The translations under genes were made by a program, and so were the position numbers. A model generated the notes under the pieces. The model worked only from the letters and a program-made list of their open reading frames with translations. It did no database searches and was not told the origin of the DNA. This document shows, one piece after another, positions 1 through 64,000 of a stretch of 64,000 bases of DNA. The stretch is taken from contig DASYRI010000111.1 in NCBI GenBank assembly GCA_036004545.1, forward strand, positions 16,033 to 80,032. Direction: 5' to 3'. Position 1 is the first letter of the stretch; the number at the start of each line of letters is the position of its first letter. Source of the DNA: Gemmatimonadales bacterium. GTDB taxonomy: Bacteria; Gemmatimonadota; Gemmatimonadetes; Gemmatimonadales; GWC2-71-9.

Positions 1-114
1 CATCGAGGCGTAGGGCGGGAGGGCCTGGGCGGTGAGCCGGGCTCCCGGCGCCGGCGCCGCGACGGCTCCGCCGGCGAGCGACAGGATGAATCGTGCGCGG
101 GCACCTCGCGGCAT
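1..114 (-). CDS. 5' end of a gene running off the left edge; the N-terminus looks like a signal peptide (MPRGARARFILSLAGGAVAAPAPGA...)
   Basis: ATG at 114-112 on the minus strand, open for 38 codons to position 1, with GC-rich third positions. No homology call is possible. Confidence 0.3.
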   Translation of the reverse strand, partial: MPRGARARFILSLAGGAVAAPAPGARLTAQALPPYASM

Positions 115-152
115 CGGGGGGCTCCGATCTGGCGGGTTGGAGGAGGCGGACG

Positions 153-1366
153 CTAGCCCTTGACCGGGGTGATCCGCAGCATCACCACCCCGTGCGGCGG
201 CACCGTCGCGCTGAAGCGGCCGGTGAAGGTGCCCAGGTCGGCGTGCGCCCAGAGATCGCGCACCGCGGCCGCGCCGTGCAGGCCCAGCCGCCGCCAGCTC
301 GCCCCGATGGGCGTGGCCAGCGCCGAGCGGTTGAGGAGCACCACCGCGCTCGAGCCGTCGGCCAGGCGCTTCGCGATGACCTGCAGCTCGGGTCCCGGCT
401 CCTGCACCAGCATCCCCTGCGCGCCGAGCGAGTCCTGGTCCACCGCGATCACCTCGCGATTGGTGAGGATCTCGCGCGTCGCGGGCGACATGCTGCGCAC
501 GTCGTTCCCGGCCATGAGCGGCGCCGCCATCACCGCCCAGAGGCTCAGGTGGGCGCGGTACTCGTCGTCGGTCATGCCGCCGTTCCCGACCTCGAGCATG
601 TCGGGGTCGTTCCAGTGGCCCGGCCCGGCGGCGTGGGCGTACTGGAGGTTCAGGTCGAGCAGGGCGATCATGCTGGCCCAGCGGTCCTCGATGTCGCCGG
701 TGGTGCGCCAGAGGTTGCCGGTGGCCGGTCCCCACTCCCAGGGGCGGTTGGAGCCCCACTCGCAGATGCTGAACACGATCGGCCGGCGGCCCGGGCGAGC
801 GCGTCCCGGAACTTCGCGTACTGGACCGGCGCGTCGAGGCCCTCGGCGTTGCACCAGTCTTCCTTCACGTAGTCCACGCCCCATTCGGCGAAGCTGCGCG
901 CGTCCTGCTCCTCGTGCTGGTAGGTGCCGGGGCGCCCCTGGCAGGTGCGGCGGCCCGCATCGGTGTAGAGGCCGAACTGGAGCCCCCTGGAGTGCACGTA
1001 GTCGGCCAGCGGCTTGATGCCGCCGGGGAAGCGCGCCGAGTCGGCCACCAGCCGGCCCTGCCCGTCGCGGGCCACCTGCCAGCAGTCGTCAATGACGACG
1101 TAGCGGTACCCCGCGTCGCGGAGACCGTTCGTCACCATGGCGTCCGCCACCTCGCGGACCAGCTGCGCGCTCACGTCGCAGCCGAAGTGGTTCCAGCTGT
1201 TCCACCCCATCGGCGGCGTGCGGGCGAGGCCGTTGTCGAGCCCTGGGGCTGGGCCCGACGCGCCGATGGCGACCGACAGGACCAGCGCTCCCGCGACCGG
1301 TACCCTGGCGAGCAGGGAGGCACTCCCCGGGAGCGGGAATGAGGATCGGAGAGTCGGTCCGCGCAT
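153..1366 (-). pseudogene. GH27 alpha-galactosidase split by a frameshift
   Basis: ORF 668..1366 carries the signal peptide plus PPMGWNSWNHFGC...VIDDCW...YVKEDWC. ORF 153..884 continues with RPIVFSICEWG...DPDMLEVGNGGMT in another frame. The frames switch inside gcccgggccgccggcc at about 783-800. Confidence 0.8.
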
Positions 1367-1549
1367 GGGGTGGCCTCCTCCAGGACCGGAGCGACGCGGG
1401 CGGCGGCCTTTGCGATGCGGCGGACGTTACACGCTGCGGCGCCCGATGCAAGGCCGGTTCGCGGCAGCTCTGGGACGACCCGCCGGCAAACGAACGAGGG
1501 CGGCCGCCTGGCCGCCCTCGTTGCGCGAGCTGGGGCGCCGCCCGGCGCG

Positions 1550-2467
1550 CTACTCCTCTTTGTGCTTGTTCACCTGCCCGGTGACCGTCGTCCTGGTCTT
1601 GTTGCGCATGACCTCGAGCTTGAACGATTCACCCGGCTCGTAAGTTCGCAGGATCCGCAACAGGGTCCCCGGGCTGGTCGCCTTGCGGCCGTCAATGCTC
1701 AGGATCACGTCGCCGCCCTTGAGCCCGAGGGTGGACTCCTTGGGCACGCTGATCACCAGCACGCCCTCGGTGGCGCCGAAGTACTGGCCCAGGTCCGGGT
1801 TGATCGGCGCCAGCTCGAGGTCCATCAGCGGACCGCCGAAGGCGAACGCATAGCCCATTCCACCGTCCCGAAGCTTCTCGAACCGGAGCTCGCCCCGCTT
1901 CCCGGGCTCGAGCGGGAAACGCTTCATCATGGCGCCCGGGTCATCGAGGTGCATCTCGCCCAGCCCGGGGTATCCCTCGAACGCCGTCACCGGCTCGTCT
2001 CCGGTGACGAGTTTGGTGGTTTGCCGGGCGCTGCCCCGCCGGTACTCGACGGTGACGGTGTCGTTGGGCTTGAGCTGGGAGGCGACTTCGACCAGCCGCA
2101 CCCCGGGGAGCGACTCGTTCTCGCCGGCCCTCGTGCTGTCGGTGGCGACGAGGGACTTGCCGTTGATCCGGGTGATGATGTCGCCGCTCCGGATTCCCGC
2201 CCTCGCGGCGGGTCCCCCCGGCGTCACCGACTGAATGGTGGCGCCGATCGAGTCGTTCTCGCTCGCGCGCAGGTCCACCGTCACGCCCAGCCGGGCCCGG
2301 CGCTGGGTGATGATGCGGATCCGGTCGCGCACCGCCTGGGGGCCCTCCCCCGGCCAGACGTACACCCGGGGCCCCGCGCGGGGGGCGGGCTTGGGCTCCT
2401 GCGCGATGAGGGCCGCAGGGAGGGCCGCCACGGCGAGCCCGGTCAACACGATCGTTCGAACCGACAT
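1550..2467 (-). CDS. secreted protein with two PDZ domains
   Basis: N-terminal signal peptide, then two PDZ-like segments (GATIQSVTPGGPAARAGIRSGDIITRINGK and GVLVISVPKESTLGLKGGDVILSIDGR). It lies downstream of the sigma/anti-sigma pair. Confidence 0.8.
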   Translation of the reverse strand: MSVRTIVLTGLAVAALPAALIAQEPKPAPRAGPRVYVWPGEGPQAVRDRIRIITQRRARLGVTVDLRASENDSIGATIQSVTPGGPAARAGIRSGDIITRINGKSLVATDSTRAGENESLPGVRLVEVASQLKPNDTVTVEYRRGSARQTTKLVTGDEPVTAFEGYPGLGEMHLDDPGAMMKRFPLEPGKRGELRFEKLRDGGMGYAFAFGGPLMDLELAPINPDLGQYFGATEGVLVISVPKESTLGLKGGDVILSIDGRKATSPGTLLRILRTYEPGESFKLEVMRNKTRTTVTGQVNKHKEE

Positions 2468-2484
2468 AGCAACGCTCCTCAGGG

Positions 2485-3099
2485 TCAGAACCCCACCGAC
2501 CGCGCACGGGTCACGTGCACGTCAACCAGGGCGTTCAGCAGCCCAACCCGCTCCCGCCACAAGCGGAGCGCTTCCTGCTGCCGGACCCGCTGGTCCATGA
2601 GATCCACCAGCTGAAGCTGGTGGTCCACCCGGGCGAGCTTGTCCTCGATGGACTGGGCGACGACCGCCGTCCGTCCATCGGTGACCCGCTGCTCGGGGTT
2701 GTAGTCCTGGATCGCGCCCTCGAGCTGCCGAGAGCGCGCGATGATGCTGTCCAGCTCCCGCTGCTCCGCGAGCGCTGTCCCGGCGGGGGGGGCGGCGACC
2801 TTGGGGACGAGCACCACGGCGAGTGCCACCGACGCGGCCAACCCGAGCCCGGCGAGCGAAAAGAGCCGGAGTCGCCGCCAGCGGCGCTCGCTTCGGGTCC
2901 GGGCGGCGAGCTCCGCGAACCGGTTCCGGCCCGGCTTGAGCGAGGGGAGAGCCCGGAGCCGGGCCACCCGCTGGTCCATACGCTCGAGCTCGGCCCGGCA
3001 GAGCTCGCAAGCCGCCGCGTGATCCCGCCACCCCTGCACACCGGGCTCCAGGCCCGGCTCGCGCAGCGCGAGCAGCTGGTCCATGGTCAGATGGGTCAT
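2485..3099 (-). CDS. anti-sigma factor (zf-HC2-like, single TM)
   Basis: I start it at the internal ATG (MTHLTMDQLL...), which overlaps the sigma stop as ATGA at 3096-3099. It has an H..C..C motif (HAAACELCRAEL) and a TM segment (LFSLAGLGLAASVALAVVLV). The upstream 103 codons of the track ORF are rejected. Confidence 0.75.
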   Translation of the reverse strand: MTHLTMDQLLALREPGLEPGVQGWRDHAAACELCRAELERMDQRVARLRALPSLKPGRNRFAELAARTRSERRWRRLRLFSLAGLGLAASVALAVVLVPKVAAPPAGTALAEQRELDSIIARSRQLEGAIQDYNPEQRVTDGRTAVVAQSIEDKLARVDHQLQLVDLMDQRVRQQEALRLWRERVGLLNALVDVHVTRARSVGF

Positions 3100-3653
3100 A
3101 CCTGCACCTCCTCGCCCAGCCAGCGGCGGAGACGGGTGTGGGCCCGCGCCAGCTGGGACTTCGAAAAACTTACCGTCTTCTCCATCATCCCCGCGATCTC
3201 CTCGTGGGTGTAGCCCTCCACGTCGTGCAGCCACACCACCGCCCGCGAGGTGGAGCTCAACCGTTCCAGCGCCGCCTCCAGATCCATCCGGAGCGCGGTG
3301 TCCTCCCGGCGGAGGGGGACCACCGCGTCCTGCAGCTCGTCGGTCTCCCGGTACTTGTTCCGTCGCAACCGCATCAGCGCCTTGGACGATGCGATGGTCC
3401 GCACCCAAGCCCAGAGGCTTCCCTCGCCGCGAAAGCGCCCGATGCTCCGGAACACTTCCAGGAAGGTCTCCTGCAGCACGTCCTCGGCATCCTCGGCGGT
3501 GCGGCAGATCCGGCGGGCCAGGTTGTAGACCGGCGCCTCGAACGCGCGATAGAGCGCTTCCTGCGCCGCCGGGTCTCCCGCCTTCACTTTCAGGAGCACC
3601 GTCTCGGCGTCAGCCAGTCGGTAGAGATCCATCGCGAGGGTCCTGGTCAGCAC
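3096..3653 (-). CDS. ECF-type RNA polymerase sigma-70 factor
   Basis: Region 2 (DAEDVLQETFLEVFR) and region 4 (EGYTHEEIAGMMEKTVSFSKSQLARA) signatures are present. An alternative start is at 3632 (MDLY). Confidence 0.9.
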   Translation of the reverse strand: MLTRTLAMDLYRLADAETVLLKVKAGDPAAQEALYRAFEAPVYNLARRICRTAEDAEDVLQETFLEVFRSIGRFRGEGSLWAWVRTIASSKALMRLRRNKYRETDELQDAVVPLRREDTALRMDLEAALERLSSTSRAVVWLHDVEGYTHEEIAGMMEKTVSFSKSQLARAHTRLRRWLGEEVQV

Positions 3654-3694
3654 GTCCTAAAGATGCGGGGGGACGGGGGATAGTCGCAGGGGGG

Positions 3695-3893
3695 AGACAC
3701 GAAGACGCAAGGACGCAACGGCCCATGGGAGATCCGCCAGGGGCACCGACACTGGCGCCTCACCCCGCCCGTGCGCCGGCACGCATGTCACCATTAAGAA
3801 ACCTCAATCTCGCGTCCAGGGGGTGGCACGGCCGGCAAAACGAACCCGTTCGCGTCTTCGCGTCGTTTTTGCGTCTTCGCGTCTGTGCGTCTT
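3695..3893. repeat. mosaic short-period repeat block: inverted GACGCAA-type arms (3695-3721 and 3849-3893) flanking a ~127-bp core
   Basis: Left arm AGACACGAAGACGCAAGGACGCAACGG. Right arm TTCGCGTCTTCGCGTCGTTTTTGCGTCTTCGCGTCTGTGCGTCTT. Confidence 0.85.
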
Positions 3894-3903
3894 ATTTCCC
3901 TCC

Positions 3904-5046
3904 ATGCCCGCCTCCATTCCGCCCCCTCCAGCCACCTGGCTCCACCACCTCGCCGACGAGGCCGACGCGGCGTACCTCTATCGCGAGCTCGCGCGGGTGG
4001 AGCCGAACGCCTCGCGCGCCGAGATCTATCGCGACCTGTCCGACGTGGAACACCGGCACGTGGCGGCGTGGCGGCGCCTGCTCGCCGAGCAGGGCCACGA
4101 AGTGGCGTCGCCCGAGCCCAGCCGACGGGCGCGGTTCATGGCCTGGCTGGCGCGGCGGATCGGGCCGCAGGTCCTGCTCCCCTTCCTGCTCGAAGAGGAG
4201 GGCCGCGAGGTCAAGGGGTATCTGCAGCTCTACAGCGAGGCGCCCGGTGGAGCGGCCGCGCCGACCGCGCTCACGCTCGCCCGGGAATCCAAGGGCCACG
4301 CCGACCGGCTCGCGGGGCTGGTGAAGGGCGGCAGCGGCGAGCCGTGGCATAAGACCGGCGCCGGCGGTTTCCTCCGAAACCTGGTCTATGGATTCAACGA
4401 CGGTCTGACGGCGAATTTCGGGCTGGTGGCGGGGATGGTCGGGGCCCAACCGGGGCTGGGTGGTGGGGGGGGAGCCGTGAGCCACACCGTGCTGGTCGCC
4501 GGGCTCGCGGGCATGGTGGCCGACGCGCTCTCGATGGGCTCGTCGGGCTACCTCGCCGCCAAGAGCGAGCGCGAGGTCTTCGAGCACGAGATCGCGATGG
4601 AGCGGGAGGAAATCCGGCTCATGCCCGAGCTCGAGCGCGAGGAGCTCTCGCTCATCTACCAGGCCAAGGGCATCCCGGCCGGGCAGGCGGGTGAGCTGGC
4701 CACGGCGGTCATGGCCGATCCGGAGAAGGCGCTGAACGAGAAGGTGCGCGAGGAGCTCAAGATCGGCCCGGCGACCAGTACGCCGATGCGCGAGGCGTGG
4801 GTCACGGGGGTCGCGACCGCCTTCGGCGCGTTCATTCCGGTGGCTCCGCTGGTGCTCAGCCGGAGTCCCTGGGCGATCTGGACCTCGTTCGGCGTCGCGA
4901 TGGTTTCCCACTTCGGCGTCGGCGCAGCGCGGAGCTTCTTCACCGGCCGGGGCGTCGTCCGGAGCGGGCTCGACATGTTCGTGGTCGGGCTGGGAGTGGC
5001 GGTGCTCGGGTACTTTGTGGGGGAGTGGATCGTTCGGGTGCTGTAG
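3904..5046 (+). CDS. VIT1/CCC1-family iron/manganese transporter with an N-terminal ferritin-like domain
   Basis: EADAAYLYRELA...EHRH (ferritin-like) is followed by VYGFNDGLTANFGLVAGM...SMGSSGYLAAKSERE...FGAFIP (VIT1). I start it at the ATG at 3904 because the track extension runs through the repeat block. Confidence 0.85.
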   Translation: MPASIPPPPATWLHHLADEADAAYLYRELARVEPNASRAEIYRDLSDVEHRHVAAWRRLLAEQGHEVASPEPSRRARFMAWLARRIGPQVLLPFLLEEEGREVKGYLQLYSEAPGGAAAPTALTLARESKGHADRLAGLVKGGSGEPWHKTGAGGFLRNLVYGFNDGLTANFGLVAGMVGAQPGLGGGGGAVSHTVLVAGLAGMVADALSMGSSGYLAAKSEREVFEHEIAMEREEIRLMPELEREELSLIYQAKGIPAGQAGELATAVMADPEKALNEKVREELKIGPATSTPMREAWVTGVATAFGAFIPVAPLVLSRSPWAIWTSFGVAMVSHFGVGAARSFFTGRGVVRSGLDMFVVGLGVAVLGYFVGEWIVRVL

Positions 5047-5070
5047 AGCCGGAACAGACGCTGTCCCCCC

Positions 5071-7218
5071 TCACCCCCCGCGCCGTATCAGCGCGCCGGC
5101 CGCCTCGGCCTCCAGCGGCGCGCCGAGGTGGAATCCCTGGCCCAGCTCGCAGCCGAACGCGATCAGCCGCTCGAGCTGGGTCACCGTCTCGACTCCCTCC
5201 GCGATGACCCCCATTCCCAGCGTCCGGGCCAGGTCCATGATCGAGCCCACGATCTCGAGGTCGGTGCGGCGGAGCCCCATCCGGCGGATAAATGAGTGGT
5301 CAATCTTGAGGGTCTGCACCGGGAGCCGCGGCAGGTAGCTCAAGGACGCGTACCCGGTCCCGAAGTCGTCCATGAGGAGGTCCACCTCCATCTCACGGAG
5401 CTGCTGCAGGGTGCCGGCGGCGCTCTCCAGGTTCTCGAGAAGGGCCGTTTCGGTGATCTCGAGGCGGAGCCGCCGGGGCTCGAGCCGCTCGGCTTGCAAC
5501 ACCGCACGAACTTCCTCCACCAGATGGGCGTCTCCCAGCTGCTTGGCCGAGACGTTCACGCTGACGGGGATGTTGCCGGCGTCCGGGTAAGCCAGCTGCC
5601 AGCGGCGGGCGTAGCGGCACGCTTCGTGGAGCGCCCACAGGCCGATCGGCTGGATCAGGCCGGTCTGCTCGGCGATCGGGATGAACTCGGCCGGCGGGAT
5701 ATCGCCCCGGACGGGGTGATGCCATCGAAGCAGCGCCTCGAACGCCTTCAACCTGCGAGTCTCCAGGTCCACGATCGGCTGGAAGACGAGCGAGAACTCC
5801 TCGCGCTCGAGCGCGCCGTGGAGCTCGCTCACGATCCGGAAGCGGGCGTCGGCCTGGTCGCGCATGGCGATGTCGAAGACCTGGAAGCGGGACGGACCCA
5901 GCGCCTTGGCGCGGTACATGGCGATGTCCGCGTCGCGGAGCAGATCCTCGGCGCGGTGGTGGCCGGGCTCGCTCAGCACCGCGCCGATGCTCGCGGTGGC
6001 GACCAGGTCCCGCCCCGCCACCGGGAACGGCGGCGCGAGGGCTTCATGGATCCGCCGCGCGGCGTGCTCCACGTCGGCGGGCGCCAGCACCTCCTCGAGG
6101 AGCAGGGTGAACTCGTCCCCGCCCAGCCGCGCCACCACGTCTCCCGGCCGCAGGGCGGTCGTGAGGCGGCGGGCGATGTCGGTGAGGAGCTTGTCGCCGG
6201 CCTCGTGGCCCAGGCTGTCGTTCACCAGCTTGAAGTCGTCGAGGTCGAGAAATAGCACCGCGAATCGGTATCCAGGCTCCCGGCGGGCCCGTTCGAGCGC
6301 GCGGGTGACGCATTCGGCGAAGAAGCTCCGGTTGGGCAGATCGGTCAGCGCGTCGTGCAGCGCGGCGCGCTGGAGCCGGGCTTCGTCGAGCTTGCGCTCG
6401 GTGGCATCCCGCGCGATGGAGGAGGCGCCGATGATCCGTCCGCTTTCGTCGCGGATCGGCGAGACGGTCACGGAAACCGGCACCCGGGTGCCGTCCTTGC
6501 GGAGGCGGGTCGTCTCGTAGTGGTTCGCCCTCTCACCGCGGCGGAGCCGGGCCATGATCTCCGGGAGCTCGTCCGGCAGGTCGGGCGGGACGATGATCGC
6601 GATGGAGCGTCCGACCACCTCGTGGGCCCTCCATCCGTAGAGCCGCTCCGCCGCGGGATTCCAGCTGGTGATCACGCCGTCGAGCGTCTTGCCGATGATC
6701 GCATCCGTGGCCGAGCCCACCATCGCCTTGAACTGCGCGGCCATGAGCTCGGCCTCCATGCGGGGCGTGATGTCGCGGGTGATCCGATGGGCATCCACCA
6801 GCCGGCCCGCCACCAACCGCGCGCTGGCGCTGATCAGGCCGTAGCGGATCGAGCCATCCTTGTGGCGGAGCCGGACCTCGACGTCGCGCACCGATTCCCC
6901 GGCGCCGAGTCGGCGCCGGATGCCCGCCGCCTCCCGCGGGTCCACATGGAACTCGGCCACGTTGCGGCCGACGTACTCGTCGCGGGAGTAGCCCAGCATC
7001 TCGACCTCGGCCTGATTGGAGCGCAGGATGGTGCCGTCCGCCGCTTCCCAATGCATGCCCACCATGGCGCGCTCGAAGAAGTCCTCGAGATCCTCGGGGC
7101 GCAGCCCCGATGCCGCCCGGGAGCTCTCCCCGCCGGCCGCGGCCGGGGCTAGGCGCTGAGCCGTCAGGTCGAGGACGAGCTGATCCCGCGTGGGGCGCTT
7201 GGGGGTGGCGGCGGGCAC
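5071..7218 (-). CDS. PAS-PAS-GGDEF-EAL cyclic-di-GMP signalling protein
   Basis: RLGGDEF and FEALLRW motifs, two PAS-like segments, GTG start. Confidence 0.9.
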
Positions 7219-7645
7219 CTAGAGACTCTGATCGGGAAGAGGTATCGGCGCGGCGCAGCAGCCGCCGGCGGGGAGCAGGCTCGCGATCCAACGTTGCCCG
7301 GGGCGGTGCGAGGTGAGCCACTGCCCGAGCGCCGCTTCGATCTTTTTCGCGGCTGGTTTGGGGAGCCGCTGGCCGGGAGCGACGGCGACCGGGCGGAGTC
7401 GCGCGCCCTCATCCGCCTCCCAGCTGCCGGTAAGAGGCGATTGACAGACTTCGGCAACCCGGCGAAGAAATTCGCGCCACTTTGGCGGGACCACGAACTC
7501 GGGGCTCAAGCCTGGCCCTCCGTGTCCGAGTGGGCGAAACAGGCCGCATGCCGCGTGCCATCGTCGGGCCCGTCGCAGGGCGCCGCTTGCGCGGAGCCGG
7601 TTGCGGGATGGGGCAGGGATGCCCTGTTTCGGGGCGCCGGGGGGG

Positions 7646-7790
7646 GACGCAATGACACAATGACGCAATGACGCAAAGACGCCAGGACGCAAAGACGCGA
7701 AGGCGGACGGGCGGACAGGTGGACAAACGGAATGACGGGAGGACGGAAAGACGGAGGTGTTCACCGTTGACCCTTGACCGTTGACGCAGT
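7646..7790. repeat. composite repeat block: GACGCAA-type x~7, GGCGGAC/GGACGG-type, CCGTTGAC-type x3
   Basis: Read directly: 7646-7699, 7700-7757 and 7762-7787. Confidence 0.9.
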
Positions 7791-7798
7791 TCGCGCCG

Positions 7799-9145
7799 TT
7801 ACCCACCCCCGCCCCCACCCCCGACCCACACCACCCGCCACACCCGTCCCCGCTGATCGTCCGTGATGAACAGCGCCCCGTCGGGTCCCTGGGCGAGCCC
7901 GGTGGGCCGATGGGCCGCGCCGCCCGGGTCCCGGGATCTGCCCGCGAAGTCGTCCGCGAAGGTTTCGAAGCTCGGGCCCAGGCGCCCGCCGCTCGCGGGG
8001 ACGAACACCACCTTGTACCCCGCCTGGGGCATCGGCGCGCGATTCCAGGAGCCGTGAAACGCGATGAACGCGCCGCCGCGGTAGCGCGCGGGGAACATCG
8101 CGCCGGCGTAGAGGAGGAGATCATCGGGGCCCCAATGACCGGGGAATCCGATCAGCGGCGGCTTCGCCGCGGCGCAGCGGCCCACGGTGGTGCCATCGCC
8201 CCCGTACTCCGGCGCGAGCACCTTCCGGCCCAGCGCGTTGTCGTGATAACAGTAGGGCCAGCCGAAGTCGTCGCCCCGCTCCACCTGAACCAGCTCCTCG
8301 GACGGCTGCTCGGCGCTCCGGGCGGCGGTGTACAGCGCGGGGAAGAGCGAGGCGAGCCCGTCGCGGCCGTGCGAAGCGGCGTAGAGACGGCGGGTCGTCG
8401 AGTCCCAGGCGATGCCGACGGCATTCCTCAGGCCCGTGGCCCAGCGCTCGCCCCGGCCGGGATGTTGCTGGTGAAGCTTCTCCGCGTCATAGCGCCAGAT
8501 CCCGGCCCGCTCCACGAGCTCGGGGCAGGGGTCGGGTCCGGTGCGCGTGCCGGCGTAGGTGCACACGTTGGAATCGGAGCCCACGTGGACGAACATGCCG
8601 CCGCGATCGTCGAAGGCCAGGCTCCTGCTGATGTGACCCCCGTTTGGGATCCCCTCGACGAGCGTTTCGGGGGCCGCCGCCGCGCTCATCCGATCGGGAC
8701 CGAGGCGGATCCGCTCCACCGTCGTGGTGGTGGAGTAGTAGAGCCAGTCGCCCCGGAGCGCGATGCCGGTGCCGCCGCCGGTCGCGATGCGGCGGACCAG
8801 GTCGGCGCGGCCGTCGCCGGAGGTGTCGCGGAGGATGGCGATCCCGCCAGGCTCCCGGCGGCGGCTGGTGCCCGCGCTGGTGCGGCTTCCGGGCTCCAGC
8901 GCCACGTACACGATGCCGTCCGGCCCGACGACGGCATGGCGGGCCACCCCGAGCGTGTCGGCGAAGATCGCCGCGCAGAAGCCGGCCGGGAGGGAGATCC
9001 CGCCGTTGTCGCGGTCGCACTCCGGATGGTCCGGAGAGGGTCCGGAGCGCGCCGCGCCGCAGGCAAGCAGCGCGGCCGACACGCCCAGGCCCACGCGGGC
9101 GCCGGCGGATCGCCCCGGCGGCGCCGGAGCAGCGGGAAGCCTCAT
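7799..9145 (-). CDS. PQQ-dependent sugar (glucose/sorbosone) dehydrogenase-like beta-propeller, secreted
   Basis: Signal/lipobox-like N-terminus, with DFGWPYCYHD and RPTGLAQGPDGALFITDD motifs. The C-terminus ends in GGGGGGG, encoded by repeat-like sequence. Confidence 0.8.
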   Translation of the reverse strand: MRLPAAPAPPGRSAGARVGLGVSAALLACGAARSGPSPDHPECDRDNGGISLPAGFCAAIFADTLGVARHAVVGPDGIVYVALEPGSRTSAGTSRRREPGGIAILRDTSGDGRADLVRRIATGGGTGIALRGDWLYYSTTTTVERIRLGPDRMSAAAAPETLVEGIPNGGHISRSLAFDDRGGMFVHVGSDSNVCTYAGTRTGPDPCPELVERAGIWRYDAEKLHQQHPGRGERWATGLRNAVGIAWDSTTRRLYAASHGRDGLASLFPALYTAARSAEQPSEELVQVERGDDFGWPYCYHDNALGRKVLAPEYGGDGTTVGRCAAAKPPLIGFPGHWGPDDLLLYAGAMFPARYRGGAFIAFHGSWNRAPMPQAGYKVVFVPASGGRLGPSFETFADDFAGRSRDPGGAAHRPTGLAQGPDGALFITDDQRGRVWRVVWVGGGGGGG

Positions 9146-9225
9146 GCCGCGAACCTACTCGGCCTCACCTTGTCCCGACAGCCTGCCGGGGATAGGCTCT
9201 ATCGGAGCCTGGACTCCGATCCGCC

Positions 9226-10536
9226 ATGAGGCCCGCCCCGATGCGCTCCCTCCTGTTCGTCCTTCAAGTCATCTCGGCGGGCGTCGGCGGGCCTCCACCC
9301 CCGGCGGCCGCGCAGCAGGGTGGGGGAACCGAGTTCGCGGCGCTCATCGCCCGGCTCTCCGAGCCCGGGGGCTACTTCGACAGCGACAATCTGGTCTCCA
9401 ACGAGACCTCCTATCTCCACGTGATCCCGGCGCTCAGGGCGCTTGAGGTGCGGGGCGGGGCGTACCTGGGCGTCGGGCCGGAGCAGAACTTCTCCTACCT
9501 CGCGGAGATCAAGCCCGATCTGGCGATTCTGATCGACATCCGGCGGGACAACATGCTCCTGCACCTTCTCCTCAAGGCGATGTTCGAATCGGCGCGGAAC
9601 CGGATGGAGTACCTCTGCCTTCTCTACGGCCGGCCGGCCCCGCCCGACCCGCGGCGGTGGACCGACGCTCCGCTGGAGGACATTCTCACCTACCTCGACA
9701 TCACCCCCGGCGATTCGGCAAGCTACGCCGGGAGCCACGCGGCGCTGATGGAGCGAGTGATCCGCTACGGGGTACCGATCGCCGACTCCGACCGCGCGAC
9801 GCTGGGCCGCTTCCACGACGAGTTCTTTCATTCGGGGCTCGAGATCACCTTCACCAGCCGGGGCCGGCCGTCGCGGCCCGGCTATCCCAGCGAGCGGCAG
9901 CTCTACCTCTCCCTCGACCTGGACGGCCGGCCGTCGAGCTATCTCGCCACCGAGGATCGCTTCCGGACGGTGCGGGAGCTGGAGCGGCGGAACCGGGTGA
10001 TCCCGGTGGTCGGCGACCTCTCGGGGCCGGTGGCGATGAAGGCGATCGCCGGCTACCTGAGGGAGAAGGGGCTCAGGGTTTCCGCCTTCTACGTATCGAA
10101 CGTGGAGATGTACCTCTTCCGGCAGGGCTCGTTCGCCCGATACGCCGAGAACGTGCGTGCCCTTCCCTCCGGGCCGAACAGCGTGATCGTGCGGAGCGTG
10201 TTCGGCCGGGGGTGGCCCGGCCCGGCGGGCGGGGCGGTCGGGGGGGCCGGGGGAGGAAGCCGGGGCGACAGCGGGCCGGTGATCCCCCAGGCGTTGCCGG
10301 GGCACCTGAGCGCGCAGCTGCTGCAGACTTTTCCGGTGTTCCTCAAGCTCACCGTCCGGCCCGACAGCGTCTCCTACTGGGACATCCTGACCGGCGCGGC
10401 GGTGGATCTCCGCGCGCCCGTGCCGGGTGGGGGACGCCCGCGCCAGCGACGCCGCGGCCGTCCGCGCCCCCCCCCCCGGGCCCGGAGCGCCCGGCGCGGG
10501 AGGGCGCTCGGTCCGGCGCCGGACCGGTCCGCGTGA
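9226..10536 (+). CDS. conserved-looking secreted hypothetical protein
   Basis: Signal peptide and a long well-composed ORF. The last ~60 codons are Arg/Pro-rich low complexity spanning a C11 run, so the true 3' end is uncertain. The stop overlaps the rhomboid start (GTGA). Confidence 0.6.
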   Translation: MRPAPMRSLLFVLQVISAGVGGPPPPAAAQQGGGTEFAALIARLSEPGGYFDSDNLVSNETSYLHVIPALRALEVRGGAYLGVGPEQNFSYLAEIKPDLAILIDIRRDNMLLHLLLKAMFESARNRMEYLCLLYGRPAPPDPRRWTDAPLEDILTYLDITPGDSASYAGSHAALMERVIRYGVPIADSDRATLGRFHDEFFHSGLEITFTSRGRPSRPGYPSERQLYLSLDLDGRPSSYLATEDRFRTVRELERRNRVIPVVGDLSGPVAMKAIAGYLREKGLRVSAFYVSNVEMYLFRQGSFARYAENVRALPSGPNSVIVRSVFGRGWPGPAGGAVGGAGGGSRGDSGPVIPQALPGHLSAQLLQTFPVFLKLTVRPDSVSYWDILTGAAVDLRAPVPGGGRPRQRRRGRPRPPPRARSARRGRALGPAPDRSA

Positions 10537-11297
10537 CACCCTGGGTCCTGCGCATCATCCTGGCGAACGTCGCCGTCTTCTTCCTCCAGCAGACGGTGCC
10601 CGCGGTCACCGAGCTCTTCATCCTGGTTCCCGCCGAGGGCTGGTGGCGTCCCTGGACATTCGTCACTTACCTGTTCCTGCACGGCGGATTCGCCCACATC
10701 CTCTTCAACATGCTCTCGCTCTGGTTCTTCGGGCCCCGGCTCGAGGACCGGCTGGGCGGGCGCGCCTTTCTCGGGCTCTACTTCGCGAGCGGGATCACCG
10801 GCGGGCTGCTTTCCATTCCGTTCTCGCCCCATGCGGCGATCCTGGGCGCCTCCGGTGCGGTGTTCGGCGTCCTGCTGGGCTACGCCTGGTTCTGGCCCCG
10901 CGATCAGATGCTGATCTGGGGGATCATTCCGATCGAGGCGCGCTACATGGTGCTGCTGATGACCGCGATGTCGCTCTGGTTCGGGTTCAGCGGCGGGGGT
11001 GGTGGGGTGGCCCACTTCGCGCACCTGGGCGGCTTTGCCGGTGGGTATCTCTTCCTCCGCTTCCTCGGCCGGAGCTCGGGATCGCAGCGATTCCGGCGCC
11101 GCACCCAGCCGGTTATCCCGCGGGTGGAGACCACCTCGCGGGCCATGGAGCGGTGGTCCAAGATCCCGCGGGAGTCGATGCACGAGGTGAACCGGGACGA
11201 GCTCGACCGGATCCTGGACAAGATCAGTGCAAGCGGGATCGGCAGCCTGACGCCGGCGGAGCGGGAGTTTCTGGATCGGTTCAGCACCAGGCACTAA
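10533..11297 (+). CDS. rhomboid-family intramembrane serine protease
   Basis: FLHGGFAHILFNM, GASGAVFG (catalytic Ser) and AHFAHLGGFAGG (catalytic His) motifs. The GTG start is chosen at the GTGA overlap; the upstream part of the track ORF is rejected. Confidence 0.85.
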   Translation: MTPWVLRIILANVAVFFLQQTVPAVTELFILVPAEGWWRPWTFVTYLFLHGGFAHILFNMLSLWFFGPRLEDRLGGRAFLGLYFASGITGGLLSIPFSPHAAILGASGAVFGVLLGYAWFWPRDQMLIWGIIPIEARYMVLLMTAMSLWFGFSGGGGGVAHFAHLGGFAGGYLFLRFLGRSSGSQRFRRRTQPVIPRVETTSRAMERWSKIPRESMHEVNRDELDRILDKISASGIGSLTPAEREFLDRFSTRH

Positions 11298-11417
11298 ACG
11301 GCGTCAACAGTCCCGTCGCCAATTCACACCCTCCGGTCACCGAATTGTCATCCTGCCCAGAGGATGGGGAAAGAAAACCTCGCTTGATTGGGGAAACACC
11401 CTCTCAGCGAGGCCACC

Positions 11418-12107
11418 ATGTTCGAGGTGCTGCTCGGCTCGCGGGTTCGGCGCCAGGCCGGGCCGGGACGCGGACTCCTCGCGGCCGCGGTGCACGGGCT
11501 CCTGATCTTCGGGGCGATCCGCGCCTCCAGCGGATCCGCCCCGCCATCCATCGTCTCCCGCCTGGATACGACCCCCGTCGTGTTTTTCGAGCCCGCGCCG
11601 GCAACCCCGGTGCCGAGCCAGCCCACGGGAGGCGACGGGTTCGTGGCGCGGCCCGCCATCGCCCTTCCCGATCCACCCGTCACGATCCCCACGGGGCTCC
11701 CGCCGATTCCGGATCAGCCGGCGTGGGATCCCGCACGGCTGCGAGCGGTGCTGGGCGGACCGGGGCCGTCCGGGCCGGTGGCGGGCAATCCGCCGACGGG
11801 CGCGGCGGTTCTCGAAGCGTCGGAGACCGATGAGCCGGCGGCGGCAGTGCGTCAGCCGGCGCCGCGATATCCGGCGGCGCCGCGTGAGGCGGGCATCGAG
11901 GGGCGGGTGCTGGTCCGGTTCATCATTGATACCACGGGTCACGTCGAGCGCGGGTCGCTGCGGGTGGCGGAGAGCACCAATCCGGCGTTCGACGCCGCGG
12001 CGGTGGAAGCGATCGAGCGCTCACTCTTCCGCCCCGCGCGGGTCCGCGGCCGCGTGGTCCGGCAGCTCACCCTCCAGGGGGTCGCCTTCCGGATCGCACG
12101 GGAGTGA
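11418..12107 (+). CDS. TonB-family energy transducer
   Basis: N-terminal TM, Pro-rich spacer, and TonB C-terminal domain (PRYPAAPREAGIEGRVLVRFIIDTTGHV...FRPA). The ATG at 11418 is preferred over the TTG at 11388. Confidence 0.8.
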   Translation: MFEVLLGSRVRRQAGPGRGLLAAAVHGLLIFGAIRASSGSAPPSIVSRLDTTPVVFFEPAPATPVPSQPTGGDGFVARPAIALPDPPVTIPTGLPPIPDQPAWDPARLRAVLGGPGPSGPVAGNPPTGAAVLEASETDEPAAAVRQPAPRYPAAPREAGIEGRVLVRFIIDTTGHVERGSLRVAESTNPAFDAAAVEAIERSLFRPARVRGRVVRQLTLQGVAFRIARE

Positions 12108-12110
12108 GAC

Positions 12111-13649
12111 TCAACGCGAGGCCAGGGCTCCGGCCGGGGTGAGCTGGACTACGAAACCGTCGGCATCGCCCAGGCTGGTGAGCCCGAAGCTTCCGGTGCC
12201 GGGGTCGAAGTCCGGCGTGGCGAAGAAGATGCCCCCGACGAAGACGGCTCCGGAGCCGTCGGTCGCGACGGCCAGGCCGGCGTTCCTGTTGCCGGCTCCG
12301 TTGGCGGCGTCTCCGAAGCGGCTGACCCAGAGGAGCGCGCCCGCGGGAGTGTACTTGGCGGTGAAGACATCGGTGCCGCCGCTGCCGCCCAGGTTGGTGA
12401 GCACGAGGCTCCCCGAGCCCGGGTCGAAATCCACCGAGCCGGCGAATGCGCCGGTCACCACCAGATTCCCGTCGCTCCCGAACGCGAGATGGTTGGCGCG
12501 CTCGGTCCCGGTGCCTCCCACCGAGAAGGCCGATGCGAAGGTGCCGGTCCCGTCGAACCGCGCCACGTAGGTGTCGGTGGTCCCGATGCTGGTACGGACC
12601 ACCAGCGCCGGGCCGGGATCGAAGTCCACGCTGCCGCTGAACGCGCCGGTCAGCGCCACGCCGCCGATCGGGTCGGCGGCGAGGCCGCCCGGCGCGACGT
12701 CCTCGTCCAGGAGACCGCCGATTCGCTTCGCCCACAGCAGTGTGCCGCCGGTGGAGTAGCCGGCGAGGAAGACGTCGCTCCCGCCGGTCGCCGTGAGGCT
12801 GGTGACCGCGGCACCGGGGGCAAAGTCGGCGATGCCGCGGAAGGTCCCGGCCACCACCACGCCGCCGGCGCTGGTTACCCGCACCGCCGCGGCACTGTCG
12901 GCGTCGGTGCCCCCCACCGCGAAGGCCCACCGCACCGCGCCCGCCCCGTCGAAGGACACGACGAAGCCGTCGCTCGCGCCGAAGCTGACGATCGCCCCCC
13001 CGGCCGCCGGGAGCGCATCGGCCCGCTCGGCGAAGCTGCCCACCGCGTAGAGGTTACCGCCGGCATCGAGCGCCACGTCCGTGACGTCCTCTGACTGCGG
13101 GCCGCCGAAGCGGCGAGCCCAGACCACGGTGCCGTCGGCGCCGAATTTGGCGACGAAGCCGTCCCTGCCGCCTTGACTCACCAGCGCGGGCACGCCGGCG
13201 CCCAGGCCGAAGGTGGCGATGCCCTCGAAACCCCCGGCAAGGAAGAGGTTGCCCGCGGCGTCACGGGCGAGCGCCGTCACCGTGTCGTTGCCGGTCCCTC
13301 CCGCGCGCACCGCCCAGACCAGCGCACCCACCGCCGTGTACCTGGCGAGGAACCCGTCGACCCCGCCCAGGCTGGTGAGCGCGCCCACCCCGTTTCCGGG
13401 ATCGAAGTCCACCGTACCGGTGAAGGTCCCCGCCACGTACACGTTTCCGGTCGGATCCACCACCACGCCGGTGACCTGGTCGGCGGCGCTCCCGCCCAGG
13501 CGGAAGGCGAGTTGGGGCGTGGTCCCCGGCGGGGGAGGCGGTGGAGGCGGACTGAGGATCGACACGATGCGCTCGCCCCGGCACCCGAGGGCAAGTAGAA
13601 CAAATCCGATCCAGGCGCGCGCGGTGCGGGAATTCATTTCGGGCCTCAT
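12111..13649 (-). CDS. lipoprotein made of SBBP-type beta-propeller repeats
   Basis: Lipobox LLALGC, a Pro8 linker, then about 9 repeats of G..DGF(V/L)A(K/R)(Y/F)...G..(V/L)W. An alternative start is at 13637. The upstream 85 codons of the track ORF are rejected. Confidence 0.8.
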   Translation of the reverse strand: MRPEMNSRTARAWIGFVLLALGCRGERIVSILSPPPPPPPPGTTPQLAFRLGGSAADQVTGVVVDPTGNVYVAGTFTGTVDFDPGNGVGALTSLGGVDGFLARYTAVGALVWAVRAGGTGNDTVTALARDAAGNLFLAGGFEGIATFGLGAGVPALVSQGGRDGFVAKFGADGTVVWARRFGGPQSEDVTDVALDAGGNLYAVGSFAERADALPAAGGAIVSFGASDGFVVSFDGAGAVRWAFAVGGTDADSAAAVRVTSAGGVVVAGTFRGIADFAPGAAVTSLTATGGSDVFLAGYSTGGTLLWAKRIGGLLDEDVAPGGLAADPIGGVALTGAFSGSVDFDPGPALVVRTSIGTTDTYVARFDGTGTFASAFSVGGTGTERANHLAFGSDGNLVVTGAFAGSVDFDPGSGSLVLTNLGGSGGTDVFTAKYTPAGALLWVSRFGDAANGAGNRNAGLAVATDGSGAVFVGGIFFATPDFDPGTGSFGLTSLGDADGFVVQLTPAGALASR

Positions 13650-13716
13650 GGTGGCGGGCGGAGCGCACCGGAGATTAGCCTTCCCGGGTGCCCGCCGTCC
13701 ATGCCCGAGTCGCGCG

Positions 13717-16095
13717 ATGCGAATGATCCCCGGAGTCGGCCTGCTGATTCTTGCAGCCGCGGCCGCGCCGCGGGGCCTCGCCGCGCAATCCGCGCTCCTC
13801 GACTCGGCCCGGGCCCGGCTGGCTCGCCTCGACGGCGAGGTGCGGGTCGCCGGGCTCGACAGCGCGGTCGAAGTCCGCCGCGACCGGTGGGGGGTGCCGC
13901 ACATCTACGCGAAAACCGTCCAGGATCTTTTCTTCGCCCAGGGCTACGTCGTGGCGCAGGATCGGCTCTGGCAGATGGAGATGTGGCGCCGGGCCGGAGA
14001 GGGCCGCCTCGCGGAAATCCTCGGGCCACAGTTCGTGGAGCGGGACCGCGCCGCCAGGCTCCTCAAGTTTCGCGGCGACCCGGCCGCCGAGTGGACGAGC
14101 TACGCGCCAGACGCGCGGGAGATCGTCCGCGCCTTCGTGCGAGGAGTCAACGCTTACATCGCCGAAGTGAAGGACCGCCCGCCGATCGAGTTCTCGCTGC
14201 TCGGCGCGGCGCCTTCGCCGTGGGATGAGACGGTGCCGCTCCAGCGGATGGGCGCGCTCGCGATGACCGGGAACGCCGGGGATGAAGTCGCCCGCGCCCG
14301 GTTGCTCGCCCGGCTCGGGAAGGATCGGCTGGAGGCCCTCTGGCCGACCGATCCACTCCGCGCGCTCGATCCGGCGCCAGGGCTCGACCTCTCCGGCATC
14401 GGGGCGGGCTCCCTCGGTGCGGCGGCCGCGGACCCGACGATTCCGTTCACCCGGCGCGAAGGCTCCAACAACTGGGTGGTGAGCGGAGCGAAGACCGCCA
14501 CCGGCAAGCCGCTCCTCGCCAACGATCCCCACCGCGCCGTGACGCTTCCGTCGCTCCGCTATCTGACCCACCTCGTCGGCCCGGGGTGGAACGTCATCGG
14601 CGCGGGGGAGCCGGGCGTGCCCGGCGTGGCGGGCGGCCACAACGACCGGATCGGCTTCGGGTTCACGATCGTCGGGATGGACCAGCAGGATGTGTACGTC
14701 GAGAAGCTCTCGATCTGTCCCGGGTTCCGGACCACCCGCGCCGCGCGAGAGGGACGGGCGCCGCGCTGCAGCTGGCACAACGGCCACTGGGCCCCGCTCA
14801 AGACGATCGTGGACACGATCCCGGTCAAAGGGGAGCCGCCCCGCATCGTCCGACTGGAGTTCACCCACCACGGCCCGCTGGTCGGCGAGGACTCGGCGAA
14901 GGGCCGCGGGTACGCGCTCCGGTTCGTGGGGAGCGAGCCCGGCACCGCGGGGTATCTCGCCCAGCTCTCGGTGGACCGGGCCACCGACTGGGAGCGCTTC
15001 AAGGAGGCGGCGGCGCGCTGGAAGCTCCCGACCGAGAACCTGGTGTACGCAGACGTGGACGGGAACATCGGCTGGGTGGCGGCCGGGCTCATGCCGCTGC
15101 GGAGCTGGAGCGGGCTCCTCCCGGTGCCGGGCGACGGGACCTACGAGTGGCAGGGATTTCTCCCCTTCTCGGAGCTTCCGATGGCGTACAATCCGGCCTC
15201 GGGACTGATCGTCACCGCCAACAACAACATCCTGCCGCCGGCCTACGACAAGCCGCTCAACTACGACTGGGCCGATCCGTTCCGGGCCGATCGGATCGCG
15301 GCGGTGTTGCGCGACGCCTCGCGGCTCACCCGCGCCGATTTCGAGCGGCTGCAGCACGACGAGCTCTCGCTGCCGGCGAGCCGCCTGGTGCCGGTCCTGA
15401 TCGCCGCGGCGGCGCGGCTCTCCGATCTGGTGCAGGGCTCCGACCGGCTCGCCCCGGCGCTCCGGCTCCTGCAGGGCTGGGACTTCGTGATGCGGGCCGG
15501 CCAGGAGGCGCCGCTGGTCTATGAGGCGTGGTCGCGGGCGCTCCGGCGGCGGGTGGCGGCGCGCTGGCTCGGTCCCGCCGCGGGCGCCGCGGGCTCCCGT
15601 CCCGATCCCGGCGTGCTGGTGGAGGTCGTGACCCGGCCGGACCCGCTCTTCGGCGTCGCGGCGGCGGAGGCGCGCGATTCCACCGCGCTCCTGGCGCTGG
15701 AGGACGCGGTGGCGGAGCTCGAGAAGATCGCGGGCCCCGCGCCGGCCCGGTGGACCTGGGGGAACCAGCACCAGGCGAAGTTCCGCCACCCGCTCGCGGC
15801 GGCGTTCGATCTCGATTCGGTGCCGCGCGGCGGCGACGGGAATACCGTCAACGCCACCGGTGGCGCGGGTTACCTCCAGACCCACGGCGCGAGCTACCGG
15901 ATCGTCGTGGATTTCGCCGACTTCGACAACTCCACGGCGACCAGCGTGCCCGGGCAGTCGGGGCAGCCGGGGAGCGAGTACTATGGCAACCTGCTCCCGC
16001 TCTGGGGCCAGGCGAGGTATTTCCCCCTGGTCTATTCCCGCGCGGCGGTGGAGCGGGAGACTGCGCACATCCTGTGGCTCAAGCCGGCGCGATAA
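13717..16095 (+). CDS. penicillin acylase / AHL-acylase family Ntn hydrolase (S45)
   Basis: Signal peptide, RDRWGVPHIYA, DRLWQME, and the GSNNWVVSG nucleophile site. Start at ATG 13717 (MRMIPG). Confidence 0.9.
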   Translation: MRMIPGVGLLILAAAAAPRGLAAQSALLDSARARLARLDGEVRVAGLDSAVEVRRDRWGVPHIYAKTVQDLFFAQGYVVAQDRLWQMEMWRRAGEGRLAEILGPQFVERDRAARLLKFRGDPAAEWTSYAPDAREIVRAFVRGVNAYIAEVKDRPPIEFSLLGAAPSPWDETVPLQRMGALAMTGNAGDEVARARLLARLGKDRLEALWPTDPLRALDPAPGLDLSGIGAGSLGAAAADPTIPFTRREGSNNWVVSGAKTATGKPLLANDPHRAVTLPSLRYLTHLVGPGWNVIGAGEPGVPGVAGGHNDRIGFGFTIVGMDQQDVYVEKLSICPGFRTTRAAREGRAPRCSWHNGHWAPLKTIVDTIPVKGEPPRIVRLEFTHHGPLVGEDSAKGRGYALRFVGSEPGTAGYLAQLSVDRATDWERFKEAAARWKLPTENLVYADVDGNIGWVAAGLMPLRSWSGLLPVPGDGTYEWQGFLPFSELPMAYNPASGLIVTANNNILPPAYDKPLNYDWADPFRADRIAAVLRDASRLTRADFERLQHDELSLPASRLVPVLIAAAARLSDLVQGSDRLAPALRLLQGWDFVMRAGQEAPLVYEAWSRALRRRVAARWLGPAAGAAGSRPDPGVLVEVVTRPDPLFGVAAAEARDSTALLALEDAVAELEKIAGPAPARWTWGNQHQAKFRHPLAAAFDLDSVPRGGDGNTVNATGGAGYLQTHGASYRIVVDFADFDNSTATSVPGQSGQPGSEYYGNLLPLWGQARYFPLVYSRAAVERETAHILWLKPAR

Positions 16096-16101
16096 GCCCG
16101 C

Positions 16102-17757
16102 TCAGGGTCGCCCGGCGCCCACGCCTCCCTCCGCCGAGCGCCCCGGGCCATAGAGCACCATCCCCGGCCGGGCACCGGTGTGCTTCCCCTGGTCCACCAC
16201 CAGCTGGCCGTTGACCACCACGTATTCGATCCCCACCGGGTACTGCATCGGCTGCTCGTAGGTGGCCTTGTCCTGGATGGTGGCCAGATCGAAGACCACC
16301 ACATCGGCCCAGTTCCCCTCCTTGAGCGAGCCCCGGCCGGTGAGCCGCATCCGGGTGGCCGGCCAGGAGGTCATCTTGCGGATCGCCTCCGGTAGGGTGA
16401 GCACCGGCTCGTCCCGGACGTATCTGGCGATGACCCGCGGGAAGTTGCCATAGCTGCGCGGGTGCGGCAGGCCGATCGCGTCCATCGCGCTCGGCGCCAG
16501 CGCGGCGCCCGCATCGCTCCCGATGCTGACCCAGGGGAACCGGAGCCCGGTCTTCACGTCCGCTTCGCTCATCATGTGGTAGATCGCCGTGACCCGGCCC
16601 TGTCCCTGCAGCACCAGGTCCCACGCCGCGTCCACCGGGTCCTTGTGCAGCTCCTTCGCGATCGCCTTGAGGTTCCTGCCCTGGAAGCGCGCGTTCTCCG
16701 GATTGCGCGCGTTGGCGAGGACGATGTTCTCCCAGCCGCCGGACGCCTCCACGATGTTCCACCAGCCCGGCGAGCCGGTTTTCACCTCCTTCTTGAGCCG
16801 GGCCCGAATCGCGGGATTCACGAGCCGCGCCTTGAGGGAATCCTGGCCGCCGTCGAAGGCCCACGACGGGATGGTGGCTTCGAGCCCGGTGCCGCCCGCG
16901 GTGTAGGGATACTGGTCCGCCGCCACCTCGACGCCCCGGGCCCGGGCCGCCTCCACCAGCACTCCCGCCTGGGGCATGAGCTTCCCCCAGCCCGGCTTGT
17001 AGGCGGCCTTGAGGTGGAAGATCTCCACCGGGATCTTCGCCTCCTCGCCGATCTTGATGGCTTCGCCGATCGCCTCGAGCAGATCCTTGCCTTCGCCGCG
17101 GATGTGGCTCGCATACGTCCCGCCGTACGGCGTGAGCGCCCGGGCCACCTCGATCAGCTCGTCGGTCGTGGCGAAGCTGCTGGGCGGATAGATCAGCGCC
17201 GTGGTCATCCCCATCGCGCCGGCCCGCATGGCGGTGTCCACGATGGCCCGCATCCGCTCGAGCTCCTCGGCGGTCGGCTTGCGCGCGTTGAAGCCCAGCA
17301 CCGCGTTCCGCGCCTGGGTTTCGCTGAAGTAGGACCCGAAGTTGATGCTGATGCCCTTCTGCTCCAGCTCCTGGAAGTAGTCGGCCACCTTGCCGGCGGG
17401 GACCGGGGTGCCGCCCTCGCCGCCGATCGCGCTGGTGACGCCCATCAGGACCTTGTTCTCCGCCAGGCCGTTCCGGGGGAGGACCCCGCCCGACTGGTCC
17501 ATCATGTCAATCCAGCCGGGGGTGACGTACTTGCCGGCGGCGTCTATCTCCCGCGCACCGGTCTCGGCGATCCGCGCGATGCGGGCGATCCTGCCGCCCT
17601 TGATCCCAACGTCGGCCAGGATCCAGGGGTTGCCCATACCGTCGAGCACCCGCCCGTTGCGGATGACGATGTCGTAGGCCGGCTGCTGCGCGGCGGCGGG
17701 GTGGGGAAGGAGGGTGGCGAGGACGAGGCCAAGGAACAGAGCGGATCGTCGCGGCAT
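16102..17757 (-). CDS. D-aminoacylase-like amidohydrolase (N-acyl-D-amino-acid deacylase family), secreted
   Basis: Signal peptide, YDIVIRNGRVLDG...GWIDMM at the N-terminus, and family-typical length. Start at 17757 (MPRRSALFLG). Confidence 0.85.
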   Translation of the reverse strand: MPRRSALFLGLVLATLLPHPAAAQQPAYDIVIRNGRVLDGMGNPWILADVGIKGGRIARIARIAETGAREIDAAGKYVTPGWIDMMDQSGGVLPRNGLAENKVLMGVTSAIGGEGGTPVPAGKVADYFQELEQKGISINFGSYFSETQARNAVLGFNARKPTAEELERMRAIVDTAMRAGAMGMTTALIYPPSSFATTDELIEVARALTPYGGTYASHIRGEGKDLLEAIGEAIKIGEEAKIPVEIFHLKAAYKPGWGKLMPQAGVLVEAARARGVEVAADQYPYTAGGTGLEATIPSWAFDGGQDSLKARLVNPAIRARLKKEVKTGSPGWWNIVEASGGWENIVLANARNPENARFQGRNLKAIAKELHKDPVDAAWDLVLQGQGRVTAIYHMMSEADVKTGLRFPWVSIGSDAGAALAPSAMDAIGLPHPRSYGNFPRVIARYVRDEPVLTLPEAIRKMTSWPATRMRLTGRGSLKEGNWADVVVFDLATIQDKATYEQPMQYPVGIEYVVVNGQLVVDQGKHTGARPGMVLYGPGRSAEGGVGAGRP

Positions 17758-17828
17758 GTTCGTGTCTCCCGGGCGGGCGGATTCAGTATACCGACTCGGA
17801 TTGCGGAGGAGGGAGCGGCGGCGCCGAC

Positions 17829-19814
17829 TCACGAGCCGGCCGTGATCCCCTCCGGCACGGGTACCGCCTCCAGCGCCTGGCGAAAGGCGGCGGCGGTGGG
17901 CCAGCGTCGCGCCCGATCCTTGGCGAGGGCCCGGATCACCGCTTGGGCCAGCGACTCGGGAATGTCGGGATTGAGGCTCCGCGGATCCGGGGGCTCCTGC
18001 TCCAGCTGTTTGCCGATCAGGGCCATGACGCTCGGCGCGGTGAAGACCCGCTTCCCGGTCAGGCACTCGAACAACACCGCGCCGGCGGCGTAGACGTCGG
18101 CCCGCCCGTCCACCTCCTCTCCCAGCAGCTGCTCCGGCGCCATGTACTCGGGCGTCCCCACCACCATGCCGGCGATGGTCAGCGGCGGCTGCCCCCGGGA
18201 CCGCTCCTCGGCCAGCCGGGCGATTCCGAAGTCCATCACCTTGAGGAAGCCGGCGGGATCCACCACCAGGTTCTGCGGCTTGATGTCGCGCTGGATGACG
18301 CCGGCCTCGTGCGCCACCTCGAGCGCCCGGCAGAGCTGCTTCCCGATGGCGAGGGTGACGTCCACCGGCAACCGCCCGCGCCGCTGGATCAGCTGATCGA
18401 GGCTGGTCCCCTCGACGTGTTCCATGGTGATGAAGTAGTTGCCGCTCTCCTCGCCCAGGTCGTGGATCCGAACCACGTTGCGGTGGGTGATCCGGCGCGC
18501 CAGGCGGATCTCCTGCTTGAACCGCTCCAGCATGTGGGGATCGGCGCGGGCGAAGCCGGGGTGCAGCGTCTTCACCGCCACCACCTCGCCCAGCTCGCGA
18601 TCGCGGGCGCGGTAGACCACGCCCATCCCGCCGGAGCCCAGCACTTCCTTGAGCTCGTACCGGCCCGCCAGCACCGTTCCGGGAGCGAGGGGTGCCATAC
18701 CCGCGGGGACGCCTGCGGCGATCGGCGAATCCGGAGCCGCCTCGGCCCCCCGAGAAAGCGCGCGGCCGGCGCTCAGGAAGTCCACCAGCCGTTGCTTTTC
18801 CCGGAGCTCCTCCTGCATCCGGCGGAAGGCGCGGCCCAGCTCCCCGATCTCATCGGGAGAATCCACCTCGATCGCGGCGCTGTAGTCGCCCTCGATCACC
18901 CGGCGGGTCGCCGCCGCCAGCTGGACCACCGGCCGGGTAATCCGGCGGACGATCACTGCGGTGGAGAGCAGCGCCAGCAACAGGTCGCCACCCAGGGCCA
19001 CGGTGATCGCCCGCTGCAGCCGGACGTAGGGGGCCAGCTCCCGGGACTGCGATTGGAGCCCCACGAATCCGGCGACGGGGTAACCGCCCGCGGTCCTGAG
19101 CGCGCCGACCGATCCCACCCAGCGCTCGCCTCCCGCCGCGAGCCGGATCTGCGTCACCGTCGTATCCTCGCCCAGGGCCCTGACCACGGCATCGTCCACC
19201 GGCATGGTCCGCACCAGCGGGATGGGCCGGTCCAGGGAGTCGCGGGCGAAGAACACGATTTCGTTGCCGGTGTTCCGCTTCAGGGTATCGGCCAGCTCCG
19301 TATTCACGGGCAGCGTGGCGATAAGCACGCCGATGGGGGGCGAGCGGTCGCCGATGCGGAGCGGCACCGACACCGCCTGATAGAGCCTCGGCCCATCCTG
19401 CTCGGGCTCCAGCCAGACGCCCTCGCCCGTGCCGCCGCCCAGGGGGAGACCGACCAGCGCACCGCTCAGCTCGTTGCCGAACTTGTCCGGGCGCTCGGAC
19501 CAGGCCTGGAGCACCCCATGGGCATCGGTGAGGATGACCCACTCAGAGAGCAGCTGCCGGCGGAACTCGTCTGCCTGGTCCATGAGGGCGGCACGGTCGT
19601 GGCCTGCCTGCGCGCGCTCGATCCGCGCCACGCTGGCGGGAATCCGGGCCAGCGCCTCGGCGACGCGGCGCAGTGACCCGCTCCGATCCTCCAACTCGTG
19701 GCGGATGTCCGCCTCCGCGGCGCGGAGGTCGTCCTCCATGGAGAGCTGGGCGGCACGCGATGCGATGCCGCGGACCACCAGCATGGAGCCCCCCAGGGCG
19801 GCCGCGATCACCAC
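17829..19814 (-). CDS. membrane sensor - HAMP - Ser/Thr protein kinase
   Basis: TM, a ~250-aa extracytoplasmic segment, TM, HAMP (RRITRPVVQL...DEIGELGRAFRRM), then a Hanks kinase (GSGGMGVVY, VAVK, QRDIKPQN, DFG, APE). GTG start; a start further upstream is possible. Confidence 0.85.
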   Translation of the reverse strand: MVIAAALGGSMLVVRGIASRAAQLSMEDDLRAAEADIRHELEDRSGSLRRVAEALARIPASVARIERAQAGHDRAALMDQADEFRRQLLSEWVILTDAHGVLQAWSERPDKFGNELSGALVGLPLGGGTGEGVWLEPEQDGPRLYQAVSVPLRIGDRSPPIGVLIATLPVNTELADTLKRNTGNEIVFFARDSLDRPIPLVRTMPVDDAVVRALGEDTTVTQIRLAAGGERWVGSVGALRTAGGYPVAGFVGLQSQSRELAPYVRLQRAITVALGGDLLLALLSTAVIVRRITRPVVQLAAATRRVIEGDYSAAIEVDSPDEIGELGRAFRRMQEELREKQRLVDFLSAGRALSRGAEAAPDSPIAAGVPAGMAPLAPGTVLAGRYELKEVLGSGGMGVVYRARDRELGEVVAVKTLHPGFARADPHMLERFKQEIRLARRITHRNVVRIHDLGEESGNYFITMEHVEGTSLDQLIQRRGRLPVDVTLAIGKQLCRALEVAHEAGVIQRDIKPQNLVVDPAGFLKVMDFGIARLAEERSRGQPPLTIAGMVVGTPEYMAPEQLLGEEVDGRADVYAAGAVLFECLTGKRVFTAPSVMALIGKQLEQEPPDPRSLNPDIPESLAQAVIRALAKDRARRWPTAAAFRQALEAVPVPEGITAGS

Positions 19815-19860
19815 CGCCGTGAGGAGGTAAATGCGGACGAACAGCCGGGAGACGCGCGGG

Positions 19861-20541
19861 TTAATAGCGCCGTCCCTCGTCGTCGTAGGGCTTGCCGAAC
19901 TTGTTGAGGTGAGGCTTGGACTTGAATCCGCGGGCGTCGAGCGTCAGCTCCAGGCCCTGGAGCCCCGCGGGGCCGACTTCGATCTTCCGGCTCGCCTCGC
20001 CGCCGCGCTCGTGCCAGACCTGCAGGGTGTACTCGCCCGGGGGCACGTCCACGATGGCGAAGCTCCCGTCCGCCCCTGGCTGGGTGTAGAAGGGGTTGTC
20101 GCGCACCACGACGAACGCGTTCATGTTCGCGTGCACGTTGCAGTAGACCCGGATGATACCCGGCCTGGAGAACCGCGCGGTCCGGGTCTCGCCCCGGTCG
20201 TAGAGGCCGAGATCGAAGGGTCCCGCTTCCGAAAGGGAGAAGACGTTATGGTTGAAGGGATCGTGGTTGGGGAACGAGACCGCACTGCCCGCCGGCACCA
20301 CCAGCACGTGAGGCAGGAACTGCTTGTTCTCGGTGGAGATCTCCACCCGGCCGGCGGGGGACCCAGCCCGGCTCGCCTCCAGCCAGACGACCGCCTGGCC
20401 CACGTCGGCGGTCCGTTTGCCGCCCTTCTCCAGGAGGGCGAGCCTGCCCGCGACGGTTGTGCCGGGCTGCGCGCGCGCCTCCCCGGCTCCCGCCGCGAGC
20501 AGCGCGACGCAGGAGGCGATCCACCCGCCATGTGAGGACAT
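19861..20541 (-). CDS. secreted cupredoxin-like (type-1 copper) protein with a C-terminal Ig-like domain
   Basis: Signal peptide, then FPNHD...YCNVHANM (a His/Cys/His/Met ligand pattern). Start at ATG 20541. Confidence 0.7.
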   Translation of the reverse strand: MSSHGGWIASCVALLAAGAGEARAQPGTTVAGRLALLEKGGKRTADVGQAVVWLEASRAGSPAGRVEISTENKQFLPHVLVVPAGSAVSFPNHDPFNHNVFSLSEAGPFDLGLYDRGETRTARFSRPGIIRVYCNVHANMNAFVVVRDNPFYTQPGADGSFAIVDVPPGEYTLQVWHERGGEASRKIEVGPAGLQGLELTLDARGFKSKPHLNKFGKPYDDEGRRY

Positions 20542-20617
20542 GGCTCCTACACTAGCCCTCGCACCCGGGTGCGTCAACGGACTTTCCGTGGTCCCGCCGG
20601 CGGGACTCCCGGCCCCC

Positions 20618-21832
20618 TCACGGGAGGCGGCCGTACTTCCGCATCGCCAGGAGGAGACGGTCCACCGGCAAGGCATAGATGCGCAGGTCGTTCGCGCCCG
20701 TCGTCGTCTCCGCGGCCAGCAGCGCGTTCGTAATCGCGGCCTCGGTCGCCTGGGCGGTGGCCTGAAACAGCGGCGAGATGCGGTCGTTCGGAAGCATCTT
20801 CACGTCGGTCACCGGGTGGTCATTGAACCAGGCGCGGTCGTTGGCAGTGGAAAACGCGATGAAGATGTCGCCCGAGCTGTTGCCGCCGAACCCGCCCTGC
20901 CGGCCGATCCCGAGCGACACCCGCGTGGCGATGCGTTTGAGCTGATGGGGCAGGAGCGGGGCGTCGGTCGCCACCACGACGATGATGGATCCCTGCTCCG
21001 GCGCTTCGGAAGCGCCGCCGCTCCCGACCGCGTCGCAGCGCCGGCGTGGCGAGTCGGGCGGCGGGGGATCGCCGTTGGCGATGCAGCCCACGAGATCGGG
21101 AATCTCCTCGCCGACGGGCACGCCCGCGATCCTGAGCTCGCGGCGCGACCCGTAGTTGCACTGCACCAGCACGCCGACCGTATAGCCACCCTGTTCCGCG
21201 GAAAGCCGGCGCGAGGCCGTGCCGATGCCGCCCTTGAAGCCGTGGCACACCATTCCCGTACCGCCACCGACCGCTCCTTCCTGCGGCACGCCGCCCGAGG
21301 CCCCATCGAGGGCGGCCAGCACATGGTCGGGCTTCACGTGGAATCCATTGATGTCGTTCAAGCTGCCGTCGTAGGTCTCGGCGACCACCGGCAGCCACCA
21401 CGGTTGCAGGGCGTTCTTCCGGGACAGCTCCCACTGGATGATGGCGTCGCGGACCACGCCGACGCTGTGGGTGTTGGTGATCGCCACCGGCCCTTCGAGC
21501 AGTCCGCTCTCCTGGACCCAGGTGGTCCCGGTCATCTCGCCATTTCCATTGAGCGTGAACCAGGCGGCGAAAACCGGATCGGAGTTGCCCTTTCCGCGCG
21601 GATGAATCACGGTGACGCCGGTCCGGACCGGTCCCTTGCCGACCACCAGCTTTCCGCTGCCCGAAATCAGCGTGGTATGGCCCACCTCGACGCCGGCGAC
21701 GTCGGTGATGGCATCGAGCGCCCCCGGCATTCCGCCGATCGGCAGCTTGAGGTCGCGCTCTCGCGGCTTCTGTGCCTGTCCCGCGAGCGGAAGCCCGAAG
21801 AGAATGACGAGGGCAATGTTCGATGATCGCAT
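20618..21832 (-). CDS. S58 family peptidase (DmpA/BapA-like aminopeptidase), secreted
   Basis: Signal peptide and the self-processing site G|SIIVVVATDAPL, with family-typical flanks. Confidence 0.85.
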   Translation of the reverse strand: MRSSNIALVILFGLPLAGQAQKPRERDLKLPIGGMPGALDAITDVAGVEVGHTTLISGSGKLVVGKGPVRTGVTVIHPRGKGNSDPVFAAWFTLNGNGEMTGTTWVQESGLLEGPVAITNTHSVGVVRDAIIQWELSRKNALQPWWLPVVAETYDGSLNDINGFHVKPDHVLAALDGASGGVPQEGAVGGGTGMVCHGFKGGIGTASRRLSAEQGGYTVGVLVQCNYGSRRELRIAGVPVGEEIPDLVGCIANGDPPPPDSPRRRCDAVGSGGASEAPEQGSIIVVVATDAPLLPHQLKRIATRVSLGIGRQGGFGGNSSGDIFIAFSTANDRAWFNDHPVTDVKMLPNDRISPLFQATAQATEAAITNALLAAETTTGANDLRIYALPVDRLLLAMRKYGRLP

Positions 21833-22029
21833 CGTGAACCTCGAATCAACGTGATTGGCGGCCCGTCCACGCCGCGCGTTTGTGCGATCGCGAGGGCCAT
21901 GGGAGTATATCGCGTCCGATTCCGGATGCCACCGTGGGCGGGCCGGCGCTTGGAGCCCGGCCAGGGATTGTGTCAGTCAGCGGGCCTCGGGCATCTCCGC
22001 TATGCCCTCCCTTCAGATCGAGGCTTACC

Positions 22030-22485
22030 ATGTCGGACCACCGCCGCCGCCTCGCAGCAGTCCTCGCCGCATTCACCCTGCTCGGCTGCACCGGTGACGC
22101 CGCTTCCGGTCCGGTGCCGGGATACCCATTCGCCTACGCAAGCAACGACTGCGGCCCGGCCGACGGGCCGGCGGTCACCCTCTACCTGAGCGAACGCGCG
22201 CTGGACTCGCTCCCTCCGGGCGGCGGGCACCTCGCCCTCATGCTCTGGGTGGGCCGGGACCAGGCTCTCGGCCGGACGTTCCGCTCCTCGGATGCGCCGG
22301 TGCGAGGCGCCGCACTCGACTGCCGCACTCCCTCCGCGTGCGATCCCGCGAGCGTGTGGCGGGTGAGCCTGCGGGGATTCGCGCGCGACACCGTGGACGG
22401 CAGCGTGGACCTGCGGCTCGGCGGGCGCGTGGTGGCGGGGAGTTTTCGGGCACGGTGGACGCCGAAGCGTCAATACTGCGGGTGA
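22030..22485 (+). CDS. hypothetical lipoprotein
   Basis: Lipobox FTLLGC with in-frame ATG at 22030. No recognisable domain. Confidence 0.55.
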   Translation: MSDHRRRLAAVLAAFTLLGCTGDAASGPVPGYPFAYASNDCGPADGPAVTLYLSERALDSLPPGGGHLALMLWVGRDQALGRTFRSSDAPVRGAALDCRTPSACDPASVWRVSLRGFARDTVDGSVDLRLGGRVVAGSFRARWTPKRQYCG

Positions 22486-22500
22486 GGCCCCCCCGGAGCG

Positions 22501-24843
22501 TCAGAGCCGGAACAGATAGCTCAGCTTGACGAAGAAGCTGTCCCTGGTCCGGTGGAGGTCGCGAAAGCTGAACGCAGAGGCGTCGGTGAGGTCGCCGCCG
22601 TAGCCGGCGAAGATCACCGTCCCGGGGACGGGCTGAAACCCGAGGAGCAGGTCGGCGTGGAGGAGGTTGCTCTCCGTCGCCGCCGCACGCTGGAGGCCGT
22701 CCGGCCCCGGGATCAGGATCGGCGCGTTGGTGCGGGAATCGTCGCGAAGCGAGTCGGTCTTTTCCTGGAAGTACTGGCCCACCAGCCTCACGAAGAGGGG
22801 TCGAGTGATCTGGTATTCCAGCTTGAGCCGCGGGATCCGGCCCACATTCACGAGAGAGCCGTCGGTCCGGCGGTTGACCTGCTGCCAGGCGTAGGTGAAT
22901 TCCGCGCGGAGCCGGTCGGTGGGGCGATAGACCAGCCCCAGGTTCATGAGCACGAGGTTTGCCGAGGCCCACTCGAAGAAGTTCTCGTCCCCCCGCCCCA
23001 GCGCGACGAACCAGCTCCCGCTGAAGTGGCGCCACTGCGGGGTGCTCACCTGGAAGATGTAATCGACGTTGGGAATCGTCGGCTGCCCGACGAACGGGAT
23101 GGTGTCGAGTCCCCCCGCCGGGCGGGGAATCTCGAGCCGGTAGCCGGCGTAGAGAGCGGAGTCGTATCCGAACGACTCGAAGAACAGCCCCGCTCCGACA
23201 TTCCACCCTCCTCGCAGGGCCGCGTTCCCGTTGAAGTGAAGCTTCCGGTCCTGCACCCCGCGGCCGTGGATGAAGCTCTGGTACTGCCAGGTTCCGTCCA
23301 CCACGATGTCGCCGGTGAAGCGCTCCAGGAGCCCGCCGCGGCGGCCGTAAGTCGTGAAGCTCGGATCCAGGCTGGCGTGCACGATGCCGGGCCGGCCGAT
23401 GAAGCCGCTCCCGGCCCGGAAGTCGTCCGCGATGCCGGAAAAGAGGGCGCTCAGGCCAAGGACGCGGCCGCGGACGCTCAGCTGACCGCGCCAGAGCGGC
23501 GCCGTCGTCGTCAGGCCGCCGGCGCGGGTGCGGCTCGCCGCGAGCTGGAAGTCCACGCTGGAGATCCCGCCGAAGACGAGCCGCCCGTCCAGGTCCGCCA
23601 CGCGGTTGTAATCGTGGCCGTCGGCCCGGTCGGTCCAGGCCAGTCCGATCCGCGAGCGGCCGCCGAGATTCCGCTGGGCGCGGAGCAGGTTGAGGACCGG
23701 ATGATCTTCACCCGAGGCCGAGGCAAGCTTCCGGTCCACGGCCGAGAGAAGGCCGAGGTCCGCGCCGAAGGCGTTGCCGGTGAGCTTGACGGCCGCGATG
23801 GGTTGCACGATGCGGCGGGTGTAGATGAGGTTGTTGGGGACCTGGAACAGCTCGCTCCCTTCCTGAAAGAAGGGCCGCTTCTCCGGAAAGAAGAGCGCCT
23901 GGCGGGGGTCGAAGGCCAGCTGTCCGGCGTCCGACTCCACCTGCGAGAAGTCGGGCCTCACCGTGCCGTTGAGCGTGAGGTTGTCGCTCACCCCCCAGCG
24001 CAGATTGCCCCCCACCTGGGGCTCGCCGACGTCATAGGCGTATCCGGCCGGGCCGGGCGCGCCGACCGCCTTGCCGGTCGCTTCCGGGTTGAGGTCCATG
24101 ACGAGGCCGCGGTGGAGGCCGGTGAGCCCGACCAGCGCCCCGGACTGGCCCACGAAGGAGGGGCTCGCGCGGCGGGCCGGCGCCCAGGAGTCCTCGAAAC
24201 CGGAATGCTTCACCTGGCGGACGATGTTGAGACTCCAGGTCTGCACCTTGGACCGCTGGTAGCGGAGGCTCCGGAACGGGATCCGCACCTCCACCTCGTA
24301 GCCCCACTCGGTGATGCGCCCCCGCGACTGGTAGACGTAGTCCGGGCTCAGGTCGGGCTGCTCGCGGCCGACGACGGCCCCGCCGATGAAGCCACCGGCG
24401 CTGGTGTTCCGGCCCTCGACGATCGAGCCGTCGCCCTGCACGCCCAGCGGATTCACCGCGAACATGAGCGCCTGGTGGCCGTCGTCGAAGGTGCCCAGGA
24501 GCAGCTGCACGTTGTCGTCGTTGAAGATCCGGTCGCGGTCGGCGAGGGTCGCCGTGGGAGCGCCGTGGCGCTCGAACGCGCGGATACCGAAGTACATCGC
24601 GGTGGACGAATACCAGACCAGGACCTCGGTGCTGTCCGAGGCCGGGACTCCATCGCTCGGCGAGTACTGGGAGAAGCCGGTGAGGAGCGCGGCCCGGGCC
24701 CACACCGGCTCGTCGAGGCGCCCATCCACGGTGATCGTGGTGTCCACCCGCGGCGGGCGGATCTCCGGCCGGCCGTCGCGGGCCGGGTGGAGGGGCCCCG
24801 CCGCGAGACCGGTGCCGGCCAGGAGGAGAGGAACCAGCGTCAT
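22501..24843 (-). CDS. CBM9-like / DUF5916-type outer-membrane beta-barrel protein
   Basis: N-terminal ITVDGRLDEPVW...FSQYSPSDG, typical of this family. The long C-terminal part has alternating residues and ends in an aromatic residue (YLFRL). Confidence 0.7.
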   Translation of the reverse strand: MTLVPLLLAGTGLAAGPLHPARDGRPEIRPPRVDTTITVDGRLDEPVWARAALLTGFSQYSPSDGVPASDSTEVLVWYSSTAMYFGIRAFERHGAPTATLADRDRIFNDDNVQLLLGTFDDGHQALMFAVNPLGVQGDGSIVEGRNTSAGGFIGGAVVGREQPDLSPDYVYQSRGRITEWGYEVEVRIPFRSLRYQRSKVQTWSLNIVRQVKHSGFEDSWAPARRASPSFVGQSGALVGLTGLHRGLVMDLNPEATGKAVGAPGPAGYAYDVGEPQVGGNLRWGVSDNLTLNGTVRPDFSQVESDAGQLAFDPRQALFFPEKRPFFQEGSELFQVPNNLIYTRRIVQPIAAVKLTGNAFGADLGLLSAVDRKLASASGEDHPVLNLLRAQRNLGGRSRIGLAWTDRADGHDYNRVADLDGRLVFGGISSVDFQLAASRTRAGGLTTTAPLWRGQLSVRGRVLGLSALFSGIADDFRAGSGFIGRPGIVHASLDPSFTTYGRRGGLLERFTGDIVVDGTWQYQSFIHGRGVQDRKLHFNGNAALRGGWNVGAGLFFESFGYDSALYAGYRLEIPRPAGGLDTIPFVGQPTIPNVDYIFQVSTPQWRHFSGSWFVALGRGDENFFEWASANLVLMNLGLVYRPTDRLRAEFTYAWQQVNRRTDGSLVNVGRIPRLKLEYQITRPLFVRLVGQYFQEKTDSLRDDSRTNAPILIPGPDGLQRAAATESNLLHADLLLGFQPVPGTVIFAGYGGDLTDASAFSFRDLHRTRDSFFVKLSYLFRL

Positions 24844-24885
24844 CGCACTCCGGGGTCGAACGTTGGAGCGGCGCCGGGCGATCGG

Positions 24886-26037
24886 TCAGCGTCCGTATTT
24901 CCGCAGGAGCTTCTTCACCTCTTCCAGCGGGATCGCCTCGACCCGATTCCCGTTTCCGGCGACCGTCGTGGCGGTGAGGAGCGCGTCGTAGATGGCCTCC
25001 TCGGTAGCCTCGACCACCGCCTGGAAGAGCGGATTCATCTCCTCGTTGCCGAGCTCGGTGGTGGTGAGCCGGCGCGCGTCGCGGGAGCGGCGCACCGCCG
25101 GGCTGGTGGAGAACGCGATCACGTAGTCGCCCGACCCGTTCTGCGCCGCGGAGCCGGTGCGGCCCAGGCCCATCAGGGCGCGGGCGGCGAGCCGCCGCAG
25201 GTTCCGGTCGGAGATCGGGGCGTCGGTGGCGACGACGATGATGATGGAGCCGTCGCCGCCGCCCGCCCTCCCGTCCCCATTCTCCCTTGGCGCGCCACCG
25301 CGGGTTATGCCGGTCCGGCCCAGCTCCCGGCCCACCGGGATGCCGAGGATGGTGAGGTCGCCGCCATGGTTGGCCTGAACCAGCACGCCCACCGTCCACT
25401 CCGTCGTCCCGGCGCGCCGTGACGACGTGCCGATGCCGCCCTTCCACGAATAGGCGATGGTGCCGGTGCCCGCTCCGACGCTTCCCTCCGCCACGGCGCC
25501 GGTGTCGGCGGCGGCGAGCGCGGCGCGCACGTGCTCCGCCGTAATCGGCCGGGAGCGGATGGCGTTGAGGGTGCCGTCGTTGGTTTCGGCGACCAGCGGA
25601 TTGATCGAGCGCACGCTCTCAAGGCCCGGCTGCTCCAGCATCCAGGCCACCAGCGCGTCGGCCGCGTTCCAGACGCAGAGGGTGCAGGTGAGCAGGATGG
25701 GCGACTCGAGCTCGCCCAGCTCGTTCACCTGGGTGGAGCCGAGCAGCTTGCCGAAGCCGTTGCCGACCTGGACCGCGGCGGGTACCCGGTCGAGGAACAG
25801 ATTGCCGCCGTGGGGCAGGATCGCGGTGACGCCGGTGCGCACCGAATCGCCGAGGCGCACCGTGACCTGGCCCACGCGGACGCCGGGGACGTCGGTGATG
25901 GCATTGCGGGGGCCGGGCTGATAGACGCCGGGGGCAATGCCCAGGTCGCGGGCGCGGGGCCGGGGCGGCTCCTGCGCGGCGAGGGTCGCGGCGGCGGCGA
26001 GGGCAAACAGGAGCGGGCTCGGGAACCGCGTGATCAT
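24886..26037 (-). CDS. S58 family peptidase (DmpA/BapA-like), second paralog, secreted
   Basis: Signal peptide and the G|SIIIVVATDAPI site. Start at ATG 26037. Confidence 0.85.
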   Translation of the reverse strand: MITRFPSPLLFALAAAATLAAQEPPRPRARDLGIAPGVYQPGPRNAITDVPGVRVGQVTVRLGDSVRTGVTAILPHGGNLFLDRVPAAVQVGNGFGKLLGSTQVNELGELESPILLTCTLCVWNAADALVAWMLEQPGLESVRSINPLVAETNDGTLNAIRSRPITAEHVRAALAAADTGAVAEGSVGAGTGTIAYSWKGGIGTSSRRAGTTEWTVGVLVQANHGGDLTILGIPVGRELGRTGITRGGAPRENGDGRAGGGDGSIIIVVATDAPISDRNLRRLAARALMGLGRTGSAAQNGSGDYVIAFSTSPAVRRSRDARRLTTTELGNEEMNPLFQAVVEATEEAIYDALLTATTVAGNGNRVEAIPLEEVKKLLRKYGR

Positions 26038-26089
26038 CGAAGCCTTGCCGCGGTCCAGGGCACGGACGGAGGTCGTCTTCGCGGCGGTT

Positions 26090-26194
26090 CTATGGCCGGG
26101 GGGGTTTCCGGGGATGTCGCTCCCGGTACAAGGCGAAGAGGCCTGCGATGACCCCGAGGGTGAGGAGCATCGCATAGTAGGTCAGCAGGTCCAT
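26090..26194 (-). CDS. possible 34-aa single-TM micro-protein (MDLLTYYAMLLTLGVIAGLFALYRERHPRKPPRP)
   Basis: Hand-translated and below the ORF-track length cutoff. ATG at 26194, TAG at 26092-26090, a hydrophobic core with a basic tail, 7 nt after the preceding small ORF. Confidence 0.3.
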   Translation of the reverse strand: MDLLTYYAMLLTLGVIAGLFALYRERHPRKPPRP

Positions 26195-26200
26195 GTCCGC

Positions 26201-26415
26201 TCAATTCCCCAACTTGCGCCTGCGTTCGATGACGATCCCCAGGCCTACGAACCCGAAGACCAGGGCGGCGATCGTAATGGCGAAGCCCGGGGGACCGGCT
26301 CACCTTTCACGATGACTCGCTCCAGCGGTCCGAAGAGGGCAAGAAGCACCCCCAACTCGCGCAAGGCTTCGCCCACCATCTCCGCCGTCGTCTTGCGACC
26401 CATAATAGTACGCAT
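26201..26415 (-). CDS. possible small 2-TM protein interrupted by a 1-nt frameshift
   Basis: MRTIMGRKTTAEMVGEALRELGVLLALFGPLERVIVKGEPVP runs into a C5 run (plus-strand G5 at 26290-26294). With one more C the frame continues as PGFAITIAALVFGFVGLGIVIERRRKLGN and stops at 26203-26201. Confidence 0.3.
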
Positions 26416-26499
26416 CCTGAAGCCAAGGTGCAGGCGAGCAATAACCATTTCGACGCGATAGGCGGCCCAGAGAACGCGGTCAGCTCGGCTGGCATGCAT

Positions 26500-26946
26500 T
26501 CACGCCCCCAGAGCCAGCTCATAGTGCAGGAACTCCTCGTCCCGCCGCCAGCCGAGCGACTCGTAGAGCCGCTGCGCGGTCGCATTGGTGCGCTCGGTGG
26601 CGAGCGACATCCCGCCGGCGCCGGTCTCTATGGCGTGCGCCCGGGCCCGCTCCATGAGCAGTCGGCCGACGCCGGTCCCCCGCTGCCCGGGCATCACGTA
26701 CAGGTCGTTGAGGATCCAGGACCGGCAGAGCGCAACCGACCAGAAGCTGGGGTAGAGCTGGACGAAGCCCGCGGCCGCGTCTTCATCGAGCGCGAGGAAG
26801 ATCACCGACTCGCCGCCCGCGAGGCGCTCGCGCAGGAATCGCTCGGCGCGCGCGGGGTCGGACGGCTGGCGATAGAACTGCCGGTAGGCGTCGAAGAGAG
26901 GGACGAGGCGGGGCAGGTCGCTCGGCGTCGCGCGGCGCACGTCCAT
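26500..26946 (-). CDS. GNAT-family N-acetyltransferase
   Basis: Acetyl-CoA motif (QRGTGVGRLLMERA) and typical length. Confidence 0.85.
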   Translation of the reverse strand: MDVRRATPSDLPRLVPLFDAYRQFYRQPSDPARAERFLRERLAGGESVIFLALDEDAAAGFVQLYPSFWSVALCRSWILNDLYVMPGQRGTGVGRLLMERARAHAIETGAGGMSLATERTNATAQRLYESLGWRRDEEFLHYELALGA

Positions 26947-27011
26947 GAGGGGCCTCCGGGGGGTCCGGTCGGGTCGGAATGACCGCTGAGCCGTAGTATA
27001 TCGTCGCGCAA

Positions 27012-27050
27012 GGGTTGGGGGTTGGGGGTTAGGGGTCAGGGGTCAGGGGG
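27012..27050. repeat. GGGGTTG/GGGGTCA heptamer array (5 units)
   Basis: GGGTTGGGGGTTGGGGGTTAGGGGTCAGGGGTCAGGGGG, upstream of the second ECF sigma gene. Confidence 0.85.
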
Positions 27051-27105
27051 TGCCGTGTCCTATAGAAGTGCCCCGCGGGACACTCATCCGGTGCATGGAG
27101 CCCTG

Positions 27106-27633
27106 ATGAGGCGTGACGAACTCGAGGCTCACCTGGAACGCGAGCACGCCGGCGCCTTTGCCTGGGCCCTGCGCTGTGCGGGCGGCGGGCGCGAGGAGGC
27201 GGAGGACGCCCTCCACGCCGCCTACGAGCGGATCCTCGACGGGCGAGCCGAGTTCGAGGGTCGCTCCAGCTTCCGGACCTGGCTGTTCGGGGTCATCCGC
27301 CTGACCGCGCGCGCGGAGCGGCGGCGTGGGTGGCTCCGGGTGGAGCGGCTTCGCCGGTGGTTCAGCCGAGGCTCGGCCGCCGGATCGGGGCCGGGCACCG
27401 GTTTCGACGCCGGAGCGGACCTGGAACGCCGGGAGACCGCGCGCCGGCTGGGCGACGCGCTGGACCGATTATCGGAGCGGCAACGCCGGATGCTGCATCT
27501 CGTGTTCTACCAGGACCTGAGCGTGCAGGAGGCGGCCGACGTGCTCGGCATGCCGGTGGGAACTGCACGGACGCACTACCAGCGCGGCAAGGCCCGGCTC
27601 CGCGCGCTGCTACAGGGTGAGGACCTCGGATGA
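27106..27633 (+). CDS. ECF-type sigma-70 factor (second)
   Basis: Region 2 (EDALHAAYERILD...FRTWLFGV) and region 4 (LSVQEAADVLGMPVGTARTHYQRG). ATG at 27106. Confidence 0.85.
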   Translation: MRRDELEAHLEREHAGAFAWALRCAGGGREEAEDALHAAYERILDGRAEFEGRSSFRTWLFGVIRLTARAERRRGWLRVERLRRWFSRGSAAGSGPGTGFDAGADLERRETARRLGDALDRLSERQRRMLHLVFYQDLSVQEAADVLGMPVGTARTHYQRGKARLRALLQGEDLG

Positions 27634-28040
27634 TGCCGCTCGACGACGATCGCGATCTCCGCGACCTGTTTCAGGCCGCGCGCCGGGCCGAGGGGGAAGC
27701 CGCGCCGCCCTTCGCGCGGGTGCTCGCCGGCCGGTCGGTCTCCACGCCACGGCGGCGATGGCTCAAATGGACCCTGGCGGCGACCGCGGCGCTGGCGGGC
27801 ATCGTCCTGATCGCGAAAGTGGTCCGTCCACCGAGCGGGCCGGCCCAGGCGCTCGAGATCGCCCGCGAGCTCTCGAGCTGGAGGAGTCCAACGGAGTTTC
27901 TGTTGCGCGTGCCAGGCGCCGAGCTGCTCGGGAACCCGCCCCGGCTGGGCGAGGCGCCGGCCGGCTCACCGCTCAAGGCACTCGACCCCGGCGGTCCGCT
28001 AGGACCGCCGGTCACCCTTTCTAGGAGAATCCGGTCATGA
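27630..28040 (+). CDS. putative anti-sigma / membrane protein
   Basis: ATGA overlap with the sigma stop and a single TM (WTLAATAALAGIVLIA). The call rests on position only. Confidence 0.55.
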   Translation: MMPLDDDRDLRDLFQAARRAEGEAAPPFARVLAGRSVSTPRRRWLKWTLAATAALAGIVLIAKVVRPPSGPAQALEIARELSSWRSPTEFLLRVPGAELLGNPPRLGEAPAGSPLKALDPGGPLGPPVTLSRRIRS

Positions 28041-28546
28041 GGACGACATTATTGGCGGCATACCTTTTCACGACCATTGCGGTCGCCCCGGCGGCGGCGC
28101 AGGGTGGCGGCCACCAGGAGCCCCACGCTTCGCAGGGCCGCGACCACCCTCCTCACGCGGAGCAGGGTCCCGGGCACGCCGAGCCCGATGATCCGATTGC
28201 GCATCTTCTGTTCCCGCCCGAGCTGGTGATCCAGCATGCCCAGGACATCGGGCTCCAGCCGGCGCAGCGGGCCACCATCGTCAGCGCGCTCAAGGAGATG
28301 CAGGGCGACATGATAGAGCTGAAGCTCCAGATGGCGGAGCGGGGCGGGGACCTGGCCAAGCTGATCGGGGAGCCGAAGGTGGACGAGGCGGCGGCCCTGG
28401 CGCAGGTGGACAGGGTGCTGACGCTGGAGCGGGAGGTGAAGCGGCGGCAGATGCAGCTACTCATCCGGATCAAGAACGCGCTCACGCCCGAGCAGCAGGA
28501 GCGGCTGGCCAGGCTCCGGGACCGGGAGCCGGGCCGGCCGGAATGA
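28037..28546 (+). CDS. periplasmic Spy/CpxP/ZraP-like LTXXQ protein with a His-rich N-terminus
   Basis: Signal peptide, a His-rich stretch (GGGHQEPHASQGRDHPPHAEQGPGHAE), and LTPEQQERL (LTXXQ). ATGA overlap with the upstream gene. Confidence 0.7.
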   Translation: MRTTLLAAYLFTTIAVAPAAAQGGGHQEPHASQGRDHPPHAEQGPGHAEPDDPIAHLLFPPELVIQHAQDIGLQPAQRATIVSALKEMQGDMIELKLQMAERGGDLAKLIGEPKVDEAAALAQVDRVLTLEREVKRRQMQLLIRIKNALTPEQQERLARLRDREPGRPE

Positions 28547-28662
28547 ACCGGCGGGGAGGCCGGCCGTGGGGACGACTGGAGCGGCATCAGCATGGGCGGC
28601 GCCTTGGACCGCCCGGGGCAGCATGGTAGATTCAGGTCACTCCAGAACGACAACTCAGAGGC

Positions 28663-29793
28663 GTGACCATGACCGCACTCACTCGGCGGGCAGCACTCCG
28701 TATCGGCCCCACGCTCTCCCTCCTGTTCGCGGCCGGCTGCGCCGCCACTTCAGCCAACGGCGGCCGCACCCACGCCTATTACGTCGCCGCCGACGAGGTG
28801 ATGTGGGACTACGCGCCCGCCGCCGGCAACGGGATCTCGGGCGAGTCGTGGAGCCCGCTCGACAAGGAGTTCGTCGAGCAAAGGCCGGACCGGGTCGGGA
28901 AGGTGTACAAGAAGGCGGTGTACCACGAGTACACCGACAGCACGTTCACCACGCTCAAGCCCCGTCCGGCGGGGTGGGAGCACCTGGGCATCCTGGGCCC
29001 GCTGCTCCGCGCCTCGGTGGGCGACACCTTCCGGATCGTGTTCCGCAACAACGGGACCCATCCCTACAGCATGCACCCGCATGGGGTGATTTACGACAAG
29101 GATTCCGAGGGCGCGCCCTACGCCGACGGCACCACGGGGAAGGACAAGGCGGACGACGGGGTGCCGCCGGGCGGCACCCACGTCTACCTCTGGCCGGTGC
29201 CGGAACGGGCCGGGCCGGCGTCCGGCGACGGCAGCTCGGTGATGTGGATGTACCATTCTCACGTGAATGAGATGCTGGACGTGAACGCCGGGCTCATCGG
29301 GGGGATGATCATCACGGCGCGAGGCAAGGCTCGCGCCGACGGCAGCCCGGTGGACGTGGACCGGGAAATCATGGTGCTCTTCGGGGAATTCGACGAGAAC
29401 TTCAGCTGGTTCAAGGACGAGAACTTCAAGCTGGCGAAGCTGGATATGAAGAAGGTCCCGTCCAATCCGACCTTCGCCGATCCGTTCTACCTGGCGAACC
29501 TCCGGGAGACGATGAACGGGCTCTCGTTCGGCAACCTGCCCGCGCTCAAGGCGAAGAAGGGGGAGCACGTGCGGTGGTACGTCTTCTCGCTCACCGGCTT
29601 CGAGATGCACGCGCCGCACTGGCACGGCGAGACGGTGATCGAGAACCACATGCGGACGGACGTGGCCCCGCTCATCACCATGGAAATGAAGATCGCGGAC
29701 ATGGTGCCCGACAACCCGGGGACCTGGCTCTTCCACTGCCACGTCGCCCCGCATCTGATCGCGGGGATGCAGGCCCTCTTCACCGTCGAATAG
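28663..29793 (+). CDS. two-domain multicopper oxidase, ceruloplasmin/factor-VIII A-domain-like
   Basis: RR-containing lipoprotein signal. Copper motifs HPHG, YHSH, HAPHWHG and HCHVAPHLIAGM. Colinear by eye with a ceruloplasmin repeat unit (YYVAADEVMWDYAP, VYKKAVYHEYTDSTF, DENFSWF). Confidence 0.85.
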   Translation: MTMTALTRRAALRIGPTLSLLFAAGCAATSANGGRTHAYYVAADEVMWDYAPAAGNGISGESWSPLDKEFVEQRPDRVGKVYKKAVYHEYTDSTFTTLKPRPAGWEHLGILGPLLRASVGDTFRIVFRNNGTHPYSMHPHGVIYDKDSEGAPYADGTTGKDKADDGVPPGGTHVYLWPVPERAGPASGDGSSVMWMYHSHVNEMLDVNAGLIGGMIITARGKARADGSPVDVDREIMVLFGEFDENFSWFKDENFKLAKLDMKKVPSNPTFADPFYLANLRETMNGLSFGNLPALKAKKGEHVRWYVFSLTGFEMHAPHWHGETVIENHMRTDVAPLITMEMKIADMVPDNPGTWLFHCHVAPHLIAGMQALFTVE

Positions 29794-29810
29794 CTCGAAA
29801 TAAGTGGAAT

Positions 29811-29879
29811 AGGAGGTAGGAGGTAGCGAGGAGCGAGAAGGGGTGGTGGGGCGGCCCTCCTCGCTACTCGCTACCTCCT
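29811..29879. repeat. inverted GGAGGTA/GCGAGGA-type arms between the convergent MCO and leuS genes
   Basis: AGGAGGTAGGAGGTAGCGAGGAGCGAG ... CCCTCCTCGCTACTCGCTACCTCCT. Hairpin-capable, possibly a bidirectional terminator. Confidence 0.8.
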
Positions 29880-29895
29880 GCGTCCTCGGGCGCCC

Positions 29896-32346
29896 TCAGC
29901 CGACTACGAGATTCAATAGTCGATCCTTCACATACACCACCTTCTTGAGCTCTTTCCCGTCGGTGAACTTCCGCACGGTCGGGTCCCGGCGCGCGGCCGC
30001 CACCACATCGGGCTCCGACGCGCCGCGCACCGCTCGCACCTTGGACCGGGTCTTCCCGTTGATCTGCACGGCGATCTCCATCTCGCTCTCCTCCGTGAGC
30101 CCCGGGTCCCACGACGGCCACGCCGCGTCGAAGACGCTGGTCTTCGAGCCGAGCCGCTCCCAGCACTCTTCGGCGAAATGGGGCGCGAAGGGTGATAACA
30201 TGATCACGAATTCCTTCACGATCTTCCGCTCGGCGCAGTTGACCGCGCGGAGCGCGTTGAGCAGCTCCATCAGCGCCGCGATCGCGGTGTTGTAGGAGAG
30301 CCTCTCCAGGTCTTCGGTCACCCGCTGCTTGGTCTGGTGCCACTTGACCACGATGGCGTGATGCAGCTCGTTGCCCACCAGCGTGGCGCGCTCGCACTGC
30401 TGCACCAGCTCCCAGACCTTGTCGAGGAACCGCCGCGGGCCGGCCAGCCCCTCGTCCCGGAAGTCGCCGCCCTCCTCGTAGGGCCCGAGGAACATCATGT
30501 AGGTCCGGAACGTGTCGGCACCCCACCTCGCGATGTACTGGTCGGGGATGACCACGTTGCCCCGCGTCTTCGACATCTTGGCGCCGTCCTTCACGATGGT
30601 GCCGTGGGCCCGGAACTTCCGGAACGGCTCCTCGAAGGCGAGCCGGCCCTGGTCGTGGAGCACCATCGTGAGGAAGCGGCTGTAGAGGAGGTGGAGCACC
30701 GCGTGCTCGTTCCCGCCGATGTAGCTCGCCACCGGGAGCCAGCGCTTCACTCTCGCGTCGTCGAACGGCCGGTCGTCGAATTCAGTGGAGGTAAACCGCA
30801 GGTAATACCACCCCGAATCGAGGAAGGTGTCGGAGACGTCGGTCTCGCGGTGGGCCGGCTTGCCGCACCCGGGGCAGGCGACCTCGTACCACTCCTTGTG
30901 CCGGGCCAGCGGTGAGATCCCCGAGTCGTCGGGCTGAAAATCCGCAATCACCGGCAGAACCACGGGGAGGTCCTTCTCCGGCACCGGCACCGGGCCGCAG
31001 CCGTCGCAATGGATAATCGGAATCGGCGGCCCCCAGTAGCGCTGCCGCGAGATGCACCAGTCGTGCAGCCGGTAGCGCACCTGGGCCTTGCCATGCCCCT
31101 CCCGCTCCAGCCAGGCCACGATCGCCTTGATTCCCAGGGCGGCCGGCAATTCCGAGAATGCTCCTGAGTTGACCAGCCGGAATCCCTCGGTGTCCACCGC
31201 GGGGCCGTCGAGCGGCGTCGCCCCGGTCTCCCCGGGGCCCGCCAGCACACGGACGATCGGGAGCCGGAACTTCGTGGCGAACTCGAAGTCGCGCTCGTCG
31301 TGGCCCGGGACTCCGCCGATGGCGCCGGTGCCGTACTCCATCAGCACGTAGTCGGCGACCCACACCGGGATCTGTTGGCCGGTGGCGGGGTTTCGCGCGG
31401 TCGAGCCGGTGAAGACGCCGGTCTTCTCCTTCTCGCCCACCTTGCGGGAGACCAGGTCCCTGGCCGCGATGGCCTTCCGGTACGCCTCCATCGCCTCGCG
31501 CCAGGGCGGAACGGTGAGCGCGTCCACCAGCGGGTGCTCGGGTGCCAGCACCAGAAACGTCCCGCCGAAGAGGGTGTCGGGCCGGGTGGTGAAGACCCGG
31601 ATCGGGCCGGCGTCGCTGGGAAACTCGATCTCGGCCCCCTCGCTCCGGCCGATCCAGTTCCGCTGCGCCGTCGCGGTGGACGCCGACCAGTCCATCTTCG
31701 AGGGATCGTCGAGGTTGCCGAGCAGCCGCTCGGCGTAGTCGGTGATCCGGAAGAACCATTGCTCCAGAAAGCGCTGCTCCACCATCGCGCCGCAGCGCTC
31801 GCAGGCGCCGGCGATCACCTGCTCGTTGGCGAGCACCGTCTTGTCGCGCGGGCACCAGTTGACCGCCGCCTTCTTCCGGTACGCCTTCCCGGCGTGGTAC
31901 AGCTGGAGGAACACCCACTGGGTCCACTTGTAGTAGGCCGGGTCGGTGGTCGAGAGCTCGTGCCGCCAGTCGAACATCCCGCCCATCCGGGTGAGCTGGC
32001 GGCGGAAGTTGGCGATGTTCCGGGGGATGAGCTCCGCCGGGTGGGTCCCCATCTTGAGCGCGAAGTTCTCGCTGTGGATGCCGAAGGCGTCGAAACCCAT
32101 CGGCTCGAAGACGGTCTTCCCGCGGAGCCGCTGGAACCGGCCGAACACGTCGGCGCCGGTGAAGGCGAAGACGTTCCCCACGTGCAGTCCCTCGGCGGAG
32201 GGGTAGGGGAACATCATCAGGTTGTAGAAGGGGCGCTCGGCCCGGTCGAGGTCGGGCTCGTTGGTGTGGCGCTCCGCCCAGCGGGCCTGCCACTTGGCCT
32301 CGACCTGGTCGGGCCGGTAGCCGTCGTCGGAATCGTGCGGGCTCAT
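29896..32346 (-). CDS. leuS: leucyl-tRNA synthetase
   Basis: PYPSAEGLHVGN (HIGH region), KMSKTRGN (KMSKS), LeuRS-specific flanks, 816 aa. Confidence 0.97.
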   Translation of the reverse strand: MSPHDSDDGYRPDQVEAKWQARWAERHTNEPDLDRAERPFYNLMMFPYPSAEGLHVGNVFAFTGADVFGRFQRLRGKTVFEPMGFDAFGIHSENFALKMGTHPAELIPRNIANFRRQLTRMGGMFDWRHELSTTDPAYYKWTQWVFLQLYHAGKAYRKKAAVNWCPRDKTVLANEQVIAGACERCGAMVEQRFLEQWFFRITDYAERLLGNLDDPSKMDWSASTATAQRNWIGRSEGAEIEFPSDAGPIRVFTTRPDTLFGGTFLVLAPEHPLVDALTVPPWREAMEAYRKAIAARDLVSRKVGEKEKTGVFTGSTARNPATGQQIPVWVADYVLMEYGTGAIGGVPGHDERDFEFATKFRLPIVRVLAGPGETGATPLDGPAVDTEGFRLVNSGAFSELPAALGIKAIVAWLEREGHGKAQVRYRLHDWCISRQRYWGPPIPIIHCDGCGPVPVPEKDLPVVLPVIADFQPDDSGISPLARHKEWYEVACPGCGKPAHRETDVSDTFLDSGWYYLRFTSTEFDDRPFDDARVKRWLPVASYIGGNEHAVLHLLYSRFLTMVLHDQGRLAFEEPFRKFRAHGTIVKDGAKMSKTRGNVVIPDQYIARWGADTFRTYMMFLGPYEEGGDFRDEGLAGPRRFLDKVWELVQQCERATLVGNELHHAIVVKWHQTKQRVTEDLERLSYNTAIAALMELLNALRAVNCAERKIVKEFVIMLSPFAPHFAEECWERLGSKTSVFDAAWPSWDPGLTEESEMEIAVQINGKTRSKVRAVRGASEPDVVAAARRDPTVRKFTDGKELKKVVYVKDRLLNLVVG

Positions 32347-32418
32347 GGAGCGAATCTACCCGGAATCGGGGGCCGGCGTCACCGCAGGCCGTGGCCCGGC
32401 CGGGAGCCCGCTGCTAAT

Positions 32419-33723
32419 ATGCAGTCTCCCATGGCCCTCTTCGCGAATCGCCTGAGCCGCACCCTCCAGGCCGGCGGCGCCATCACCATCGCCGTGCTGA
32501 CCGCGGGGCTTGGCGGATTCCTCACCGGCCGGCTCGACTGGTCGCTCCCGCTGGTGCTCGGCATCTTCGCGCTGATCTGCCTCATCGTCCTCTGGGCCGT
32601 GCACGCGTGGCTGGAGAGGACGATCATGCGGCCCCTCGGCGTGGCCGCCGCGATCGCCCACCGGGTCGCCGAAGGCGATCTCTCGGTTTCCCGGGCCGAC
32701 CTCAAGCAGGTCGGTGGCGGGCCGGTCACCGAGGGCCTTTCCCGCATGGTGCGCGAGCTCAACCGGCTGGTGGGCTCCATCCGGAGCGCCGCGAACGACT
32801 CGGCGGCGCTGGCGGAGGAGATCTCCTCGTCGAGCGAGCAGATGGTCTCCTCGACCCAGGAAGTGGCCGGCACCACGGCCGAGCTCACCGACCGGGCCGT
32901 GGCCCAGGCGTCGCTGGTTGGCGCGGTGGCCGACGACGCCGCGCGCATCCTCGCCATCGCCGAGGAGCTGGCGGCCGGCGCGCTCAAGGCGGTGGAGCGG
33001 AATGCCGCGCTGGCAGACCTGGCGCGGGCCCACCGGGAGCGGCTCGGCGCGAGCGTCCGCGCGCTCGACCGCTTCGCCGAGGAAGTCGAGCTCGGCACCC
33101 AGGAGGCGGAGGCGCTCACCGAGGCCTCCCTGGAGCTGGAGCGATTCATTGACCAGGCCCGCACCGTGGCCAAGCAGACCCGGATCCTGGCCCTGAACGC
33201 CGCGATCGAGGCCGCGCGCGCCGGCGTCGGAGCGGGCGGCGGCGGCGGGGGGGGGGTGGAGTCGCAAGGGTTCTCGGCGGTCGCCGACGAGGTCCGGAAG
33301 CTCTCGGGACAGGCCGCGGCGGCGGCGACCGCCACCGGAGACACGGTGCGGGCGATCGCGGGCCGGGTGGCGAGTGCGCGGGAGCGCCTGCTCCGCCTGG
33401 GGGAGGGCGGACTGCTGGCGCGGGATGCCGCCCTGGCGGCGGCGGAAGGGCTCGCGACCGTCTCCGCGGAAGCGGATGCGGTGGACGCCTGGACCCGCGG
33501 CGTGTCCAAGGCGACCAACGAGGTGCGCGGGCTGATCGACGGCATCGCGGGACGGACCCGCGAGCTCGCCACCGGGACCGAGGATTTCGCCGCGGCGGCG
33601 GAGCAGATCTCCGCCTCGACCGAGGAGCTCAACGCCTCGACCGAGGAGATCACCGCCTCGGCGCTGACGCTCGCCAACGCGGCGGTCAAGCTCACCGAAG
33701 CAGTGGCGGTCTTCCGCGGCTGA
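32419..33723 (+). CDS. methyl-accepting chemotaxis protein with a minimal ectodomain (2 TM + HAMP + signalling domain)
   Basis: QTRILALNAAIEAARAG...GFSAVADEVRKLS. Start at ATG 32419. The upstream 373 codons of the track ORF are antisense to leuS and are rejected. Confidence 0.9.
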   Translation: MQSPMALFANRLSRTLQAGGAITIAVLTAGLGGFLTGRLDWSLPLVLGIFALICLIVLWAVHAWLERTIMRPLGVAAAIAHRVAEGDLSVSRADLKQVGGGPVTEGLSRMVRELNRLVGSIRSAANDSAALAEEISSSSEQMVSSTQEVAGTTAELTDRAVAQASLVGAVADDAARILAIAEELAAGALKAVERNAALADLARAHRERLGASVRALDRFAEEVELGTQEAEALTEASLELERFIDQARTVAKQTRILALNAAIEAARAGVGAGGGGGGGVESQGFSAVADEVRKLSGQAAAAATATGDTVRAIAGRVASARERLLRLGEGGLLARDAALAAAEGLATVSAEADAVDAWTRGVSKATNEVRGLIDGIAGRTRELATGTEDFAAAAEQISASTEELNASTEEITASALTLANAAVKLTEAVAVFRG

Positions 33724-33732
33724 GCCGGCCGC

Positions 33733-34398
33733 CTACGACGGGCCGGCCCGCTTGCCGAGCCCCGCGGCCAGCGCGTCGCGGAGCTGGCTGACCCGCTCCT
33801 CGGCCCGGCGGGCGAGCCGCCCCCAGAGAAGCCGCGCGCCGGCGAAGCTGAGCAGTCCCACCCCGCCCGCCACGCCCGCGGCGACCTCGGGCATTCCGCT
33901 GCCGAGCGCCGCCAGCGTGGCAAGGCCGGTGACCGCCCCCGCGATGAGGTACGACACCATCTTCTGCCCGCCGAATTCTCCCTCGACGCGGATTACGGCT
34001 TCGTCCTTTCCGGGCGCGACCGTCACCGCCAGCGAGCTGTACCCGGTGGAGCTCCGCCATTCGAGGGCGCCGGCGAGATCGCTGGGCTTGCCGGGGTCCC
34101 GGGTCACCCGGCGGATGATGGAGAGGAGCTCCGGATAGTCGGAGGGGGACACCGCTCCGGGTACCGCGCGGGTGGCGTAATACGAGGTGCCCGGGCCGCC
34201 GATGCCGGAACGCTCCGCCCCGGCGGTGAGCTCGTTCGCGGCGCGGGTGACCAGCTCCGCCGGGATCCCCACCTGCGCGGCGATCTGCCGGACCTCCTCC
34301 AGGGAGAATCGCCCTTCGTCGCCGGAGGCCTGGAGCGACGCGGCGCGCTTGAGGATCAGCGCCATCTGGCGGTCGGTGTACTTCGGCGTCTCACTCAT
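33733..34398 (-). CDS. hypothetical protein with C-terminal TM segments
   Basis: ATGA overlap with the upstream TPP-enzyme stop (34395-34398). Sensible composition, no recognised domain. Confidence 0.6.
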   Translation of the reverse strand: MSETPKYTDRQMALILKRAASLQASGDEGRFSLEEVRQIAAQVGIPAELVTRAANELTAGAERSGIGGPGTSYYATRAVPGAVSPSDYPELLSIIRRVTRDPGKPSDLAGALEWRSSTGYSSLAVTVAPGKDEAVIRVEGEFGGQKMVSYLIAGAVTGLATLAALGSGMPEVAAGVAGGVGLLSFAGARLLWGRLARRAEERVSQLRDALAAGLGKRAGPS

Positions 34399-36182
34399 GG
34401 CCCGGACCCCGCGAGCCGGCGCCGAAGGGCGCGGAGCACGAAGCGGAGGCGGTCGGGCCAGGGGAGCCGCGCCAGCATGGTCTTCACCACCCCCCGGGTG
34501 AACCAGGTCTTTTCGGAATAGTCGATCGCCACGTCCACCAGCACCGGCCGGCCCGACGCGACCACCGCGCGCGCCGCGGCGATGGTGTCCTCCACCTGCT
34601 CGTCGCGCTCGAGCGCCAGCCACTCGACCCCCACCGCTTCGGCGAGGCCCCCGGCGTGGAAATCGGGGAGCACGCTCGCGGTGCGGCGGTTGAACGCGGT
34701 GGCCTGGAACTGCGCGATCTGGGCGAGCTCGCGGTCGCGCAGCACGAATACCGCGATCGGCACCCCCTGGCTCGCCGCGGTGAGCAGCTCCAGCCCGGTC
34801 ATGAGGAGAGCGCCGTCGCCGGCCAGCGCCACGACCGGGCTGGCCGGCGCGCCCAGCTTCGCGCCGATGGCGGCGGGCACCGCATAGCCCATGCAGGAGT
34901 AATCCACCGGTGCGAGGAAGCGGCCCGGCCGCTCGAGGCGGAGACACTCCATCGCGAGGAAGGTGCCGTTTCCGCTGTCCGCGGTGAACACCGTTTCGGG
35001 GCCGAAGCCGCGCTGGAGCGCATCGAGGAGCACGAACGGGGTGACCCGGCCGGCGCTCCGCGCCGCGAGCCACGCCTTCCGAACGCCGGTGTGGCCCAGG
35101 CGGATCCGCTCGCGGAGCTCTCCGTCCGCCCGTCCGCCCGTCCGCCCGTCCGCCGCCTCTGCGTCCTCGCGTCCTTGCGTCTCTCCGAGCTCCGCGAGCA
35201 GCCCGGCGAGAAACTCCCGGGAATCCGCCGCAATCGCGAGCTCCGCCGGGTAGTTCCTCCCCAGCACGTCGGGATTGATGTCCACGTGGATGAGCCGCCC
35301 GGGCGGGGTGAGACCGTAGCCGCCGGTGCCCACTTCGCTGAACCGGCAGCCGATCGCGAGGGTTACGGCACGGTCCGCCGCGATGTCCCGCGCGAAAGGC
35401 GGCGCCGACCTGCCGAACCCGTTCCAGAGAAAGAGCGGGTGCGATTCCGGAAACACGCCCTTCCCCTGGATCGTGGTCGCGACCGGCGCCTCGAGAATCT
35501 CCGCCAGGGCCACGAGCTCGACCTGGGCGCCCTGCGCGCCGAGCCCGGCGTAGATGAGCGGCCTCGCGTCGGGCGCGCCGAGGAGGAGGGCGGCGCGGCC
35601 GAGCTCCTCCCGGTTGGGAGCCGGCGGCGAACCCGGGCTCGGCCCGGCCGTCCCCCACTCCCGGGGATCCACCTCGTGCCGGGTGAGGTAGAGGTCCACC
35701 GACACCTCGACCATCACCGGCCCCGGGGTGCCGCTTCGGGCGAGGGTGGAGGCGTCGCGGATGATCGAGTAGAGCTCGGCGCCGGTCGTGGGCGAAAAAG
35801 TACCCTTGGTGACGGGTCGGGCCATCGCGAGCTGATCCACGTCGTGGAGCTGGTAGGCGCGCCCCGGGCTCCGGCGGATTCCGCAGCCCAGCACCAGCAT
35901 CGGCACCCCGTCCATATAGGCCTCGGCGATGCCGGAGAGCGCGTGGGTGAGCCCGGCGCCGGGCACCAGGTTGACGCAGCCGAGCTCGCCCGACGCTCGC
36001 CAGAGGCCGTCGGCCATGAATCCGGCGCTCTGCTCGTCGGTGACCAGGACCGGCCGCACGACGCGGGAGTCCCTGAGCGCGTCGTAGAGCTCGATGTTGT
36101 GGGTGCCGGGGATGCCGAAGGCATGGCGGATGCCTTCAGCCTCCAGCGCTCTCACGACGATCTCCCCACCTGTCAGTTTCAT
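34395..36182 (-). CDS. thiamine-pyrophosphate-dependent enzyme (acetolactate-synthase-like fold)
   Basis: N-terminal TPP-Pyr domain (GIPGTHNIELYDAL) and C-terminal GDGALLM...motif. It contains a 63-nt repeat block in frame. Confidence 0.85.
   Translation of the reverse strand: MKLTGGEIVVRALEAEGIRHAFGIPGTHNIELYDALRDSRVVRPVLVTDEQSAGFMADGLWRASGELGCVNLVPGAGLTHALSGIAEAYMDGVPMLVLGCGIRRSPGRAYQLHDVDQLAMARPVTKGTFSPTTGAELYSIIRDASTLARSGTPGPVMVEVSVDLYLTRHEVDPREWGTAGPSPGSPPAPNREELGRAALLLGAPDARPLIYAGLGAQGAQVELVALAEILEAPVATTIQGKGVFPESHPLFLWNGFGRSAPPFARDIAADRAVTLAIGCRFSEVGTGGYGLTPPGRLIHVDINPDVLGRNYPAELAIAADSREFLAGLLAELGETQGREDAEAADGRTGGRADGELRERIRLGHTGVRKAWLAARSAGRVTPFVLLDALQRGFGPETVFTADSGNGTFLAMECLRLERPGRFLAPVDYSCMGYAVPAAIGAKLGAPASPVVALAGDGALLMTGLELLTAASQGVPIAVFVLRDRELAQIAQFQATAFNRRTASVLPDFHAGGLAEAVGVEWLALERDEQVEDTIAAARAVVASGRPVLVDVAIDYSEKTWFTRGVVKTMLARLPWPDRLRFVLRALRRRLAGSGP
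35121..35183. repeat. (CCGTCCGC)x4 plus TTGCGTC-type units, in frame inside the TPP-enzyme CDS
   Basis: 63 nt (21 codons), read as ETQGREDAEAADGRTGGRADG on the minus strand. Confidence 0.85.
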
Positions 36183-36195
36183 CTCACTCCTGCGA

Positions 36196-36312
36196 GGGGG
36201 CTGGGGAGCTGGGGAGCTAGGGGGCTAGGAGGAAGTGCCCGAGCTCCCTAGTTCCCTAGTCCCCTAGCTCCCTAGTTCCCTAGCTCCCTAGCTCCCTAGC
36301 CCCTAGCTCCCT
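36196..36312. repeat. inverted arrays of GGGAGCTAG / CTAGCTCCC octamers filling the whole intergenic gap
   Basis: Left arm 36196-36232, right arm 36241-36312 (about 9 units). The right arm includes the TAG stop of the GMC gene. Confidence 0.9.
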
Positions 36313-37799
36313 GCGTCAGCCAGCACGCCCTCCGCGACCCGGTCGGCCAGCGCCATGATCGTGAGATACGGGTTGATCTCCAGCGCGTCGGGGAAGAGGC
36401 TCGCGTCGGCCACCCGAAGCCACGGCCGGCCGTGCACCCGTCCCCACCCGTCGGTCACCGAGCCGGCCGGGTCGCCACCCATCGCGGAGCCGCCCATGAG
36501 ATGAGCCGCGGAGACCGAGATCGTGCCGGTGCGGAAGTGGCGGGCGTGAATCCGCTCCTCTACCCGGTCGGCCTCCCATGCCTCCAGGAGCGGCGGCTCC
36601 GCCTCCGGCGCGTGCACCCGGACCGCGCCCGCGGCGAAGAAGATCCTTGCGGCGGCGCGGGTGGCGCGGACCATCGCCTCGATCACCGCGGGAGTGAACC
36701 GGTAGTGCACCACCGGCCGGCCCCGGCGGTCGATGGTGATCCGGTTCTCCGGGATCGTCTTATCGCACGCCAGGACCAGGATCATCTGCAGCCGCGGAAA
36801 GGCCCCCATGAGCGCGCTGTGCGGCGCGCCGAAGCCGGTCAGGTTCTTCGCGGTGATGAAGGGGAAGTACATGCAGGTCTCCAGGACGTACCCCTCCTCC
36901 GCCCCGCGGTCCACGAAGAAGCTCTTCGGGTGCCCCACGTCGTTGCTGAGCGGCCGGAGATGCTCGGCCACCAGGATGTGGGCCGGATGGCAGGTGAACC
37001 CGGCCCCCACGCCGCGCGGAAGGCCCGGCAGCGCACTGCGGAGGAGGAGCGGTGGCGTGCCGAGCGCGCCGGCCGCGAGGACGACCTGGTCGGCTTCGAC
37101 GAGGTACTCGCCGGGGGCCCACTCGGGGTCGGCGCCCTTGCCGCCCGCGGGCCGGGGCGACACGACCACCCGCAGCCGGCGCTCCTCGACGCGGGTGACT
37201 TCGGCGCGGGTCACCACCAGGACGCCCTGCCGCTCCGCGCTCGGCAGCTGGACCCGGTCGGTACCCTGCTTGGCCGCGTTGGGACAGCCGAGGTTGCAGA
37301 GACTCGAGCCGCGGCAGCCCTTGAGGTTGAGCGGGAACTGCTCGGCGCGGTACCCCGCCTTCGACGCGCCCTCCACGAAGCGCCGGTTGTTCTCGTTGAG
37401 CAGGTCCGGCTCGAGCAGATGGACGTTGTTCTCCGCAAAGTACTTCCGGGAGCGCCGCTCGATGTCGGCGTGGGTGAGGCCGGGGACGCTCCACGCCCGG
37501 ATCACCCGCTCCGGCGCGATGAGCGAGGTTCCCGTATAGACGAGGGTTGAGCCGCCGTAGCCGTGCGCGAAGGCGAGGGTCATGGCGCCGTCGGCGGTGA
37601 GGAAGCCGCCCTCGTCGGCGTAGAGCGCGCTCGACATCTCGAGCTCCCGCCCGGTGAAGTCCTCGTCGCGGAAGCGGGGCCCCCGCTCGAACACCAGCAC
37701 GCGCTTCCCCTGGGCAACCAGCGGTGCAAGGGCTTGCGCGACGGTGCCGCCGCCCGCGCCCGAGCCCACGATCGCCACCGCGCAGCGCTCGGTCGTCAC
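36303..37799 (-). CDS. GMC-family FAD oxidoreductase
   Basis: VAIVGSGAGGG Rossmann motif and the C-terminal GMC signature region (AHLMGGSAMG...DASLFP). The GTG start overlaps the upstream stop (GTGA 37796-37799). The remaining 580 codons of the 1080-aa track ORF are rejected. Confidence 0.85.
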   Translation of the reverse strand: MTTERCAVAIVGSGAGGGTVAQALAPLVAQGKRVLVFERGPRFRDEDFTGRELEMSSALYADEGGFLTADGAMTLAFAHGYGGSTLVYTGTSLIAPERVIRAWSVPGLTHADIERRSRKYFAENNVHLLEPDLLNENNRRFVEGASKAGYRAEQFPLNLKGCRGSSLCNLGCPNAAKQGTDRVQLPSAERQGVLVVTRAEVTRVEERRLRVVVSPRPAGGKGADPEWAPGEYLVEADQVVLAAGALGTPPLLLRSALPGLPRGVGAGFTCHPAHILVAEHLRPLSNDVGHPKSFFVDRGAEEGYVLETCMYFPFITAKNLTGFGAPHSALMGAFPRLQMILVLACDKTIPENRITIDRRGRPVVHYRFTPAVIEAMVRATRAAARIFFAAGAVRVHAPEAEPPLLEAWEADRVEERIHARHFRTGTISVSAAHLMGGSAMGGDPAGSVTDGWGRVHGRPWLRVADASLFPDALEINPYLTIMALADRVAEGVLADAGS

Positions 37800-38200
37800 C
37801 GGCGGGCGTCCCACCCCGCGGGGCTCGCCCGGTAGCCGAGGGCGGCGCTGACCGCGGGCTGGGTGTACCAGCCCAGCATCACCAGCGTGCGGACGCCCCA
37901 GACGCCCTGGCGGACGGGCGGCAGCGATGAACGGGCCGCTCGTTCGAGGAACGCCGAGCGACGCGCGGCGTCGAGTGCGGCGAGGCCCCGGCCGTGGCGA
38001 AGCCAGGCGCCGAGGTCGAGAAGGCGGAGAAAGAGGCGCAGCCGGCGCCGGAGGGCCGCGGGCCGGGCCGCCAGGGCGCCCTCCACCGTCGCCTCGAGCG
38101 CGGCCCATTCCGCGGGGCCGGCGGAGGCGGTCTCGGGGACGAAAGTGGCTGCGAGGGCGCGGAACCGGGGCCGGGAGGAGGGGGTGATGAAGGTCTCCAA
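37796..38200 (-). CDS. small accessory subunit (gluconate-2-dehydrogenase subunit-3-like)
   Basis: Translationally coupled directly upstream of the GMC enzyme. Only weak family resemblance. Confidence 0.5.
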   Translation of the reverse strand: METFITPSSRPRFRALAATFVPETASAGPAEWAALEATVEGALAARPAALRRRLRLFLRLLDLGAWLRHGRGLAALDAARRSAFLERAARSSLPPVRQGVWGVRTLVMLGWYTQPAVSAALGYRASPAGWDARR

Positions 38201-38273
38201 GGCCCGAAGCTAGCGCACGCTTGCCGGGGCGGAAAGTGCGGCCTAGCTTGCCGCGAGAGACCGTGGAGGGTTC

Positions 38274-39536
38274 ATGTCCGGCACGATCGCGCCCAGCAGA
38301 GTTCCCCCGCTCGGGGCCGCCCCTCCGGTGGCTTCGGCGCCGCCGGCGGCTTCGCGTGCACCGGCGGTGGTGCGCACCGGCTACGCGGTCATCGCGGCCG
38401 CCGCGATGATAGCCATCGGACTCACCTGGGACATCGCCTGGCACCGGAGCGTGGGGCGCGACACCTTCTGGACCGCGCCGCACGTCGTCGAATACCTCGC
38501 GGCGCTGCTCGTCGGTGCGAGCTGCGGCGGGCTCATCCTGCGGAGCAGTTTCGTCGCGGGCGGCACGGGCCGCGAGCAGATGGTCCGCGTCTGGGGGTTC
38601 CGCGGCCCGTTCGGCGCCTGGGTCTCGGTGTGGGGGAGCCTCGCGATGCTCACCTCCGCGCCGTTCGACAACTGGTGGCACAACGCCTACGGCCTCGACG
38701 TCAAGATCGTGAGCCCGCCGCACATCCTGCTCCTGCTCGGCATGATCGGGATCGTGGCGGGGGCGATGCTCATGGCGCTGGCGGAGCAGAACCGCGCCAC
38801 CGACCGGGCGGCCCCCGCCCCGGCGGGGCAGGGGAGCCGCATCGCGGGCGAATTCGCGCCGGCGTTCGCGATCGCCTCCGGAATCCTTCTCCTCATGGTC
38901 GCGACCGCGACGTTCGAATACACCGGTTTCCCGAACCTCTGGCGGAGCCGGCTCTTTTACCAGATCTCCGCCGCGCTCTTCCCCCTGGTCCTCGCGGCGG
39001 CCGCCCGCGCCGGCCGGCTCCGCTGGCCCGCCACCGCGACCGCGGCGGTGTTCATGGGCGCGAGCCTGGTGATGAGCTGGGTCCTCCAGAATGTTCCGGC
39101 TGCTCCCAAGCTCGCGCCGATCAACAATCCGATCGAGCACCTGGTGCCGGCGCCGTTCCCGGTGGTGCTGGTGGTGCCCGCGCTGGTGTTCGATCTCCTC
39201 CACCGGTGGCTGGGCGACCGTCGCGACTGGCGGCTCTCCGCGCTGCTCGGCCTGGGGTTCGTGCTGTCGCTGCTCGCGATCAGCTGGCCGATGTCCACCT
39301 TCCTGCTCTCCCCCGCGGCTCGGAACCCCGTCTTCCTCGCAGACCAGTGGGACTACACCGCACGGCTTGGGCCCTGGCGTTACGAATTCTGGGATGACCT
39401 CCGCACCGGGGCCCGGGCGCTCCGGGCCGGAGGGGCCGCCCTCGGCAAGCCGCTCGCGATCGCGGTGGTGCTCGCCTTCGTCTCGGCCCGGCTCGGGCTC
39501 TGGTGGGGCGGGTGGATGCGGCGGGTCAGACGGTAG
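38274..39536 (+). CDS. polytopic membrane protein, unknown function
   Basis: GGAGGG upstream of the ATG, at least 8 hydrophobic segments, and Trp/His-rich motifs (WDIAWHRS, FDNWWHNAYGLD). Confidence 0.65.
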   Translation: MSGTIAPSRVPPLGAAPPVASAPPAASRAPAVVRTGYAVIAAAAMIAIGLTWDIAWHRSVGRDTFWTAPHVVEYLAALLVGASCGGLILRSSFVAGGTGREQMVRVWGFRGPFGAWVSVWGSLAMLTSAPFDNWWHNAYGLDVKIVSPPHILLLLGMIGIVAGAMLMALAEQNRATDRAAPAPAGQGSRIAGEFAPAFAIASGILLLMVATATFEYTGFPNLWRSRLFYQISAALFPLVLAAAARAGRLRWPATATAAVFMGASLVMSWVLQNVPAAPKLAPINNPIEHLVPAPFPVVLVVPALVFDLLHRWLGDRRDWRLSALLGLGFVLSLLAISWPMSTFLLSPAARNPVFLADQWDYTARLGPWRYEFWDDLRTGARALRAGGAALGKPLAIAVVLAFVSARLGLWWGGWMRRVRR

Positions 39537-39634
39537 AACGGTCAACGGTCAGCGGTCAACGGAACCTGCCTTGCACGCAGAGATCGGCGCGCACGGGGCT
39601 GTTCCCGTTGACCGTTGACCGTTGACTGTTGACG
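39536..39634. repeat. inverted GTCAACGG / CCGTTGAC arms with a ~41-nt spacer
   Basis: 39536-39562 versus 39604-39634, directly after the stop of the 38274..39536 gene. Confidence 0.9.
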
Positions 39635-39658
39635 TAGTTCTTCTGCGGGGGAGAGACG

Positions 39659-41191
39659 ATGTCTCGTCGTGCCAGGATCATCGCCGGCGCAACAGCGCTC
39701 GCCCTGCTCACGTCCGCCCACGTCGGCTCGCCCGACACCTGGTTCGAGGGCGCGGCGGGGCCGTACCCGGTCCGCATCGTGGTGCGCTCGCCGGGCGTGA
39801 TCCCTGGTCTCGCCGACGTCGTGGTCAGCGTCACCAGCTTCGAGCAGAGCGTGACCGCGGTCACCGCGAGCCCCGCCGCCTACAATGCCACCGATCCGAC
39901 CCGCATCCCACCCGCCGACACCGCCCGCGCGGTACCCGGCCGGCCCGGGAGCTGGACGGTGCCGCTCTGGATCATGATCCCCGGATCCTACGGCGTGCGG
40001 GTCACGGTGGCGGGCGCTCGTGGCACCGGCACCGCCATCGTCCCGGTCTCCGCCACCGCCACCCGCGTCCTCGGCATGGACCGGAAGCTGGGCTGGCTCC
40101 TCGGGGCGCTGGGCGTCTTTCTGCTGGTGGGCGCGGTGACCATCGTCGGCGCCGCCGTGCGGGAGAGCGTGCTCGCGCCGGGCGAGGCCCCCGATACCCG
40201 GCGCCGGAAGCGCGCCCGCTTCGCCATGGGCGGCGGAGGGGTGGTGCTGCTCGCGCTGCTCGGCGGCGGTAAGACCTGGTGGAACGCCGAGGACCGCGGG
40301 TATCGCAGAGGCCTGGACCGGCGCTGGACCGCCACGGCGGAGGTGGTGAGCCCGGCCGACGCGCCGCGGCTCCGGTTTTCCATCGCCGATTCGGTGTGGC
40401 GGGGCCGGAGCTGGCTGGATCGCGCCTCGACGCCGCTCATCCCCGACCACGGGAAGCTCATGCACCTCTTCCTGGTCAAGGAGGACGACGCCGGGGCATT
40501 CGCCCACCTCCATCCGGTCTCTACCGATACCGCCACCTTCGAGTCGCCGCTCCCGCCGCTCCCGCCCGGGCGGTACCGGGCCTTCGCGGACATCACCCAC
40601 GAGAGCGGATTCGCGCGGACGCTGGTCGCGAGCGTCGAGCTCCCGGGTGGCGGGCCCCCGGTCCCGACTCCCGCTCCCGGGTCACCGGCCGGCGCCGGCG
40701 ACCCCGACGACGCCTGGTTCACCGGGCTCCCAACCGATTCCGTCGCTTCGCTCGCGGGCGGCGGGTCCCTCATCTGGGAGGCGAAGCCCGGCCGCCTCAC
40801 GGCGAACGACGACGCCCGCCTCCACTTCCTGGTGCGCGAGGCGGACGGCTCGGTGGGCCGGGTGGAGCCGTACCTCGGCATGGCGGGCCACGCCGTCGTG
40901 ATGCGCGAGGATGGACAGGTGTACGTGCACTTGCACCCGATGGGGACCATCTCCGCGGCCGCGGAGGTGGCCCTCCGCGCGCGGTTGCCTTCCGACACCG
41001 CGTGGGGCATGCTCGGCCGGAGGCTCACCGCGAGCGGCGCGCTCGGCGCCGGCGCGGGACACGACATGACGTTCGATGGGCGGATCGGCTTCCCCTACGC
41101 GTTCCCCGATGCGGGGGTCTATCGGGTGTGGGTGCAGGTGCGGCGTAAGGGCGTCGTCGAGACCGCCGCCTTTCGAGTCACGGTGTACTGA
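39659..41191 (+). CDS. hypothetical exported/membrane protein with His-rich motifs
   Basis: Signal peptide ending ...LLTSA|HVGSP, two central TM segments, and a C-terminal domain with AHLHP and VHLHPMG. Confidence 0.65.
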   Translation: MSRRARIIAGATALALLTSAHVGSPDTWFEGAAGPYPVRIVVRSPGVIPGLADVVVSVTSFEQSVTAVTASPAAYNATDPTRIPPADTARAVPGRPGSWTVPLWIMIPGSYGVRVTVAGARGTGTAIVPVSATATRVLGMDRKLGWLLGALGVFLLVGAVTIVGAAVRESVLAPGEAPDTRRRKRARFAMGGGGVVLLALLGGGKTWWNAEDRGYRRGLDRRWTATAEVVSPADAPRLRFSIADSVWRGRSWLDRASTPLIPDHGKLMHLFLVKEDDAGAFAHLHPVSTDTATFESPLPPLPPGRYRAFADITHESGFARTLVASVELPGGGPPVPTPAPGSPAGAGDPDDAWFTGLPTDSVASLAGGGSLIWEAKPGRLTANDDARLHFLVREADGSVGRVEPYLGMAGHAVVMREDGQVYVHLHPMGTISAAAEVALRARLPSDTAWGMLGRRLTASGALGAGAGHDMTFDGRIGFPYAFPDAGVYRVWVQVRRKGVVETAAFRVTVY

Positions 41192-41195
41192 GCAT

Positions 41196-41310
41196 CAGGC
41201 GGACAGGCAGTCGGGCGGACAGGCGGTCAGGCGGTCAGGCGGACAGGCGGTCAGTTAGTCCGTCGGTTCACCATTTCCGCCCTTCCGCCTATCCGCCGTT
41301 CCGCCTTTCC
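41196..41310. repeat. GGCGGACAG/GGCGGTCAG array followed by an inverted TTCCGCC-type array
   Basis: 41196-41254 and 41276-41310, between the 39659..41191 stop and the kinase start. Confidence 0.85.
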
Positions 41311-41350
41311 CGTAGATTCCGGGGCTCCCACACCAGAGCCTTCCACCTCC

Positions 41351-43861
41351 GTGCCGACCGATCTTCGTTCGGATCTGCAGGCCACGCTTGGCTCCGGCTT
41401 CCGGGTCACCCGGGAGCTGGCCGGCGGGGGCATGTCGCGGGTCTTCGTCGCCGAGGAGGAGCTCCTCCAGCGCGAGATCGTGGTGAAGCTGCTCCCGCCC
41501 GACCTCATGGCGGGGTTGAGCGTCCAGCGCTTCCAGGCCGAGATCCAGCACGCCGCGCGCCTGCAGCATCCCCACATCGTCCCGGTTCTGTCGGCCGGCA
41601 TCGTCGAGTACGAGGGGGGCACCCGGGGCCCCTTCTACACCATGCCGTACATCCGTGGGCAGACGCTGCGCGCCCGGCTGGAGCGCGACGGCGCCCTGCC
41701 GCCGGACGAAGTTCGGCGCATCCTGCTCGACATCGTGGACGCGCTCACCCATGCGCACGACGCCGGTATCGTGCACCGCGACATCAAGCCGGACAACGTC
41801 TTCCTGGTGGGCAGGAACGCCCTCGTCACCGATTTCGGCGTCTCCAAGGCGCTGATGCCGACCCCGGGGGCGGTCCAGGTGACGGGGGTCGGCGTGGCCC
41901 TGGGGACCCCGGGCTACATGGCGCCGGAGCAGGCCGCGGCGGACTCGAGCCTCGACCACCGGGCGGACATCTACGCCATCGGGGTGCTGGCCTACGAGCT
42001 GCTCTCCGGGCGGCGGCCCTTCGAGGGGAGCTCGATCCAGGAGCTGCTGGTGGCGCAGGCGGTCGCGACGCCGGTCCCGCTGCTCGAGCTCCGCCCAGCG
42101 GTGCAGCCGGAGCTGGTGGCGATCGTGATGCGCTGCCTGGAAAAGCGCCCCCAGGACCGCTTCGGCACCGCCCACGAGCTGCAGGCCGCTCTCGAGGCGC
42201 TGCCCTCCGGCACCCACTCGAACGCGGGGATTCCGGTTCCGATCGCCACCACGCGGCGGCCGTTGCTCGGCTGGGCGGCGGCGGTGGTACTCGCGGCCGC
42301 GCTGCTGCTCGCCACGGGCTGGGCGCTCCGCCGCCGGTCGGCCGGTGTCGCGGCCGCCGCCGGGACAATCCACGACGCGTCGGTGGCGGTGCTCCCGCCG
42401 GAATACTTCCGGCCCGACTCCGCGGTCGCAGCGACTCTGGCCGACCTGGTGGACCGGATCAGCAACGACTTGAGCCGGATCGAGGGGCTCCGGGTGGTCA
42501 ACTACATGTCGGTCGGCGCGCTGCTCCGGCGCGGCAGCACCCCGACGCTCAAGGATCTGGGCACGGCGCTCGGGGTCGAGCATTTCGTGCTGTTCGTCCC
42601 CCGCCGCACCGGCCGCGGGGCGGAGGTGGCGGTGCAGCTGGTCGAGGCGCCGACCCAGGCCCAGCTGTGGGTGACCAGCTACGCCCCCGACGCGGCGAAC
42701 GTCGGGCAGATCGAGGAGGACGTCGTCTCCCGGGTGACCCACGCCATCCTGGGCCCGACCGCGCGGCTCCCGCTGCAGGCCCACGCGGCGCGCGCCCGGA
42801 GCGAGGGCGCGCACGAGCAATACCTCGCCGGCCAGCTCGCCCTCCGGCGGCGGACGGCGGAGGGCATTGCGGAGGCGATCCGGTACTTCGAGGAAGCCGT
42901 CCGGCTCGACTCGACCCACGCCCAGGCGGTGGGGCGGCTCGCCACGGCGCTCGCGCTCCAGCTGAGCTACGGCTACCGCACCACCATCCCGAGCTACCCG
43001 ACGGCGGCGCGGGCGCTCTCGCTCGCCGAGCGGGCGATGATTCTCGATCCCTCGCGGGGCGAGCCGGTCGCCTTCCGCGCCTACATCGAGTACCTCGCGT
43101 TCGCGCCGCTCTCCCGGGTGCGCGCGGATTTCGACCGCGCCGTCGCGCTGCACCCCGCCGAAGCCGACGTGGCCGGCTGGAACGCACTGGTGCTCCTGCG
43201 CGAAGGGCGGATCGAGCGCTCCCTGGCCGAAGCCCGCCGCGCGCTCGAGCTCGACCCGGTCTCATCCGCCCGGCACCTCACCCTGGCGCTCGCGGCGCTG
43301 GGCGCGCGTCGCTACGACCTCGCCGCGGTCGAGGCGCACCGCGCCAGCGAGACGGAGCCCGGCCTCCGGCGTCCCCGGCAGGTAGAGGCCCTGGCCCTGC
43401 TGCTTCAGAATCGCGGAGGCGAGTGCGCCGCGATGGATCTCTGGCCCCACCAGGGCGTCAAGGCGATGTGCCTGAGCGCCGCCGGCCGGGAAGCGGAGGC
43501 GCGCGCGCTGGTGGATTCGCTTCGCCGTGCCGCGGCCGGGCCGGACCAGGCCGGTCCCGGCTACTCCGACGCCGTGCCGGTGCAGGAGCTGGCGATCTAC
43601 TACGGGTGGACGGCCAACGGGCCCGAAGCGCTGCGCTATCTCCGGCTGGCGTTCGAGCGCTCGCCGGTGGGGGTGGACCAGCGGATCGTGCAATCGGGGG
43701 TATTCGACCGGATCCGCCGGGTCACCGGGTTCGGGCGGGAGCTCGAGGACCTCCAGAACGCGGTCTGGCCCCGGGTGCTGGAGCAGCGGCGGCGGCTCGA
43801 TGCCGCGGCCGGCACGACGCCGTTCGGGTTCCGGTCCGATTCCGAGAGGCCGGTCGGCTGA
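41351..43861 (+). CDS. Ser/Thr protein kinase with TM and C-terminal TPR-like region
   Basis: GGGMSRVF, VVK, HRDIKPDN, DFG and APE motifs. GTG start. Confidence 0.9.
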   Translation: MPTDLRSDLQATLGSGFRVTRELAGGGMSRVFVAEEELLQREIVVKLLPPDLMAGLSVQRFQAEIQHAARLQHPHIVPVLSAGIVEYEGGTRGPFYTMPYIRGQTLRARLERDGALPPDEVRRILLDIVDALTHAHDAGIVHRDIKPDNVFLVGRNALVTDFGVSKALMPTPGAVQVTGVGVALGTPGYMAPEQAAADSSLDHRADIYAIGVLAYELLSGRRPFEGSSIQELLVAQAVATPVPLLELRPAVQPELVAIVMRCLEKRPQDRFGTAHELQAALEALPSGTHSNAGIPVPIATTRRPLLGWAAAVVLAAALLLATGWALRRRSAGVAAAAGTIHDASVAVLPPEYFRPDSAVAATLADLVDRISNDLSRIEGLRVVNYMSVGALLRRGSTPTLKDLGTALGVEHFVLFVPRRTGRGAEVAVQLVEAPTQAQLWVTSYAPDAANVGQIEEDVVSRVTHAILGPTARLPLQAHAARARSEGAHEQYLAGQLALRRRTAEGIAEAIRYFEEAVRLDSTHAQAVGRLATALALQLSYGYRTTIPSYPTAARALSLAERAMILDPSRGEPVAFRAYIEYLAFAPLSRVRADFDRAVALHPAEADVAGWNALVLLREGRIERSLAEARRALELDPVSSARHLTLALAALGARRYDLAAVEAHRASETEPGLRRPRQVEALALLLQNRGGECAAMDLWPHQGVKAMCLSAAGREAEARALVDSLRRAAAGPDQAGPGYSDAVPVQELAIYYGWTANGPEALRYLRLAFERSPVGVDQRIVQSGVFDRIRRVTGFGRELEDLQNAVWPRVLEQRRRLDAAAGTTPFGFRSDSERPVG

Positions 43862-43920
43862 GCGAACGGCGGGGTCAGTAGCGCAAGCCGGAAGCGCACG
43901 TCGCGGGCGGCAGTTGCGGG

Positions 43921-44230
43921 TCAGGTCGTGCCGTTCCCGGCAGGGGCTCTAGGGCTGGCGCCGGCGGGCTCCGGCACGTTGTTCTTTCGTCTCCCGAAGT
44001 ACCGCTTGAAGGCCGCGGCCGCGGCCGCGGCCGCGGCGGCGAGGCCGAGGAGAATGAATTTCTTCAACGCGAGGATGGCGACCCACACCACTTTGAAGAA
44101 TCCGGCTTTGACGGCCGCCGCTCCGGCGATCAGGCCCACGACGCCGTACGTGGCGGCTTTGTCCTTCCCGGGGAGGTAGTCGGCGTAGCGGTGCCCTTCG
44201 TTGAAGTCTACCGCCGCCAGGACTGCAGCT
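43921..44230 (-). pseudogene. 3' remnant of a DUF2167-like membrane-anchored protein gene
   Basis: Only the C-terminal ~100 aa (FNEGHRYADYLPGKDKAATYGVVGLIAGAAAVKAG...FKRYFGRRK) resemble the family as I remember it. Upstream in-frame sequence is unrelated, and composition changes at about 44230. Confidence 0.5.
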
Positions 44231-44435
44231 CCGGAGGACGTTGCTGGCACGGTAGGCGTTATGGTGCGGGTCGGGTAACACGGCGCTGCATCCGCGAGGC
44301 GGGTGGGGCGTTTTTCGTGTCCGACACTGTTCGAGGTCACAAGTTTGGGTGACGAAAATGAGTCAGTCCGTCTGACTTGACAAATTGGCGGAATTCCGTT
44401 ACCGGTGGCCCGAATTCCCGACGGGGGCATTCCTA

Positions 44436-45167
44436 ATGAGATCCTTCGTCACCATGATGATCCTCCTCCTGTTCTCCTCGGGCTGCGGCACCGATTCGAT
44501 GTCTACCCCTCCTGAAGGCAGGAAGCCCCGGTTCGACGTCGACCCATCCAAGGTGACGATCCCGTCCGACGCGACGGCGAGGGACCTCCTCGAGCGACAA
44601 GTAATAGAACAAATCACCGCCCGTGTGAAACCCAAGGAGCAAGCCGCCGTCCTCGAAGCGATTCGCGACGATCGCCGGGGGCGAGCATGGGCTGTCTATG
44701 GCGACAAAGAACTCAGCCGGCTCTTCTCGGTTCTGTATGCGATCCGTGACGCCCGTGCGGACGAAGAAGGCATGCGGAGTCGGCGGGCGCTCGCGTCCTC
44801 CCAGGAGGCGAACGTGCTCGTCGCTGTTGTCGAGTCCTTTCCTGAACCCTCCGTTTTTGCGCAGGTCACCCGCTCGACGGGTCCGCACGCCAGAAATGTG
44901 GTTCTCATTCGGCGAAGTGCGCTCTCGCCAGCGCGGCTTGCGACCGCGCTCGAGGCCGTGTCCGAGTCCCGCCGAATGGACGGGGACTTCCCACGGGAGG
45001 AGCGCATCGTCCTGCTCCGAGACTCGGGTCCCGTCGCACCGACCGTGCATGCCGCGAGAGCCGCCACGATCATTTCCAAACTGCGTTCAGGCGCCCTGCG
45101 GGAGGTGCCTGGGCACGGCACGCTGGTGGCGACCGAGGTGACCCTGCCTCCCGAACCGCGGCGCTAA
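44436..45167 (+). CDS. orphan lipoprotein (cassette gene 1)
   Basis: Lipobox LLLFSSGC and ATG at 44436. No known domain. The C-terminal ~115 aa resemble cassette gene 3. Confidence 0.6.
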   Translation: MRSFVTMMILLLFSSGCGTDSMSTPPEGRKPRFDVDPSKVTIPSDATARDLLERQVIEQITARVKPKEQAAVLEAIRDDRRGRAWAVYGDKELSRLFSVLYAIRDARADEEGMRSRRALASSQEANVLVAVVESFPEPSVFAQVTRSTGPHARNVVLIRRSALSPARLATALEAVSESRRMDGDFPREERIVLLRDSGPVAPTVHAARAATIISKLRSGALREVPGHGTLVATEVTLPPEPRR

Positions 45168-45210
45168 CGCCCTCGTCGATCAGGAAAGCGAATAGAACCG
45201 GAGCCGAACC

Positions 45211-45825
45211 ATGCGTTGGAGAGTCCTTCTCGCTGCGGTGAGTGGATTCGCCGGACTGGGTTTCTTGGCCGATGCGGCAAACCCGTCACGGCTTTGCGCG
45301 GACGGGACGTGCGACGAGGAAGGCGCGGACCTTACCAGTCCTGAGTTCTATACATCCAACGTGCGGGTTGTGATTCGGATCAACAATGTTGGAGACCGAA
45401 CGCTCTATGCGCGAGCGACGCACTGGATCAATCAGAACAAACGTCAGGGCCCCGGCAGCGCGTGGTACGTGCCGGCATCCTGGGACCCGTCGGACAAAGA
45501 CTCGGACGGCAAACAGTGGTTTGCGGAAGGGAATTGGCTGGGACTCTGTACCTGCGTTGGAAGAATCCCCTATATCCGCGCGGCGTCTCCTCCCGGTAAC
45601 TTCGACGGAACCACTTGGTCGGTTCAGACGGAAGAAGACATCGAACAAGACACCGGAGGCGAAGGGGGCGGCGGCGGCGGTGGCGGGGGTGGCAGCGGAG
45701 GAGGGATGACCTGCTACACCCTGACAACCGATTGGTACTGGTACTATCCGGACACCGACACGTACGTATACGATCACTCGGATTACCGGAGCTGGTGCGA
45801 AAACAACGGGGAGTACCAGACGTGA
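45211..45825 (+). CDS. orphan secreted Cys-containing protein with a poly-Gly linker and an aromatic/acidic C-terminal mini-domain (cassette gene 2)
   Basis: GGAG 8 nt upstream of the ATG, a signal peptide, 6 Cys residues, and GGEGGGGGGGGGGSGGG followed by MTCYTLTTDWYWYYPDTDTYVYDHSDYRSWCENNGEYQT. Confidence 0.55.
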   Translation: MRWRVLLAAVSGFAGLGFLADAANPSRLCADGTCDEEGADLTSPEFYTSNVRVVIRINNVGDRTLYARATHWINQNKRQGPGSAWYVPASWDPSDKDSDGKQWFAEGNWLGLCTCVGRIPYIRAASPPGNFDGTTWSVQTEEDIEQDTGGEGGGGGGGGGGSGGGMTCYTLTTDWYWYYPDTDTYVYDHSDYRSWCENNGEYQT

Positions 45826-45874
45826 GAGCAGACGATTGCCGAACCGCCTGTTCGACCCCCGCTGGAGCTTGGGT

Positions 45875-46348
45875 ATGAATCCCAATAAGGTGGTCAACGT
45901 ATCTGCCTGCGCTCTGCTATTGATGTGTCCAGGGGTGGGTGGCAATCTTCTCGCACAGGGAAGCCCTTTTGCTCCACCAAATCTCCCGGACGGGCGAGTG
46001 CCTGTCACACTCGTCCTGGTGAGCAACGGAGCGGCTCCCACCGTGTTCAGACGCGCCGGTCCTGAGCCGAGGAATCTGGTCCTGGTGGATTCCGCGAAGA
46101 TGGATGTTCAGAAGCTTTCCGATGCGATCTTCGGGCTCCTCGTGCTGGAGGCAACCGATCCGGGCGGCACCAATCGCAGCGATAACGAGGCGAGGCGCAT
46201 CAGCCTTGACAAACCGCACCCGGTTTACCGATGGGCGGAAGACGCGCTCATTCGACTGAAAAGCGCCACAAAACAACCGATCAGCGGCCTGGGTGAGCAC
46301 CGAAGTCTTAGAATGTGGTTGCCACTAGTGCGAGGACACGGCCGTTAG
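45875..46348 (+). CDS. orphan secreted protein, distant paralog of cassette gene 1 (cassette gene 3)
   Basis: Signal peptide from ATG 45875. Shared pattern with gene 1: P(S/T)VF, GP..RN(V/L)VL(I/V), ...(I/L)..L(R/K)S......G.G......(V/W)(T/L)(L/P). Confidence 0.5.
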   Translation: MNPNKVVNVSACALLLMCPGVGGNLLAQGSPFAPPNLPDGRVPVTLVLVSNGAAPTVFRRAGPEPRNLVLVDSAKMDVQKLSDAIFGLLVLEATDPGGTNRSDNEARRISLDKPHPVYRWAEDALIRLKSATKQPISGLGEHRSLRMWLPLVRGHGR

Positions 46349-46472
46349 CATGAGCCCCTGACCTCCAGGAGGGCGCGCGAGAGCGCCGGCGAGAAAGTTC
46401 GAAGTCGAGCTCATGCGGTGCCCCACACGTCCTTCTCCGCAGCGGGGTGCTCGTTCGAAGGGCGCGTTGCAG

Positions 46473-46514
46473 AGCGGGCGACCGGACTCGAACCGGCGAC
46501 GTCCAGCTTGGGAA
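46473..46514 (-). tRNA. orphan 3' fragment of tRNA-Gly(CCC): anticodon loop to discriminator, no 5' half
   Basis: The minus strand reads TTCCCAA GCTGG ACGTC GCCGG TTCGAGT CCGGT CGCCCGC T. That is the anticodon loop (CCC), the 3' anticodon stem, the variable loop, a complete T-arm, the acceptor 3' strand and U73. No matching GCGGGCG 5' acceptor strand or D-arm lies upstream. Confidence 0.7.
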
Positions 46515-46854
46515 TGGGCGAGCCCGACGATCCCGACCTCTCGAGCGTTACCAGCGACCCCTTCCAGGTTCGACTCGACTGGTTCGACTATCCCCACTAC
46601 CGCACGGTGACGGGTATCGTCGAGATCGCGTTCTGAGCGCTCTCAGGAACACCGCGACGCGCCGTTGCCGTAGCGGGCCAGGAATCTCCTTCCCCCTCCC
46701 GACGGTTCTCTGTGCCATCGGTCCGGAGTGCGACCCCATCAGCCCCCGCGCCGCCCCGCCCGCGATCCTGTAGCTATCCGCTCGTCTCGCGATAACTTGA
46801 AGGCGTCCCTGCACCACTTGTACGCCTCCCACCCTCCGGCCGGAGCGCCGCGCG

Positions 46855-47820
46855 ATGGGAACCGAACCGGCCGAGAAAAAGCCCCGCCGCCGGCGGAAGA
46901 CCGCGGCACCCGAGCCGCGCGGCCTGAGCGCGCGGCAGGTCGGCGCCGGTTCGCCCCCCGGCCCGGTCATGCGCCTCATGGAGCAGGTCGAGGCCGACGG
47001 CGGCTCGGTGATCGGCCCCTATCGCGAGCCGCTGGGCGGGCTCTGGCAGGTCATCGCCGCGCTGCCGGTCGAGCGGGTGGAGCCCACACCCTACCAGCGC
47101 GACCTCTCCGAGCCCCACGTCGCGCGCCTCGCGGAAGCGATCGAGAAGCTGGGCCGCTACGTGGATCCGATCGTGGTGGTGCGCGGCGACGACGGCAAGT
47201 ACTGGACCCCGAACGGCAATCATCGGCTCGCGGCGCTCCGGTCGCTCGGCGTGCGCTCGGTGGTGGCGCTGGTGGTGCCCGAGCCGGAGGTCGCCCGGCG
47301 AATTCTGGTGCTCAACACCGAAAAGGCCCACAACGTCCGGGAGCGCGCGCTCGAGGTGATCCGCCTGGCGGAGGCGCTGGCCGGCCTCGACGACCGCCCC
47401 GAGCGCGACTACGCCACCGAGTTCGAGGAGCCGGCGCTCCTGACCCTGGGGCTCTGCTACCAGCAGAACGGGCGCTTCTCCGGCGGCGCCTATCACCCGG
47501 TGCTCAAGCGGACCGAGAAGTTCGGCGCGCAGAAGCTCTCCAGCGCGCTCGCCACGCGCCGGGACCGCTCGGCGCGACTCATGGAGCTCGATGCTGCGGT
47601 GTTGGAAGCGGTGAAGAAGCTCCGCGAGCGGGGGCTGGAGAGTCCCTACCTCAAGGCGTTCGTGCTGGCCCGGATCAACCCGCTCCGCTTCCAGCGTGGC
47701 GCCAAGGCGGATCCCGACGACGTGATCGCCACCATGCTCGCCGCCGCGAAAAGGCTCGACCCCGCCAGGGTGAAAGCGGACCAGGTGGCGCGGTCGGGGG
47801 GCGTGCCGGACGAGGGATGA
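46855..47820 (+). CDS. ParB N-terminal-domain (ParB/Srx-fold) protein
   Basis: VERVEPTPYQRDL...PIVVV....YWTPNGNHRLAALRSLG is typical of the ParB-like nuclease/CTPase fold. The basic N-terminus is KKPRRRRK. Confidence 0.7.
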   Translation: MGTEPAEKKPRRRRKTAAPEPRGLSARQVGAGSPPGPVMRLMEQVEADGGSVIGPYREPLGGLWQVIAALPVERVEPTPYQRDLSEPHVARLAEAIEKLGRYVDPIVVVRGDDGKYWTPNGNHRLAALRSLGVRSVVALVVPEPEVARRILVLNTEKAHNVRERALEVIRLAEALAGLDDRPERDYATEFEEPALLTLGLCYQQNGRFSGGAYHPVLKRTEKFGAQKLSSALATRRDRSARLMELDAAVLEAVKKLRERGLESPYLKAFVLARINPLRFQRGAKADPDDVIATMLAAAKRLDPARVKADQVARSGGVPDEG

Positions 47821-47830
47821 CATAACCCGC

Positions 47831-50218
47831 ATGGCCGAGCTCTGGGAGCAGCTTCAGGCCACGCTGGGCGGCGCCTACACGCTGGAGCGCGAGCTGGGCG
47901 GCGGCGGGATGTCGCGGGTTTTCGTGGCCACCGAACGGCGCCTCGGCCGCCGGGTGGTGGTGAAGGTCCTGCGCTCCGAGATCGCGGCCGGAACCAGCGC
48001 GGAGCGGTTCGAGCGGGAGATGGCGCTCTGTGCCCGCTGCCACCATCCCCACATCGTCCCGCTCCTCGCCGCGGGCGAGGTCGGCGGCCTTCCCTGGTTC
48101 ACGATGCCGCTGGTGGAGGGGGAATCGCTCCGCGACCGGCTGGAGCGGCAGGGCCCGCTGCCCGTGGGGGAGGCGGTGCGCCTGCTGACCGAAGTGGCCG
48201 ATGCCCTGGCCTACGCGCACCGCCTGGGCATCGTCCATCGCGACATCAAGCCCGAGAACATCCTGCTCCACGACGGCCACGCCGTCGTCGCCGACTTCGG
48301 GGTGGCCAAGGCCTTCCACGCCGCGACCCGGGCCGAGCTCCCGTCGCAGGCCACCGGCGTCGGCGTCGTGATCGGCACGCCGGCCTACATGGCACCCGAA
48401 CAGGCGATGGGTGACGCCGGCGTGGACCATCGGGTGGATCTCTACGCGCTCGGCGTGGTGGCCTTCGAGCTCCTCACCGGCCAGCACCCGTTCAGTGGGA
48501 TGACTCCTCAGGCGATCCTCGCGGCGCAGCTGAACCGGACTCCGCCGCCGATCGCGCGGGCACGTCCCGAGTGTCCGCCCGGGCTCGCGGCGCTGATCGG
48601 CCGGCTGCTCGCGCGGGAGCCCGCGGACCGCCCGGCGACGGCGGAGGAGGTGCGCGCCGAGCTCCTCGCCCTGGCGGGCGGCGCCGCCGCTCACGCCGGA
48701 AGCCGGCCTCCGGGCCGTCGGGTCTGGCTCGCGGTCGGGGCTCCCTTCCTCGCCGCATCGCTGCTGTTGATCGCGCTGGCCGCCCGGCATCGCCCGAATC
48801 CAAGGCCGGCGCCGGCCTCCGGCGATGCCGGAGTGAAATCGCTGGCGGTGCTTCCCTTTCAGAACATCGGAGGAGACTCGACCACCAACTACTTCAGCGA
48901 TGGGCTGGCCGAGGAGCTGATCAGCGCGCTGGGCCGGCTCGGGGGTCTCCGGGTGGCGTCGCGCACCTCCGCGTTCGCCGCCAAGGCGCGGAGCGGCGAC
49001 CTGCGCGAAATCGGACAGCGCCTCGCCGTGGCGACGGTGCTCGAGAGCAGCGTGCGCCGCGATGGTCCCCGGGTCCGGGTCACCACCCGCCTGGTGGACG
49101 TCGCGCGCGATTCCCAGCTCTGGACCGGAGAGTACGAGAGCCGGCTCGAGAACGTCTTTGCGGTGCAGGACACCATCGCCCACGCCATCGCGGGGGCGCT
49201 CCGGATCACCCTGGCCCGCGGAGGGGGAGCGCGGCTGGTCGCCCAGGGCACCGCCGATCCGGAGGCGCACGACCTGTACCTGCGGGGCCGCGAGTTCCTC
49301 GCCAATCGGACGCCGGTCTCGCTGCGGAAGGCGATCGACGCCTTCCGCGCGGCGCTGGCCCGGGACTCGACCTACGCGCTGGCCCAGGCGGGCCTCGCCG
49401 ATGCCTACAGCCTGGCCGTGCCGTTTGGCGGCTTCTACCCCGCCGAGGCGATTCCGCTGGCCGAGACCGCGGCCCACCGGGCGCTCGCGCTGGATTCCAC
49501 GCTGGCGGAGGTGCACGTCTCCCTCGGCATCATCGCGATGTTTCACGACTGGGACTGGAGGGAGGCGAGCCGGCGCCTTTCCCGCGCCGTCCAGCTCAAC
49601 CCAAGCTCGGCGCAGGCGCGGCTGTTCCATGCCTGGTACCTCCTGCTGACCGGCCGTCCCGAGGAAGGGCTGGCCGAAGTCGAGCGGGCGAGGACGCTGG
49701 ATCCGCTCTCGCTGATCATCAACACGCGGGTGGCGAGCTTCCTGCACTTCATGGGGCGCGACGCGGAGGCCATTCCCGCCTTCCAGCGTGCCCTCGCGCT
49801 CGACTCCACGTTCGCGCCCGCCCGGGCCGGGCTCGCGCTTTCCTATGCGGAGCTCGGGCGCTTCAAGGAGGCGCTGTCCCTTCCCGCCCCCCTCGAATCC
49901 CTGCTGGGGACCTTCGAGGCGGGCACGTTCGCCGCGGTGCAGGCGATGGCGGGCCGCCCCTTCGAGGCAAGGCGGATTCTGGGCGAAATGGAAACGGTTC
50001 GGAAGCAGCGCTACATGGGAGCGGAGGGATTCGCCGACGTGCGCGCGGTCCTGGGAGATACCGACGCGGCGTTCGCCGAGCTGGAGCGGGGCTATCGGGA
50101 GCGTGCGTTCACGCTCGTCACCATCCGGGTCGAGCCGATGCTCGCCCCACTCCACGCCGATCCGCGCTGGGGCCGGCTCATGGCACGGCTCAATTTTCCG
50201 CCTGCGCCCACCCGTTAA
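47831..50218 (+). CDS. Ser/Thr protein kinase with TM, periplasmic TolB-N-like module and TPR repeats
   Basis: GGGMSRVF, VVK, HRDIKPEN, DFG, APE; then SLAVLPFQNIGGDSTTNYFSDGLAEELI; then TPR-like repeats. Confidence 0.9.
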   Translation: MAELWEQLQATLGGAYTLERELGGGGMSRVFVATERRLGRRVVVKVLRSEIAAGTSAERFEREMALCARCHHPHIVPLLAAGEVGGLPWFTMPLVEGESLRDRLERQGPLPVGEAVRLLTEVADALAYAHRLGIVHRDIKPENILLHDGHAVVADFGVAKAFHAATRAELPSQATGVGVVIGTPAYMAPEQAMGDAGVDHRVDLYALGVVAFELLTGQHPFSGMTPQAILAAQLNRTPPPIARARPECPPGLAALIGRLLAREPADRPATAEEVRAELLALAGGAAAHAGSRPPGRRVWLAVGAPFLAASLLLIALAARHRPNPRPAPASGDAGVKSLAVLPFQNIGGDSTTNYFSDGLAEELISALGRLGGLRVASRTSAFAAKARSGDLREIGQRLAVATVLESSVRRDGPRVRVTTRLVDVARDSQLWTGEYESRLENVFAVQDTIAHAIAGALRITLARGGGARLVAQGTADPEAHDLYLRGREFLANRTPVSLRKAIDAFRAALARDSTYALAQAGLADAYSLAVPFGGFYPAEAIPLAETAAHRALALDSTLAEVHVSLGIIAMFHDWDWREASRRLSRAVQLNPSSAQARLFHAWYLLLTGRPEEGLAEVERARTLDPLSLIINTRVASFLHFMGRDAEAIPAFQRALALDSTFAPARAGLALSYAELGRFKEALSLPAPLESLLGTFEAGTFAAVQAMAGRPFEARRILGEMETVRKQRYMGAEGFADVRAVLGDTDAAFAELERGYRERAFTLVTIRVEPMLAPLHADPRWGRLMARLNFPPAPTR

Positions 50219-50272
50219 CTGTTAACCGTTCGCCGTTCACGGCCCCGTCCCCTGACCCCTGACCCCTGTCCT
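50212..50272. repeat. CCGTTAAC-type units followed by CCCCTGA heptamers
   Basis: Fills the 52-nt gap between convergent genes and includes both stop codons (TAA 50216-50218 and the complement of CTA 50271-50273). Confidence 0.85.
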
Positions 50273-51338
50273 ACGGCGCCTTCCCCAGCACCCCGATACT
50301 CGCCACGGTGCCGCCCTTGGTGAGCGACGGCACCGCGTTGATGTAGAGCACCAGCCCCGCCTCGGGCGCGGTGAAGTCCGCCAGCTTCCGGCCCAGGTAG
50401 TCGGTGACGTAGCCCAGCCGGGCGCCGGCCTGCACCCACATGTCGCGGGGAACCAGCGGGTAGAAGACGCCGTTCGTGTCGCTCGAAACGGTCACCACCC
50501 TGGTGAACCAGAGCGGGTGCTTGAGCGGCTTGAGCTCGCGCGGGATCATCCTGAGGTAGCCCATCACGTTGAGGCACCCGGCGATCAGCGCGTCGAGATC
50601 GGCGGGCATCACCGTCCCGGCGTAACCCGCCTCCGCGGTGATCGAGGGCTTGCCCCGGGTGGTCGCCGTGTTCTCCAGGTAGCGCGACGCGGCCGGGTCC
50701 TTCGGCCGGTCGGTCGAGACGATGATGTGGTCGAGCCCGAAGGCGAGCACCATCGCCTTGGAGATCGAGTCCTGCTTCGGGTTGCCGGTGACGGTCCAGT
50801 AGCTGTAGGGACGGAGGCTCTCGTCCAGGTCCCCGCCGTGGAGATCGATGAGATGGTCGCTCGGCTCCACGACCTGCCTGGTGATCAGGTCCGACGCCCG
50901 CTCGGTGACGGTGCCGGCCGGATTCCCCGGATAGAAGCGATTCATGTTCTTCCGGTCGCCCGGGTTCAGGTGCGGCACCTTCTGCTCGAACGAGGCGATG
51001 TTGACCAGCGGAACGACGATCACGGTGCCGGCGATCGTTCCGGGATCCAGCTGCCCTATCAGCTTCTCGAGCGCGATGATCGAGGCGTACTCGGTGCCGT
51101 GCGCGCCGGACACCAGGGCGAGCACCGGCCCCGGGCGGGCGCCGTGGATCACAGCGACGGGAATCGCGTAGCCCGAATCCACCCCCGGCGGAACGGTGAT
51201 CGCGCCGAAGGCCTTCTCGCCCCGCCGGGCCGTGGCCGTGCCGACCGTGAAGCTGAGATGGGCATCCGGCGCCTGGGCGGGCGCGGCGGGGGGCGCCGCG
51301 AGCGGCGCGAGCAGGGCGAGGGCGGCGGCGAAGCGCAT
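50271..51338 (-). CDS. succinylglutamate desuccinylase/aspartoacylase-family (M14-like) zinc hydrolase, secreted
   Basis: Signal peptide, SGAHGTEY...NR.YPG...DLHGGD motifs. Start at ATG 51338. Confidence 0.8.
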   Translation of the reverse strand: MRFAAALALLAPLAAPPAAPAQAPDAHLSFTVGTATARRGEKAFGAITVPPGVDSGYAIPVAVIHGARPGPVLALVSGAHGTEYASIIALEKLIGQLDPGTIAGTVIVVPLVNIASFEQKVPHLNPGDRKNMNRFYPGNPAGTVTERASDLITRQVVEPSDHLIDLHGGDLDESLRPYSYWTVTGNPKQDSISKAMVLAFGLDHIIVSTDRPKDPAASRYLENTATTRGKPSITAEAGYAGTVMPADLDALIAGCLNVMGYLRMIPRELKPLKHPLWFTRVVTVSSDTNGVFYPLVPRDMWVQAGARLGYVTDYLGRKLADFTAPEAGLVLYINAVPSLTKGGTVASIGVLGKAP

Positions 51339-51456
51339 GGCGGGCCTCAGCGGCGACGAGGTGATCTGGCGCGACGGCGGGCGGCGTCCGATGTTACTGC
51401 CGTTCCGCCGCCGTGGCGAGGCCGCGGCGCGGCCCGAAAGAGGGTGGAGGCGTGGC

Positions 51457-52758
51457 GTGAAACGGCGCGACTTCAACCGGCATCTCCTTGGGGCGGCGGC
51501 CGCCGCCCTCCTGCCGCCCTGGTCCTCCCGCCAGGCTGGGCTCCGGGTGGACGGTGCCCGGATCCTCGCCCACCTCGCCGCCCTCGCCGAGCTCGGGAAG
51601 AATGAGCGGGGAGGTGTCAGCCGGGTCGCGTACACCGAATCCGACCGGCAGGGCCGCGAGGTGGGGATGGGCTGGATGCGCGAAGCGGGGCTTGAGACCA
51701 CGGTGGACGCGGCAGCCAACCTGGTCGGCCGCCGCTCCGGGCGGGACGCGTCGCTCAAGCCGATCGTCCTCGGCTCCCACATCGACTCGGTGCCCCAGGG
51801 CGGAAACTACGACGGCGACGTCGGCTCGCTCTCCGCCATCGAGGTGGCGCGTACCCTCGATACGGCGGGTCTGACGCTCCGCCACCCGCTCGAGGTGCTG
51901 ATCTTCCAGAACGAGGAGGGTGGCACGATCGGAAGCCACGCGATCGCGACGGGCCTGAGCGAGGCCGAGCTGGGCCGCGTGGCCCAGAGCGGCAAGACGA
52001 TCCGGGAGGGAATCCGCTTCCTCGGCGGCGATCCCGACCGGCTGGAGTCGGCGCGCCGCAAGCCGGGCGACATCGCCGGGTATCTGGAGCTCCACATCGA
52101 GCAGGGCGGCGTCCTCGACGAGCGCAAGATCCCGATCGGGGTGGTCCTCGGAATCGTGGGGATCCGGCACTGGGACGTCACGATCGAGGGCTTCGCGAAC
52201 CACGCCGGCACCACCCCGATGGACCGGCGGAAGGACGCGCTGCTCACCGCCGCGCGGAGCATCGAGGCGGTCAATCGCCTGGTGCGCGCCACGCCCGGCC
52301 GCCAGGTGGGGACGGTCGGAAGGATCCAGGCAGCGCCGGGCGCCTATAATGTGATCCCTGACAGGGTTACCTTCGGACTCGAGCTGCGCGACCTGGACGA
52401 GGCGAAAATCCTCCGGCTGCACCGGCAGATCATCGCGGAGTGCCGGCGGCTCGCCCGCGCGGACGGTACCACGCTCTCGGAGAAGGAGACCCTCGCCATC
52501 ACCCCCGCCTTCTCCGACCCCCGGATCCGCCGCGTCATCGCGGAGGCCGCGCGCGTGCTCGGACTTGCCACGCTCGCGCTGCCGAGCGGGGCGGGCCACG
52601 ACGCGCAGGAGATGGCGCGGCTCGGCCCCGTGGGCATGATCTTCATTCCAAGCGTGGGCGGCATCAGCCACTCGCCCAGAGAATTCTCCCGCCCCGCCGA
52701 CATCGAGCGCGGCGCCAACGTCCTGCTCCACGCGCTCCTCGCCCTCGATGCCGCGTGA
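51457..52758 (+). CDS. M20-family amidohydrolase (allantoate / N-carbamoyl-L-amino-acid amidohydrolase type) with a Tat-like signal
   Basis: KRRDFNRHLLGAAAAALL, GSHIDSVPQGGNYDGDVG and HAGTTPM motifs. GTG 51457 is chosen; ATG 51391 is an alternative. Confidence 0.85.
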   Translation: MKRRDFNRHLLGAAAAALLPPWSSRQAGLRVDGARILAHLAALAELGKNERGGVSRVAYTESDRQGREVGMGWMREAGLETTVDAAANLVGRRSGRDASLKPIVLGSHIDSVPQGGNYDGDVGSLSAIEVARTLDTAGLTLRHPLEVLIFQNEEGGTIGSHAIATGLSEAELGRVAQSGKTIREGIRFLGGDPDRLESARRKPGDIAGYLELHIEQGGVLDERKIPIGVVLGIVGIRHWDVTIEGFANHAGTTPMDRRKDALLTAARSIEAVNRLVRATPGRQVGTVGRIQAAPGAYNVIPDRVTFGLELRDLDEAKILRLHRQIIAECRRLARADGTTLSEKETLAITPAFSDPRIRRVIAEAARVLGLATLALPSGAGHDAQEMARLGPVGMIFIPSVGGISHSPREFSRPADIERGANVLLHALLALDAA

Positions 52759-53254
52759 GGCCGTGACGGTGTCCCGCAAGCTGCTGGCCATCGCCGGCCC
52801 GGGCGAGGGTGCGTCCGCCGAGGCCGTCGCCGATGCCGAGCGGATCGGCGAGCTCGCCGCGAGCGCGGGCTGGGTGGTGATCTGCGGCGGACGGAACGCC
52901 GGCGTCATGGCGGCCGCGGCGCGCGGGGCCGCGCGGGCGGGCGGCATCGCGCTGGGCCTGCTCCCGTCGCCCGACGACCGCGACACGGCGCCGGGGCTCA
53001 CCGCCGCGCTCGCCACCGGGCTCGGCGAGGCGCGGGACGCCGTGCTCGCGCAGAGCTGCCACGCGATGGTGGTCTGCGGGATGAGCGCCGGCACGGCGGC
53101 GGAAGTGGCGCTCGCGATCAGGGCGTGGAAGCCGGTGGTGCTGGTCCGGCCCGACCGCGCCGCCGAAGAGTTTCTGGGCGGCCTGAGCGGCGACCGGGTC
53201 TTCGTCGTGAGCGACGCCGATCAGGCCGTCGCCCTGCTCATGACGAGCAGCTGA
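52748..53254 (+). CDS. TIGR00725/LOG-like Rossmann-fold protein
   Basis: VICGGRNAGVMAAAARGA...GG and MSAGTAAEVALA patterns. It overlaps the upstream stop by 11 nt and converges on selO with a 17-nt overlap. Confidence 0.65.
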   Translation: MPREAVTVSRKLLAIAGPGEGASAEAVADAERIGELAASAGWVVICGGRNAGVMAAAARGAARAGGIALGLLPSPDDRDTAPGLTAALATGLGEARDAVLAQSCHAMVVCGMSAGTAAEVALAIRAWKPVVLVRPDRAAEEFLGGLSGDRVFVVSDADQAVALLMTSS

Positions 53255-54755
53255 CCGGGACCTCGGGCGAGCCGGCGACGGGGGGCTCGGCGTACCGCGC
53301 CATGCCGGGATGCTCGGCGAACGGATCCGCGAGGAGGCGGCGCAGCTCCTCGATGAGCCCCAACTCCCTCGCCTCGGCCCGCTCGATGGCCTCCTGCGCG
53401 ATCCAGTTCCGGAGCACGTACTTCGGATTCACCCGCCGCATCCGCGCCGCCCGCTCGGCGTCCACGCTCCCTTCGGCGCCCAAGCGTGCCGAGTAGCGCT
53501 CGAGCCAGGCGTCGATGCCCCTGCGATCGGCGAACAGCGATTGGACAACCCTGTTCACCGTTGACCGTTGACCGTTGACGCTGTCCAGACTGTTCTCGTT
53601 GACTGTTGACTGTTGACTGTTGATGCGGTCGAGCTCCCGGAAAAAGCGGGCGTAGTCGACCCGCCCTTCCTGGAGAAGCGCCAGCGCGTCCCGCACCAGC
53701 CCCGCGTCCTCTTCCCGCTCGGTCGCGAGGCCGAGCTTCGCCCGCATCAGCCGGCCGTACTCGCCGGCGAACTCCTCGCGATAGCTCTCGAGCTCCGCCT
53801 GCGCCGCCTCCAGGTCAACCAGGGACAGCAGCGCCTCGCCGAGCCGGGCGCAGTTCCAGAGTCCCACCGCCGGCTGCCGATCGAACCCGTAGCGGCCTTC
53901 GGTGTCGGAGTGATTGCAGATGAATCCCGCGTCGTACTGGTCGAGGAAGCCGTAAGGTCCGTAGTCGAGGGTCAGGCCCAGTACCGACATATTGTCGGTG
54001 TTCATCACGCCGTGCGCGAAGCCGGCCGCCATCCAGCCGGCGATGAGCCGGCCGGTGCGGCGGCACACCTCGCCGAAGAAGCGGCGGTAGCGGTCGTCGG
54101 CCGGCGAGCCGCCCAGCGCGGCGAAATGCTTCGCGATCACGTAGTCCGCGAGCTCCCGAACGCGTTCCGTCTCGCCCCGAGCCGCGAAGTACTCGAAGGT
54201 CCCGAACCGGACGTGGCTCGGGCTCTGGCGCAGCAGGGTCGCGGCGGTCTCGATCCGCTCCCGCTGCACCGGGAGATCGCTCCCGACGATGGCGAGCGCA
54301 CGCGTCGTGGGGATGCCCAGGCCGTGGAGCGCCTCGCCGGCGAGATACTCGCGGATCGCGGAGCGCAGGACCGAGCGGCCGTCGCCCCCGCGGGAAAAGC
54401 GGGTGGTGCCGCCGCCCTTCAAGTGGAGATCCCAAGACTCGCCGCGGGAATTCCGCACCTCGCCCAGGAGAAACGCGCGGCCGTCGCCGAGCCGGGGGAC
54501 CCAGACGCCGAACTGGTGGCCGGCGTACGCCTGGGCGATCGGCTCCGCGCCGGGCATCCGCTTCGCCCCGCTCAGGCAGCGCGGCAGGTCGGCATCCGCC
54601 GACGCCGCGGGGTCGAGCTCGAGCAGCTCGGCGGCGTCAGGGTTGAAGGCGACCAGGTACGGATCGGGAAGCGGCGTCGGGTCCACCACCTCGTAGAACG
54701 CCGGGTGGAGCCGGGCGTAGCTGTTGTGGAACGGGAGGCGGGTCAGGGAAGCCAC
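53238..54755 (-). CDS. selO: protein adenylyltransferase SelO (YdiU family)
   Basis: LPFHNSYARLHPAFY, YAGHQFG, LGDGRA, GVMNTDNMS and DYGPYGF motifs. It contains repeat-derived sequence in frame. Confidence 0.9.
   Translation of the reverse strand: MASLTRLPFHNSYARLHPAFYEVVDPTPLPDPYLVAFNPDAAELLELDPAASADADLPRCLSGAKRMPGAEPIAQAYAGHQFGVWVPRLGDGRAFLLGEVRNSRGESWDLHLKGGGTTRFSRGGDGRSVLRSAIREYLAGEALHGLGIPTTRALAIVGSDLPVQRERIETAATLLRQSPSHVRFGTFEYFAARGETERVRELADYVIAKHFAALGGSPADDRYRRFFGEVCRRTGRLIAGWMAAGFAHGVMNTDNMSVLGLTLDYGPYGFLDQYDAGFICNHSDTEGRYGFDRQPAVGLWNCARLGEALLSLVDLEAAQAELESYREEFAGEYGRLMRAKLGLATEREEDAGLVRDALALLQEGRVDYARFFRELDRINSQQSTVNENSLDSVNGQRSTVNRVVQSLFADRRGIDAWLERYSARLGAEGSVDAERAARMRRVNPKYVLRNWIAQEAIERAEARELGLIEELRRLLADPFAEHPGMARYAEPPVAGSPEVPVSCSS
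53553..53625. repeat. two CCGTTGAC/CTGTTGAC arrays in frame inside selO
   Basis: 53556-53580 and 53595-53625, read on the minus strand as INSQQSTVNENSLDSVNGQRSTVN. Confidence 0.9.
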
Positions 54756-54923
54756 CCTCCGAAGATAGGGGTGCTCGTGGATACCCCCAACGATCCCAGC
54801 GACCCTGGCCGGAGTCGGGTCCGCCGCTCGGGAGGGTGATATTGACTAAGTTCATACGCGGCCGGGTTCGCCGCGGCCAACCGGGTCGTGCTGCGCCGCA
54901 CTCCGGAGAGGAACCGTCACTCC

Positions 54924-55862
54924 ATGGCCAATTCCTCGCTCGCGCGTGCCGTCCTGCTGCGCATGTCGAAGAGCCGCTGGCTCGCCGACCGGGTGATGTC
55001 CCGCGGGTTCGCCAAGCGGGCCGTGAAGAGGTTCATGCCCGGTGAATCGCTGGACGACGCGCTCGATGCCGCCGCCGCGCTCGCCCCCGACCGCCTCGGC
55101 AGCATCCTCACCAAGCTGGGGGAGAATCTCGCCAACCCCGCCGAGGCCGACGCGGTCCGGGCCCACTATCTCGACGTCCTCGACCAGATCGCCCGGCGCG
55201 GGCTCGACGCCCACATCTCCGTCAAGCCCACGCAGCTCGGCCTCGATTTCTCGTTCGATCACTGCGCCGAGCACATGGTGGCCCTGGCACGGAAGGCGGA
55301 GGCGACTCGCTCGATCTTCTGGATGGACATGGAGGATTCGAGCTACGTGGACCGCACCCTCGACCTCTACCGCCGGCTCAAGGCGGTGCAGCCGAAGGTC
55401 GGGATCGCCCTCCAGGCGTACCTCCGCCGCACGCCGCAGGACCTCAAGTCGCTGCTCCCCTTGAATCCGATCGTCCGCCTGGTGAAGGGCGCCTACGCCG
55501 AGCCGGCTCACGTGGCCTTCCCCGCCAAGCGGGACACCGACTTCGCGTACTACGAGCTGTCGAGCCAGCTGCTGGAGGCCGCGTCGCGGGGCCGGGCGCT
55601 GCCGATCTTCGGCACCCACGACCTCACCCTGGTGGACCGGATCGTCACCAAGGCGCAATCGCTGGGCGTGGGCGACGGCGGCTACGAGATCCACATGCTC
55701 TACGGCATCCGGATGGACGCGCAGCGGCGGCTCGCGGCGGCGGGGCGGAAGGTCAAGTGCCTCATCAGTTACGGCAACGCCTGGTTCCCCTGGTACATGC
55801 GGCGCCTCGCCGAGCGGCCCGCCAATGTCTGGTTCGTGATGAAGAGCATGCTCCCGGGCTGA
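54924..55862 (+). CDS. proline dehydrogenase (monofunctional PutA-like)
   Basis: ISVKPTQLG, MDMEDS, ALQAYLRR, RLVKGAY and GTHD motifs. ATG 54924 is preferred over GTG 54888. Confidence 0.85.
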   Translation: MANSSLARAVLLRMSKSRWLADRVMSRGFAKRAVKRFMPGESLDDALDAAAALAPDRLGSILTKLGENLANPAEADAVRAHYLDVLDQIARRGLDAHISVKPTQLGLDFSFDHCAEHMVALARKAEATRSIFWMDMEDSSYVDRTLDLYRRLKAVQPKVGIALQAYLRRTPQDLKSLLPLNPIVRLVKGAYAEPAHVAFPAKRDTDFAYYELSSQLLEAASRGRALPIFGTHDLTLVDRIVTKAQSLGVGDGGYEIHMLYGIRMDAQRRLAAAGRKVKCLISYGNAWFPWYMRRLAERPANVWFVMKSMLPG

Positions 55863-55927
55863 CCGGGCGCGGGAAACCGAACTCCTGCATATTCGTAGGG
55901 TCACTCCTTCTGGACACCGGAGCCCCC

Positions 55928-56530
55928 ATGAGCGCTGACCAGCTCTCCCGCCGCGCCTTTCTCGCCGCCGCCGGCGCGGCCGGCGCCGCCTGGCTGGCGG
56001 TTGACCCGGAAGCTCTCCACGCCGCGCTGGTTCACGCGCGGCTGACCGTCGCCCTGCCGCCCCCGTATCGCTTCGACGCCCTTACCGCCGCCCAGGCGGC
56101 CGACCTCGAGGCGATCGCGATGCGGATCTTTCCCTCCGACGGCACCCCGGGAGCCAAGGAAGCCGGAGTCATCCATTTCATCGACAAGGCGCTCTCCACC
56201 TTCGCGGCGCCCCAGAAGGACGACGTCATCAAGGGTCTGGACGACCTCAACCAGCGGGTCGCGGCGAAGTGGCCGGGGGGGGCGGGGGGGGCGACCGCGT
56301 CGTTCGCCGCGCTCAAGGCCGAGCAGCAGGACGAGCTGCTCAAGGAGATCGAGAAGACGCCGTTCTTCGGGCAGACCCGGTTCGCCGCCGTCGTCGGCAT
56401 GTTCGGCAATCCCTCCTACGGAGGAAACCAGGACCAGGCAGGCTGGAAGCTGCTTGGTTTCGAGGCGCACGGCATCTACCAGCCGCCGTTCGGCTGGTAC
56501 GACGCCGAAGCGGCGAAGGGAGGAGGCTGA
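55928..56530 (+). CDS. gluconate-2-dehydrogenase subunit-3-family protein with a Tat signal
   Basis: SRRAFLAAAGAAGAAW Tat motif and IFPSDGTPGAKEAGVIHFIDKAL, typical of the family. Confidence 0.75.
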   Translation: MSADQLSRRAFLAAAGAAGAAWLAVDPEALHAALVHARLTVALPPPYRFDALTAAQAADLEAIAMRIFPSDGTPGAKEAGVIHFIDKALSTFAAPQKDDVIKGLDDLNQRVAAKWPGGAGGATASFAALKAEQQDELLKEIEKTPFFGQTRFAAVVGMFGNPSYGGNQDQAGWKLLGFEAHGIYQPPFGWYDAEAAKGGG

Positions 56531-56532
56531 GC

Positions 56533-58179
56533 ATGCAGGGGCAACCGACCCGGAAGTATTCGCCCTCGACCGAAGTGGATTTCGTGATCGTCGGCTCCGG
56601 CGCCGCCGGCGGCGTGCTCGCCAAGCAGCTTTCCACCCGCGGCCACTCGGTGGTGGTGCTCGAGGCGGGCCCCCGCCTCGGGCCGAGCGATTTCAAGCAC
56701 GATGAATTCGACTACTGGATCCAGGGCGGGCTGGGGCCCAAGACGCCGGTCACCTGGCGCCAGACCGAAGACAAGGAGGCGAAGGTCGGGCAGGGCGGGA
56801 TCTTCCGGGCGAGCCTGGTGGGTGGGAGCAGCGTGCACTTCACCGCGAACTACTGGCGGCTTCACGAGATTGATTTCATCGAGCGGAGCAAGCTCGGGCC
56901 CGTGCCGGGCGCCAATCTGGCGGACTGGCCCATCGGCTACGCCGACCTCGAGCCCTACTACACCATGGTGGACTGGGAGGTGGGAGTGTGCGGCGTGCCG
57001 GGTCCGTTCGATCCGCCCAGGTCACGCCCCTACCCGATGCCGCCGCTGCCGGTCAAATCGTCCGGCGTCCTCTTCGAGCGGGGCGCGGCGAAGCTCGGCC
57101 TGCACCCACAGCCCTCGCCGATGGCCATTCTCTCCCAGCCGTTCAACGGGCGGAACGCCTGCCAGCACTGCGGCTACTGCATCGGCTTCGGGTGCGAGTT
57201 CGGGGCCAAGAGCTCGTCGCTCGCGTCGGTGATCCCGGTGGCGGAGCGGACCGGCAAGTGCGAGATCCGGCCCAACAGCTACGCGCGAAAGGTGGAGCTG
57301 GACGCGAAGGGCCGGGCGACCGGCGTGGTCTACTTCGACGCCGACAAGAAGGAGCAGCTCCAGCGGGCCAAGGCGGTGATCCTCTCGGCCAACGGCGCCG
57401 AGACCCCCAAGCTGCTGCTGATGTCCGTGTCGAGCCGGTTCCCGAACGGGCTGGCGAATTCGAGCGGCTACGTGGGCAGGCATCTGATGTTCAACGGCAA
57501 CACCGGGACGATGGCGCTCTTCGAGCATCCGCTCAACGAGTACAAGAGCGTGCAGGTCACCCGGCTCCTCCACGACTTCTACGACAGCGATCCCAAGCGC
57601 GGCTTCTACGGCGGCGGCGGGATCGACGCCCGCTTCCAGCAGTACCCGATCGTCTTCGCCCTGGGCGCGCTGCCGCCCGACGCCCCGGCCTGGGGCAGCG
57701 AGTACAAGCGCCTGCTGGGCGACTACTTCAACCGGACCATGATGATCGCGGGCCACACCACGTCGCTGCCGGTCGAGAGCAACAGCGTCACCCTCGATCC
57801 CAGCGTGAAGGACGACTGGGGGCTCCCCGCGCTCCGGATCACCTACAAGGACCACGACGACGATCTCAAGATCATGCAGTTCATGGTGGACCGATCGAAG
57901 GAGATCGCGGAGGCCGCGGGCGCGCAGAAGGTCTGGGCATTTCCGGTGCAGGTCTCCGGCGGCACCGCCCACCTGCTCGGCACCTGCCGGATGGGGAAGG
58001 ACCCCAGGACTTCGGTGATCAATCCGGATCACCGGACCCACGACGTTCCGAACCTCTTTCTCTGCGATGGGAGCAGCCTGGTGACGTCCGGTCGCGGCCA
58101 GCCGACGATGACCATCATGGCGCTGGCGTTCCGGGCGGGGGAGCGGATCGCCGCCTTGGCGAAGAGAGGGGCGATTTGA
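56533..58179 (+). CDS. GMC-family FAD oxidoreductase (large subunit)
   Basis: DFVIVGSGAAGG and the C-terminal AHLLGTCRMG...DGS signature. The ATG is 2 nt after the small-subunit stop. Confidence 0.9.
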   Translation: MQGQPTRKYSPSTEVDFVIVGSGAAGGVLAKQLSTRGHSVVVLEAGPRLGPSDFKHDEFDYWIQGGLGPKTPVTWRQTEDKEAKVGQGGIFRASLVGGSSVHFTANYWRLHEIDFIERSKLGPVPGANLADWPIGYADLEPYYTMVDWEVGVCGVPGPFDPPRSRPYPMPPLPVKSSGVLFERGAAKLGLHPQPSPMAILSQPFNGRNACQHCGYCIGFGCEFGAKSSSLASVIPVAERTGKCEIRPNSYARKVELDAKGRATGVVYFDADKKEQLQRAKAVILSANGAETPKLLLMSVSSRFPNGLANSSGYVGRHLMFNGNTGTMALFEHPLNEYKSVQVTRLLHDFYDSDPKRGFYGGGGIDARFQQYPIVFALGALPPDAPAWGSEYKRLLGDYFNRTMMIAGHTTSLPVESNSVTLDPSVKDDWGLPALRITYKDHDDDLKIMQFMVDRSKEIAEAAGAQKVWAFPVQVSGGTAHLLGTCRMGKDPRTSVINPDHRTHDVPNLFLCDGSSLVTSGRGQPTMTIMALAFRAGERIAALAKRGAI

Positions 58180-58200
58180 AGTTGACGCTGTTCTGCCGGT

Positions 58201-60102
58201 CTACCGGTCGAGATAGTCCTGGTATGCCACCTGCAGCATCGCCCGCCCCAGTCGCAGGTCGAGGTCGCTCACCCGCCCGGAGCTCGAGGTGATCCGGTTC
58301 GGGGCGTGCTCCCAGACGAACGCCCCCCGATCGGTCACCAGCCCGAAGCCGTCGTCGAAGCTGTAATAGGCGAACGGCCTGGGCTCCGAAGAGAAGAGAT
58401 CGCCGCCGAAGCGGTACCGCCCTGCGCCGGGCAGTCCGAGCAGCGCGAGGAGCGTCGGCGCGAGGTCCGTCTGGGAGCCGATCGCGTCCACCACCTCTCC
58501 CCTCCGGGCGAGCGCGCCGCCCAGCCAGAGCATCGGGACGTGATACCAGCTCGGCGCGGACTTGTACGGCACCGCCCGGTCGGTGCGCTCCAGCTTCTTC
58601 GAGTGATCGGCCACGATGATCACCAGGGTCCGGTCCCACCACGGCTCCTGTTCGGCGCGCGCGATGAAATCGCCCAGCACGTGGTCGGTGTAGGCCAGCG
58701 AGTTGAGGAAGCGCGATTCGCCGTCGCTGCCGGGAACCCGCACCGGCCCGGGCACGTCGAACGGCTCGTGGCTGCTCAGGGTCATCCAGGCGACGAAGAA
58801 GGGCGACCCCATCCCGCGAAGGTCCCCGAGCACCCGCTCCGCCACCGCCTCGTCGTGCGCGCCCCACTTCGAGGTCCGCGCCGAGCGCGGGAAATCGTCC
58901 TTGCCGGCGACCCGGGTGAACCGTCCGTCCAGCACGAAGCTCCTCAGGTTGGCGAAGCCCAGCTCGCCCCCGTAATAGAAGCCGGTGGCATAACCCGCGT
59001 CCGCCAGGTCCCTGGAGAGCATCGGCAGCGTCGCGGCCTTGGACGGCACCTTCAGGATGGAGGCGTTGGGGACCGTCGGCTGGCCCGAGAGCAGCGCGGC
59101 GAGGCCCTTGTCGGTGCGGTCGCCGGCGGCGTAGAAGCGGCGGAAGAGGAGGCCCGAATCCGCCAGCCGGCCGAAGGCCGGCGTGGTACCGCGCAGGCCG
59201 CCAAGCCGCTCCACCGCCCGGGCGGTGAAGCTCTCCCAGACGATCAGCAGCAGGTTGGGCCGCGCGACCCGGAGCAGCGGTGATCGCCCCCCGGCGGAAC
59301 TGCGCGGTCCGGCCGGCGCCGGCGGTCCTTCGGCTGTCGCCGCTCCGGCGCTCAACCGGGCGACCAGTGCCCCGGCGGAATCCGCCGGCATCACCACGTA
59401 CGGGTTGGTGCGGCGATCGAGCCCGCGGATCCACGAATCGAAGAAATTCCACCCGGCGTTGAGCGCCGCCTGGTTGGCGAACGGCTCGCTGGTGAACCAG
59501 GCGCTGCTCTGGTTGATCGGAATCTGCTGCAGTCCGCCCCGCGCCGGAATCACCAGCAGCAGGGCGCAGAAGCCGAGCGGCAGGCCTCCCGCGGCCGGTA
59601 CCGGCGGCAGCCTGGCGAGCCTCGGCCGGAAGAGCCGCCATGCGATCCCGGCGGAGAGCGCCGCGAGCCCGGTGAAGATCGCCACCAGCGCGAGACGCGG
59701 CACGCCTCCGGCGGAGGCCCACACCTCCCGCGGATGGGTCAGGTACTGGAGCACCGCCGCGTCAATCCGGCGTCCCCACGCGCGGAAGATTCCGAGGTCG
59801 GAGGCGGCCAGGAGCGCCAGCGCGGTGGAGGCGAGCACCGTGTAGCCCAGCAGCACGCGCCCCGTCCCGCGCGCGATGCTCGCGATGGCCGAGAGCGCGA
59901 TGAGCAGGAACGGGATCACCGAGAGCCACGCCGCGGCCGAGAGGTCGAGCGGGAACCCGTGCAGGAGGGTCCCCGCGAGGATGCCGCCCGGCAGCGCCGC
60001 GGCGCGATCGGCGTTCCAGAGGAGAAAGAGGAGCCGGCACCCGGCGAAGAAGGCGAGCCAGTAGAGGAGATAGATGAGGAGGAGCTGGAATCGGGGGCGC
60101 AC
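58201..60102 (-). CDS. LTA-synthase / sulfatase-family membrane enzyme
   Basis: Five N-terminal TM segments, then a sulfatase-fold domain (NLLLIVWESF, GLAALLSG, WMTLSSHEPF, ADHS). Confidence 0.8.
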   Translation of the reverse strand: MRPRFQLLLIYLLYWLAFFAGCRLLFLLWNADRAAALPGGILAGTLLHGFPLDLSAAAWLSVIPFLLIALSAIASIARGTGRVLLGYTVLASTALALLAASDLGIFRAWGRRIDAAVLQYLTHPREVWASAGGVPRLALVAIFTGLAALSAGIAWRLFRPRLARLPPVPAAGGLPLGFCALLLVIPARGGLQQIPINQSSAWFTSEPFANQAALNAGWNFFDSWIRGLDRRTNPYVVMPADSAGALVARLSAGAATAEGPPAPAGPRSSAGGRSPLLRVARPNLLLIVWESFTARAVERLGGLRGTTPAFGRLADSGLLFRRFYAAGDRTDKGLAALLSGQPTVPNASILKVPSKAATLPMLSRDLADAGYATGFYYGGELGFANLRSFVLDGRFTRVAGKDDFPRSARTSKWGAHDEAVAERVLGDLRGMGSPFFVAWMTLSSHEPFDVPGPVRVPGSDGESRFLNSLAYTDHVLGDFIARAEQEPWWDRTLVIIVADHSKKLERTDRAVPYKSAPSWYHVPMLWLGGALARRGEVVDAIGSQTDLAPTLLALLGLPGAGRYRFGGDLFSSEPRPFAYYSFDDGFGLVTDRGAFVWEHAPNRITSSSGRVSDLDLRLGRAMLQVAYQDYLDR

Positions 60103-60123
60103 CGGGGAACACTAAACGGAAGC

Positions 60124-60145
60124 GGGGGGCGATGTCTCGCCCCCC
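60124..60145 (-). terminator. candidate intrinsic terminator hairpin after the 60191..61045 gene
   Basis: Perfect 9-bp GC stem (GGGGGGCGA tgtc TCGCCCCCC). On the minus strand it is followed by GCTTCCGTTT, which is only a weak U-tract. Confidence 0.4.
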
Positions 60146-60190
60146 GCCCCCGGATTTCGCTCGCCGGGCGACGCTCCCCCCTCCCGCCGG

Positions 60191-61045
60191 CTACGGGCGC
60201 GGGAACCGGTGACGGGTGCTCAGATCAATGTCGAACGTCCGGTCGCCGATCGTGAGGGTGGCGGTGGCGGTGCCGTGGAAGGTGACGACCACGGTGCGCT
60301 GGATCGTCGTTCCGTCGTGGGGGCCGCCCACGATCGTGACGGTGCAGGAGCGGGTAATGGTCCCGCTCAGCGGGAAATGCGGTCCGCCGTCGCCGGAGGG
60401 CACCGGCACGACGACGTCCTGGATCGTCACCGAGCAGTCGAGGTTGTAGGTGCGGGTCTCGCCGCCCTCGGTGCTCCGGCTCCGGGTCACCTTGTCGTGC
60501 CCGGTGCCGTTCCAGGTGCGCTGGGTCTCCGCGCCCGCCAGGCCGGTGGCCGTCAAGTCCTTGCCCCGATCCACCGAGCCGCTCCAGAACTCGCCGCTTC
60601 GGGTGCCGACGAACGAGGTCTGGAGGTTGGCCTTCGCGGTGGTGGTCGCGTCGTAGGCCTGCTGCACCGCGTTCGCCGCATCCCAGAACGCGTAGCTCCG
60701 GTTGATGGTGATCCCGTCGTGCGAGATGGTGGGGCAGACCAGCCGGCCGGAGGCGGCGTCGAACGGGCAGTTCAGGGGATGGAAGTCGCCGCGCCCCAGC
60801 TCAAACACCGGGCCCGGCCCGGAACCGACCGCTCCCAGCGCGCCCGGAGCAAAGAAGGGCATGAAGGCGAAGAAGACCGGCTCCCGCATGACATCCACGT
60901 CTTCGCCGATGCCATCGGCCGCCGCCTGAGCCAGGTCCGCGGCCAGGAAGGGCAGCTGCTGGTCGGTCGGGCCGGTCGAGTCCTTGCTGCACGCGCCGAG
61001 CACCACGGCGCAAGTCAAGGCACCACAGCGGATTAGCGTCTTCAT
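60191..61045 (-). CDS. hypothetical lipoprotein
   Basis: Lipobox AVVLGAC from ATG 61045. No recognised domain. Confidence 0.6.
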   Translation of the reverse strand: MKTLIRCGALTCAVVLGACSKDSTGPTDQQLPFLAADLAQAAADGIGEDVDVMREPVFFAFMPFFAPGALGAVGSGPGPVFELGRGDFHPLNCPFDAASGRLVCPTISHDGITINRSYAFWDAANAVQQAYDATTTAKANLQTSFVGTRSGEFWSGSVDRGKDLTATGLAGAETQRTWNGTGHDKVTRSRSTEGGETRTYNLDCSVTIQDVVVPVPSGDGGPHFPLSGTITRSCTVTIVGGPHDGTTIQRTVVVTFHGTATATLTIGDRTFDIDLSTRHRFPRP

Positions 61046-61146
61046 GGTGGTCCTCGTGATGGAAAGTCGGTCGGGTCGGTTCACCCTGGCACTCAGGCAG
61101 ACGAACCGCCACCCGGGCCGTTAAGTGTATCACGTCCCCGATTCTC

Positions 61147-61195
61147 CCACCTGTCCGCCCGTCCGCCTGTCCATCCTTCCGTCATTGCGTCTTCC
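61147..61195. repeat. reverse-complement GGCGGAC-type plus GACGCAA-type units overlapping the DUF502 stop
   Basis: CCACCTGTCCGCCCGTCCGCCTGTCCATCCTTCCGTCATTGCGTCTTCC. Its first 21 nt are the exact reverse complement of 7702-7722. Confidence 0.85.
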
Positions 61196-61751
61196 CCGCC
61201 ACCGGCTCGGCGGACCGTGCGACCCCGCCCGATACGATGAAGGCGAGCATGTCGGCCGCGTCGCCCGCGAGTGGCTCCACGTGGTCGGGGGGCACCAGCA
61301 CCACCCGGCCGGCGAAGCTGTACGACCAGGGCATGTACACCGCCACGTGGCTGGGCATGCCGAGGTGCTCCAGGCTGTCGGCGGTAACGAAGCCGAGGTA
61401 CCAGACCACGCCGGCGTCGTCGAGGCGAACCCGCACCGGGCGGTTGAACCGGCGCCGCTCGCCCACGAAAGCGTTGATGAGATCCTTGGTGGAGGTGTAC
61501 ACCAGCCGGACGAACGGCACCCCTTCGACCAGCCGCTCCAGTTCGGCGACCACGCCCCGGGTGACGAAGTTGGAGGCGAGCGCGCCGACTCCGGTGATCA
61601 CGGCGATAGTGAGCAGGAGCCCGGCGCCCGGGAAGCCCAGGGGAAGCAGGGAGTCGAGGCTGGTCACCGCCCACCAGCAGATCCAGAGCGTGAGGGCGAG
61701 AGGGGTCGCGATCACCAGCCCGCGAACGAAGTACTGGATGAGCCGTCTCAT
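61182..61751 (-). CDS. DUF502-family membrane protein
   Basis: Two N-terminal TM segments plus the P(F/L)VR.VY motif region. ATGA overlap with the upstream aminotransferase stop. Confidence 0.75.
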   Translation of the reverse strand: MRRLIQYFVRGLVIATPLALTLWICWWAVTSLDSLLPLGFPGAGLLLTIAVITGVGALASNFVTRGVVAELERLVEGVPFVRLVYTSTKDLINAFVGERRRFNRPVRVRLDDAGVVWYLGFVTADSLEHLGMPSHVAVYMPWSYSFAGRVVLVPPDHVEPLAGDAADMLAFIVSGGVARSAEPVAGKTQ

Positions 61752-62824
61752 GCGAGCACCTCCCCGAGCTCGGCGAGCAGCGCCTCGAGATGCGCGGGGC
61801 CGAGATCGCCCATGTGGCCGATGCGGACGAGCGGATCGTGCCGCGGGTCGAGGCCTCCACCCACCAGGTAGCCCCGCTCCTCCAGCGCCTGGATCACGAG
61901 GACGGCGCTGGTGTGCGGGGGGAGCCGGATCGCCGAGACGGCGGGTGAGCGGGCCCCGGGCGCCGCCATGAGGCGCAGGTCGTTTCGCGTCCCGATCCAG
62001 GCTTCCATCGTGGCCAGCATCCGCCGGTGCCGCTCCCAGCGCGCTGGCCAGCCGCCGTCCCGCGCGACCCGGGCGAGCTGGCAGTCGAGGGCCAGGATCA
62101 GCGACATCGCCGGCGTCCAGGTGGGAAGGCTTTCGCGCGCGATGCGGACCATCCGTCGCACCGACTGGTAGTAGCCGGCATCGTCCTGCTGCGCTGCGCG
62201 CTCCTGGAAGCGCGGGCTCGCCGCGCCCAGGGCGAGGCCGGGCGGCAGTGCCATCGCCTTCTGGGAGCCGGTGCAGTAGAAGTCCACGCCCCACCGGTCC
62301 ATTTCGATCGGCATCGCGCCGACCGAGGTTACCCCATCCACCAGGAAGAGCACGTCCGTCCGCGCGCGCACCACGCGCGCCAGCGCGGGGATGTCGGCGA
62401 GCGCGCCGGTCGACGACTCCGAGTGCACCACCGCGACCGCGTCCACCGCGGGGCCCTCGAGGAACTGCTCCAGCTGGTCCGGCGTGATCGCGCAACCGGG
62501 GTGGACCTCGACTCGAAGTGCCTGCTTGCCGCACGCCTCCGCCACCCGGGCGAAGTATTCGCCGAAGTAGCCGCCCACGCCCACCAGGATCCGGTGGCGG
62601 ACCCCGTTCCGCACCGCCGCTTCGATGAGCCCGGTGGCGGACGAGGTGGCGAGGAAGACCGGCTCGCGGGTTCCGAAGCACTCCTGCAGCGAGGGCTGCA
62701 TCGCGGCGAGCATCGTGCGCATCCGCGGGCTGCGGTGCCCGAACATCGGCTGCCCGAGCGCGGCGAGCACCTCGGGGTGCACGTCGGTGGGCCCGGGGAG
62801 AAAGTTCCGGCCGAAGGCCGTCAC
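61748..62824 (-). CDS. class-V aminotransferase (serine-pyruvate / alanine-glyoxylate type)
   Basis: FLPGPTDVHPEVL, VHSESSTG and TGSQKAMALPPG (PLP lysine). The GTG start overlaps the upstream stop (GTGA). Confidence 0.85.
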   Translation of the reverse strand: MTAFGRNFLPGPTDVHPEVLAALGQPMFGHRSPRMRTMLAAMQPSLQECFGTREPVFLATSSATGLIEAAVRNGVRHRILVGVGGYFGEYFARVAEACGKQALRVEVHPGCAITPDQLEQFLEGPAVDAVAVVHSESSTGALADIPALARVVRARTDVLFLVDGVTSVGAMPIEMDRWGVDFYCTGSQKAMALPPGLALGAASPRFQERAAQQDDAGYYQSVRRMVRIARESLPTWTPAMSLILALDCQLARVARDGGWPARWERHRRMLATMEAWIGTRNDLRLMAAPGARSPAVSAIRLPPHTSAVLVIQALEERGYLVGGGLDPRHDPLVRIGHMGDLGPAHLEALLAELGEVLA

Positions 62825-63450
62825 GAGGCCAGGACCTCCTCGCTTGCGGCGAGCCGCACGCCCCGGCCCCGCCAGTCTTCCAGCAGGGCCGGCGCCTGGT
62901 CCGCGTGGATGGCGCGGGTCGCGTCGGTCACCAGGGTGAGCGGAATGCCGGGCCGGTGCCGGAGCAGCCCCTCGATGGCGTAACGGTCGCAGACGTCGAG
63001 CGCCACCCCATAGAGGATGACCTCCTCCGGAGCCACGGCGTCCACCGCCGGGAGCACGTTCCGGTTGGTGAACACGTCGAACCAGTGCTTGTGGAAGAGG
63101 ATGTCGCCGTCGTGCCGGCGCACCCGCGCCGCGAGCGCCGCCGGATCCTGGGGCTCCGGCTCGATCACGAGCGGGTTCCGGAGGGCGGTCTCGGGGATCT
63201 TTCGCTGGCCCGGGGTGCCCCGCATGCAGTGGTCCGGAAAAGTCTCCTTCCAGTCCGGCGCGGTGGAGAGCTCGCGGTGGCCGGGGACGTGGTCGTCGGC
63301 GCTCGCGATGATCCGGATGCCGCGGTCGTGGGCGTGACGAGTAAGCCGTGCGAGCACCGGGATGATCTCCTCGCTGCCCGGGACGTACAACTTTCCGGAG
63401 CTCCGCATGAAATCAACCTGGGTGTCGACGTCCCAGAAGATCGTGGCCAT
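62821..63450 (-). CDS. isochorismatase-family cysteine hydrolase (nicotinamidase-like)
   Basis: WDVDTQVDF, FHKHWFDVF and GVALDVCDRYAI motifs. It is adjacent to the NAPRTase gene. Confidence 0.75.
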   Translation of the reverse strand: MATIFWDVDTQVDFMRSSGKLYVPGSEEIIPVLARLTRHAHDRGIRIIASADDHVPGHRELSTAPDWKETFPDHCMRGTPGQRKIPETALRNPLVIEPEPQDPAALAARVRRHDGDILFHKHWFDVFTNRNVLPAVDAVAPEEVILYGVALDVCDRYAIEGLLRHRPGIPLTLVTDATRAIHADQAPALLEDWRGRGVRLAASEEVLAS

Positions 63451-63468
63451 CGGAGATCCTCACGCTGT

Positions 63469-64000
63469 TCAAACCACCCGCTCCAGCCGCGGGTTGGGCC
63501 GGTACTCCCTCCCCACCTTGGCGCTCGGCTTGACCACATCCGCGGTGAAATCGAACCGGCCCTGGAAGAGCGAGCTCCCCACGCCGTACGCGTCCACCGG
63601 CACTCGCTGGCGCTCGAACTCCCGGATCTTCTCGACGGTGAAGCCCCCGGAGACGATGATCTTGACCGCCTGAAAGCCGTGCGCGTCGAGGGCTTCGCGG
63701 ACGTTGTGGACCAGCTGGGGGCAGACTCCGGTGGGGCGGAAGCGGCCCATTTGCGGGACGACCGACTTGTCCACCAGCATCTCGCTCGTGTCGATGCGCA
63801 CGCCGTAGAGCCGCTCGCCCAGTGCCCTGGCCACCTCGAGCGAGGTGCGCACGCAGTCGTTCTCGAAATCCACCAGGGTCACCAGCCGCACGTTGGGCTC
63901 CATGTGCTCGGCGAACTTGGCGGTGGCGAGCGCCGTGTCCCCGCCGTAGGCGGCAATCAGCGCGTGCGGCACGGTGCCGATGCCCTCGCTCCCCCACCAG
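63469..64000 (-). CDS. pncB: nicotinate phosphoribosyltransferase, C-terminal part (gene continues beyond the right edge)
   Basis: GTVPHALIAAYGG...GVRIDTS...IIVSGG pattern. The frame is open to the window end. Confidence 0.8.
   Translation of the reverse strand, partial: WWGSEGIGTVPHALIAAYGGDTALATAKFAEHMEPNVRLVTLVDFENDCVRTSLEVARALGERLYGVRIDTSEMLVDKSVVPQMGRFRPTGVCPQLVHNVREALDAHGFQAVKIIVSGGFTVEKIREFERQRVPVDAYGVGSSLFQGRFDFTADVVKPSAKVGREYRPNPRLERVV

Follow-up and report, generated by a model that had tools for sequence, protein, structure and literature searches.

The window analysed here, a stretch of 64,000 nucleotides that probably comes from an uncultured member of the Gemmatimonadales (phylum Gemmatimonadota), contains 11 blocks of short repeats. 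We interpret them as lineage-wide tandem arrays with unit lengths of 7 or 8 nt, of the same type as STRRs or long-motif SSRs, which arise and persist through processes acting on DNA; a rough probability for this reading is 0.5. It builds on the period and density of the arrays, on their position relative to genes and on the way they differ between related genomes.

Occurrence and composition of the arrays

The 11 block positions listed in the initial annotation were all borne out. Each block reads as described there, and TRF reports a period-7 or period-8 array at each of them. The blocks and their parts are:

3695..3721, left arm built from A-type octamers (AGACACGA AGACGCAA GGACGCAA), 42 nt upstream of the start of an ECF sigma gene (3096-3653, minus strand)
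3849..3893, inverted A-type arm, units TTCGCGTC/TTTGCGTC, ending 10 nt before the start of a VIT1-family gene at 3904
7646..7757, 14 successive units in one unbroken period-8 register, in the order GACGCAAN (seven copies), GGCGGACN (three), AACGGAAT and GACGGNAN (three), downstream of the stop of the gene 7799-9094 (minus strand)
7759..7790, roughly 3.9 copies of the C-type heptamer CCGTTGA
7801..7850, tract rich in C and similar to the D complement, forming the last ~17 codons (…GRVWRVVWVGGGGGGG and stop, as translated from the sequence) of the GSDH-like gene 7799-9094 (minus strand)
27012..27050, plus strand, D-type G-rich heptamers (GGGGGTT x3, GGGGTCA x2.6) in a divergent region, with an ECF sigma gene (27106-27633, plus strand) beginning 56 nt downstream
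29811..29879, F-type hairpin, arms GGAGGTA/GCGAGGA, between a convergent Cu-oxidase (stop 29793) and LeuRS (stop 29896)
35121..35183, minus strand, A+B octamer array in the TPP enzyme gene 34395-36182, where it spans 21 codons in frame within the linker joining the middle domain to the C-terminal one
36196..36312, E-type octamer hairpin, GGGGAGCT x4.4 / CTAGCTCC x9.5, overlapping the GMC oxidoreductase stop (36303) and ending 14 nt ahead of the TPP start codon
39536..39634, hairpin of C-type heptamers with a 44-nt loop between the arms 39536-39562 and 39604-39634, beginning at the stop codon of 38367-39536 and ending 25 nt ahead of the start at 39659
41196..41310, hairpin of B-type octamers, CAGGCGGW x7 / TTCCGCCN x4.6, starting 5 nt after the stop at 41191
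50212..50272, C-variant heptamers CCGTTAA/CCGTTCA, then the D complement CCCCTGA x2.9, between convergent genes and overlapping both stop codons (50218 and 50271)
53553..53625, minus strand, two direct C-type heptamer arrays inside the SelO gene 53238-54755, translated as INSQQSTVNENSLDSVNGQRSTVNR and inserted in frame when compared with E. coli YdiU
61147..61195, mosaic of B and A octamers that overlaps the final codons of the DUF502 gene 61182-61751 (minus strand)

Enrichment over shuffled sequence was confirmed for the window. A strict self-match scan gives five period-7 and four period-8 arrays, while 30 dinucleotide shuffles, used as the chance level, give 0.0 of each. Array enrichment in the window is limited to these two periods, with no excess over shuffles at periods 4, 5 and 9-12 in the same type of scan, and a looser scan of the window gave no further convincing loci. 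The array density in the window is about 17 per 100 kb, about 26 times the 0.66 per 100 kb seen across 80 other genomes (1.37 Mb). Contigs picked solely by one octamer array contain heptamer arrays with highly diverse units at 9 per 100 kb. Nothing sets the unit sequences of the window apart: in viral contigs, control units of matched composition form arrays about equally often (8, 22, and 14 contigs, vs. 17 and 7 for window units).

The blocks had been described as one family dispersed over the loci, and this description stands. The three strings said to be common to distant loci are exact; GGCGGACGGGCGGACAGGTGG is found at 7702 (plus strand) and 61147 (minus strand), CCGTTGACCGTTGACCGTTGAC at 39605 and 53558, and AGGGGTCAGGGGTCAGGGG at 27031 (plus strand) and 50249 (minus strand). 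The further proposal of six modules forming a composite element was only partly upheld. The loci are linked beyond coincidence by shared A-B junctions, a 30-nt block and a whole hairpin, but no fixed composite element is built from the modules. A (GACGCAAN), GACGGAAN and B (GGCGGACN/GGCGGAAN) form a series in which neighbours are only one or two bases apart, and the A-to-B variants form gradients within single period-8 arrays. The units consist of a constant core of 5-7 nt plus variable positions. When it comes to the suggested order of A followed by B, the junction at 7646-7757 has reverse-complement matches at 61147-61195 (85% over 48 nt) and at 35121-35183 (83% over 58 nt), but the order at 61147 differs from that at 7646. 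The 30-nt block at 7758, which includes a GTTCAC edge unit, matches 53552-53581 with 97% identity, and the C hairpin at 39536..39634, both arms and the loop included, has a homologue at a non-orthologous site in contig L004 (82.5% over 103 nt).

Position relative to genes and folding

Nine of the 11 blocks are intergenic, although intergenic DNA makes up 11% of the window (P = 1.3e-7). That nearly all of them abut gene ends was too strong a statement: seven overlap a stop codon or lie 0-18 nt from one, two are found in divergent promoter regions, in both cases upstream of ECF sigma genes, and two are in-frame insertions inside genes for conserved enzymes, SelO and the TPP enzyme. In a set of 128 arrays, the distance to a predicted stop is at most 10 nt for 24%, compared with 2.3% under random placement.

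Five loci had been proposed to form hairpins from inverted arms. Four of these fold much better than shuffles, namely 39530-39640 (z -9.1), 29805-29885 (z -8.5), 41190-41316 (z -5.4), and 36190-36318 (z -3.4). The fifth is weak (z -2.2), its arms at 3695-3721 and 3849-3893 being 127 nt apart and pairing weakly with each other. In the hairpin at 41196..41310 pairing is limited to the GGCGG/CCGCC cores. No RNA structure is seen at 7646..7757 (z -0.9) or 50212..50272 (z -0.2), and no hairpin at 27012..27050 (z +0.9), where the D array matches the sequence pattern of a predicted G-quadruplex. Among 33 B-type hairpins on other contigs, the loops are mutually unrelated.

Arrays at orthologous sites

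Comparison of orthologous intergenic regions in relatives with 70-92% protein identity showed arrays at the same sites, while some sites are empty. Copy-number differences between relatives are whole units. At the E-hairpin site L206 has 4+5 units vs. 4.4+9.5 in the window, and its TPP gene array is longer than that of the window by exactly 24 nt (three units, eight amino acids), while L207 has a shorter version, GACGGAAG. At the DUF502 site (61147..61195), the same flanks enclose about 10 B units in the L004 ortholog vs. about three in the window. Two sites are empty in L207: the gap between Cu-oxidase and LeuRS, which holds the F hairpin in the window, is 17 bp, and at the E-hairpin site the two genes overlap by 4 nt. 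Conversely, the window ortholog of the L004 C-hairpin site is "empty", retaining the left flank plus one GTCAAC unit.

The type of unit also tends to follow the genome. At orthologous sites L005 has GTGAAC and GCTCACC where the window, L003, L004, and L206 have GTCAAC, and GACGGAAN is the unit of L207 at two sites, TPP and 511aa/kinase, where the window has B. A hairpin is found at the 41196..41310 site in four of four relatives examined, with differing units, and at two orthologous sites the hairpin is kept while the unit type is replaced on both arms.

Origin and possible functions of the arrays

Replication slippage would add or remove whole units, and is the probable cause of the unit-step differences observed between relatives. 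Unit variants and whole blocks would in addition be copied between loci, probably when homologous units prime template switching or ectopic gene conversion; such copying, suggested by a few cases on short contigs, would explain why each genome has its own unit repertoire. Lineage-specific sorting of ancestral mosaic arrays could mimic genome-specific units. The arrays would persist at sites that tolerate extra DNA, and they are found right after stop codons, between operon genes, and in protein linkers with the frame kept. Inverted pairs would make long hairpins or cruciforms. Judged by position, these should behave like REP/BIME as barriers to transcription or RNA decay, an effect that may be incidental and not selected for. 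An origin at the DNA level is supported by the stem mismatches, which show no bias toward the transcribed strand. Slippage alone leaves unexplained both the inverted arms flanking unrelated loops and the constant unit core with one varying position, and the persistence of hairpins despite unit replacement looks like selection for a structure or a binding platform.

The arrays might instead be binding sites for one or more putative trans-acting proteins, e.g., a nucleoid-associated protein or global regulator, but this is unlikely. The protein would recognize the constant core of the unit, and inverted pairs would bind a multimer. A protein-binding role has been proposed for the paired sites of Geobacter metallireducens (Aklujkar et al., 2009, PMC2700814), where inverted pairs are likewise variably spaced around unrelated loops. 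The constant cores with variable positions fit such a role, as do the 41196 hairpin with its complementarity solely in the cores, the genome-specific unit variants across loci, expected if site and protein co-evolve, and the location of both divergent-promoter arrays upstream of ECF sigma genes. However, a binding protein would have to account for at least six unit families within 64 kb and the many further ones on related contigs, for periods of 7-8 bp that are out of step with the DNA helical repeat, for arrays in frame within enzymes, and for the two empty sites in L207. The frequency of control units in viral contigs also speaks against it.

That the inverted-arm blocks are non-autonomous mobile elements, foldback-type MITEs or REP-like, with ends of tandem subrepeats and a transposase encoded elsewhere, is quite improbable. 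Mobility would account for the C hairpin with its loop at different sites in the window and L004, for presence/absence differences at orthologous sites, for the strong preference for sites just after stop codons and, as known for REPs, for genome-specific unit types at conserved sites. Yet target-site duplications and fixed termini were not found at the sites compared, the elements vary in length, the loops of the 33 B hairpins are unrelated, and five of the 11 loci are direct arrays only. Neither a transposase nor a RAYT was found when 30 window ORFs, most array-adjacent genes among them, were scanned with Pfam, or in the Pfam annotation of related contigs.

We are similarly doubtful that the hairpin blocks are selected RNA elements, either factor-independent terminators or protectors of mRNA 3' ends, with stems whose build is lineage-specific. 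Folding is very strong in the window and its relatives (z down to -10), the hairpins lie 0-18 nt past stop codons, the two sites with units replaced on both arms keep their hairpins, one L005 hairpin encloses a classical GC stem plus U run, and canonical terminators are not enriched in the region (8 found vs. 4.4 expected). However, only four of 11 hairpins fold better on the sense strand, the transcribed strand shows no enrichment of G-U pairs, and U tracts are absent after the stems. Nor would such a role suit the E hairpin, which lies within an operon just ahead of the next start and is replaced by a gene overlap in L207, the direct-only arrays without structure, or the two sites that are empty in one relative.

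Chance low-complexity sequence or assembly artefacts are for practical purposes refuted as explanations: assemblers do struggle at these repeats, since metagenome contig L002 stops about 20 nt short of the E array with mismatches clustered just ahead of its end, but arrays of these periods are absent from shuffles, two independent, 99.8% identical metagenome assemblies have the same arrays with zero indels, six further contigs from other samples have homologous arrays at orthologous sites, and arrays within conserved proteins are translated in frame.

Comparison with known repeat systems

The repeats are not CRISPR, classical REP or MITE, as first annotated, but their kind has already been described. 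Drosophila FB elements have inverted ends of short tandem subrepeats around a variable middle. The inverted blocks resemble such foldback transposons, and one of them recurs with its middle at a second site, but in contrast to foldback transposons and MITEs no target-site duplication, defined termini or transposase was found here, and many blocks are direct arrays only. Rickettsia palindromic elements (RPE) are in-frame repeats in conserved protein genes, tolerated as extra peptide segments. The intragenic arrays are likewise in-frame insertions in such genes, whereas RPE are single-copy palindromic insertions of 100-150 bp without stepwise length change of unit arrays.

REP/BIME are palindromes tagged by GTAG or CGTC that are suspected of influencing mRNA stability and termination (Di Nocera et al., 2013, PMC3733652). 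They too are abundant hairpin repeats found mostly just past coding regions and sometimes within genes, species-specific and often inverted dimers. However, a REP is a single 20-40-bp palindrome with a 5-13-bp stem and a terminal tag, while the stems here are 20-35 bp and built from tandem 7-8-mers, with neither a constant tag nor a RAYT gene seen.

The paired sites of G. metallireducens fall in classes 1-3 (GTTGCTYN, TCTCCGTS[Y], and MTYCTGA), and TWGTTGAY and an intragenic GGACCGG x4 are also found (Aklujkar et al., 2009, PMC2700814). As here, 3-5 tandem units of 7-8 nt form two sites on opposite strands at variable distance, in dozens of intergenic and intragenic copies that are species-specific within the genus. 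In unit sequence, TCTCCGTS resembles the TCTCCGTC arm of L206 and TWGTTGAY resembles CTGTTGAC; the control scans suggest that such units recur by chance. The Geobacter sites differ in having fewer units per site, in being interpreted as regulator (IHF/HU) binding sites, and in that IS elements lie at fixed distance from some of them, while none was seen in the window.

Long-motif SSRs (5-11 nt) are, as summarized in PMC4692102, over-represented in large, GC-rich genomes of non-pathogens, and length-driven slippage has been proposed to explain them (Mrazek et al., 2007). The heptamer-array excess in a large-genome, high-GC soil organism agrees with that summary, which does not extend to the inverted pairing, mosaics, sharing between loci, and in-frame insertions described here.

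Short tandemly repeated repetitive (STRR) heptanucleotides are found in heterocystous cyanobacteria, with GGGGA(C/T)T in Nostoc, and GGGAATC is found in Xanthomonas (Rehm et al., 2015, PMC4692102). Both STRRs and the present arrays are genome-dispersed tandem repeats, strongly intergenic, near ORF ends, and rare between divergent genes, inverted pairs occur, and length differs between relatives at the same sites (PMC4692102). The D array is predicted to be G-quadruplex-capable like the Nostoc repeat, but most units here are not. The window further differs from the STRR hosts in phylum and in its 71% G+C, octamers are as common as heptamers, and many unit families are found next to one another, with gradual transitions inside a single array. 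STRR3 reportedly has the unit CAACAGT, and the window unit GTTGACT (53598-53623) is a rotation of its reverse complement. We group the arrays with the cyanobacterial STRRs, the long-motif SSRs, and the paired hepta- and octanucleotide sites of G. metallireducens, a kind of repeat that is already known.

The Repeat Arrays and Their Density

Re-reading of the sequence agrees with the initial annotation at all 11 blocks of short tandem units that it had placed in the window, and the three long strings said to be common to distant loci are exact matches. Using Tandem Repeats Finder and self-match scans, a period of 7 or 8 with 2.5-14 copies was found at 11 of 11 loci; (GTCAACG)4 and (GGCGGACA)4 are examples of the units, written as four-copy strings. 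The loci, some of them named after the unit families A-F of that annotation, are:

3695-3893, array between divergent genes, with inverted arms (3695/3849)
7646-7790, array beside the GSDH-like gene (7799-9094, minus strand)
27012-27050, array between divergent genes
29811-29879, F hairpin
35121-35183, array in the gene of a TPP enzyme
36196-36312, E hairpin
39536-39634, C hairpin
41196-41310, B-type hairpin
50212-50272, array next to a stop codon
53553-53625, array in the SelO gene
61147-61195, DUF502-side B/A array

A strict self-match scan of the window returns five period-7 and four period-8 arrays against 0.0 in its dinucleotide-preserving shuffles (n = 30), and the expected enrichment over composition-matched sequence is thus borne out, the DNA examined being the 64 kb of the window and some 90 kb of its relatives. 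Periods 4, 5 and 9-12 show no excess over shuffles in the window, and a looser scan of it gave no additional convincing loci. As controls served 80 SelO loci (1.37 Mb) listed by a genome-collection scan with the SelO alignment; among the matches listed these are mostly from other phyla, at 56% identity or less. The controls contain nine period-7/8 arrays (0.66 per 100 kb), three of them in Gemmatimonadota loci, and the 64 kb of the window contain 11 (about 17 per 100 kb), a 26-fold higher density. The contigs of six relatives bear one to six arrays apiece, and the frequency in the lineage is about one array per 6 kb. At about 71% G+C, the window is rich in genes for Ser/Thr kinases that contain TPR repeats. 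For two of its proteins the nearest named homologs belong to Gemmatimonadales/Gemmatimonadetes MAGs (62-76% identity), and to judge by these names its source is probably an uncultured member of the Gemmatimonadota. Identical DNA is known from two JGI metagenomes only.

Assembly artefacts can be dismissed as the source of the blocks. Six of them are also present in L001 and L002, from two independent assemblies of metagenomes, which are 99.8-99.99% identical to the window and differ from it by substitutions only, with zero indels. The L002 contig stops about 20 nt short of the E hairpin (window 36074-36173), and 17 of its 19 mismatches to the window crowd into its final 100 nt; probably the assembly broke at the repeat, or strains were mixed there.

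Location Relative to Genes

Our gene map matches the JGI gene calls across 27-42 kb. Nine of the 11 blocks are intergenic in a window with about 11% intergenic DNA (P = 1.3e-7). The initial annotation had nearly all blocks abutting gene ends, and this holds for seven of 11 (7646-7790 and those beginning at 29811, 36196, 39536, 41196, 50212, and 61147), which overlap a stop codon or lie 0-18 nt from one; two stand between divergent genes and two are intragenic. In a set of 128 arrays, drawn from GC-rich metagenome contigs as well as the window and its relatives and placed by a crude gene prediction, 24% were found within 10 nt of a predicted stop, against 2.3% for random positions.

Both blocks between divergent genes stand upstream of ECF sigma factor genes. 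The arrays (in the regions 3654-3903 and 26947-27105) lie about 40-60 nt upstream of the sigma genes 3096-3653 (minus strand) and 27106-27633 (plus strand), an adjacency that may be coincidence. As for the intragenic blocks, 53553-53625 translates as INSQQSTVNENSLDSVNGQRSTVNR within SelO, an insertion that E. coli YdiU lacks, while 35121-35183 falls in a linker of the TPP enzyme. The last 17 or so codons of the GSDH-like gene (7799-7850) form a G-rich repeat tract ending in …GRVWRVVWVGGGGGGG, and it seems that the array block took the place of this gene's 3' end or lengthened it. Period-21 tandem repeats in an MCP-signal gene (33601-33660) and a sulfatase gene (59615-59684) are in-frame and coding, and are unrelated to the 7-8-nt family.

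Unit Sequences

A metagenome scan for (GGCGGACN)x3 found such B arrays in at least 120 contigs with 41-75% G+C. Heptamer arrays, which played no part in the selection of these contigs, number 61 in them (about 9 per 100 kb) and have a great diversity of units; arrays of periods 9-11 are nearly absent. Among viral contigs B arrays occur in seven and C arrays in 17, the latter spanning 32-66% G+C, while the counts for three control units of matched composition are 8, 22, and 14. Since control units are equally frequent and the G+C content of the B and C hosts is broad, it is ruled out that the units are special sequences common to phyla; it is unit length, and not any particular sequence, that is selected or generated. 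Some of the predicted viral contigs (L210-L233) bear long B or C arrays, such as the period-8 array of about 345 nt in L211, and further heptamer arrays are found in L217, L220, L231, and L232. Viruses or prophages of array-rich hosts may accumulate arrays too.

Read in register, 7646-7757 is an unbroken run of 14 octamers: seven copies of GACGCAAN, three of GGCGGACN, one AACGGAAT, and three GACGGNAN. One arm in the relatives L206 and L209 displays a gradient from TTCCGCC via TTCCGTC to TTGCGCC and TTGCGTC. Such gradients within single arrays argue that A and B are mutational neighbours inside evolving arrays. The earlier view of the modules as parts of a fixed composite must be abandoned, as A and B grade together in one array. 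The recurrent A-B order also noted there is real in so far as window loci share A-B junctions, but the units at 61147 follow another order than those at 7646. In other contigs, 33 B-type hairpins have loops that are mutually unrelated and mostly unstructured.

Orthologous Sites in Related Genomes

Contigs from six relatives are syntenic with the window, the protein identity being 92% for L206, 83% for L209, 80% for L004, 78% for both L003 and L207, and 70% for L005. Their arrays differ by whole units. The E hairpin has 4 + 5 units in L206 against 4.4 + 9.5 in the window, the DUF502-side B array has about ten units in L004 against about three in the window within the same flanks, and the TPP-gene array of L206 is exactly 24 nt longer, corresponding to three octamers (AKTQGRND). 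For the intragenic arrays frame-preserving length steps only were found.

Sites are also occupied in one genome and empty in another. Where the window bears the F hairpin, the gap between the Cu-oxidase and LeuRS genes of L207 is 17 bp, and where it bears the E hairpin, the GMC and TPP genes of L207 overlap by 4 nt. Conversely, the sulfatase and GMC genes of L004 are separated by a C-type hairpin, and those of the window by 21 bp in which the left flank and a single GTCAAC unit are preserved. At the junction of the genes for the 390- and 511-residue proteins the C hairpin is found in the window and L206, a decayed remnant in L207, and a hairpin of GACGGAAN octamers in L209. The junction between the latter gene and the kinase gene carries an octamer hairpin in all four relatives, with differing arm units.

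The SelO insertion is old. It is found in many homologs of 68-80% identity, as VNSQQSTVN or VNGQRSTVNG, and is missing from others. The SelO heptamers are perfect in L003, which points to continuing homogenisation. Variable-length inserts at three further positions (columns ~137-152, 321-343, and 438-457 of alignment A1) are seen in the SelO homologs P0002, P0005-P0008, P0019-P0025, P0044, and P0066, and may be more in-frame repeat insertions.

Genomes have repertoires of their own. GTCAAC is a unit of the window, L003, L004, and L206, while L005 has GTGAAC at two places (SelO and an intergenic hairpin) and GCTCACC at two (the kinase/AstE site and another hairpin). In L207 the TPP site and the kinase site both consist of GACGGAAN units, in place of the B of the window. 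The C hairpin of the window (39520-39658) is 82.5% identical over 103 nt, including the 44-nt loop, to L004 3065-3210, which is a different genomic site. Window loci also share a 30-nt block with an edge variant.

Folding of the Inverted Arrays

Five loci had been described as inverted arms able to form hairpins. Four of these fold far better than shuffles, with z-scores of -8.5 (29805-29885), -9.1 (39530-39640), -5.4 (41190-41316), and -3.4 (36190-36318), while the fifth (3695/3849) is weak, at -2.2. Blocks consisting of direct arrays only show no structure relative to shuffles (z -0.9 to +1). The hairpins have stems of 20-35 bp made of tandem units and loops of 4-130 nt; in the 41196 hairpin pairing is limited to the GGCGG/CCGCC cores, with regular internal loops between them. 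No U tracts follow the stems; a terminator scan matched one of them alone, at the tail of 39613-39634, and showed no enrichment of canonical terminator-like sites.

Both strands were folded for 11 hairpins located between co-directional genes. The sense strand folds better in only four, and G-U pairs are not concentrated on it. The complementarity thus looks like a property of the DNA. Direct arrays were also considered as C-rich unstructured Rho-utilisation sites, but the C-rich strand is sense at some loci and antisense at others. Nor do arms as a general rule grow at the base of pre-existing hairpins, since the inter-arm loops have a median z of about 0 and 22% are structured. Single cases of structured loops are a terminator in L005 and REP-like palindromes in the soil contigs L113 and L140. 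In L005 (4728-4835) heptamer arms GGTGAGC/GCTCACC surround a terminator-like GC stem followed by a U-rich run. A different palindromic repeat (…GTCATCCTGAGCGAAGCGAAGGA…) is nested between B-type arms, or stands beside them, in several unrelated soil contigs (L113 4878-5040, L140 4682-4853, L173 1433-1581, and L115 ~1720-1810), and the loops bearing it in L113 and L140 have z-scores of -9 to -10.

A Segment of Lower G+C Content

Between the kinase gene and a ParB_N-like gene the window contains a segment of lower G+C content (43921-46850; 62.5% at 44001-46000). The same two genes are adjacent in L207, 94 nt apart. At its start the segment has a DUF2167 gene (43921-44250) that is truncated, covering just positions 173-236 of the 238 in the profile, and three ORFs in it have no Pfam match. 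By eye, a sequence resembling a tRNA 3'-half can be seen on the minus strand, with the T-loop GGTTCGAGTCC at 46484-46494; ARAGORN and Rfam called no tRNA in the segment. The segment resembles an integrated island that retains a remnant of an attachment site.

Origin of the Arrays

An account at the DNA level is best supported. Replication slippage would produce the whole-unit differences between relatives, and units and blocks would be copied between loci through template switching or gene conversion primed by unit homology. Such copying is suggested by the genome-specific units together with the dispersed C hairpin, the A-B junctions, and the 30-nt block. The arrays survive at tolerant sites: after stops, between operon genes, and in in-frame protein linkers. 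Judged from their position, inverted pairs might have a REP/BIME-like effect on transcripts, for which the strand test gave no support.

It is possible, but unlikely, that the blocks are arrays of binding sites for a putative protein, as proposed for Geobacter, where paired sites of similar architecture are found. Foldback-type mobile elements are somewhat less probable still. Inverted arms are present; comparisons of filled and empty sites show no clear target-site duplication, a possible CCTGCG repeat flanking the E hairpin only. There is one case (the C hairpin of the window and L004) of the same element with its interior at an unrelated site, and there are 33 B-type hairpins with unrelated loops. 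Selected RNA hairpins are equally doubtful: the stability of four of the hairpins would fit, but the comparison of sense and antisense strands does not support stems shaped by RNA-level selection.

Plain slippage explains least well that a hairpin is kept at two sites despite replacement of its units, and that repertoires are genome-specific. A dedicated putative trans-acting system that writes, copies or maintains the arrays, analogous to REP-RAYT, might be envisaged, with a sequence-specific nuclease, a recombinase or a multimeric binding protein as conceivable candidates, and must be considered improbable to the same degree as the two preceding alternatives. If it existed, it would explain why unit variants at orthologous sites are genome-specific, why inverted arrays stand at varying distances around unrelated DNA, and why insertion is directed to the bases immediately past stop codons.

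The lineage is a dense, well-behaved example, where synteny at 70-92% protein identity permits comparison site by site, and this already displays whole-unit change, gain and loss of sites, replacement of unit families, and genome-specific repertoires. These patterns, together with complete genomes and long reads, make slippage versus active copying or a trans factor testable, and the lineage is thus a good system for studying how such arrays spread. There are practical consequences as well: short-read assemblies break at the arrays, and in MAGs of Gemmatimonadota both gene calling and alignment can be led astray by the variable peptide segments that arrays add to SelO and other conserved enzymes.

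Comparison with Known Repeat Systems

The blocks are genuine, plentiful and sharply delimited. Descriptively they fall in the class of long-motif SSR (LSSR) or STRR-like arrays: contiguous 5-11-nt units without spacers are found at 11 loci, and over-representation and a non-coding bias are seen in the 64 kb and about 90 kb from relatives. Strict STRRs belong to heterocystous cyanobacteria and have the units CCCCAGT, TTGGTCA, and CAACAGT; here homologs point to Gemmatimonadales MAGs, and one unit alone coincides with an STRR unit. CRISPRs have direct repeats of 24-48 nt and unique spacers of similar length at regular intervals, and the contiguous 7-8-nt units are, as first annotated, not of this kind. 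They are not REPs either, which are imperfect palindromes of 20-40 bp, tagged terminally by GTAG or CGTC and with stems of 5-13 bp (PMC3733652), since the stems are longer and a constant tag is absent. No RAYT (IS200/IS605-type tyrosine transposase) was found by Pfam among 30 window ORFs or in the Pfam annotation of the relatives' contigs.

Intrinsic terminators are rejected, the U run missing at all but the 39613-39634 tail and a sense-strand folding bias being absent. Phase-variation SSRs are likewise rejected; six arrays are indel-free between the near-identical assemblies, intragenic steps keep the frame, and the associated genes encode housekeeping enzymes. The whole window gave zero Rfam matches at the gathering score, and a tRNA scan of it gave nothing. 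Neither the C nor the B hairpin had a BLAST match among plasmids, for which low-complexity filtering may be responsible.

Intergenic heptamer and octamer arrays have been on record since 1990, from cyanobacteria, Xanthomonas, Beggiatoaceae, and Geobacter. A literature search of partial coverage found no account of such repeats in Gemmatimonadota. According to the summary in PMC4692102, heptamers are over-represented in large GC-rich genomes, and polymerase slippage has been hypothesised. The GGGNATC repeats of Xanthomonas and Nostoc share the positional preferences and inverted forms of the window blocks (PMC4692102), and TAACTGA repeats have been recorded in Beggiatoaceae. An inverted octamer pair, (TCTTGGCG)x3 and (ACGCCAAG)x3, is found in the alphaproteobacterium Rhodopila globiformis DSM 161 (L068 13784-13912), and the paired architecture is thus not confined to Gemmatimonadota and Geobacter. 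Among described cases Geobacter metallireducens comes closest: there, sites of three to five tandem octa- or heptanucleotides form opposite-strand pairs at variable distance, and related repeats occur within genes as well (PMC2700814). The window arrays are an instance, in a new phylum, of this known kind of bacterial repeat.

Follow-up and report, generated by a model that had tools for sequence, protein, structure and literature searches.

What kind of enzyme is a small bacterial multicopper oxidase (MCO) that resembles ceruloplasmin, and is it controlled by the sigma-factor genes that precede it? Both questions are raised by a four-gene locus at 27106–29793 of the window, the whole 64-kb (64,000-nt) stretch of DNA analysed, whose source is a Gemmatimonadales soil bacterium. 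All four ORFs were present as given in a preliminary description of this DNA (Table 1), including the gap of 116 nt that separates the LTXXQ gene from the MCO gene. The sigma, 136-aa and 169-aa ORFs are joined in turn by 4-nt overlaps, consistent with the translational coupling proposed for them.

Table 1. Features of the locus, in window coordinates
Feature	Coordinates	Strand	Basis
Motif TGTCCTAT-N13-GGGACACTCAT, candidate ECF-type promoter or operator through which the triad would regulate itself	27056..27087	+	Conservation
ECF-type sigma-70 factor, 175 aa	27106..27633	+	Sigma70_r2 + Sigma70_r4_2, TIGR02937
Candidate membrane anti-sigma factor, 136 aa	27630..28040	+	Position and topology
Periplasmic LTXXQ / PF13801 (Metal_resist, Spy/CpxP-like) protein, 169 aa	28037..28546	+	PF13801 match
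Putative MCO promoter of sigma70-like type, TTGGAC-17 nt-TAGATT	28604..28632	+	Consensus + conservation
Ceruloplasmin-like type-B two-domain MCO	28663..29793	+	Cu-oxidase_3 + Cu-oxidase_2, ceruloplasmin alignments
Long GC-rich hairpin where the MCO and leuS genes converge	29811..29886	.	RNA fold

The MCO had been described as a 376-aa protein. Its ORF is indeed open from 28663, but the product is probably 374 aa long, starting at ATG 28669; this codon sits 9 nt past an AGAGG, and the 374-aa product is the form in the public record (P0001). The protein has exactly two cupredoxin domains, at approximately residues 36–232 and 233–376: Pfam matched Cu-oxidase_3 (41.6 bits) and Cu-oxidase_2 (56.2 bits), both over cut-off, and an AlphaFold2 model (pLDDT 90) showed two beta-sandwich domains. 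The full copper-ligand set claimed earlier was recovered in four motifs, HPH at 138/140 (motif 138–141), HSH at 198/200, HxxHxH at 316/319/321 and HCHxxxHxxxxM at 358–369, and 40 of the 42 family members aligned retain all 12 ligands. The T1 ligands (H316, C359, H364 and M369) all lie in domain 2, and domain 1 has no T1 site because the sole cysteine of the protein besides C359 is the lipobox C26. One trinuclear half-site falls in each domain, H138, H140, H198 and H200 in the first and H319, H321, H358 and H360 in the second. The N-terminus contains a signal peptide and the lipobox Cys26, and TRRAALR in it may be a twin-arginine motif. A lipobox Cys was present in most N-termini across the family, among which the twin-arginine motif was not conserved. 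Judging from these N-terminal features, the MCO is probably exported as a lipid-anchored lipoprotein.

We compared the MCO with proteins of solved structure. A phmmer search of the PDB ranked ceruloplasmin first, hit three times per chain, followed by FV/FVIII. Each of the three ceruloplasmin units matched MCO residues 34–375 (201–235 bits, domain E 1e-58 to 1e-68), whereas small laccases reached E 1e-13 at best and matched residues 109–228 only. Foldseek gave the same contrast between the MCO model and ceruloplasmin (TM 0.84–0.86, rmsd 1.9–2.5 Å, 36% identity) versus SLAC (TM 0.54, 19–20% identity). Sequence identity was 34–37% to metazoan units and 34–45% to eukaryotic units. Ceruloplasmin, hephaestin and FV/FVIII are therefore much nearer to the MCO than CueO, laccases and small laccases are, and the MCO is a single ceruloplasmin-like unit with a complete T1 and trinuclear ligand set. 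The colinearity with one ceruloplasmin repeat that had been noticed by eye held up: the quoted peptides occur in the translation, the human strings appear in the phmmer alignments, and each unit was matched over its full length.

Ceruloplasmin, hephaestin and the FV/FVIII A domains share with the MCO the same two-cupredoxin unit, colinear over ~340 residues. Ceruloplasmin, too, carries its T1 motif in the even (C-terminal) domain, and its domains 1 and 6 have trinuclear half-sites corresponding to those of the MCO. Unlike ceruloplasmin, the MCO has one unit instead of three fused ones, keeps every half-site intact and carries a bacterial lipoprotein signal. It does not have six cupredoxin domains per chain; by hmmsearch, members of the MCO family contain one unit where the eukaryotic proteins contain three. 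SLAC (LccED superfamily K) and the Cellvibrio enzyme CjMCO (superfamily N; PMC13151041) resemble it in having two cupredoxin domains, a C-terminal T1 site, trinuclear ligands split between domains, an expected homotrimer and export. Unlike SLAC, however, the MCO is ~90 residues longer and has ceruloplasmin-specific insertions, and SLAC-type enzymes are only its distant kin in sequence and fold. Two-domain laccases of bacteria were surveyed in 2011, and no case from Acidobacteria was reported (PMC3192119). FOYG_17127 of Fusarium oxysporum is a two-domain ‘ceruloplasmin homologue’ modelled as a trimer. It has bacterial and archaeal relatives, the count given for prokaryotic homologues being only 17, and its trinuclear ligands are degenerate, D185 and Q352 (PMC6994591). 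The MCO is like it a single unit of ~370 aa with similar ligand spacing and prokaryotic homologues, and unlike it has intact trinuclear ligands.

These ligands bear on how the protein would assemble. Ceruloplasmin brings the two half-sites together only across a boundary between units (domain 1 versus domain 6), so a single-unit MCO would need a head-to-tail homotrimer to complete its clusters. Since all 12 copper ligands are conserved, the protein is best read, by analogy, as a homotrimeric type-B two-domain MCO with interprotomer trinuclear clusters. Such a trimer would hold 12 Cu, in three T1 sites and three trinuclear sites; as every half-site is intact, three trinuclear clusters are predicted per trimer versus one in ceruloplasmin. 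Two-domain MCOs are reported to form trimers in which the trinuclear site lies at the contact of two protomers (PMC13151041; PMC3192119). Three linked MCO copies predicted as one chain gave an uninformative model (pLDDT 28). In the proposed chemistry, the T1 site would receive electrons from the substrate, the electrons would travel along the H-C-H bridge, and the interfacial cluster that they reach would reduce O2 to water.

The likely substrate can be approached through the residues that hold Fe(II) in ceruloplasmin. In the alignment (1KCW mature numbering), ceruloplasmin E935, H940 and D1025 correspond to L277, E282 and P363 of the MCO, and the position of E272/E971, from the neighbouring even domain, corresponds to a gap. 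The consensus of the MCO clade at the Fe(II)-holding positions is L/V/I-E-P. With E-H-D replaced by L-E-P, ferroxidase activity is not to be assumed. A true ceruloplasmin/hephaestin-type ferroxidase, oxidizing Fe(II) for acquisition or detoxification via the same cation-holding site, would agree with the high similarity to ceruloplasmin and hephaestin, with the name ‘hephaestin’ that JGI gives to some members and with a VIT1 iron/manganese transporter gene near one locus (L004). Some single-unit relatives also retain E-H-D, but these are only the more distant ones, P0199 (Frankiales), P0243, P0246 and P0268 (Tribonema). The residues are replaced throughout the clade of the MCO, and no iron-transport gene was found as a conserved neighbour of MCO loci. 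Other sources call family members ‘manganese oxidase’, so database names are no evidence for function. We consider a ferroxidase of this type unlikely. Our best guess is that the MCO may be a metal-ion or small-reductant oxidase of its own specificity. Its conserved glutamates E282 and E314 stand at positions that flank the T1 site in ceruloplasmin, and we speculate that they could form a cation site.

The MCO belongs to a large, automatically annotated family. This family comprises at least 646 clusters at 50% identity (E≤1e-30) and occurs in at least 433 species genomes, ranging over Gemmatimonadota, Acidobacteriota, Actinomycetota and some protists. In a neighbour-joining tree, the only type built and one without an outgroup, the MCO fell in a clade of single-unit proteins (88/100), and all 63 metazoan units formed one clade (79/100) that left it outside. 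On these groupings and the far closer ceruloplasmin matches, we reject a placement among ordinary CueO/laccase MCOs, in agreement with the preliminary description. The 34–45% identity to eukaryotic units is unusually high for a bacterium–animal pair and could be explained if the gene were a truncated ceruloplasmin or hephaestin gained from a eukaryote by horizontal transfer, and not a lineage that preceded the six-domain proteins. This origin is highly improbable given the breadth of the family across three bacterial phyla, the monophyly of the MCO clade and the exclusion of the MCO by the metazoan units taken together. The MCO is moreover no nearer to any single unit position, it has all three half-sites, a combination that is preserved in no eukaryotic unit, and at 66.6% in the 28–30 kb bin versus ~70% overall its GC content is native.

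We tentatively suggest, as a plausible reading that falls somewhat short of probable, that the bacterial/protist single-unit family may be a surviving pre-fusion lineage. Triplication of a gene of this kind would then have produced six-domain ferroxidases on several independent occasions (in metazoa, chlorophyte Fox1-like proteins, and Paulinella and glaucophytes), in some cases perhaps after bacterium-to-eukaryote transfer. A contrasting proposal has them descend from one ancestral six-domain protein (PMC3600357). The three units of the Paulinella protein are mutually closest (100/100, 58–63% identical), and their best outside matches are bacterial single units (47–48%). Position-by-position orthology of units between different eukaryotic groups was not found, although the FV/FVIII-versus-ferroxidase control shows such orthology. 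Gene conversion between repeats would be an alternative source of the repeat similarity.

The three genes upstream encode a recognizable module. The first product is an ECF sigma factor, as claimed, with Sigma70_r2 and Sigma70_r4_2 regions, no region 3 and a TIGR02937 (sigma70-ECF) score of 76.2 bits versus a cut-off of 42.9; its start at 27106 is backed by an upstream GGAG and by orthologue alignment. The 136-aa protein, a candidate anti-sigma factor by position and topology, crosses the membrane once, with ~40 cytoplasmic aa before the transmembrane helix and ~65 aa of periplasmic tail after it. It occupies the same position (+1) in relatives, with invariant W-x-S-P-T-x-F-L-L and P-x-x-A-x-x-P blocks, and a Pfam search gave no match, hence no Pfam anti-sigma domain. 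The 169-aa protein was claimed to be a periplasmic Spy/CpxP-like protein with a His-rich N-terminus, and several of its features agree with this: a PF13801 match (35.7 bits versus a cut-off of 29.2, E 1.1e-8), a signal peptide, LQPAQ at 73–77, LTPEQ at 149–153 and an N-terminal tail (approximately residues 25–56) with 7 His. It matched Spy weakly over residues 69–157 (E 0.05–0.7 versus the PDB) and scored far under the cut-offs of the NCBIfam equivalogs (Spy 23 versus 174, CpxP 18 versus 238). Names given to it in source records are ‘periplasmic heavy metal sensor’ and ‘Spy/CpxP family chaperone’. Spy, CpxP and ZraP likewise have a signal peptide, two LTXXQ-type motifs and a helical core; unlike them, the 169-aa protein pairs with an ECF/anti-sigma system instead of a two-component system and bears the His-rich tail, a lineage-specific feature found in only ~10 of 120 homologues.

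Exactly this gene order, in which the sigma gene is followed by an anti-sigma gene (+1) and then by one for a PF13801 ‘heavy-metal resistance protein’ (+2), has been described for ECF281/ECF290 (ex-ECF20), which are presumed to have a connection with heavy-metal stress (PMC7826278). The PF13801 protein lies at +2 in the window and in loci L001, L086, L088 and L089. The likeness is one of layout, and in that respect the triad is an ordinary example of an arrangement already described; in the anti-sigma candidate, Pfam matched no zinc-finger domain (as in ECF281) and no RskA-like domain (as in ECF290). CnrYXH (ECF291) differs from the triad in gene order, and a search for a sequence link to CnrX found none. 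We envisage the triad as a self-contained, probably autoregulated ECF module, in which the membrane-bound 136-aa protein would hold the sigma factor and the periplasmic LTXXQ protein, here with its extra His-rich tail, would sense or buffer an envelope or metal signal.

Conserved sequences upstream of the two transcription units differ. The TGTCCTAT-N13-GGGACACTCAT block lies ~19 nt upstream of the sigma start codon, is identical in 4/4 aligned triad loci and occurs once in the window, even with 3 mismatches allowed. Among 85 MCO loci, it was found only at the triad loci L001/L002, L008 and L079. Fourteen of its 19 exact metagenome matches precede a homologous sigma gene by 18–41 nt, some of these sigmas being no more than 41–49% identical, and two further matches have a similar leader. 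Of the two places proposed for an ECF motif search, upstream of 27106 and of 28663, the candidate motif was found before the sigma gene and was not found near the MCO. The MCO has instead a sigma70-like promoter, assigned from its consensus, from which it would be transcribed and which ends 36 nt ahead of the ATG. Its generalized form, cT[GA]GACa-N16-TA[GC]ATT, stands upstream of the orthologous MCO in 9/9 syntenic loci, with or without the triad; a regex scan returned 8 syntenic loci, one distant locus (L048) and 0 in-gene control regions. At the 3' end of the MCO gene, 29794–29895 folds at −63 kcal/mol (z = −5.9, 0/200 shuffles as good), and the predicted hairpin is a probable bidirectional terminator. 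The LTXXQ–MCO spacer showed no terminator-like fold (RNA fold versus shuffles, z = 0.04), so read-through co-transcription would be possible in this genome.

Whether the two units belong together was surveyed by tblastn of the window neighbour proteins against the 85 MCO loci. The triad was near the MCO only in L001/L002 and L079, where it lies upstream, and in L008, where it lies downstream. It was not found by tblastn at the syntenic loci L006, L007, L010, L012 and L055 or at ~70 other MCO loci. Triad and MCO co-occur in L001, L079, L089, L100 and L105, which form one lineage. Conversely, L086, L087 and L088 have triad homologues followed by a 350–384-aa lipoprotein and no MCO, and L079 has the order triad, lipoprotein, MCO. 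In relatives, it is this uncharacterised lipoprotein gene, and not the MCO gene, that follows the triad as a conserved fourth member. We suggest that the order triad–lipoprotein–MCO seen in relatives was altered in the window lineage by loss of the lipoprotein gene, which would have left the triad adjoining the MCO.

The preliminary description had joined all four genes in one copper- or metal-responsive envelope-stress regulon, with the sigma factor driving the MCO through an ECF promoter or read-through. Several features are compatible with this: the four genes share a strand across a terminator-free gap, the same order recurs in L001, L089, L100 and L105, PF13801 proteins are named heavy-metal sensors and the one in the window has its His-rich tail, and ECF281/ECF290 are thought to be tied to heavy-metal stress. 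Yet all cases lie within a single syntenic GNAT...leuS neighbourhood, so shared descent explains them, and within that neighbourhood the triad may be absent, downstream or separated from the MCO by a gene. A further ~70 MCO loci lack the triad, and L086–L088 carry a triad with no MCO. The sigma-upstream motif is missing from the MCO upstream region, the MCO keeps its sigma70-like promoter with or without the triad, and the His-rich tail does not track MCO adjacency, being missing in L001, L079 and L089. We therefore regard the single regulon as improbable. The recurrence of the triad beside the MCO in L001, L079, L089, L100 and L105 might point to weak functional coupling in addition to shared descent. 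With good though not full confidence, we favour two separate modules lying side by side, a ceruloplasmin-like oxidase with its own promoter and the self-contained ECF triad. The sigma module adds little to the significance of the locus, being an ordinary case of a described ECF layout.

Ceruloplasmin has long been held to derive from the fusion of a trimeric two-domain oxidase. To our knowledge, the two-domain enzymes with solved structures are only its remote relatives. The MCO family offers a small bacterial protein that is as close to eukaryotic ceruloplasmin-type units as the identities above indicate and keeps every copper half-site. It may thus serve as a practical model for the form of the pre-fusion trimer and for the loss of two of three trinuclear clusters, and, as some single-unit relatives already have an iron-binding site, for the timing of that site. 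Since the family is abundant in soil Acidobacteriota and Gemmatimonadota, its substrate may be relevant to the redox chemistry of metals or humic matter in soil.

We confirmed from ORFs and Pfam domains the arrangement given in the preliminary description, in which four plus-strand genes span 27106-29793, the last encoding a multicopper oxidase (MCO) downstream of an ECF sigma, an anti-sigma candidate and an LTXXQ (PF13801) protein (the triad). The first three genes overlap by 4 nt, and 116 nt precede the MCO, whose start is more likely the ATG at 28669 (374 aa, matching the public record) than 28663. The window has a G+C content of ~70%, and its MCO is 100% identical to P0001, a protein of a Gemmatimonadales metagenome-assembled genome. 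A strong hairpin lies 3' of the MCO, and Rfam gave no matches in the window.

Features of the window and of related loci (L-numbers, other genomes or contigs)
Feature	Position	Strand	Remark
GNAT acetyltransferase gene	26500-26946	minus	divergent from sigma gene, left flank
GTAGTATATCG block	26994-27004		just upstream of GNAT gene
(GGGGTYR)n heptad repeat	27011-27049	plus	5-6 copies, between GNAT and sigma genes
Conserved sigma-upstream element	27056-27087	plus	TGTCCTAT-N13-GGGACACTCAT
ECF sigma	27106-27633	plus	Sigma70_r2 + r4_2
Anti-sigma candidate	27630-28040	plus	136-aa one-pass membrane protein, no Pfam match
LTXXQ protein	28037-28546	plus	169 aa, PF13801/Spy-like
MCO promoter candidate	28604-28632	plus	TTGGAC-17-TAGATT, sigma70-like by consensus
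MCO	28663-29793	plus	376 aa, Cu-oxidase_3 + Cu-oxidase_2
leuS	29896-32346	minus	convergent with MCO, right flank
G+C dip	44001-46000		62.5%
Second G-rich heptad repeat copy	50249-50266	minus	convergent intergenic region, 50.25 kb
Lipoprotein family	L079:4816-5901; L086:5438-6541; L087:5473-6525; L088:5728-6882 and 6892-8004; L092		conserved after triad in relatives

We compared the MCO with all PDB sequences using phmmer. The top match was ceruloplasmin, each of whose three units (pairs of cupredoxin domains) aligned to MCO residues 34-375 with ~200-235 bits; factors V and VIII came next, and bacterial two-domain laccases matched at E 1e-13 over residues 109-228 only. The NCBIfam models for CueO, CopA, laccase and ascorbate oxidase left the MCO far under every cut-off. 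An AlphaFold2 model built with 42 family sequences (pLDDT 90, pTM 0.86) superposed on ceruloplasmin with TM 0.84-0.86, rmsd ~2 Å and 36% identity, and on laccases of the Streptomyces small laccase type with TM 0.54 and 19% identity. The resemblance to ceruloplasmin, earlier seen by eye, is thus decisive, and the full ligand set read from the sequence is there as well, with 12 of 12 copper ligands in the MCO and an intact set in 40 of 42 aligned relatives. Because the ligands of the type-1 (T1) copper site sit wholly within domain 2 and no cysteine occurs in domain 1, the MCO is a type-B two-domain MCO by the usual definition (PMC13151041). Two single-unit relatives, P0232 and P0256, lack most copper ligands (e.g. 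QQHG, or S replacing the T1 Cys) and are probably non-catalytic derivatives. Ceruloplasmin-like units also occur fused to other domains, namely an N-terminal DinB_2 in P0205, TPR repeats in P0207 and an EGF-like module in P0264 from the amoebozoan Soliformovum.

The one trinuclear cluster of ceruloplasmin lies between domain 1 and domain 6, that is, between different repeat units, and the phmmer alignments show decayed half-sites at its other unit-unit interfaces. Both trinuclear half-sites are intact within one MCO unit, so that they would be completed only between chains. We infer a head-to-tail trimer, which would hold three sites each of the T1 and trinuclear type; such trimers have been reported for two-domain MCOs (PMC13151041; PMC3192119). 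An AlphaFold2 run on three linked copies of residues 27-376 as a single sequence was uninformative on the trimer (pLDDT 28, pTM 0.22). Most family members carry a lipobox Cys after the signal peptide, and the TRRAALR motif of the window MCO, not conserved across the family, could be a Tat signal.

To consider the substrate, we mapped the Fe(II)-holding residues of ceruloplasmin onto the MCO with the mature numbering of structure 1KCW. E935 corresponds to L277, H940 to E282 and D1025 to P363, and E272/E971 to a gap. The Gemmatimonadota/Acidobacteriota clade as a whole has L/V/I-E-P at the Fe(II)-site positions; therefore, ceruloplasmin-type ferroxidase activity should not be assumed. The E-H-D set is kept, with all copper ligands, in the more distant single-unit proteins P0199 (Frankiales), P0243, P0246 and P0268 (the alga Tribonema minus), and since such relatives carry these residues, the ferroxidase site may be older than the six-domain fusion. 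A cation substrate for the MCO is a plausible guess, as the conserved E282 and E314 map to positions bordering the T1 site in ceruloplasmin. The source names 'hephaestin' and 'manganese oxidase' given to family members are automatic annotation. In one Gemmatimonadales genome only (L004:1361-3120), the MCO lies ~3 kb from a gene for a VIT1-family iron/manganese transporter and a different ECF sigma.

The triad represents an ordinary case of a known layout, that of the CnrH relatives ECF281 and ECF290, in which the sigma is followed by an anti-sigma (+1) and a PF13801 'heavy-metal resistance protein' (+2) (PMC7826278). Its anti-sigma candidate differs in having neither domain type named for ECF281/ECF290; the cytoplasmic part is ~40 aa, and there are conserved periplasmic motifs. 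The LTXXQ protein matches Spy weakly, and for a link to CnrX, on which PF13801 is presumably modelled, we found no PDB sequence match and no supporting paper. The His-rich character ascribed to this protein holds in the window but not for the family: the tail occurs in ~10 of 120 homologues, shows no correlation with MCO adjacency, and is a recent addition.

We then asked whether triad and MCO form the copper-responsive regulon that had been proposed from their adjacency. Among 85 MCO loci, triad homologues were adjacent to the MCO in no more than a single syntenic Gemmatimonadales neighbourhood (S58 peptidase - GNAT ... leuS). The MCO follows the triad in the window, L001/L002 and L089, follows it after another gene in L079, precedes it in L008, and stands alone in L006, L007, L010, L012 and L055. 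ORF clustering over the 85 loci found no conserved MCO neighbours other than those due to synteny within the lineage and common paralogues, Ser/Thr kinases among them. A search seeded with the LTXXQ protein showed that a 350-384-aa lipoprotein, and no MCO, comes after the triad in L086 and L087 (the window's neighbourhood) and in L088 (a different one, with two tandem copies). These lipoproteins, which have no Pfam domain, are homologous across loci and include the extra gene of L079; the window has none. The simplest history would be an ancestral order triad - lipoprotein - MCO from which genes were lost independently, the 116-nt junction in the window being the scar of lipoprotein loss.

Promoter elements also separated the two. 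The motif cT[GA]GACa-N16-TA[GC]ATT immediately precedes the orthologous MCO in nine of nine syntenic loci, with or without the triad. It was found only by comparative alignment: a generic sigma70 scan of 26800-30000 gave no matches at its threshold, and GACA-N15-17-TASATT had none in the window because the window copy has GACC. The conserved sigma-upstream element differs from it and travels with the triad in L008; we found no second copy in the window with 3 mismatches allowed, and none in triad-less MCO loci. Of 19 exact metagenome matches, 14 precede a homologous sigma gene by 18-41 nt, some of these sigmas being just 41-49% identical. Among the five without a detected sigma, two resemble divergent sigma leaders, and three were dismissed as chance (two the same AT-rich palindrome of another organism, one before a Hint-like ORF). 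A possible second sigma motif near 50.25 kb, beside the G-rich repeat, was likewise rejected, being convergent intergenic and without the second half. The candidate ECF promoter motif, sought upstream of both 27106 and 28663, was found only at the former, and in the loci and matches examined it was never directly upstream of an MCO. With adjacency restricted to one lineage and the MCO preceded by a conserved promoter-like element of its own, these observations count against the copper regulon, and the triad probably does not regulate the MCO. Read-through from the triad is possible in this genome, as the spacer that separates the MCO from the LTXXQ gene has no terminator-like structure (its fold was no better than shuffles, and a pattern scan gave nothing useful).

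Three other features of the window were recorded. The heptad repeat (five matches versus 0.02 expected by chance) could form a G-quadruplex; it is missing in the orthologous spacers of L001, L008 and L079. The GTAGTATATCG block, conserved in the spacers of L001, L008, L012 and L079, probably represents the GNAT promoter's -10 element, because its reverse complement holds TATACT. The dip in G+C relative to ~70% elsewhere covers a DUF2167 fragment and several ORFs without Pfam match, and may be foreign or decaying DNA.

Next, we examined the spread of the family. With one genome taken per species, a pattern-seeded scan detected relatives in at least 433 genomes, the best 80 of which belong to Gemmatimonadota and Acidobacteriota (Terriglobia), plus one Acidimicrobiia; a 2011 survey had reported no two-domain laccases in Acidobacteria (PMC3192119). 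An exhaustive HMMER search with a limit of E<=1e-30 gave 646 clusters at 50% identity, the best-scoring being eukaryotic six-domain proteins (glaucophyte, Paulinella, molluscs, annelid, fish HEPHL1). After dividing these into their units, we computed a bootstrapped neighbour-joining tree with no outgroup. Since the window MCO fell inside a clade of single-unit proteins (88/100), and all 63 metazoan units formed one group with the MCO outside (79/100), it is neither an ordinary laccase or CueO, the placement that the preliminary description had set against its own, nor a fragment of an animal gene.

A stramenopile alga and an amoebozoan have single-unit forms as well. That trimeric two-domain MCOs were ancestors of ceruloplasmin is an old idea (Nakamura 2003, as cited in PMC3600357 and PMC3192119). 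The six-domain oxidases of Paulinella micropora (P0123), Gloeochaete (P0122) and chlorophytes (P0136/P0150) show no unit-by-unit orthology with those of metazoa, and a control comparing FV/FVIII with ferroxidases did show orthology position by position. The three Paulinella units are 58-63% identical to one another, their closest outside relatives being bacterial single-unit proteins. This lack of positional orthology, with Paulinella units nearest each other, hints at repeated independent triplications, contrary to the single six-domain ancestor proposed in PMC3600357. A trimer model has been published for a two-domain 'ceruloplasmin homologue' of a fungus, which has a few relatives in prokaryotes (PMC6994591). 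We found no paper on this large bacterial family, and public records carry generic names only; the MCO is uncharacterised and, among those compared, the bacterial protein most closely related to ceruloplasmin units.

Follow-up and report, generated by a model that had tools for sequence, protein, structure and literature searches.

tRNA-associated genomic islands, as the closest described counterpart of the foreign DNA treated here, arise when an integrase inserts DNA at a tRNA gene's 3' end. For the exported proteins that this DNA encodes, several known systems offer a comparison. The C-terminal sorting tags include those of the LPXTG/sortase, PEP-CTERM/exosortase, GlyGly-CTERM/rhombosortase and MYXO-CTERM types and the T9SS C-terminal domain, a beta-sandwich of ~80-100 aa. 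In the dockerin-cohesin systems, a conserved C-terminal module on variable proteins is matched by a conserved partner domain. Polymorphic toxins keep their N-terminus and vary the C-terminal toxin along with the immunity protein, and colicin/pyocin and lipoprotein-toxin systems are precedents for an envelope toxin with a periplasmic immunity protein. Fungal CBM1 is a ~36-residue module on a flexible linker. Here, these systems are compared with a locus in the window, the whole 64-kb stretch of DNA from a soil Gemmatimonadales bacterium that was analyzed. Taken as a whole, the explanation that a foreign mosaic insert carries a rare gene pair, consisting of a tail-bearing protein and its partner p3 and working by a docking tag, is slightly favored in our judgment.

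A horizontally acquired mosaic segment between a kinase gene and a ParB-like gene

The base composition of the window changes sharply in one segment. An earlier note on this DNA had described a lower-GC, horizontally acquired cassette at 44231-46472, and proper windowed computation agreed with it on both points. The GC content was 61.9% in this segment vs. 70.7% over the whole window, and among 309 sliding windows of the same size it was the strongest composition outlier, with the lowest GC (z = -5.3; background range 0.657-0.745) and the most deviant tetranucleotide profile (z = +7.6). In 400-nt windows, GC was 0.59-0.67 across 44000-46800 and 0.70-0.77 on either side. The third-codon-position GC (GC3) of the three cassette genes p1, p2 and p3 was 0.74, 0.68 and 0.63, respectively, and that of the flanking kinase, ParB-like and kinase genes 0.89-0.93.

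The foreign stretch named in the earlier note is real, but its limits were drawn too small. The orthologs of the kinase and ParB-like genes directly adjoin each other, with a gap of -4 to +29 nt, in the eight Gemmatimonadales species closest to this one (L012, L013, L015, L016, L018, L019, L020, and L021), and since the two genes are adjacent in these relatives, all of 43862-46854 is insertion. DNA similar to the insert was absent at every related locus compared (up to 80). The segment is thus a horizontally acquired patch of ~3 kb in a very short kinase/ParB-like spacer, and it is a mosaic in which a DUF2167 3' remnant, the p1-p2-p3 cassette, a tRNA-Gly(CCC) gene reduced to its 3' half, and an unassigned stretch of 340 nt follow one another (Table 1). 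The ORFs across that last stretch matched no family.

Table 1. Window positions of the insert, its components and its two neighboring genes
Feature	Position	Strand	Description or evidence
Ser/Thr kinase gene, left neighbor of insert	41351-43861		
Inserted segment, ~3.0 kb	43862-46854	none	Kinase stop codon to ParB-like start codon
DUF2167 membrane-protein gene, 3' remnant	43921-44229	-	Pfam PF09935, E = 8.8e-15
p1, 243-aa putative lipoprotein	44436-45167	+	Own N-terminal domain; C-terminal p3-like domain, ~residues 135-240
p2, 204-aa secreted protein	45211-45825	+	N-domain, poly-Gly linker, C-terminal hairpin tail
Gly-rich linker coding region, p2 residues 149-165	45655-45705	+	Alignment columns 154-164 mostly Gly, 42 members
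Conserved p2 tail, Cys168-Cys196 (C-x27-C), predicted aromatic beta-hairpin	45712-45798	+	42-member alignment; AlphaFold2
p3, 157-aa secreted partner protein	45875-46348	+	Signal-peptide-like N-terminus (by eye)
tRNA-Gly(CCC) gene, 3' half, 43 nt	46472-46514	-	Anticodon loop to discriminator base, no CCA
Unassigned, apparently non-coding inserted DNA, 340 nt	46515-46854	none	GC 0.674; missing in related species
ParB-like gene, right neighbor of insert	46855-47820		

Other origins of the segment were considered and rejected. A mis-assembly or chimera of the metagenome-assembled genome was dismissed by independent JGI and Logan contigs, which tile both junctions at 100% identity (L003, L004, L098, L099, and L100). 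An ancestral segment lost in the relatives was dismissed on account of the foreign composition and the lack of the segment in all eight nearest species.

The cassette had been placed in the earlier note between two truncated genes, a DUF2167-like gene lacking its 5' part on the left and a tRNA-Gly 3' fragment on the right. Both truncations were borne out. The PF09935 match covers only profile positions 173-236 of 238, so that the first ~72% of the domain is missing and the gene is a 3' remnant instead of a complete member of the family; its GC3 (0.835) lies between that of the host genes and that of the cassette, and the mechanical ORF 43921-44430 (minus strand) continues past it through unrelated sequence. 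The tRNA-Gly half, whose 3' end faces p3, aligns with positions 30-72 of Escherichia coli tRNA-Gly(CCC) and, from the anticodon loop to the acceptor end, with the intact tRNA-Gly(CCC) of L096. It was detectable by direct alignment only: ARAGORN found no complete tRNA in the 64-kb window, and a search of 43000-48000 against Rfam at E <= 1 was empty. What did not stand is the view that resident genes were broken by the insertion. At the corresponding site, a tRNA-Gly was found in none of 50 related loci scanned and a DUF2167 gene in none of 80; therefore both remnants came inside the insert, and they are incoming DNA. The lone tRNA found in the 50 loci was of the Arg type and 8 kb off, in L044.

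As the earlier note had stated, no integrase or transposase accompanies the segment: the ORFs in 43862-46854 gave no recombinase match in Pfam or NCBIfam, and neither family occurs among the listed precomputed Pfam matches of identical contigs covering 36436-53820. A second att copy or a target duplication was looked for and not found; the 22-nt core of the tRNA half has no second copy in the window with up to three mismatches allowed, and no repeat at the left boundary matched the tRNA half with a score above shuffles. Without a recombinase and a second att copy, the insert is not mobile now. The segment resembles tRNA-associated islands in its atypical GC and tetranucleotide composition, in being an indel relative to sister species, in the 3' tRNA-gene fragment at its edge, and in its cargo of lineage-specific exported proteins. 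It differs from them in lacking an integrase, in the absence of an intact tRNA from the 64-kb window and of a second direct repeat, and in its target, which in the relatives is no tRNA gene but a spacer between two protein genes. The target was thus not marked by the tRNA piece, which came along with the DNA and whose polarity is wrong for a simple attR closing an island that contains the cassette. The insert may be a piece or leftover of a larger element that formerly stood at a tRNA-Gly gene in the donor. Such a donor would have had ~60-63% GC and resembled the organism of L092 (GC 0.626), the one place outside the window where p1-like, p2-like and p3-like genes were seen together, in matching order and with similar GC3. 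As a genomic event, a small, degraded islet gained by horizontal transfer is ordinary, but it illustrates cleanly that edge remnants of genes can come from the incoming DNA and not from the recipient. The protein content is of more interest, as it comprises a rare gene pair and a very well conserved tail with an unusual shape that is confidently predicted.

The cassette proteins and the hairpin-tail family

The three ORFs of the cassette are as the earlier note described them, intact and on the same strand, with spacers of 43 nt (p1-p2) and 49 nt (p2-p3). The absence of recognizable domains was also upheld, for p1, p2 and p3 had no family match in Pfam or NCBIfam even at E <= 1. Searches of the cassette proteins against PHROGs, PADLOC, PDB sequences, phages and plasmids, including tblastn searches of the last two sets of records with p2 and p3 as queries, yielded no match, and scans of 185,579 species genomes and of viral contigs with the p3-family profile yielded no relatives. 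A literature search on the tail motif and the locus type returned nothing relevant.

The N-terminus of p1 consists of a hydrophobic stretch followed by SSGC, which was read by eye as a lipobox (MRSFVTMMILLLFSSGC) with a non-canonical -3 residue. Two homologs of p1 were identified, P0005 (62% identity, in L001) and L092:1-456 (45%). The homolog in L001 is 5'-truncated, has no signal peptide, and occurs alone; a radical-SAM gene on the other strand adjoins it. The proposal that the C-terminal part of p3 is a diverged copy of p1 was confirmed by profile alignment. BLASTP between p1 and p3 gave E = 9e-4, the hhalign comparison of the family profiles gave E = 1e-4 over 95 columns (p3 48-152 vs. p1 135-240) with a score of 34.9, where 40 column shuffles reached at most 18.0, and the p3 HMM matched P0005 at E = 1.3e-3. 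Judged from these alignments, the kinship is real but remote, and the C-terminal domain of p1 is best regarded as a remote paralog of p3.

p2 has a signal-peptide-like N-terminus (by eye) and no lipobox in the window's copy; of its 204 aa, 6 are Cys and 30 are Gly, and its nearest full-length relative is P0032 (54% identity). Its Gly-rich linker region is a point at which short-read assemblies break, with independent contig ends at 45551-45752. Behind this linker lie the ~35 C-terminal residues with the consensus CYTvTvDHYWYYPDTGxxEYRYtExxtWCE. C168, Y176 and C196 do not vary in any of the 42 members, and at least 90% of these share W177, Y178, P180, T182, E186, Y187 and R188. The tail profile retrieved 51 clusters (50% identity) among 1.84 billion representatives, always with the tail at the extreme C-terminus. 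The orphan label given to p2 was therefore mistaken, as its tail, going by these profile matches, defines a rare and small family of 51 clusters. A lipobox was found by regular expression in 27 of the 42 members, and by BLAST the N-domains form 12 groups, with an HExxH motif in one of them. The 42 members matched no Pfam family at E <= 0.01, and in NCBIfam only four single-member, sub-threshold matches were obtained, including MYXO-CTERM MtsC at E = 0.071.

The structural checks proposed in the earlier note were informative for one protein only. AlphaFold2 modeling of p2 from the 42-sequence alignment was confident in the tail alone, where strands 166-179 and 184-198 had a pLDDT of 91-96, so that the tail is predicted with high confidence to be a long two-stranded beta-hairpin closed by Cys-Cys. 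The model of p3, built from a two-sequence alignment, had a pLDDT of 32 and was unusable, and the PDB matches of the p2 model in a Foldseek search, none with E below 2.4, were generic long hairpins only (such as HU/IHF arms and ribosomal proteins). When the register is read by hand, one face of the hairpin is almost wholly aromatic (Y169, V171, H175, W177, Y179, Y185, Y187, Y189, and W195). Strands of 14-15 residues with a strict alternation of an apolar/aromatic and a polar face, in a family whose majority are putative lipoproteins, would suit an amphipathic tail that enters the outer membrane and forms a beta-barrel from several copies, like the stem hairpins of pore-forming toxins and CsgG-type lipoprotein channels, with p3 as the periplasmic chaperone that keeps the hairpin soluble. 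This is very improbable, however, since the apolar face consists mainly of Tyr, Trp and His and not of aliphatic residues, an unusual makeup for a surface buried in a membrane; moreover, the fold search points to nothing more specific than hairpins. Least probable is that p2 is the precursor of a RiPP or bacteriocin and that its tail is set free behind the Gly run. Against it, the p2/p3 pair is linked to neither a maturation enzyme nor a transporter, and the sole radical-SAM gene seen is the one beside the lone L001 p1 homolog.

The tail of the window's p2 scored 55.8 bits against the tail HMM (E = 3.5e-15), and is a divergent member that differs at positions 183, 186, 188 and 189, with E186V, R188D and Y189H at near-invariant sites. 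As it departs from near-invariant residues and as the window's p2 has no pre-linker Cys, this copy may be drifting or non-functional. The wider reading, in which the cassette here is a non-functional leftover of a degraded island kept by chance, draws on these mutations, on the gene remnants at both sides, on the missing recombinase and att partner, on the truncated p1 homolog in L001, and on a promoter scan, possibly unsuited to this phylum, that found no sigma-70-like promoter. A convincing terminator after p3 was not found either, which says little for this phylum. This reading is improbable, for the three ORFs are intact and have kept their putative signal peptides, GGAG motifs lie upstream of p2 and p3, and three independent samples share the insert sequence as fixed, at 100% identity.

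The p2-like and p3-like gene pair and the docking proposal

The association of p2 with p3 extends beyond the window. A p3 homolog was found immediately downstream of the hairpin-tail gene in 10 of 11 independent contexts, with homologs directly 3' of it in L005, L007, L011, L092, L093, L095, L101 and L102 (HMM E values of 1e-10 to 1e-77) and none detectable beside the tail gene of L094. What recurs in metagenomes is the pair and not the trio, for which the earlier note had proposed a search: p1 joins the pair only in the window and in L092, and in the other contexts a gene for a BNR-like propeller or for a different protein, 370-450 aa long, lies upstream. In the window, the pair is represented by a C-x27-C tail with a YWYYPDTG core after a Gly-rich linker, followed by p3 at the spacing given above. 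The window's p3 scored 238 bits against the p3 HMM, a model that includes this p3 itself, and was 27-48% identical to its eight homologs. The tail was 58-63% identical to the window's tail in the two homologs aligned, and the conservation of the tail and of p3 (27-48%) is far above that of the N-domains (~20-30%). p2 and p3 therefore belong to a rare, uncharacterized gene pair, the first product of which is exported and usually a putative lipoprotein.

A tight two-gene layout with a small conserved gene directly downstream, two exported products, a rare and patchy accessory distribution in varied genomic contexts, atypical GC3 and other signs of horizontal transfer are features also of polymorphic toxin or bacteriocin and immunity pairs, and p3 resembles a binding protein more than an enzyme. 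The p2-like (lipo)protein could then be an envelope-acting antibacterial toxin and p3 its periplasmic immunity protein, together forming a small competition module spread horizontally. We consider this unlikely. The conservation is the reverse of that in polymorphic toxins, as the conserved element is the C-terminal ~30 residues together with p3 and the N-domain is variable; no toxin or immunity family was matched in Pfam, NCBIfam or PADLOC, and secretion or delivery genes are absent nearby. The term effector, used in the earlier note, likewise found no footing, as the module shows no connection with any secretion system, toxin domain or host.

It was also considered that the hairpin fixes its protein to a polysaccharide, to peptidoglycan or to the cell surface, and that p3 is an accessory with another role. 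As a putatively disulfide-closed module of ~30 residues that follows a flexible linker, shows an unbroken aromatic face in the manual register and is attached to diverse N-domains, the tail would be a functional analogue of CBM1; BNR/sialidase-like propellers (sub-threshold) are encoded upstream in L005 and L094, and L101 adjoins alpha-amylase-family genes. These carbohydrate-related neighbors are, however, weak or inconsistent, no CBM family was matched (by the window at E <= 1 or by the 42 members), and binding to a glycan leaves the near-constant adjacency and co-conservation of p3 unexplained, which makes this reading quite unlikely.

From this adjacency and co-conservation, both of them indirect evidence, we infer a link between the tail and p3, and we tentatively propose that the hairpin tail is a docking tag for p3. 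p3 would bind the aromatic face of the tail in the periplasm or at the outer membrane, as a receptor or chaperone, and the variable N-domain, positioned or displayed in this way, would do the actual work. Because p1 appears to be a paralog of p3 with a lipid anchor, it could hold the complex at the membrane in this version of the module. Binding is preferred over catalysis on the grounds that the tail and p3 are conserved above the N-domains, that the hairpin is modeled with high pLDDT, and that p3 has mainly Leu, Ala and Arg at its invariant positions, where no set of residues looks catalytic.

The docking proposal finds a mechanistic analogy in dockerin-cohesin systems, where a conserved C-terminal module on variable proteins likewise meets a conserved partner domain; the putative partner domain here occurs both free (p3) and fused to a putative lipoprotein (p1). 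No relationship in sequence or fold exists between them, the tail being a single 30-residue hairpin and not a Ca-binding duplicated helix module, and docking in the present case is a proposal. With the C-terminal sorting tags, the tail shares its nature as a short conserved module at the extreme C-terminus of proteins with diverse N-domains, the low-complexity linker before it, and the genetic linkage to a dedicated conserved protein. Unlike those tags, it has neither a transmembrane helix nor a basic tail, the proteins ending 4-8 residues past the second Cys (CENNGEYQT in p2, with no hydrophobic stretch), and no sorting-signal family of NCBIfam or Pfam, MYXO-CTERM included, is matched consistently. 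The p3 partner is encoded one-to-one beside each tagged gene and bears no protease or transpeptidase motif, and compared with the T9SS C-terminal domain the hairpin tail is far shorter.

If the pair is a toxin-immunity module or junk, the locus is of local interest only. A broader possibility, which we regard as rather doubtful, is that the tail and the p3/p1-type receptor domain form a previously unrecognized docking or sorting system of the diderm envelope, in which a ~30-residue tag directs diverse lipoproteins and enzymes to a dedicated partner and which is apparently confined to Gemmatimonadota-like soil bacteria. Should the tail prove to act in docking or sorting, its compact, disulfide-stapled aromatic hairpin might serve as a binding tag, and it would represent a new principle of envelope targeting for a poorly studied and largely uncultured phylum.

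Composition and insertion of the segment

The segment that carries the three exported-protein genes, here called p1, p2 and p3, differs clearly in composition from its surroundings (the window's source is a Gemmatimonadales MAG; among NCBI proteins, encoded on a contig of 80,409 bp, VGQ17_07475 corresponds by identity to p2, and VGQ17_07480 is identical to part of p3). In 400-nt windows, GC is 0.59-0.67 across about 44000-46800 versus 0.70-0.77 outside. The segment 44231-46472 (GC 0.619 versus 0.707 window-wide) ranks lowest in GC (z = -5.3) and maximal in tetranucleotide distance (z = +7.6) among 309 same-length sliding windows. GC3 is 0.74, 0.68 and 0.63 in p1, p2 and p3 and 0.89-0.93 in the neighbouring kinase and ParB-like genes, and this gap indicates that the shift is not due to amino-acid content. 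Thus the lower-GC segment proposed in the earlier note proved strong and real once windowed GC, tetranucleotide and GC3 profiles, none of them flat, were computed. The DUF2167 remnant has an intermediate GC3 of 0.835 and the region upstream of p1 falls to 0.52-0.59 GC, from which the insert is concluded to be a composite, with two or more origins. The second-lowest GC region of the window, 28600-31000 (0.64-0.67), deviates much more weakly.

Features of the window
Feature	Position	Strand	Remark
Lipoprotein, 376 aa	28663-29793		multicopper-oxidase-like His motifs (by eye); within low-GC region 28600-31000
Leucyl-tRNA synthetase	29896-32346	-	3' part inside low-GC region 28600-31000
510-aa gene	39659-41191
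Tandem repeat	41195-41267		about nine 8-nt copies, GGCGG(T/A)CA, in the spacer between the 510-aa and kinase genes
Ser/Thr kinase	41351-43861
DUF2167-matching ORF	43921-44430	-	profile positions 173-236 of 238 only, E = 8.8e-15
p1	44436-45167	+	243 aa
p2	45211-45825	+	204 aa
p3	45875-46348	+	157 aa
tRNA-Gly(CCC), 3' part	46472-46514	-	aligned from anticodon loop to discriminator base
ParB-like protein	46855-47820

The ParB-like protein is encoded by a conserved gene of Gemmatimonadales, for which one-genome-per-species data gave 519 relatives. The eight closest species (L012, L013, L015, L016, L018, L019, L020 and L021; ParB identity 77-87%) have the kinase ortholog and the ParB-like gene side by side, only -4 to +29 nt apart, and several of them also have the 510-aa gene upstream or the second kinase downstream. 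No tRNA-Gly gene was found at the 50 related loci scanned, and neither a DUF2167 gene nor insert-like DNA at any of the related loci. Together with the kinase/ParB-like adjacency, this indicates that the entire 43862-46854 was inserted. Horizontal acquisition, as suggested earlier, is therefore supported by foreign composition and by absence from the same locus in the eight closest species. The reading of the truncated flanking genes as resident genes split by the cassette is wrong, since their resident neighbours adjoin in relatives; both remnants arrived with the insert.

An assembly artefact was ruled out, as three samples yielded JGI and Logan contigs that match the window at 100% identity and tile over both junctions. 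The poly-Gly coding region of p2 (GGC/GGT/GGG repeats) is an assembly break point, and four independent short-read contigs stop in or beside it (45551-45752). Two other related species, L017 and L022, have an insert of about 1.6 kb, unlike that of the window, between the kinase and ParB-like genes, which shows that the spacer tolerates insertions; insertion at this spot seems to recur. The insert at L017:8447-9934 holds one 495-aa gene with an HHHWDH motif and, by eye, a metallo-beta-lactamase-fold look, and that of L022 (about 1.6 kb) lies at L022:2562-4180.

The DUF2167-matching ORF covers just the last quarter of its profile. The tRNA-Gly(CCC) fragment can be aligned to E. coli glyU and to the intact tRNA-Gly(CCC) of viral contig L096 (39/43 nt identical to the latter), and its 5' half is absent, which is why ARAGORN and Rfam reported no tRNA. 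On L096, a 98.7-kb IMG/VR contig, a six-tRNA array (Asp, Lys, Thr and three Gly) occupies positions 23-562. In agreement with the earlier note, no integrase or transposase family occurs among the precomputed Pfam matches listed for genes called on identical contigs (36436-53820); no second copy of the tRNA fragment was found within the window, and no att-like repeat at the left edge of the insert. The 3' end of the fragment is oriented toward p3, a polarity that would fit a tRNA gene with the cassette on its downstream side and a later loss of the gene's 5' half, and would be unlike a distal att repeat closing a cassette-containing island. In our reading the insert is a piece of some larger element, or what degradation has left of one, and is immobile at present. 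In the compared contigs the GC3 of the module is merely mildly below that of its neighbours; in L092 and L095 it is 0.57-0.71, as in the window's cassette, which makes a donor of about 60-63% GC plausible.

The C-terminal tail of p2 and its neighbour p3

The earlier note's impression of proteins without recognisable domains was borne out, as p1, p2 and p3 had no match in Pfam, NCBIfam, PHROGs, PADLOC or, with profiles, PDB sequences; none was found among phage or plasmid records either. A word-indexed search gave just two distant relatives of p2, with similarity confined to the last ~35 residues. A profile of this tail, run against 1.84 billion representative proteins, matched 51 clusters at E <= 1e-3, each of one to three members on short contigs, and in every case at the very C-terminal end of the protein; these proteins are 61-349 aa long, the majority 200-310 aa. 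No member matched Pfam at E <= 0.01. The consensus, preceded by a Gly-rich linker, is C-Y-T-v-T-v-D-H-Y-W-Y-Y-P-D-T-G-x-x-E-Y-R-Y-t-E-x-x-t-W-C-E. Both Cys and a single Tyr are invariant (42/42 aligned members), conservation reaches 90% or more for W, Y, P, T, E, Y and R, and 27 of the 42 have a lipobox. The N-domains fall into 12 BLAST-level groups, one consisting only of p2 and its homolog P0032. Another member of the tail family, P0048 (200 aa), has an N-domain HExxH motif (HEAGHE) and weak metallopeptidase matches (NCBIfam M6 domain and snapalysin; Pfam Reprolysin_5, E = 0.08), which suggests that the tail can be joined to an enzyme.

AlphaFold2, with the 42-sequence alignment, gave the tail a pair of strands, at 166-179 and 184-198 (pLDDT 91-96); the p2 model is poor outside it. 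With C168 placed manually opposite C196, Y169, V171, H175, W177, Y179, Y185, Y187, Y189 and W195 would share a face, and the opposite face would hold Thr, Asp, Glu and Arg. Rival readings take the tail as a glycan-binding element or a membrane-inserting hairpin.

The gene directly 3' of the tail-bearing one encodes a p3 homolog in the window, L005, L007 (L008-L010 being the same contig), L011, L092, L093, L095, L101 and L102 (= L103), and probably in L006, where the contig stops after 57 codons; L094 is the sole context without one. The pair thus occurs in 10/11 contexts, L006 being counted as probable. A p1-like upstream gene is found only in the window and L092, the only other trio; the upstream gene encodes a BNR-like propeller (sub-threshold) in L005 and L094, that of L006, L101 and L102 belongs to another family, of 370-450 aa, and wider gene contexts vary between contigs. 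Of the three-gene module proposed earlier, the recurring functional unit is the pair p2 and p3, not the trio.

Relationship of p1 and p3

p3 is publicly annotated at only 87 aa (P0006); its 157-aa ORF is supported by nine homologs that align from the signal peptide onward. Its invariant residues are for the most part structural, which makes it probable that p3 is no enzyme. The likeness of the C-terminal ~115 aa of p3 to a diverged copy of p1, as had been noted, is sustained at a distance: BLASTP gives E = 9e-4, and the hhalign E-value improved from 1.2e-3 through 5.9e-4 to 1e-4 with more sequences (probability 58%). The alignment of 95 columns is collinear and extends to both C-termini, with a score of 34.9; 40 shuffles of its columns scored no higher than 18.0, and reversing it gave 17.7. 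The p3 HMM also matches P0005 (E = 1.3e-3), a p1 homolog of 62% identity. As judged from sequence, the putative paralogy holds as a remote relationship. P0005 is solitary, without signal peptide or lipobox; its gene (L001:8001-8666 = L002:7126-7791) starts 21 nt after a Pkinase-Tricorn-PD40 (Ser/Thr kinase) gene and has a GC3 of 0.60 versus 0.81 for the latter. It seems to be another foreign copy, independent of the first and truncated at the 5' end, again just past a Ser/Thr kinase gene.

Possible function of the pair

The tail is joined to diverse exported N-domains; conservation lies in the tail and in p3, and the two genes are almost always adjacent. In the mechanism that we propose, p3 would act in the envelope as a receptor or chaperone that binds the tail hairpin, probably via the aromatic face, and p1 would carry the p3 binding domain in lipid-anchored form; we hold this mechanism to be possible, though less likely than not. 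A rival reading takes p2-p3 as a toxin-immunity pair. The earlier note's label of effector is unsupported. Decay of the window's own copy is a further alternative, favoured by its tail, in which G183, E186, R188 and Y189 (within residues 183-189, 45757-45777), all near-invariant or strongly predominant in the family, are replaced by D, V, D and H, respectively, and by the missing pre-linker Cys that 38/41 members have. These deviations may reflect relaxed constraint or drift, or a variant specificity. The genomic event itself is ordinary; the hairpin tail and p3 make up a very rare, undescribed family, marked by a structural feature that is clear and testable.
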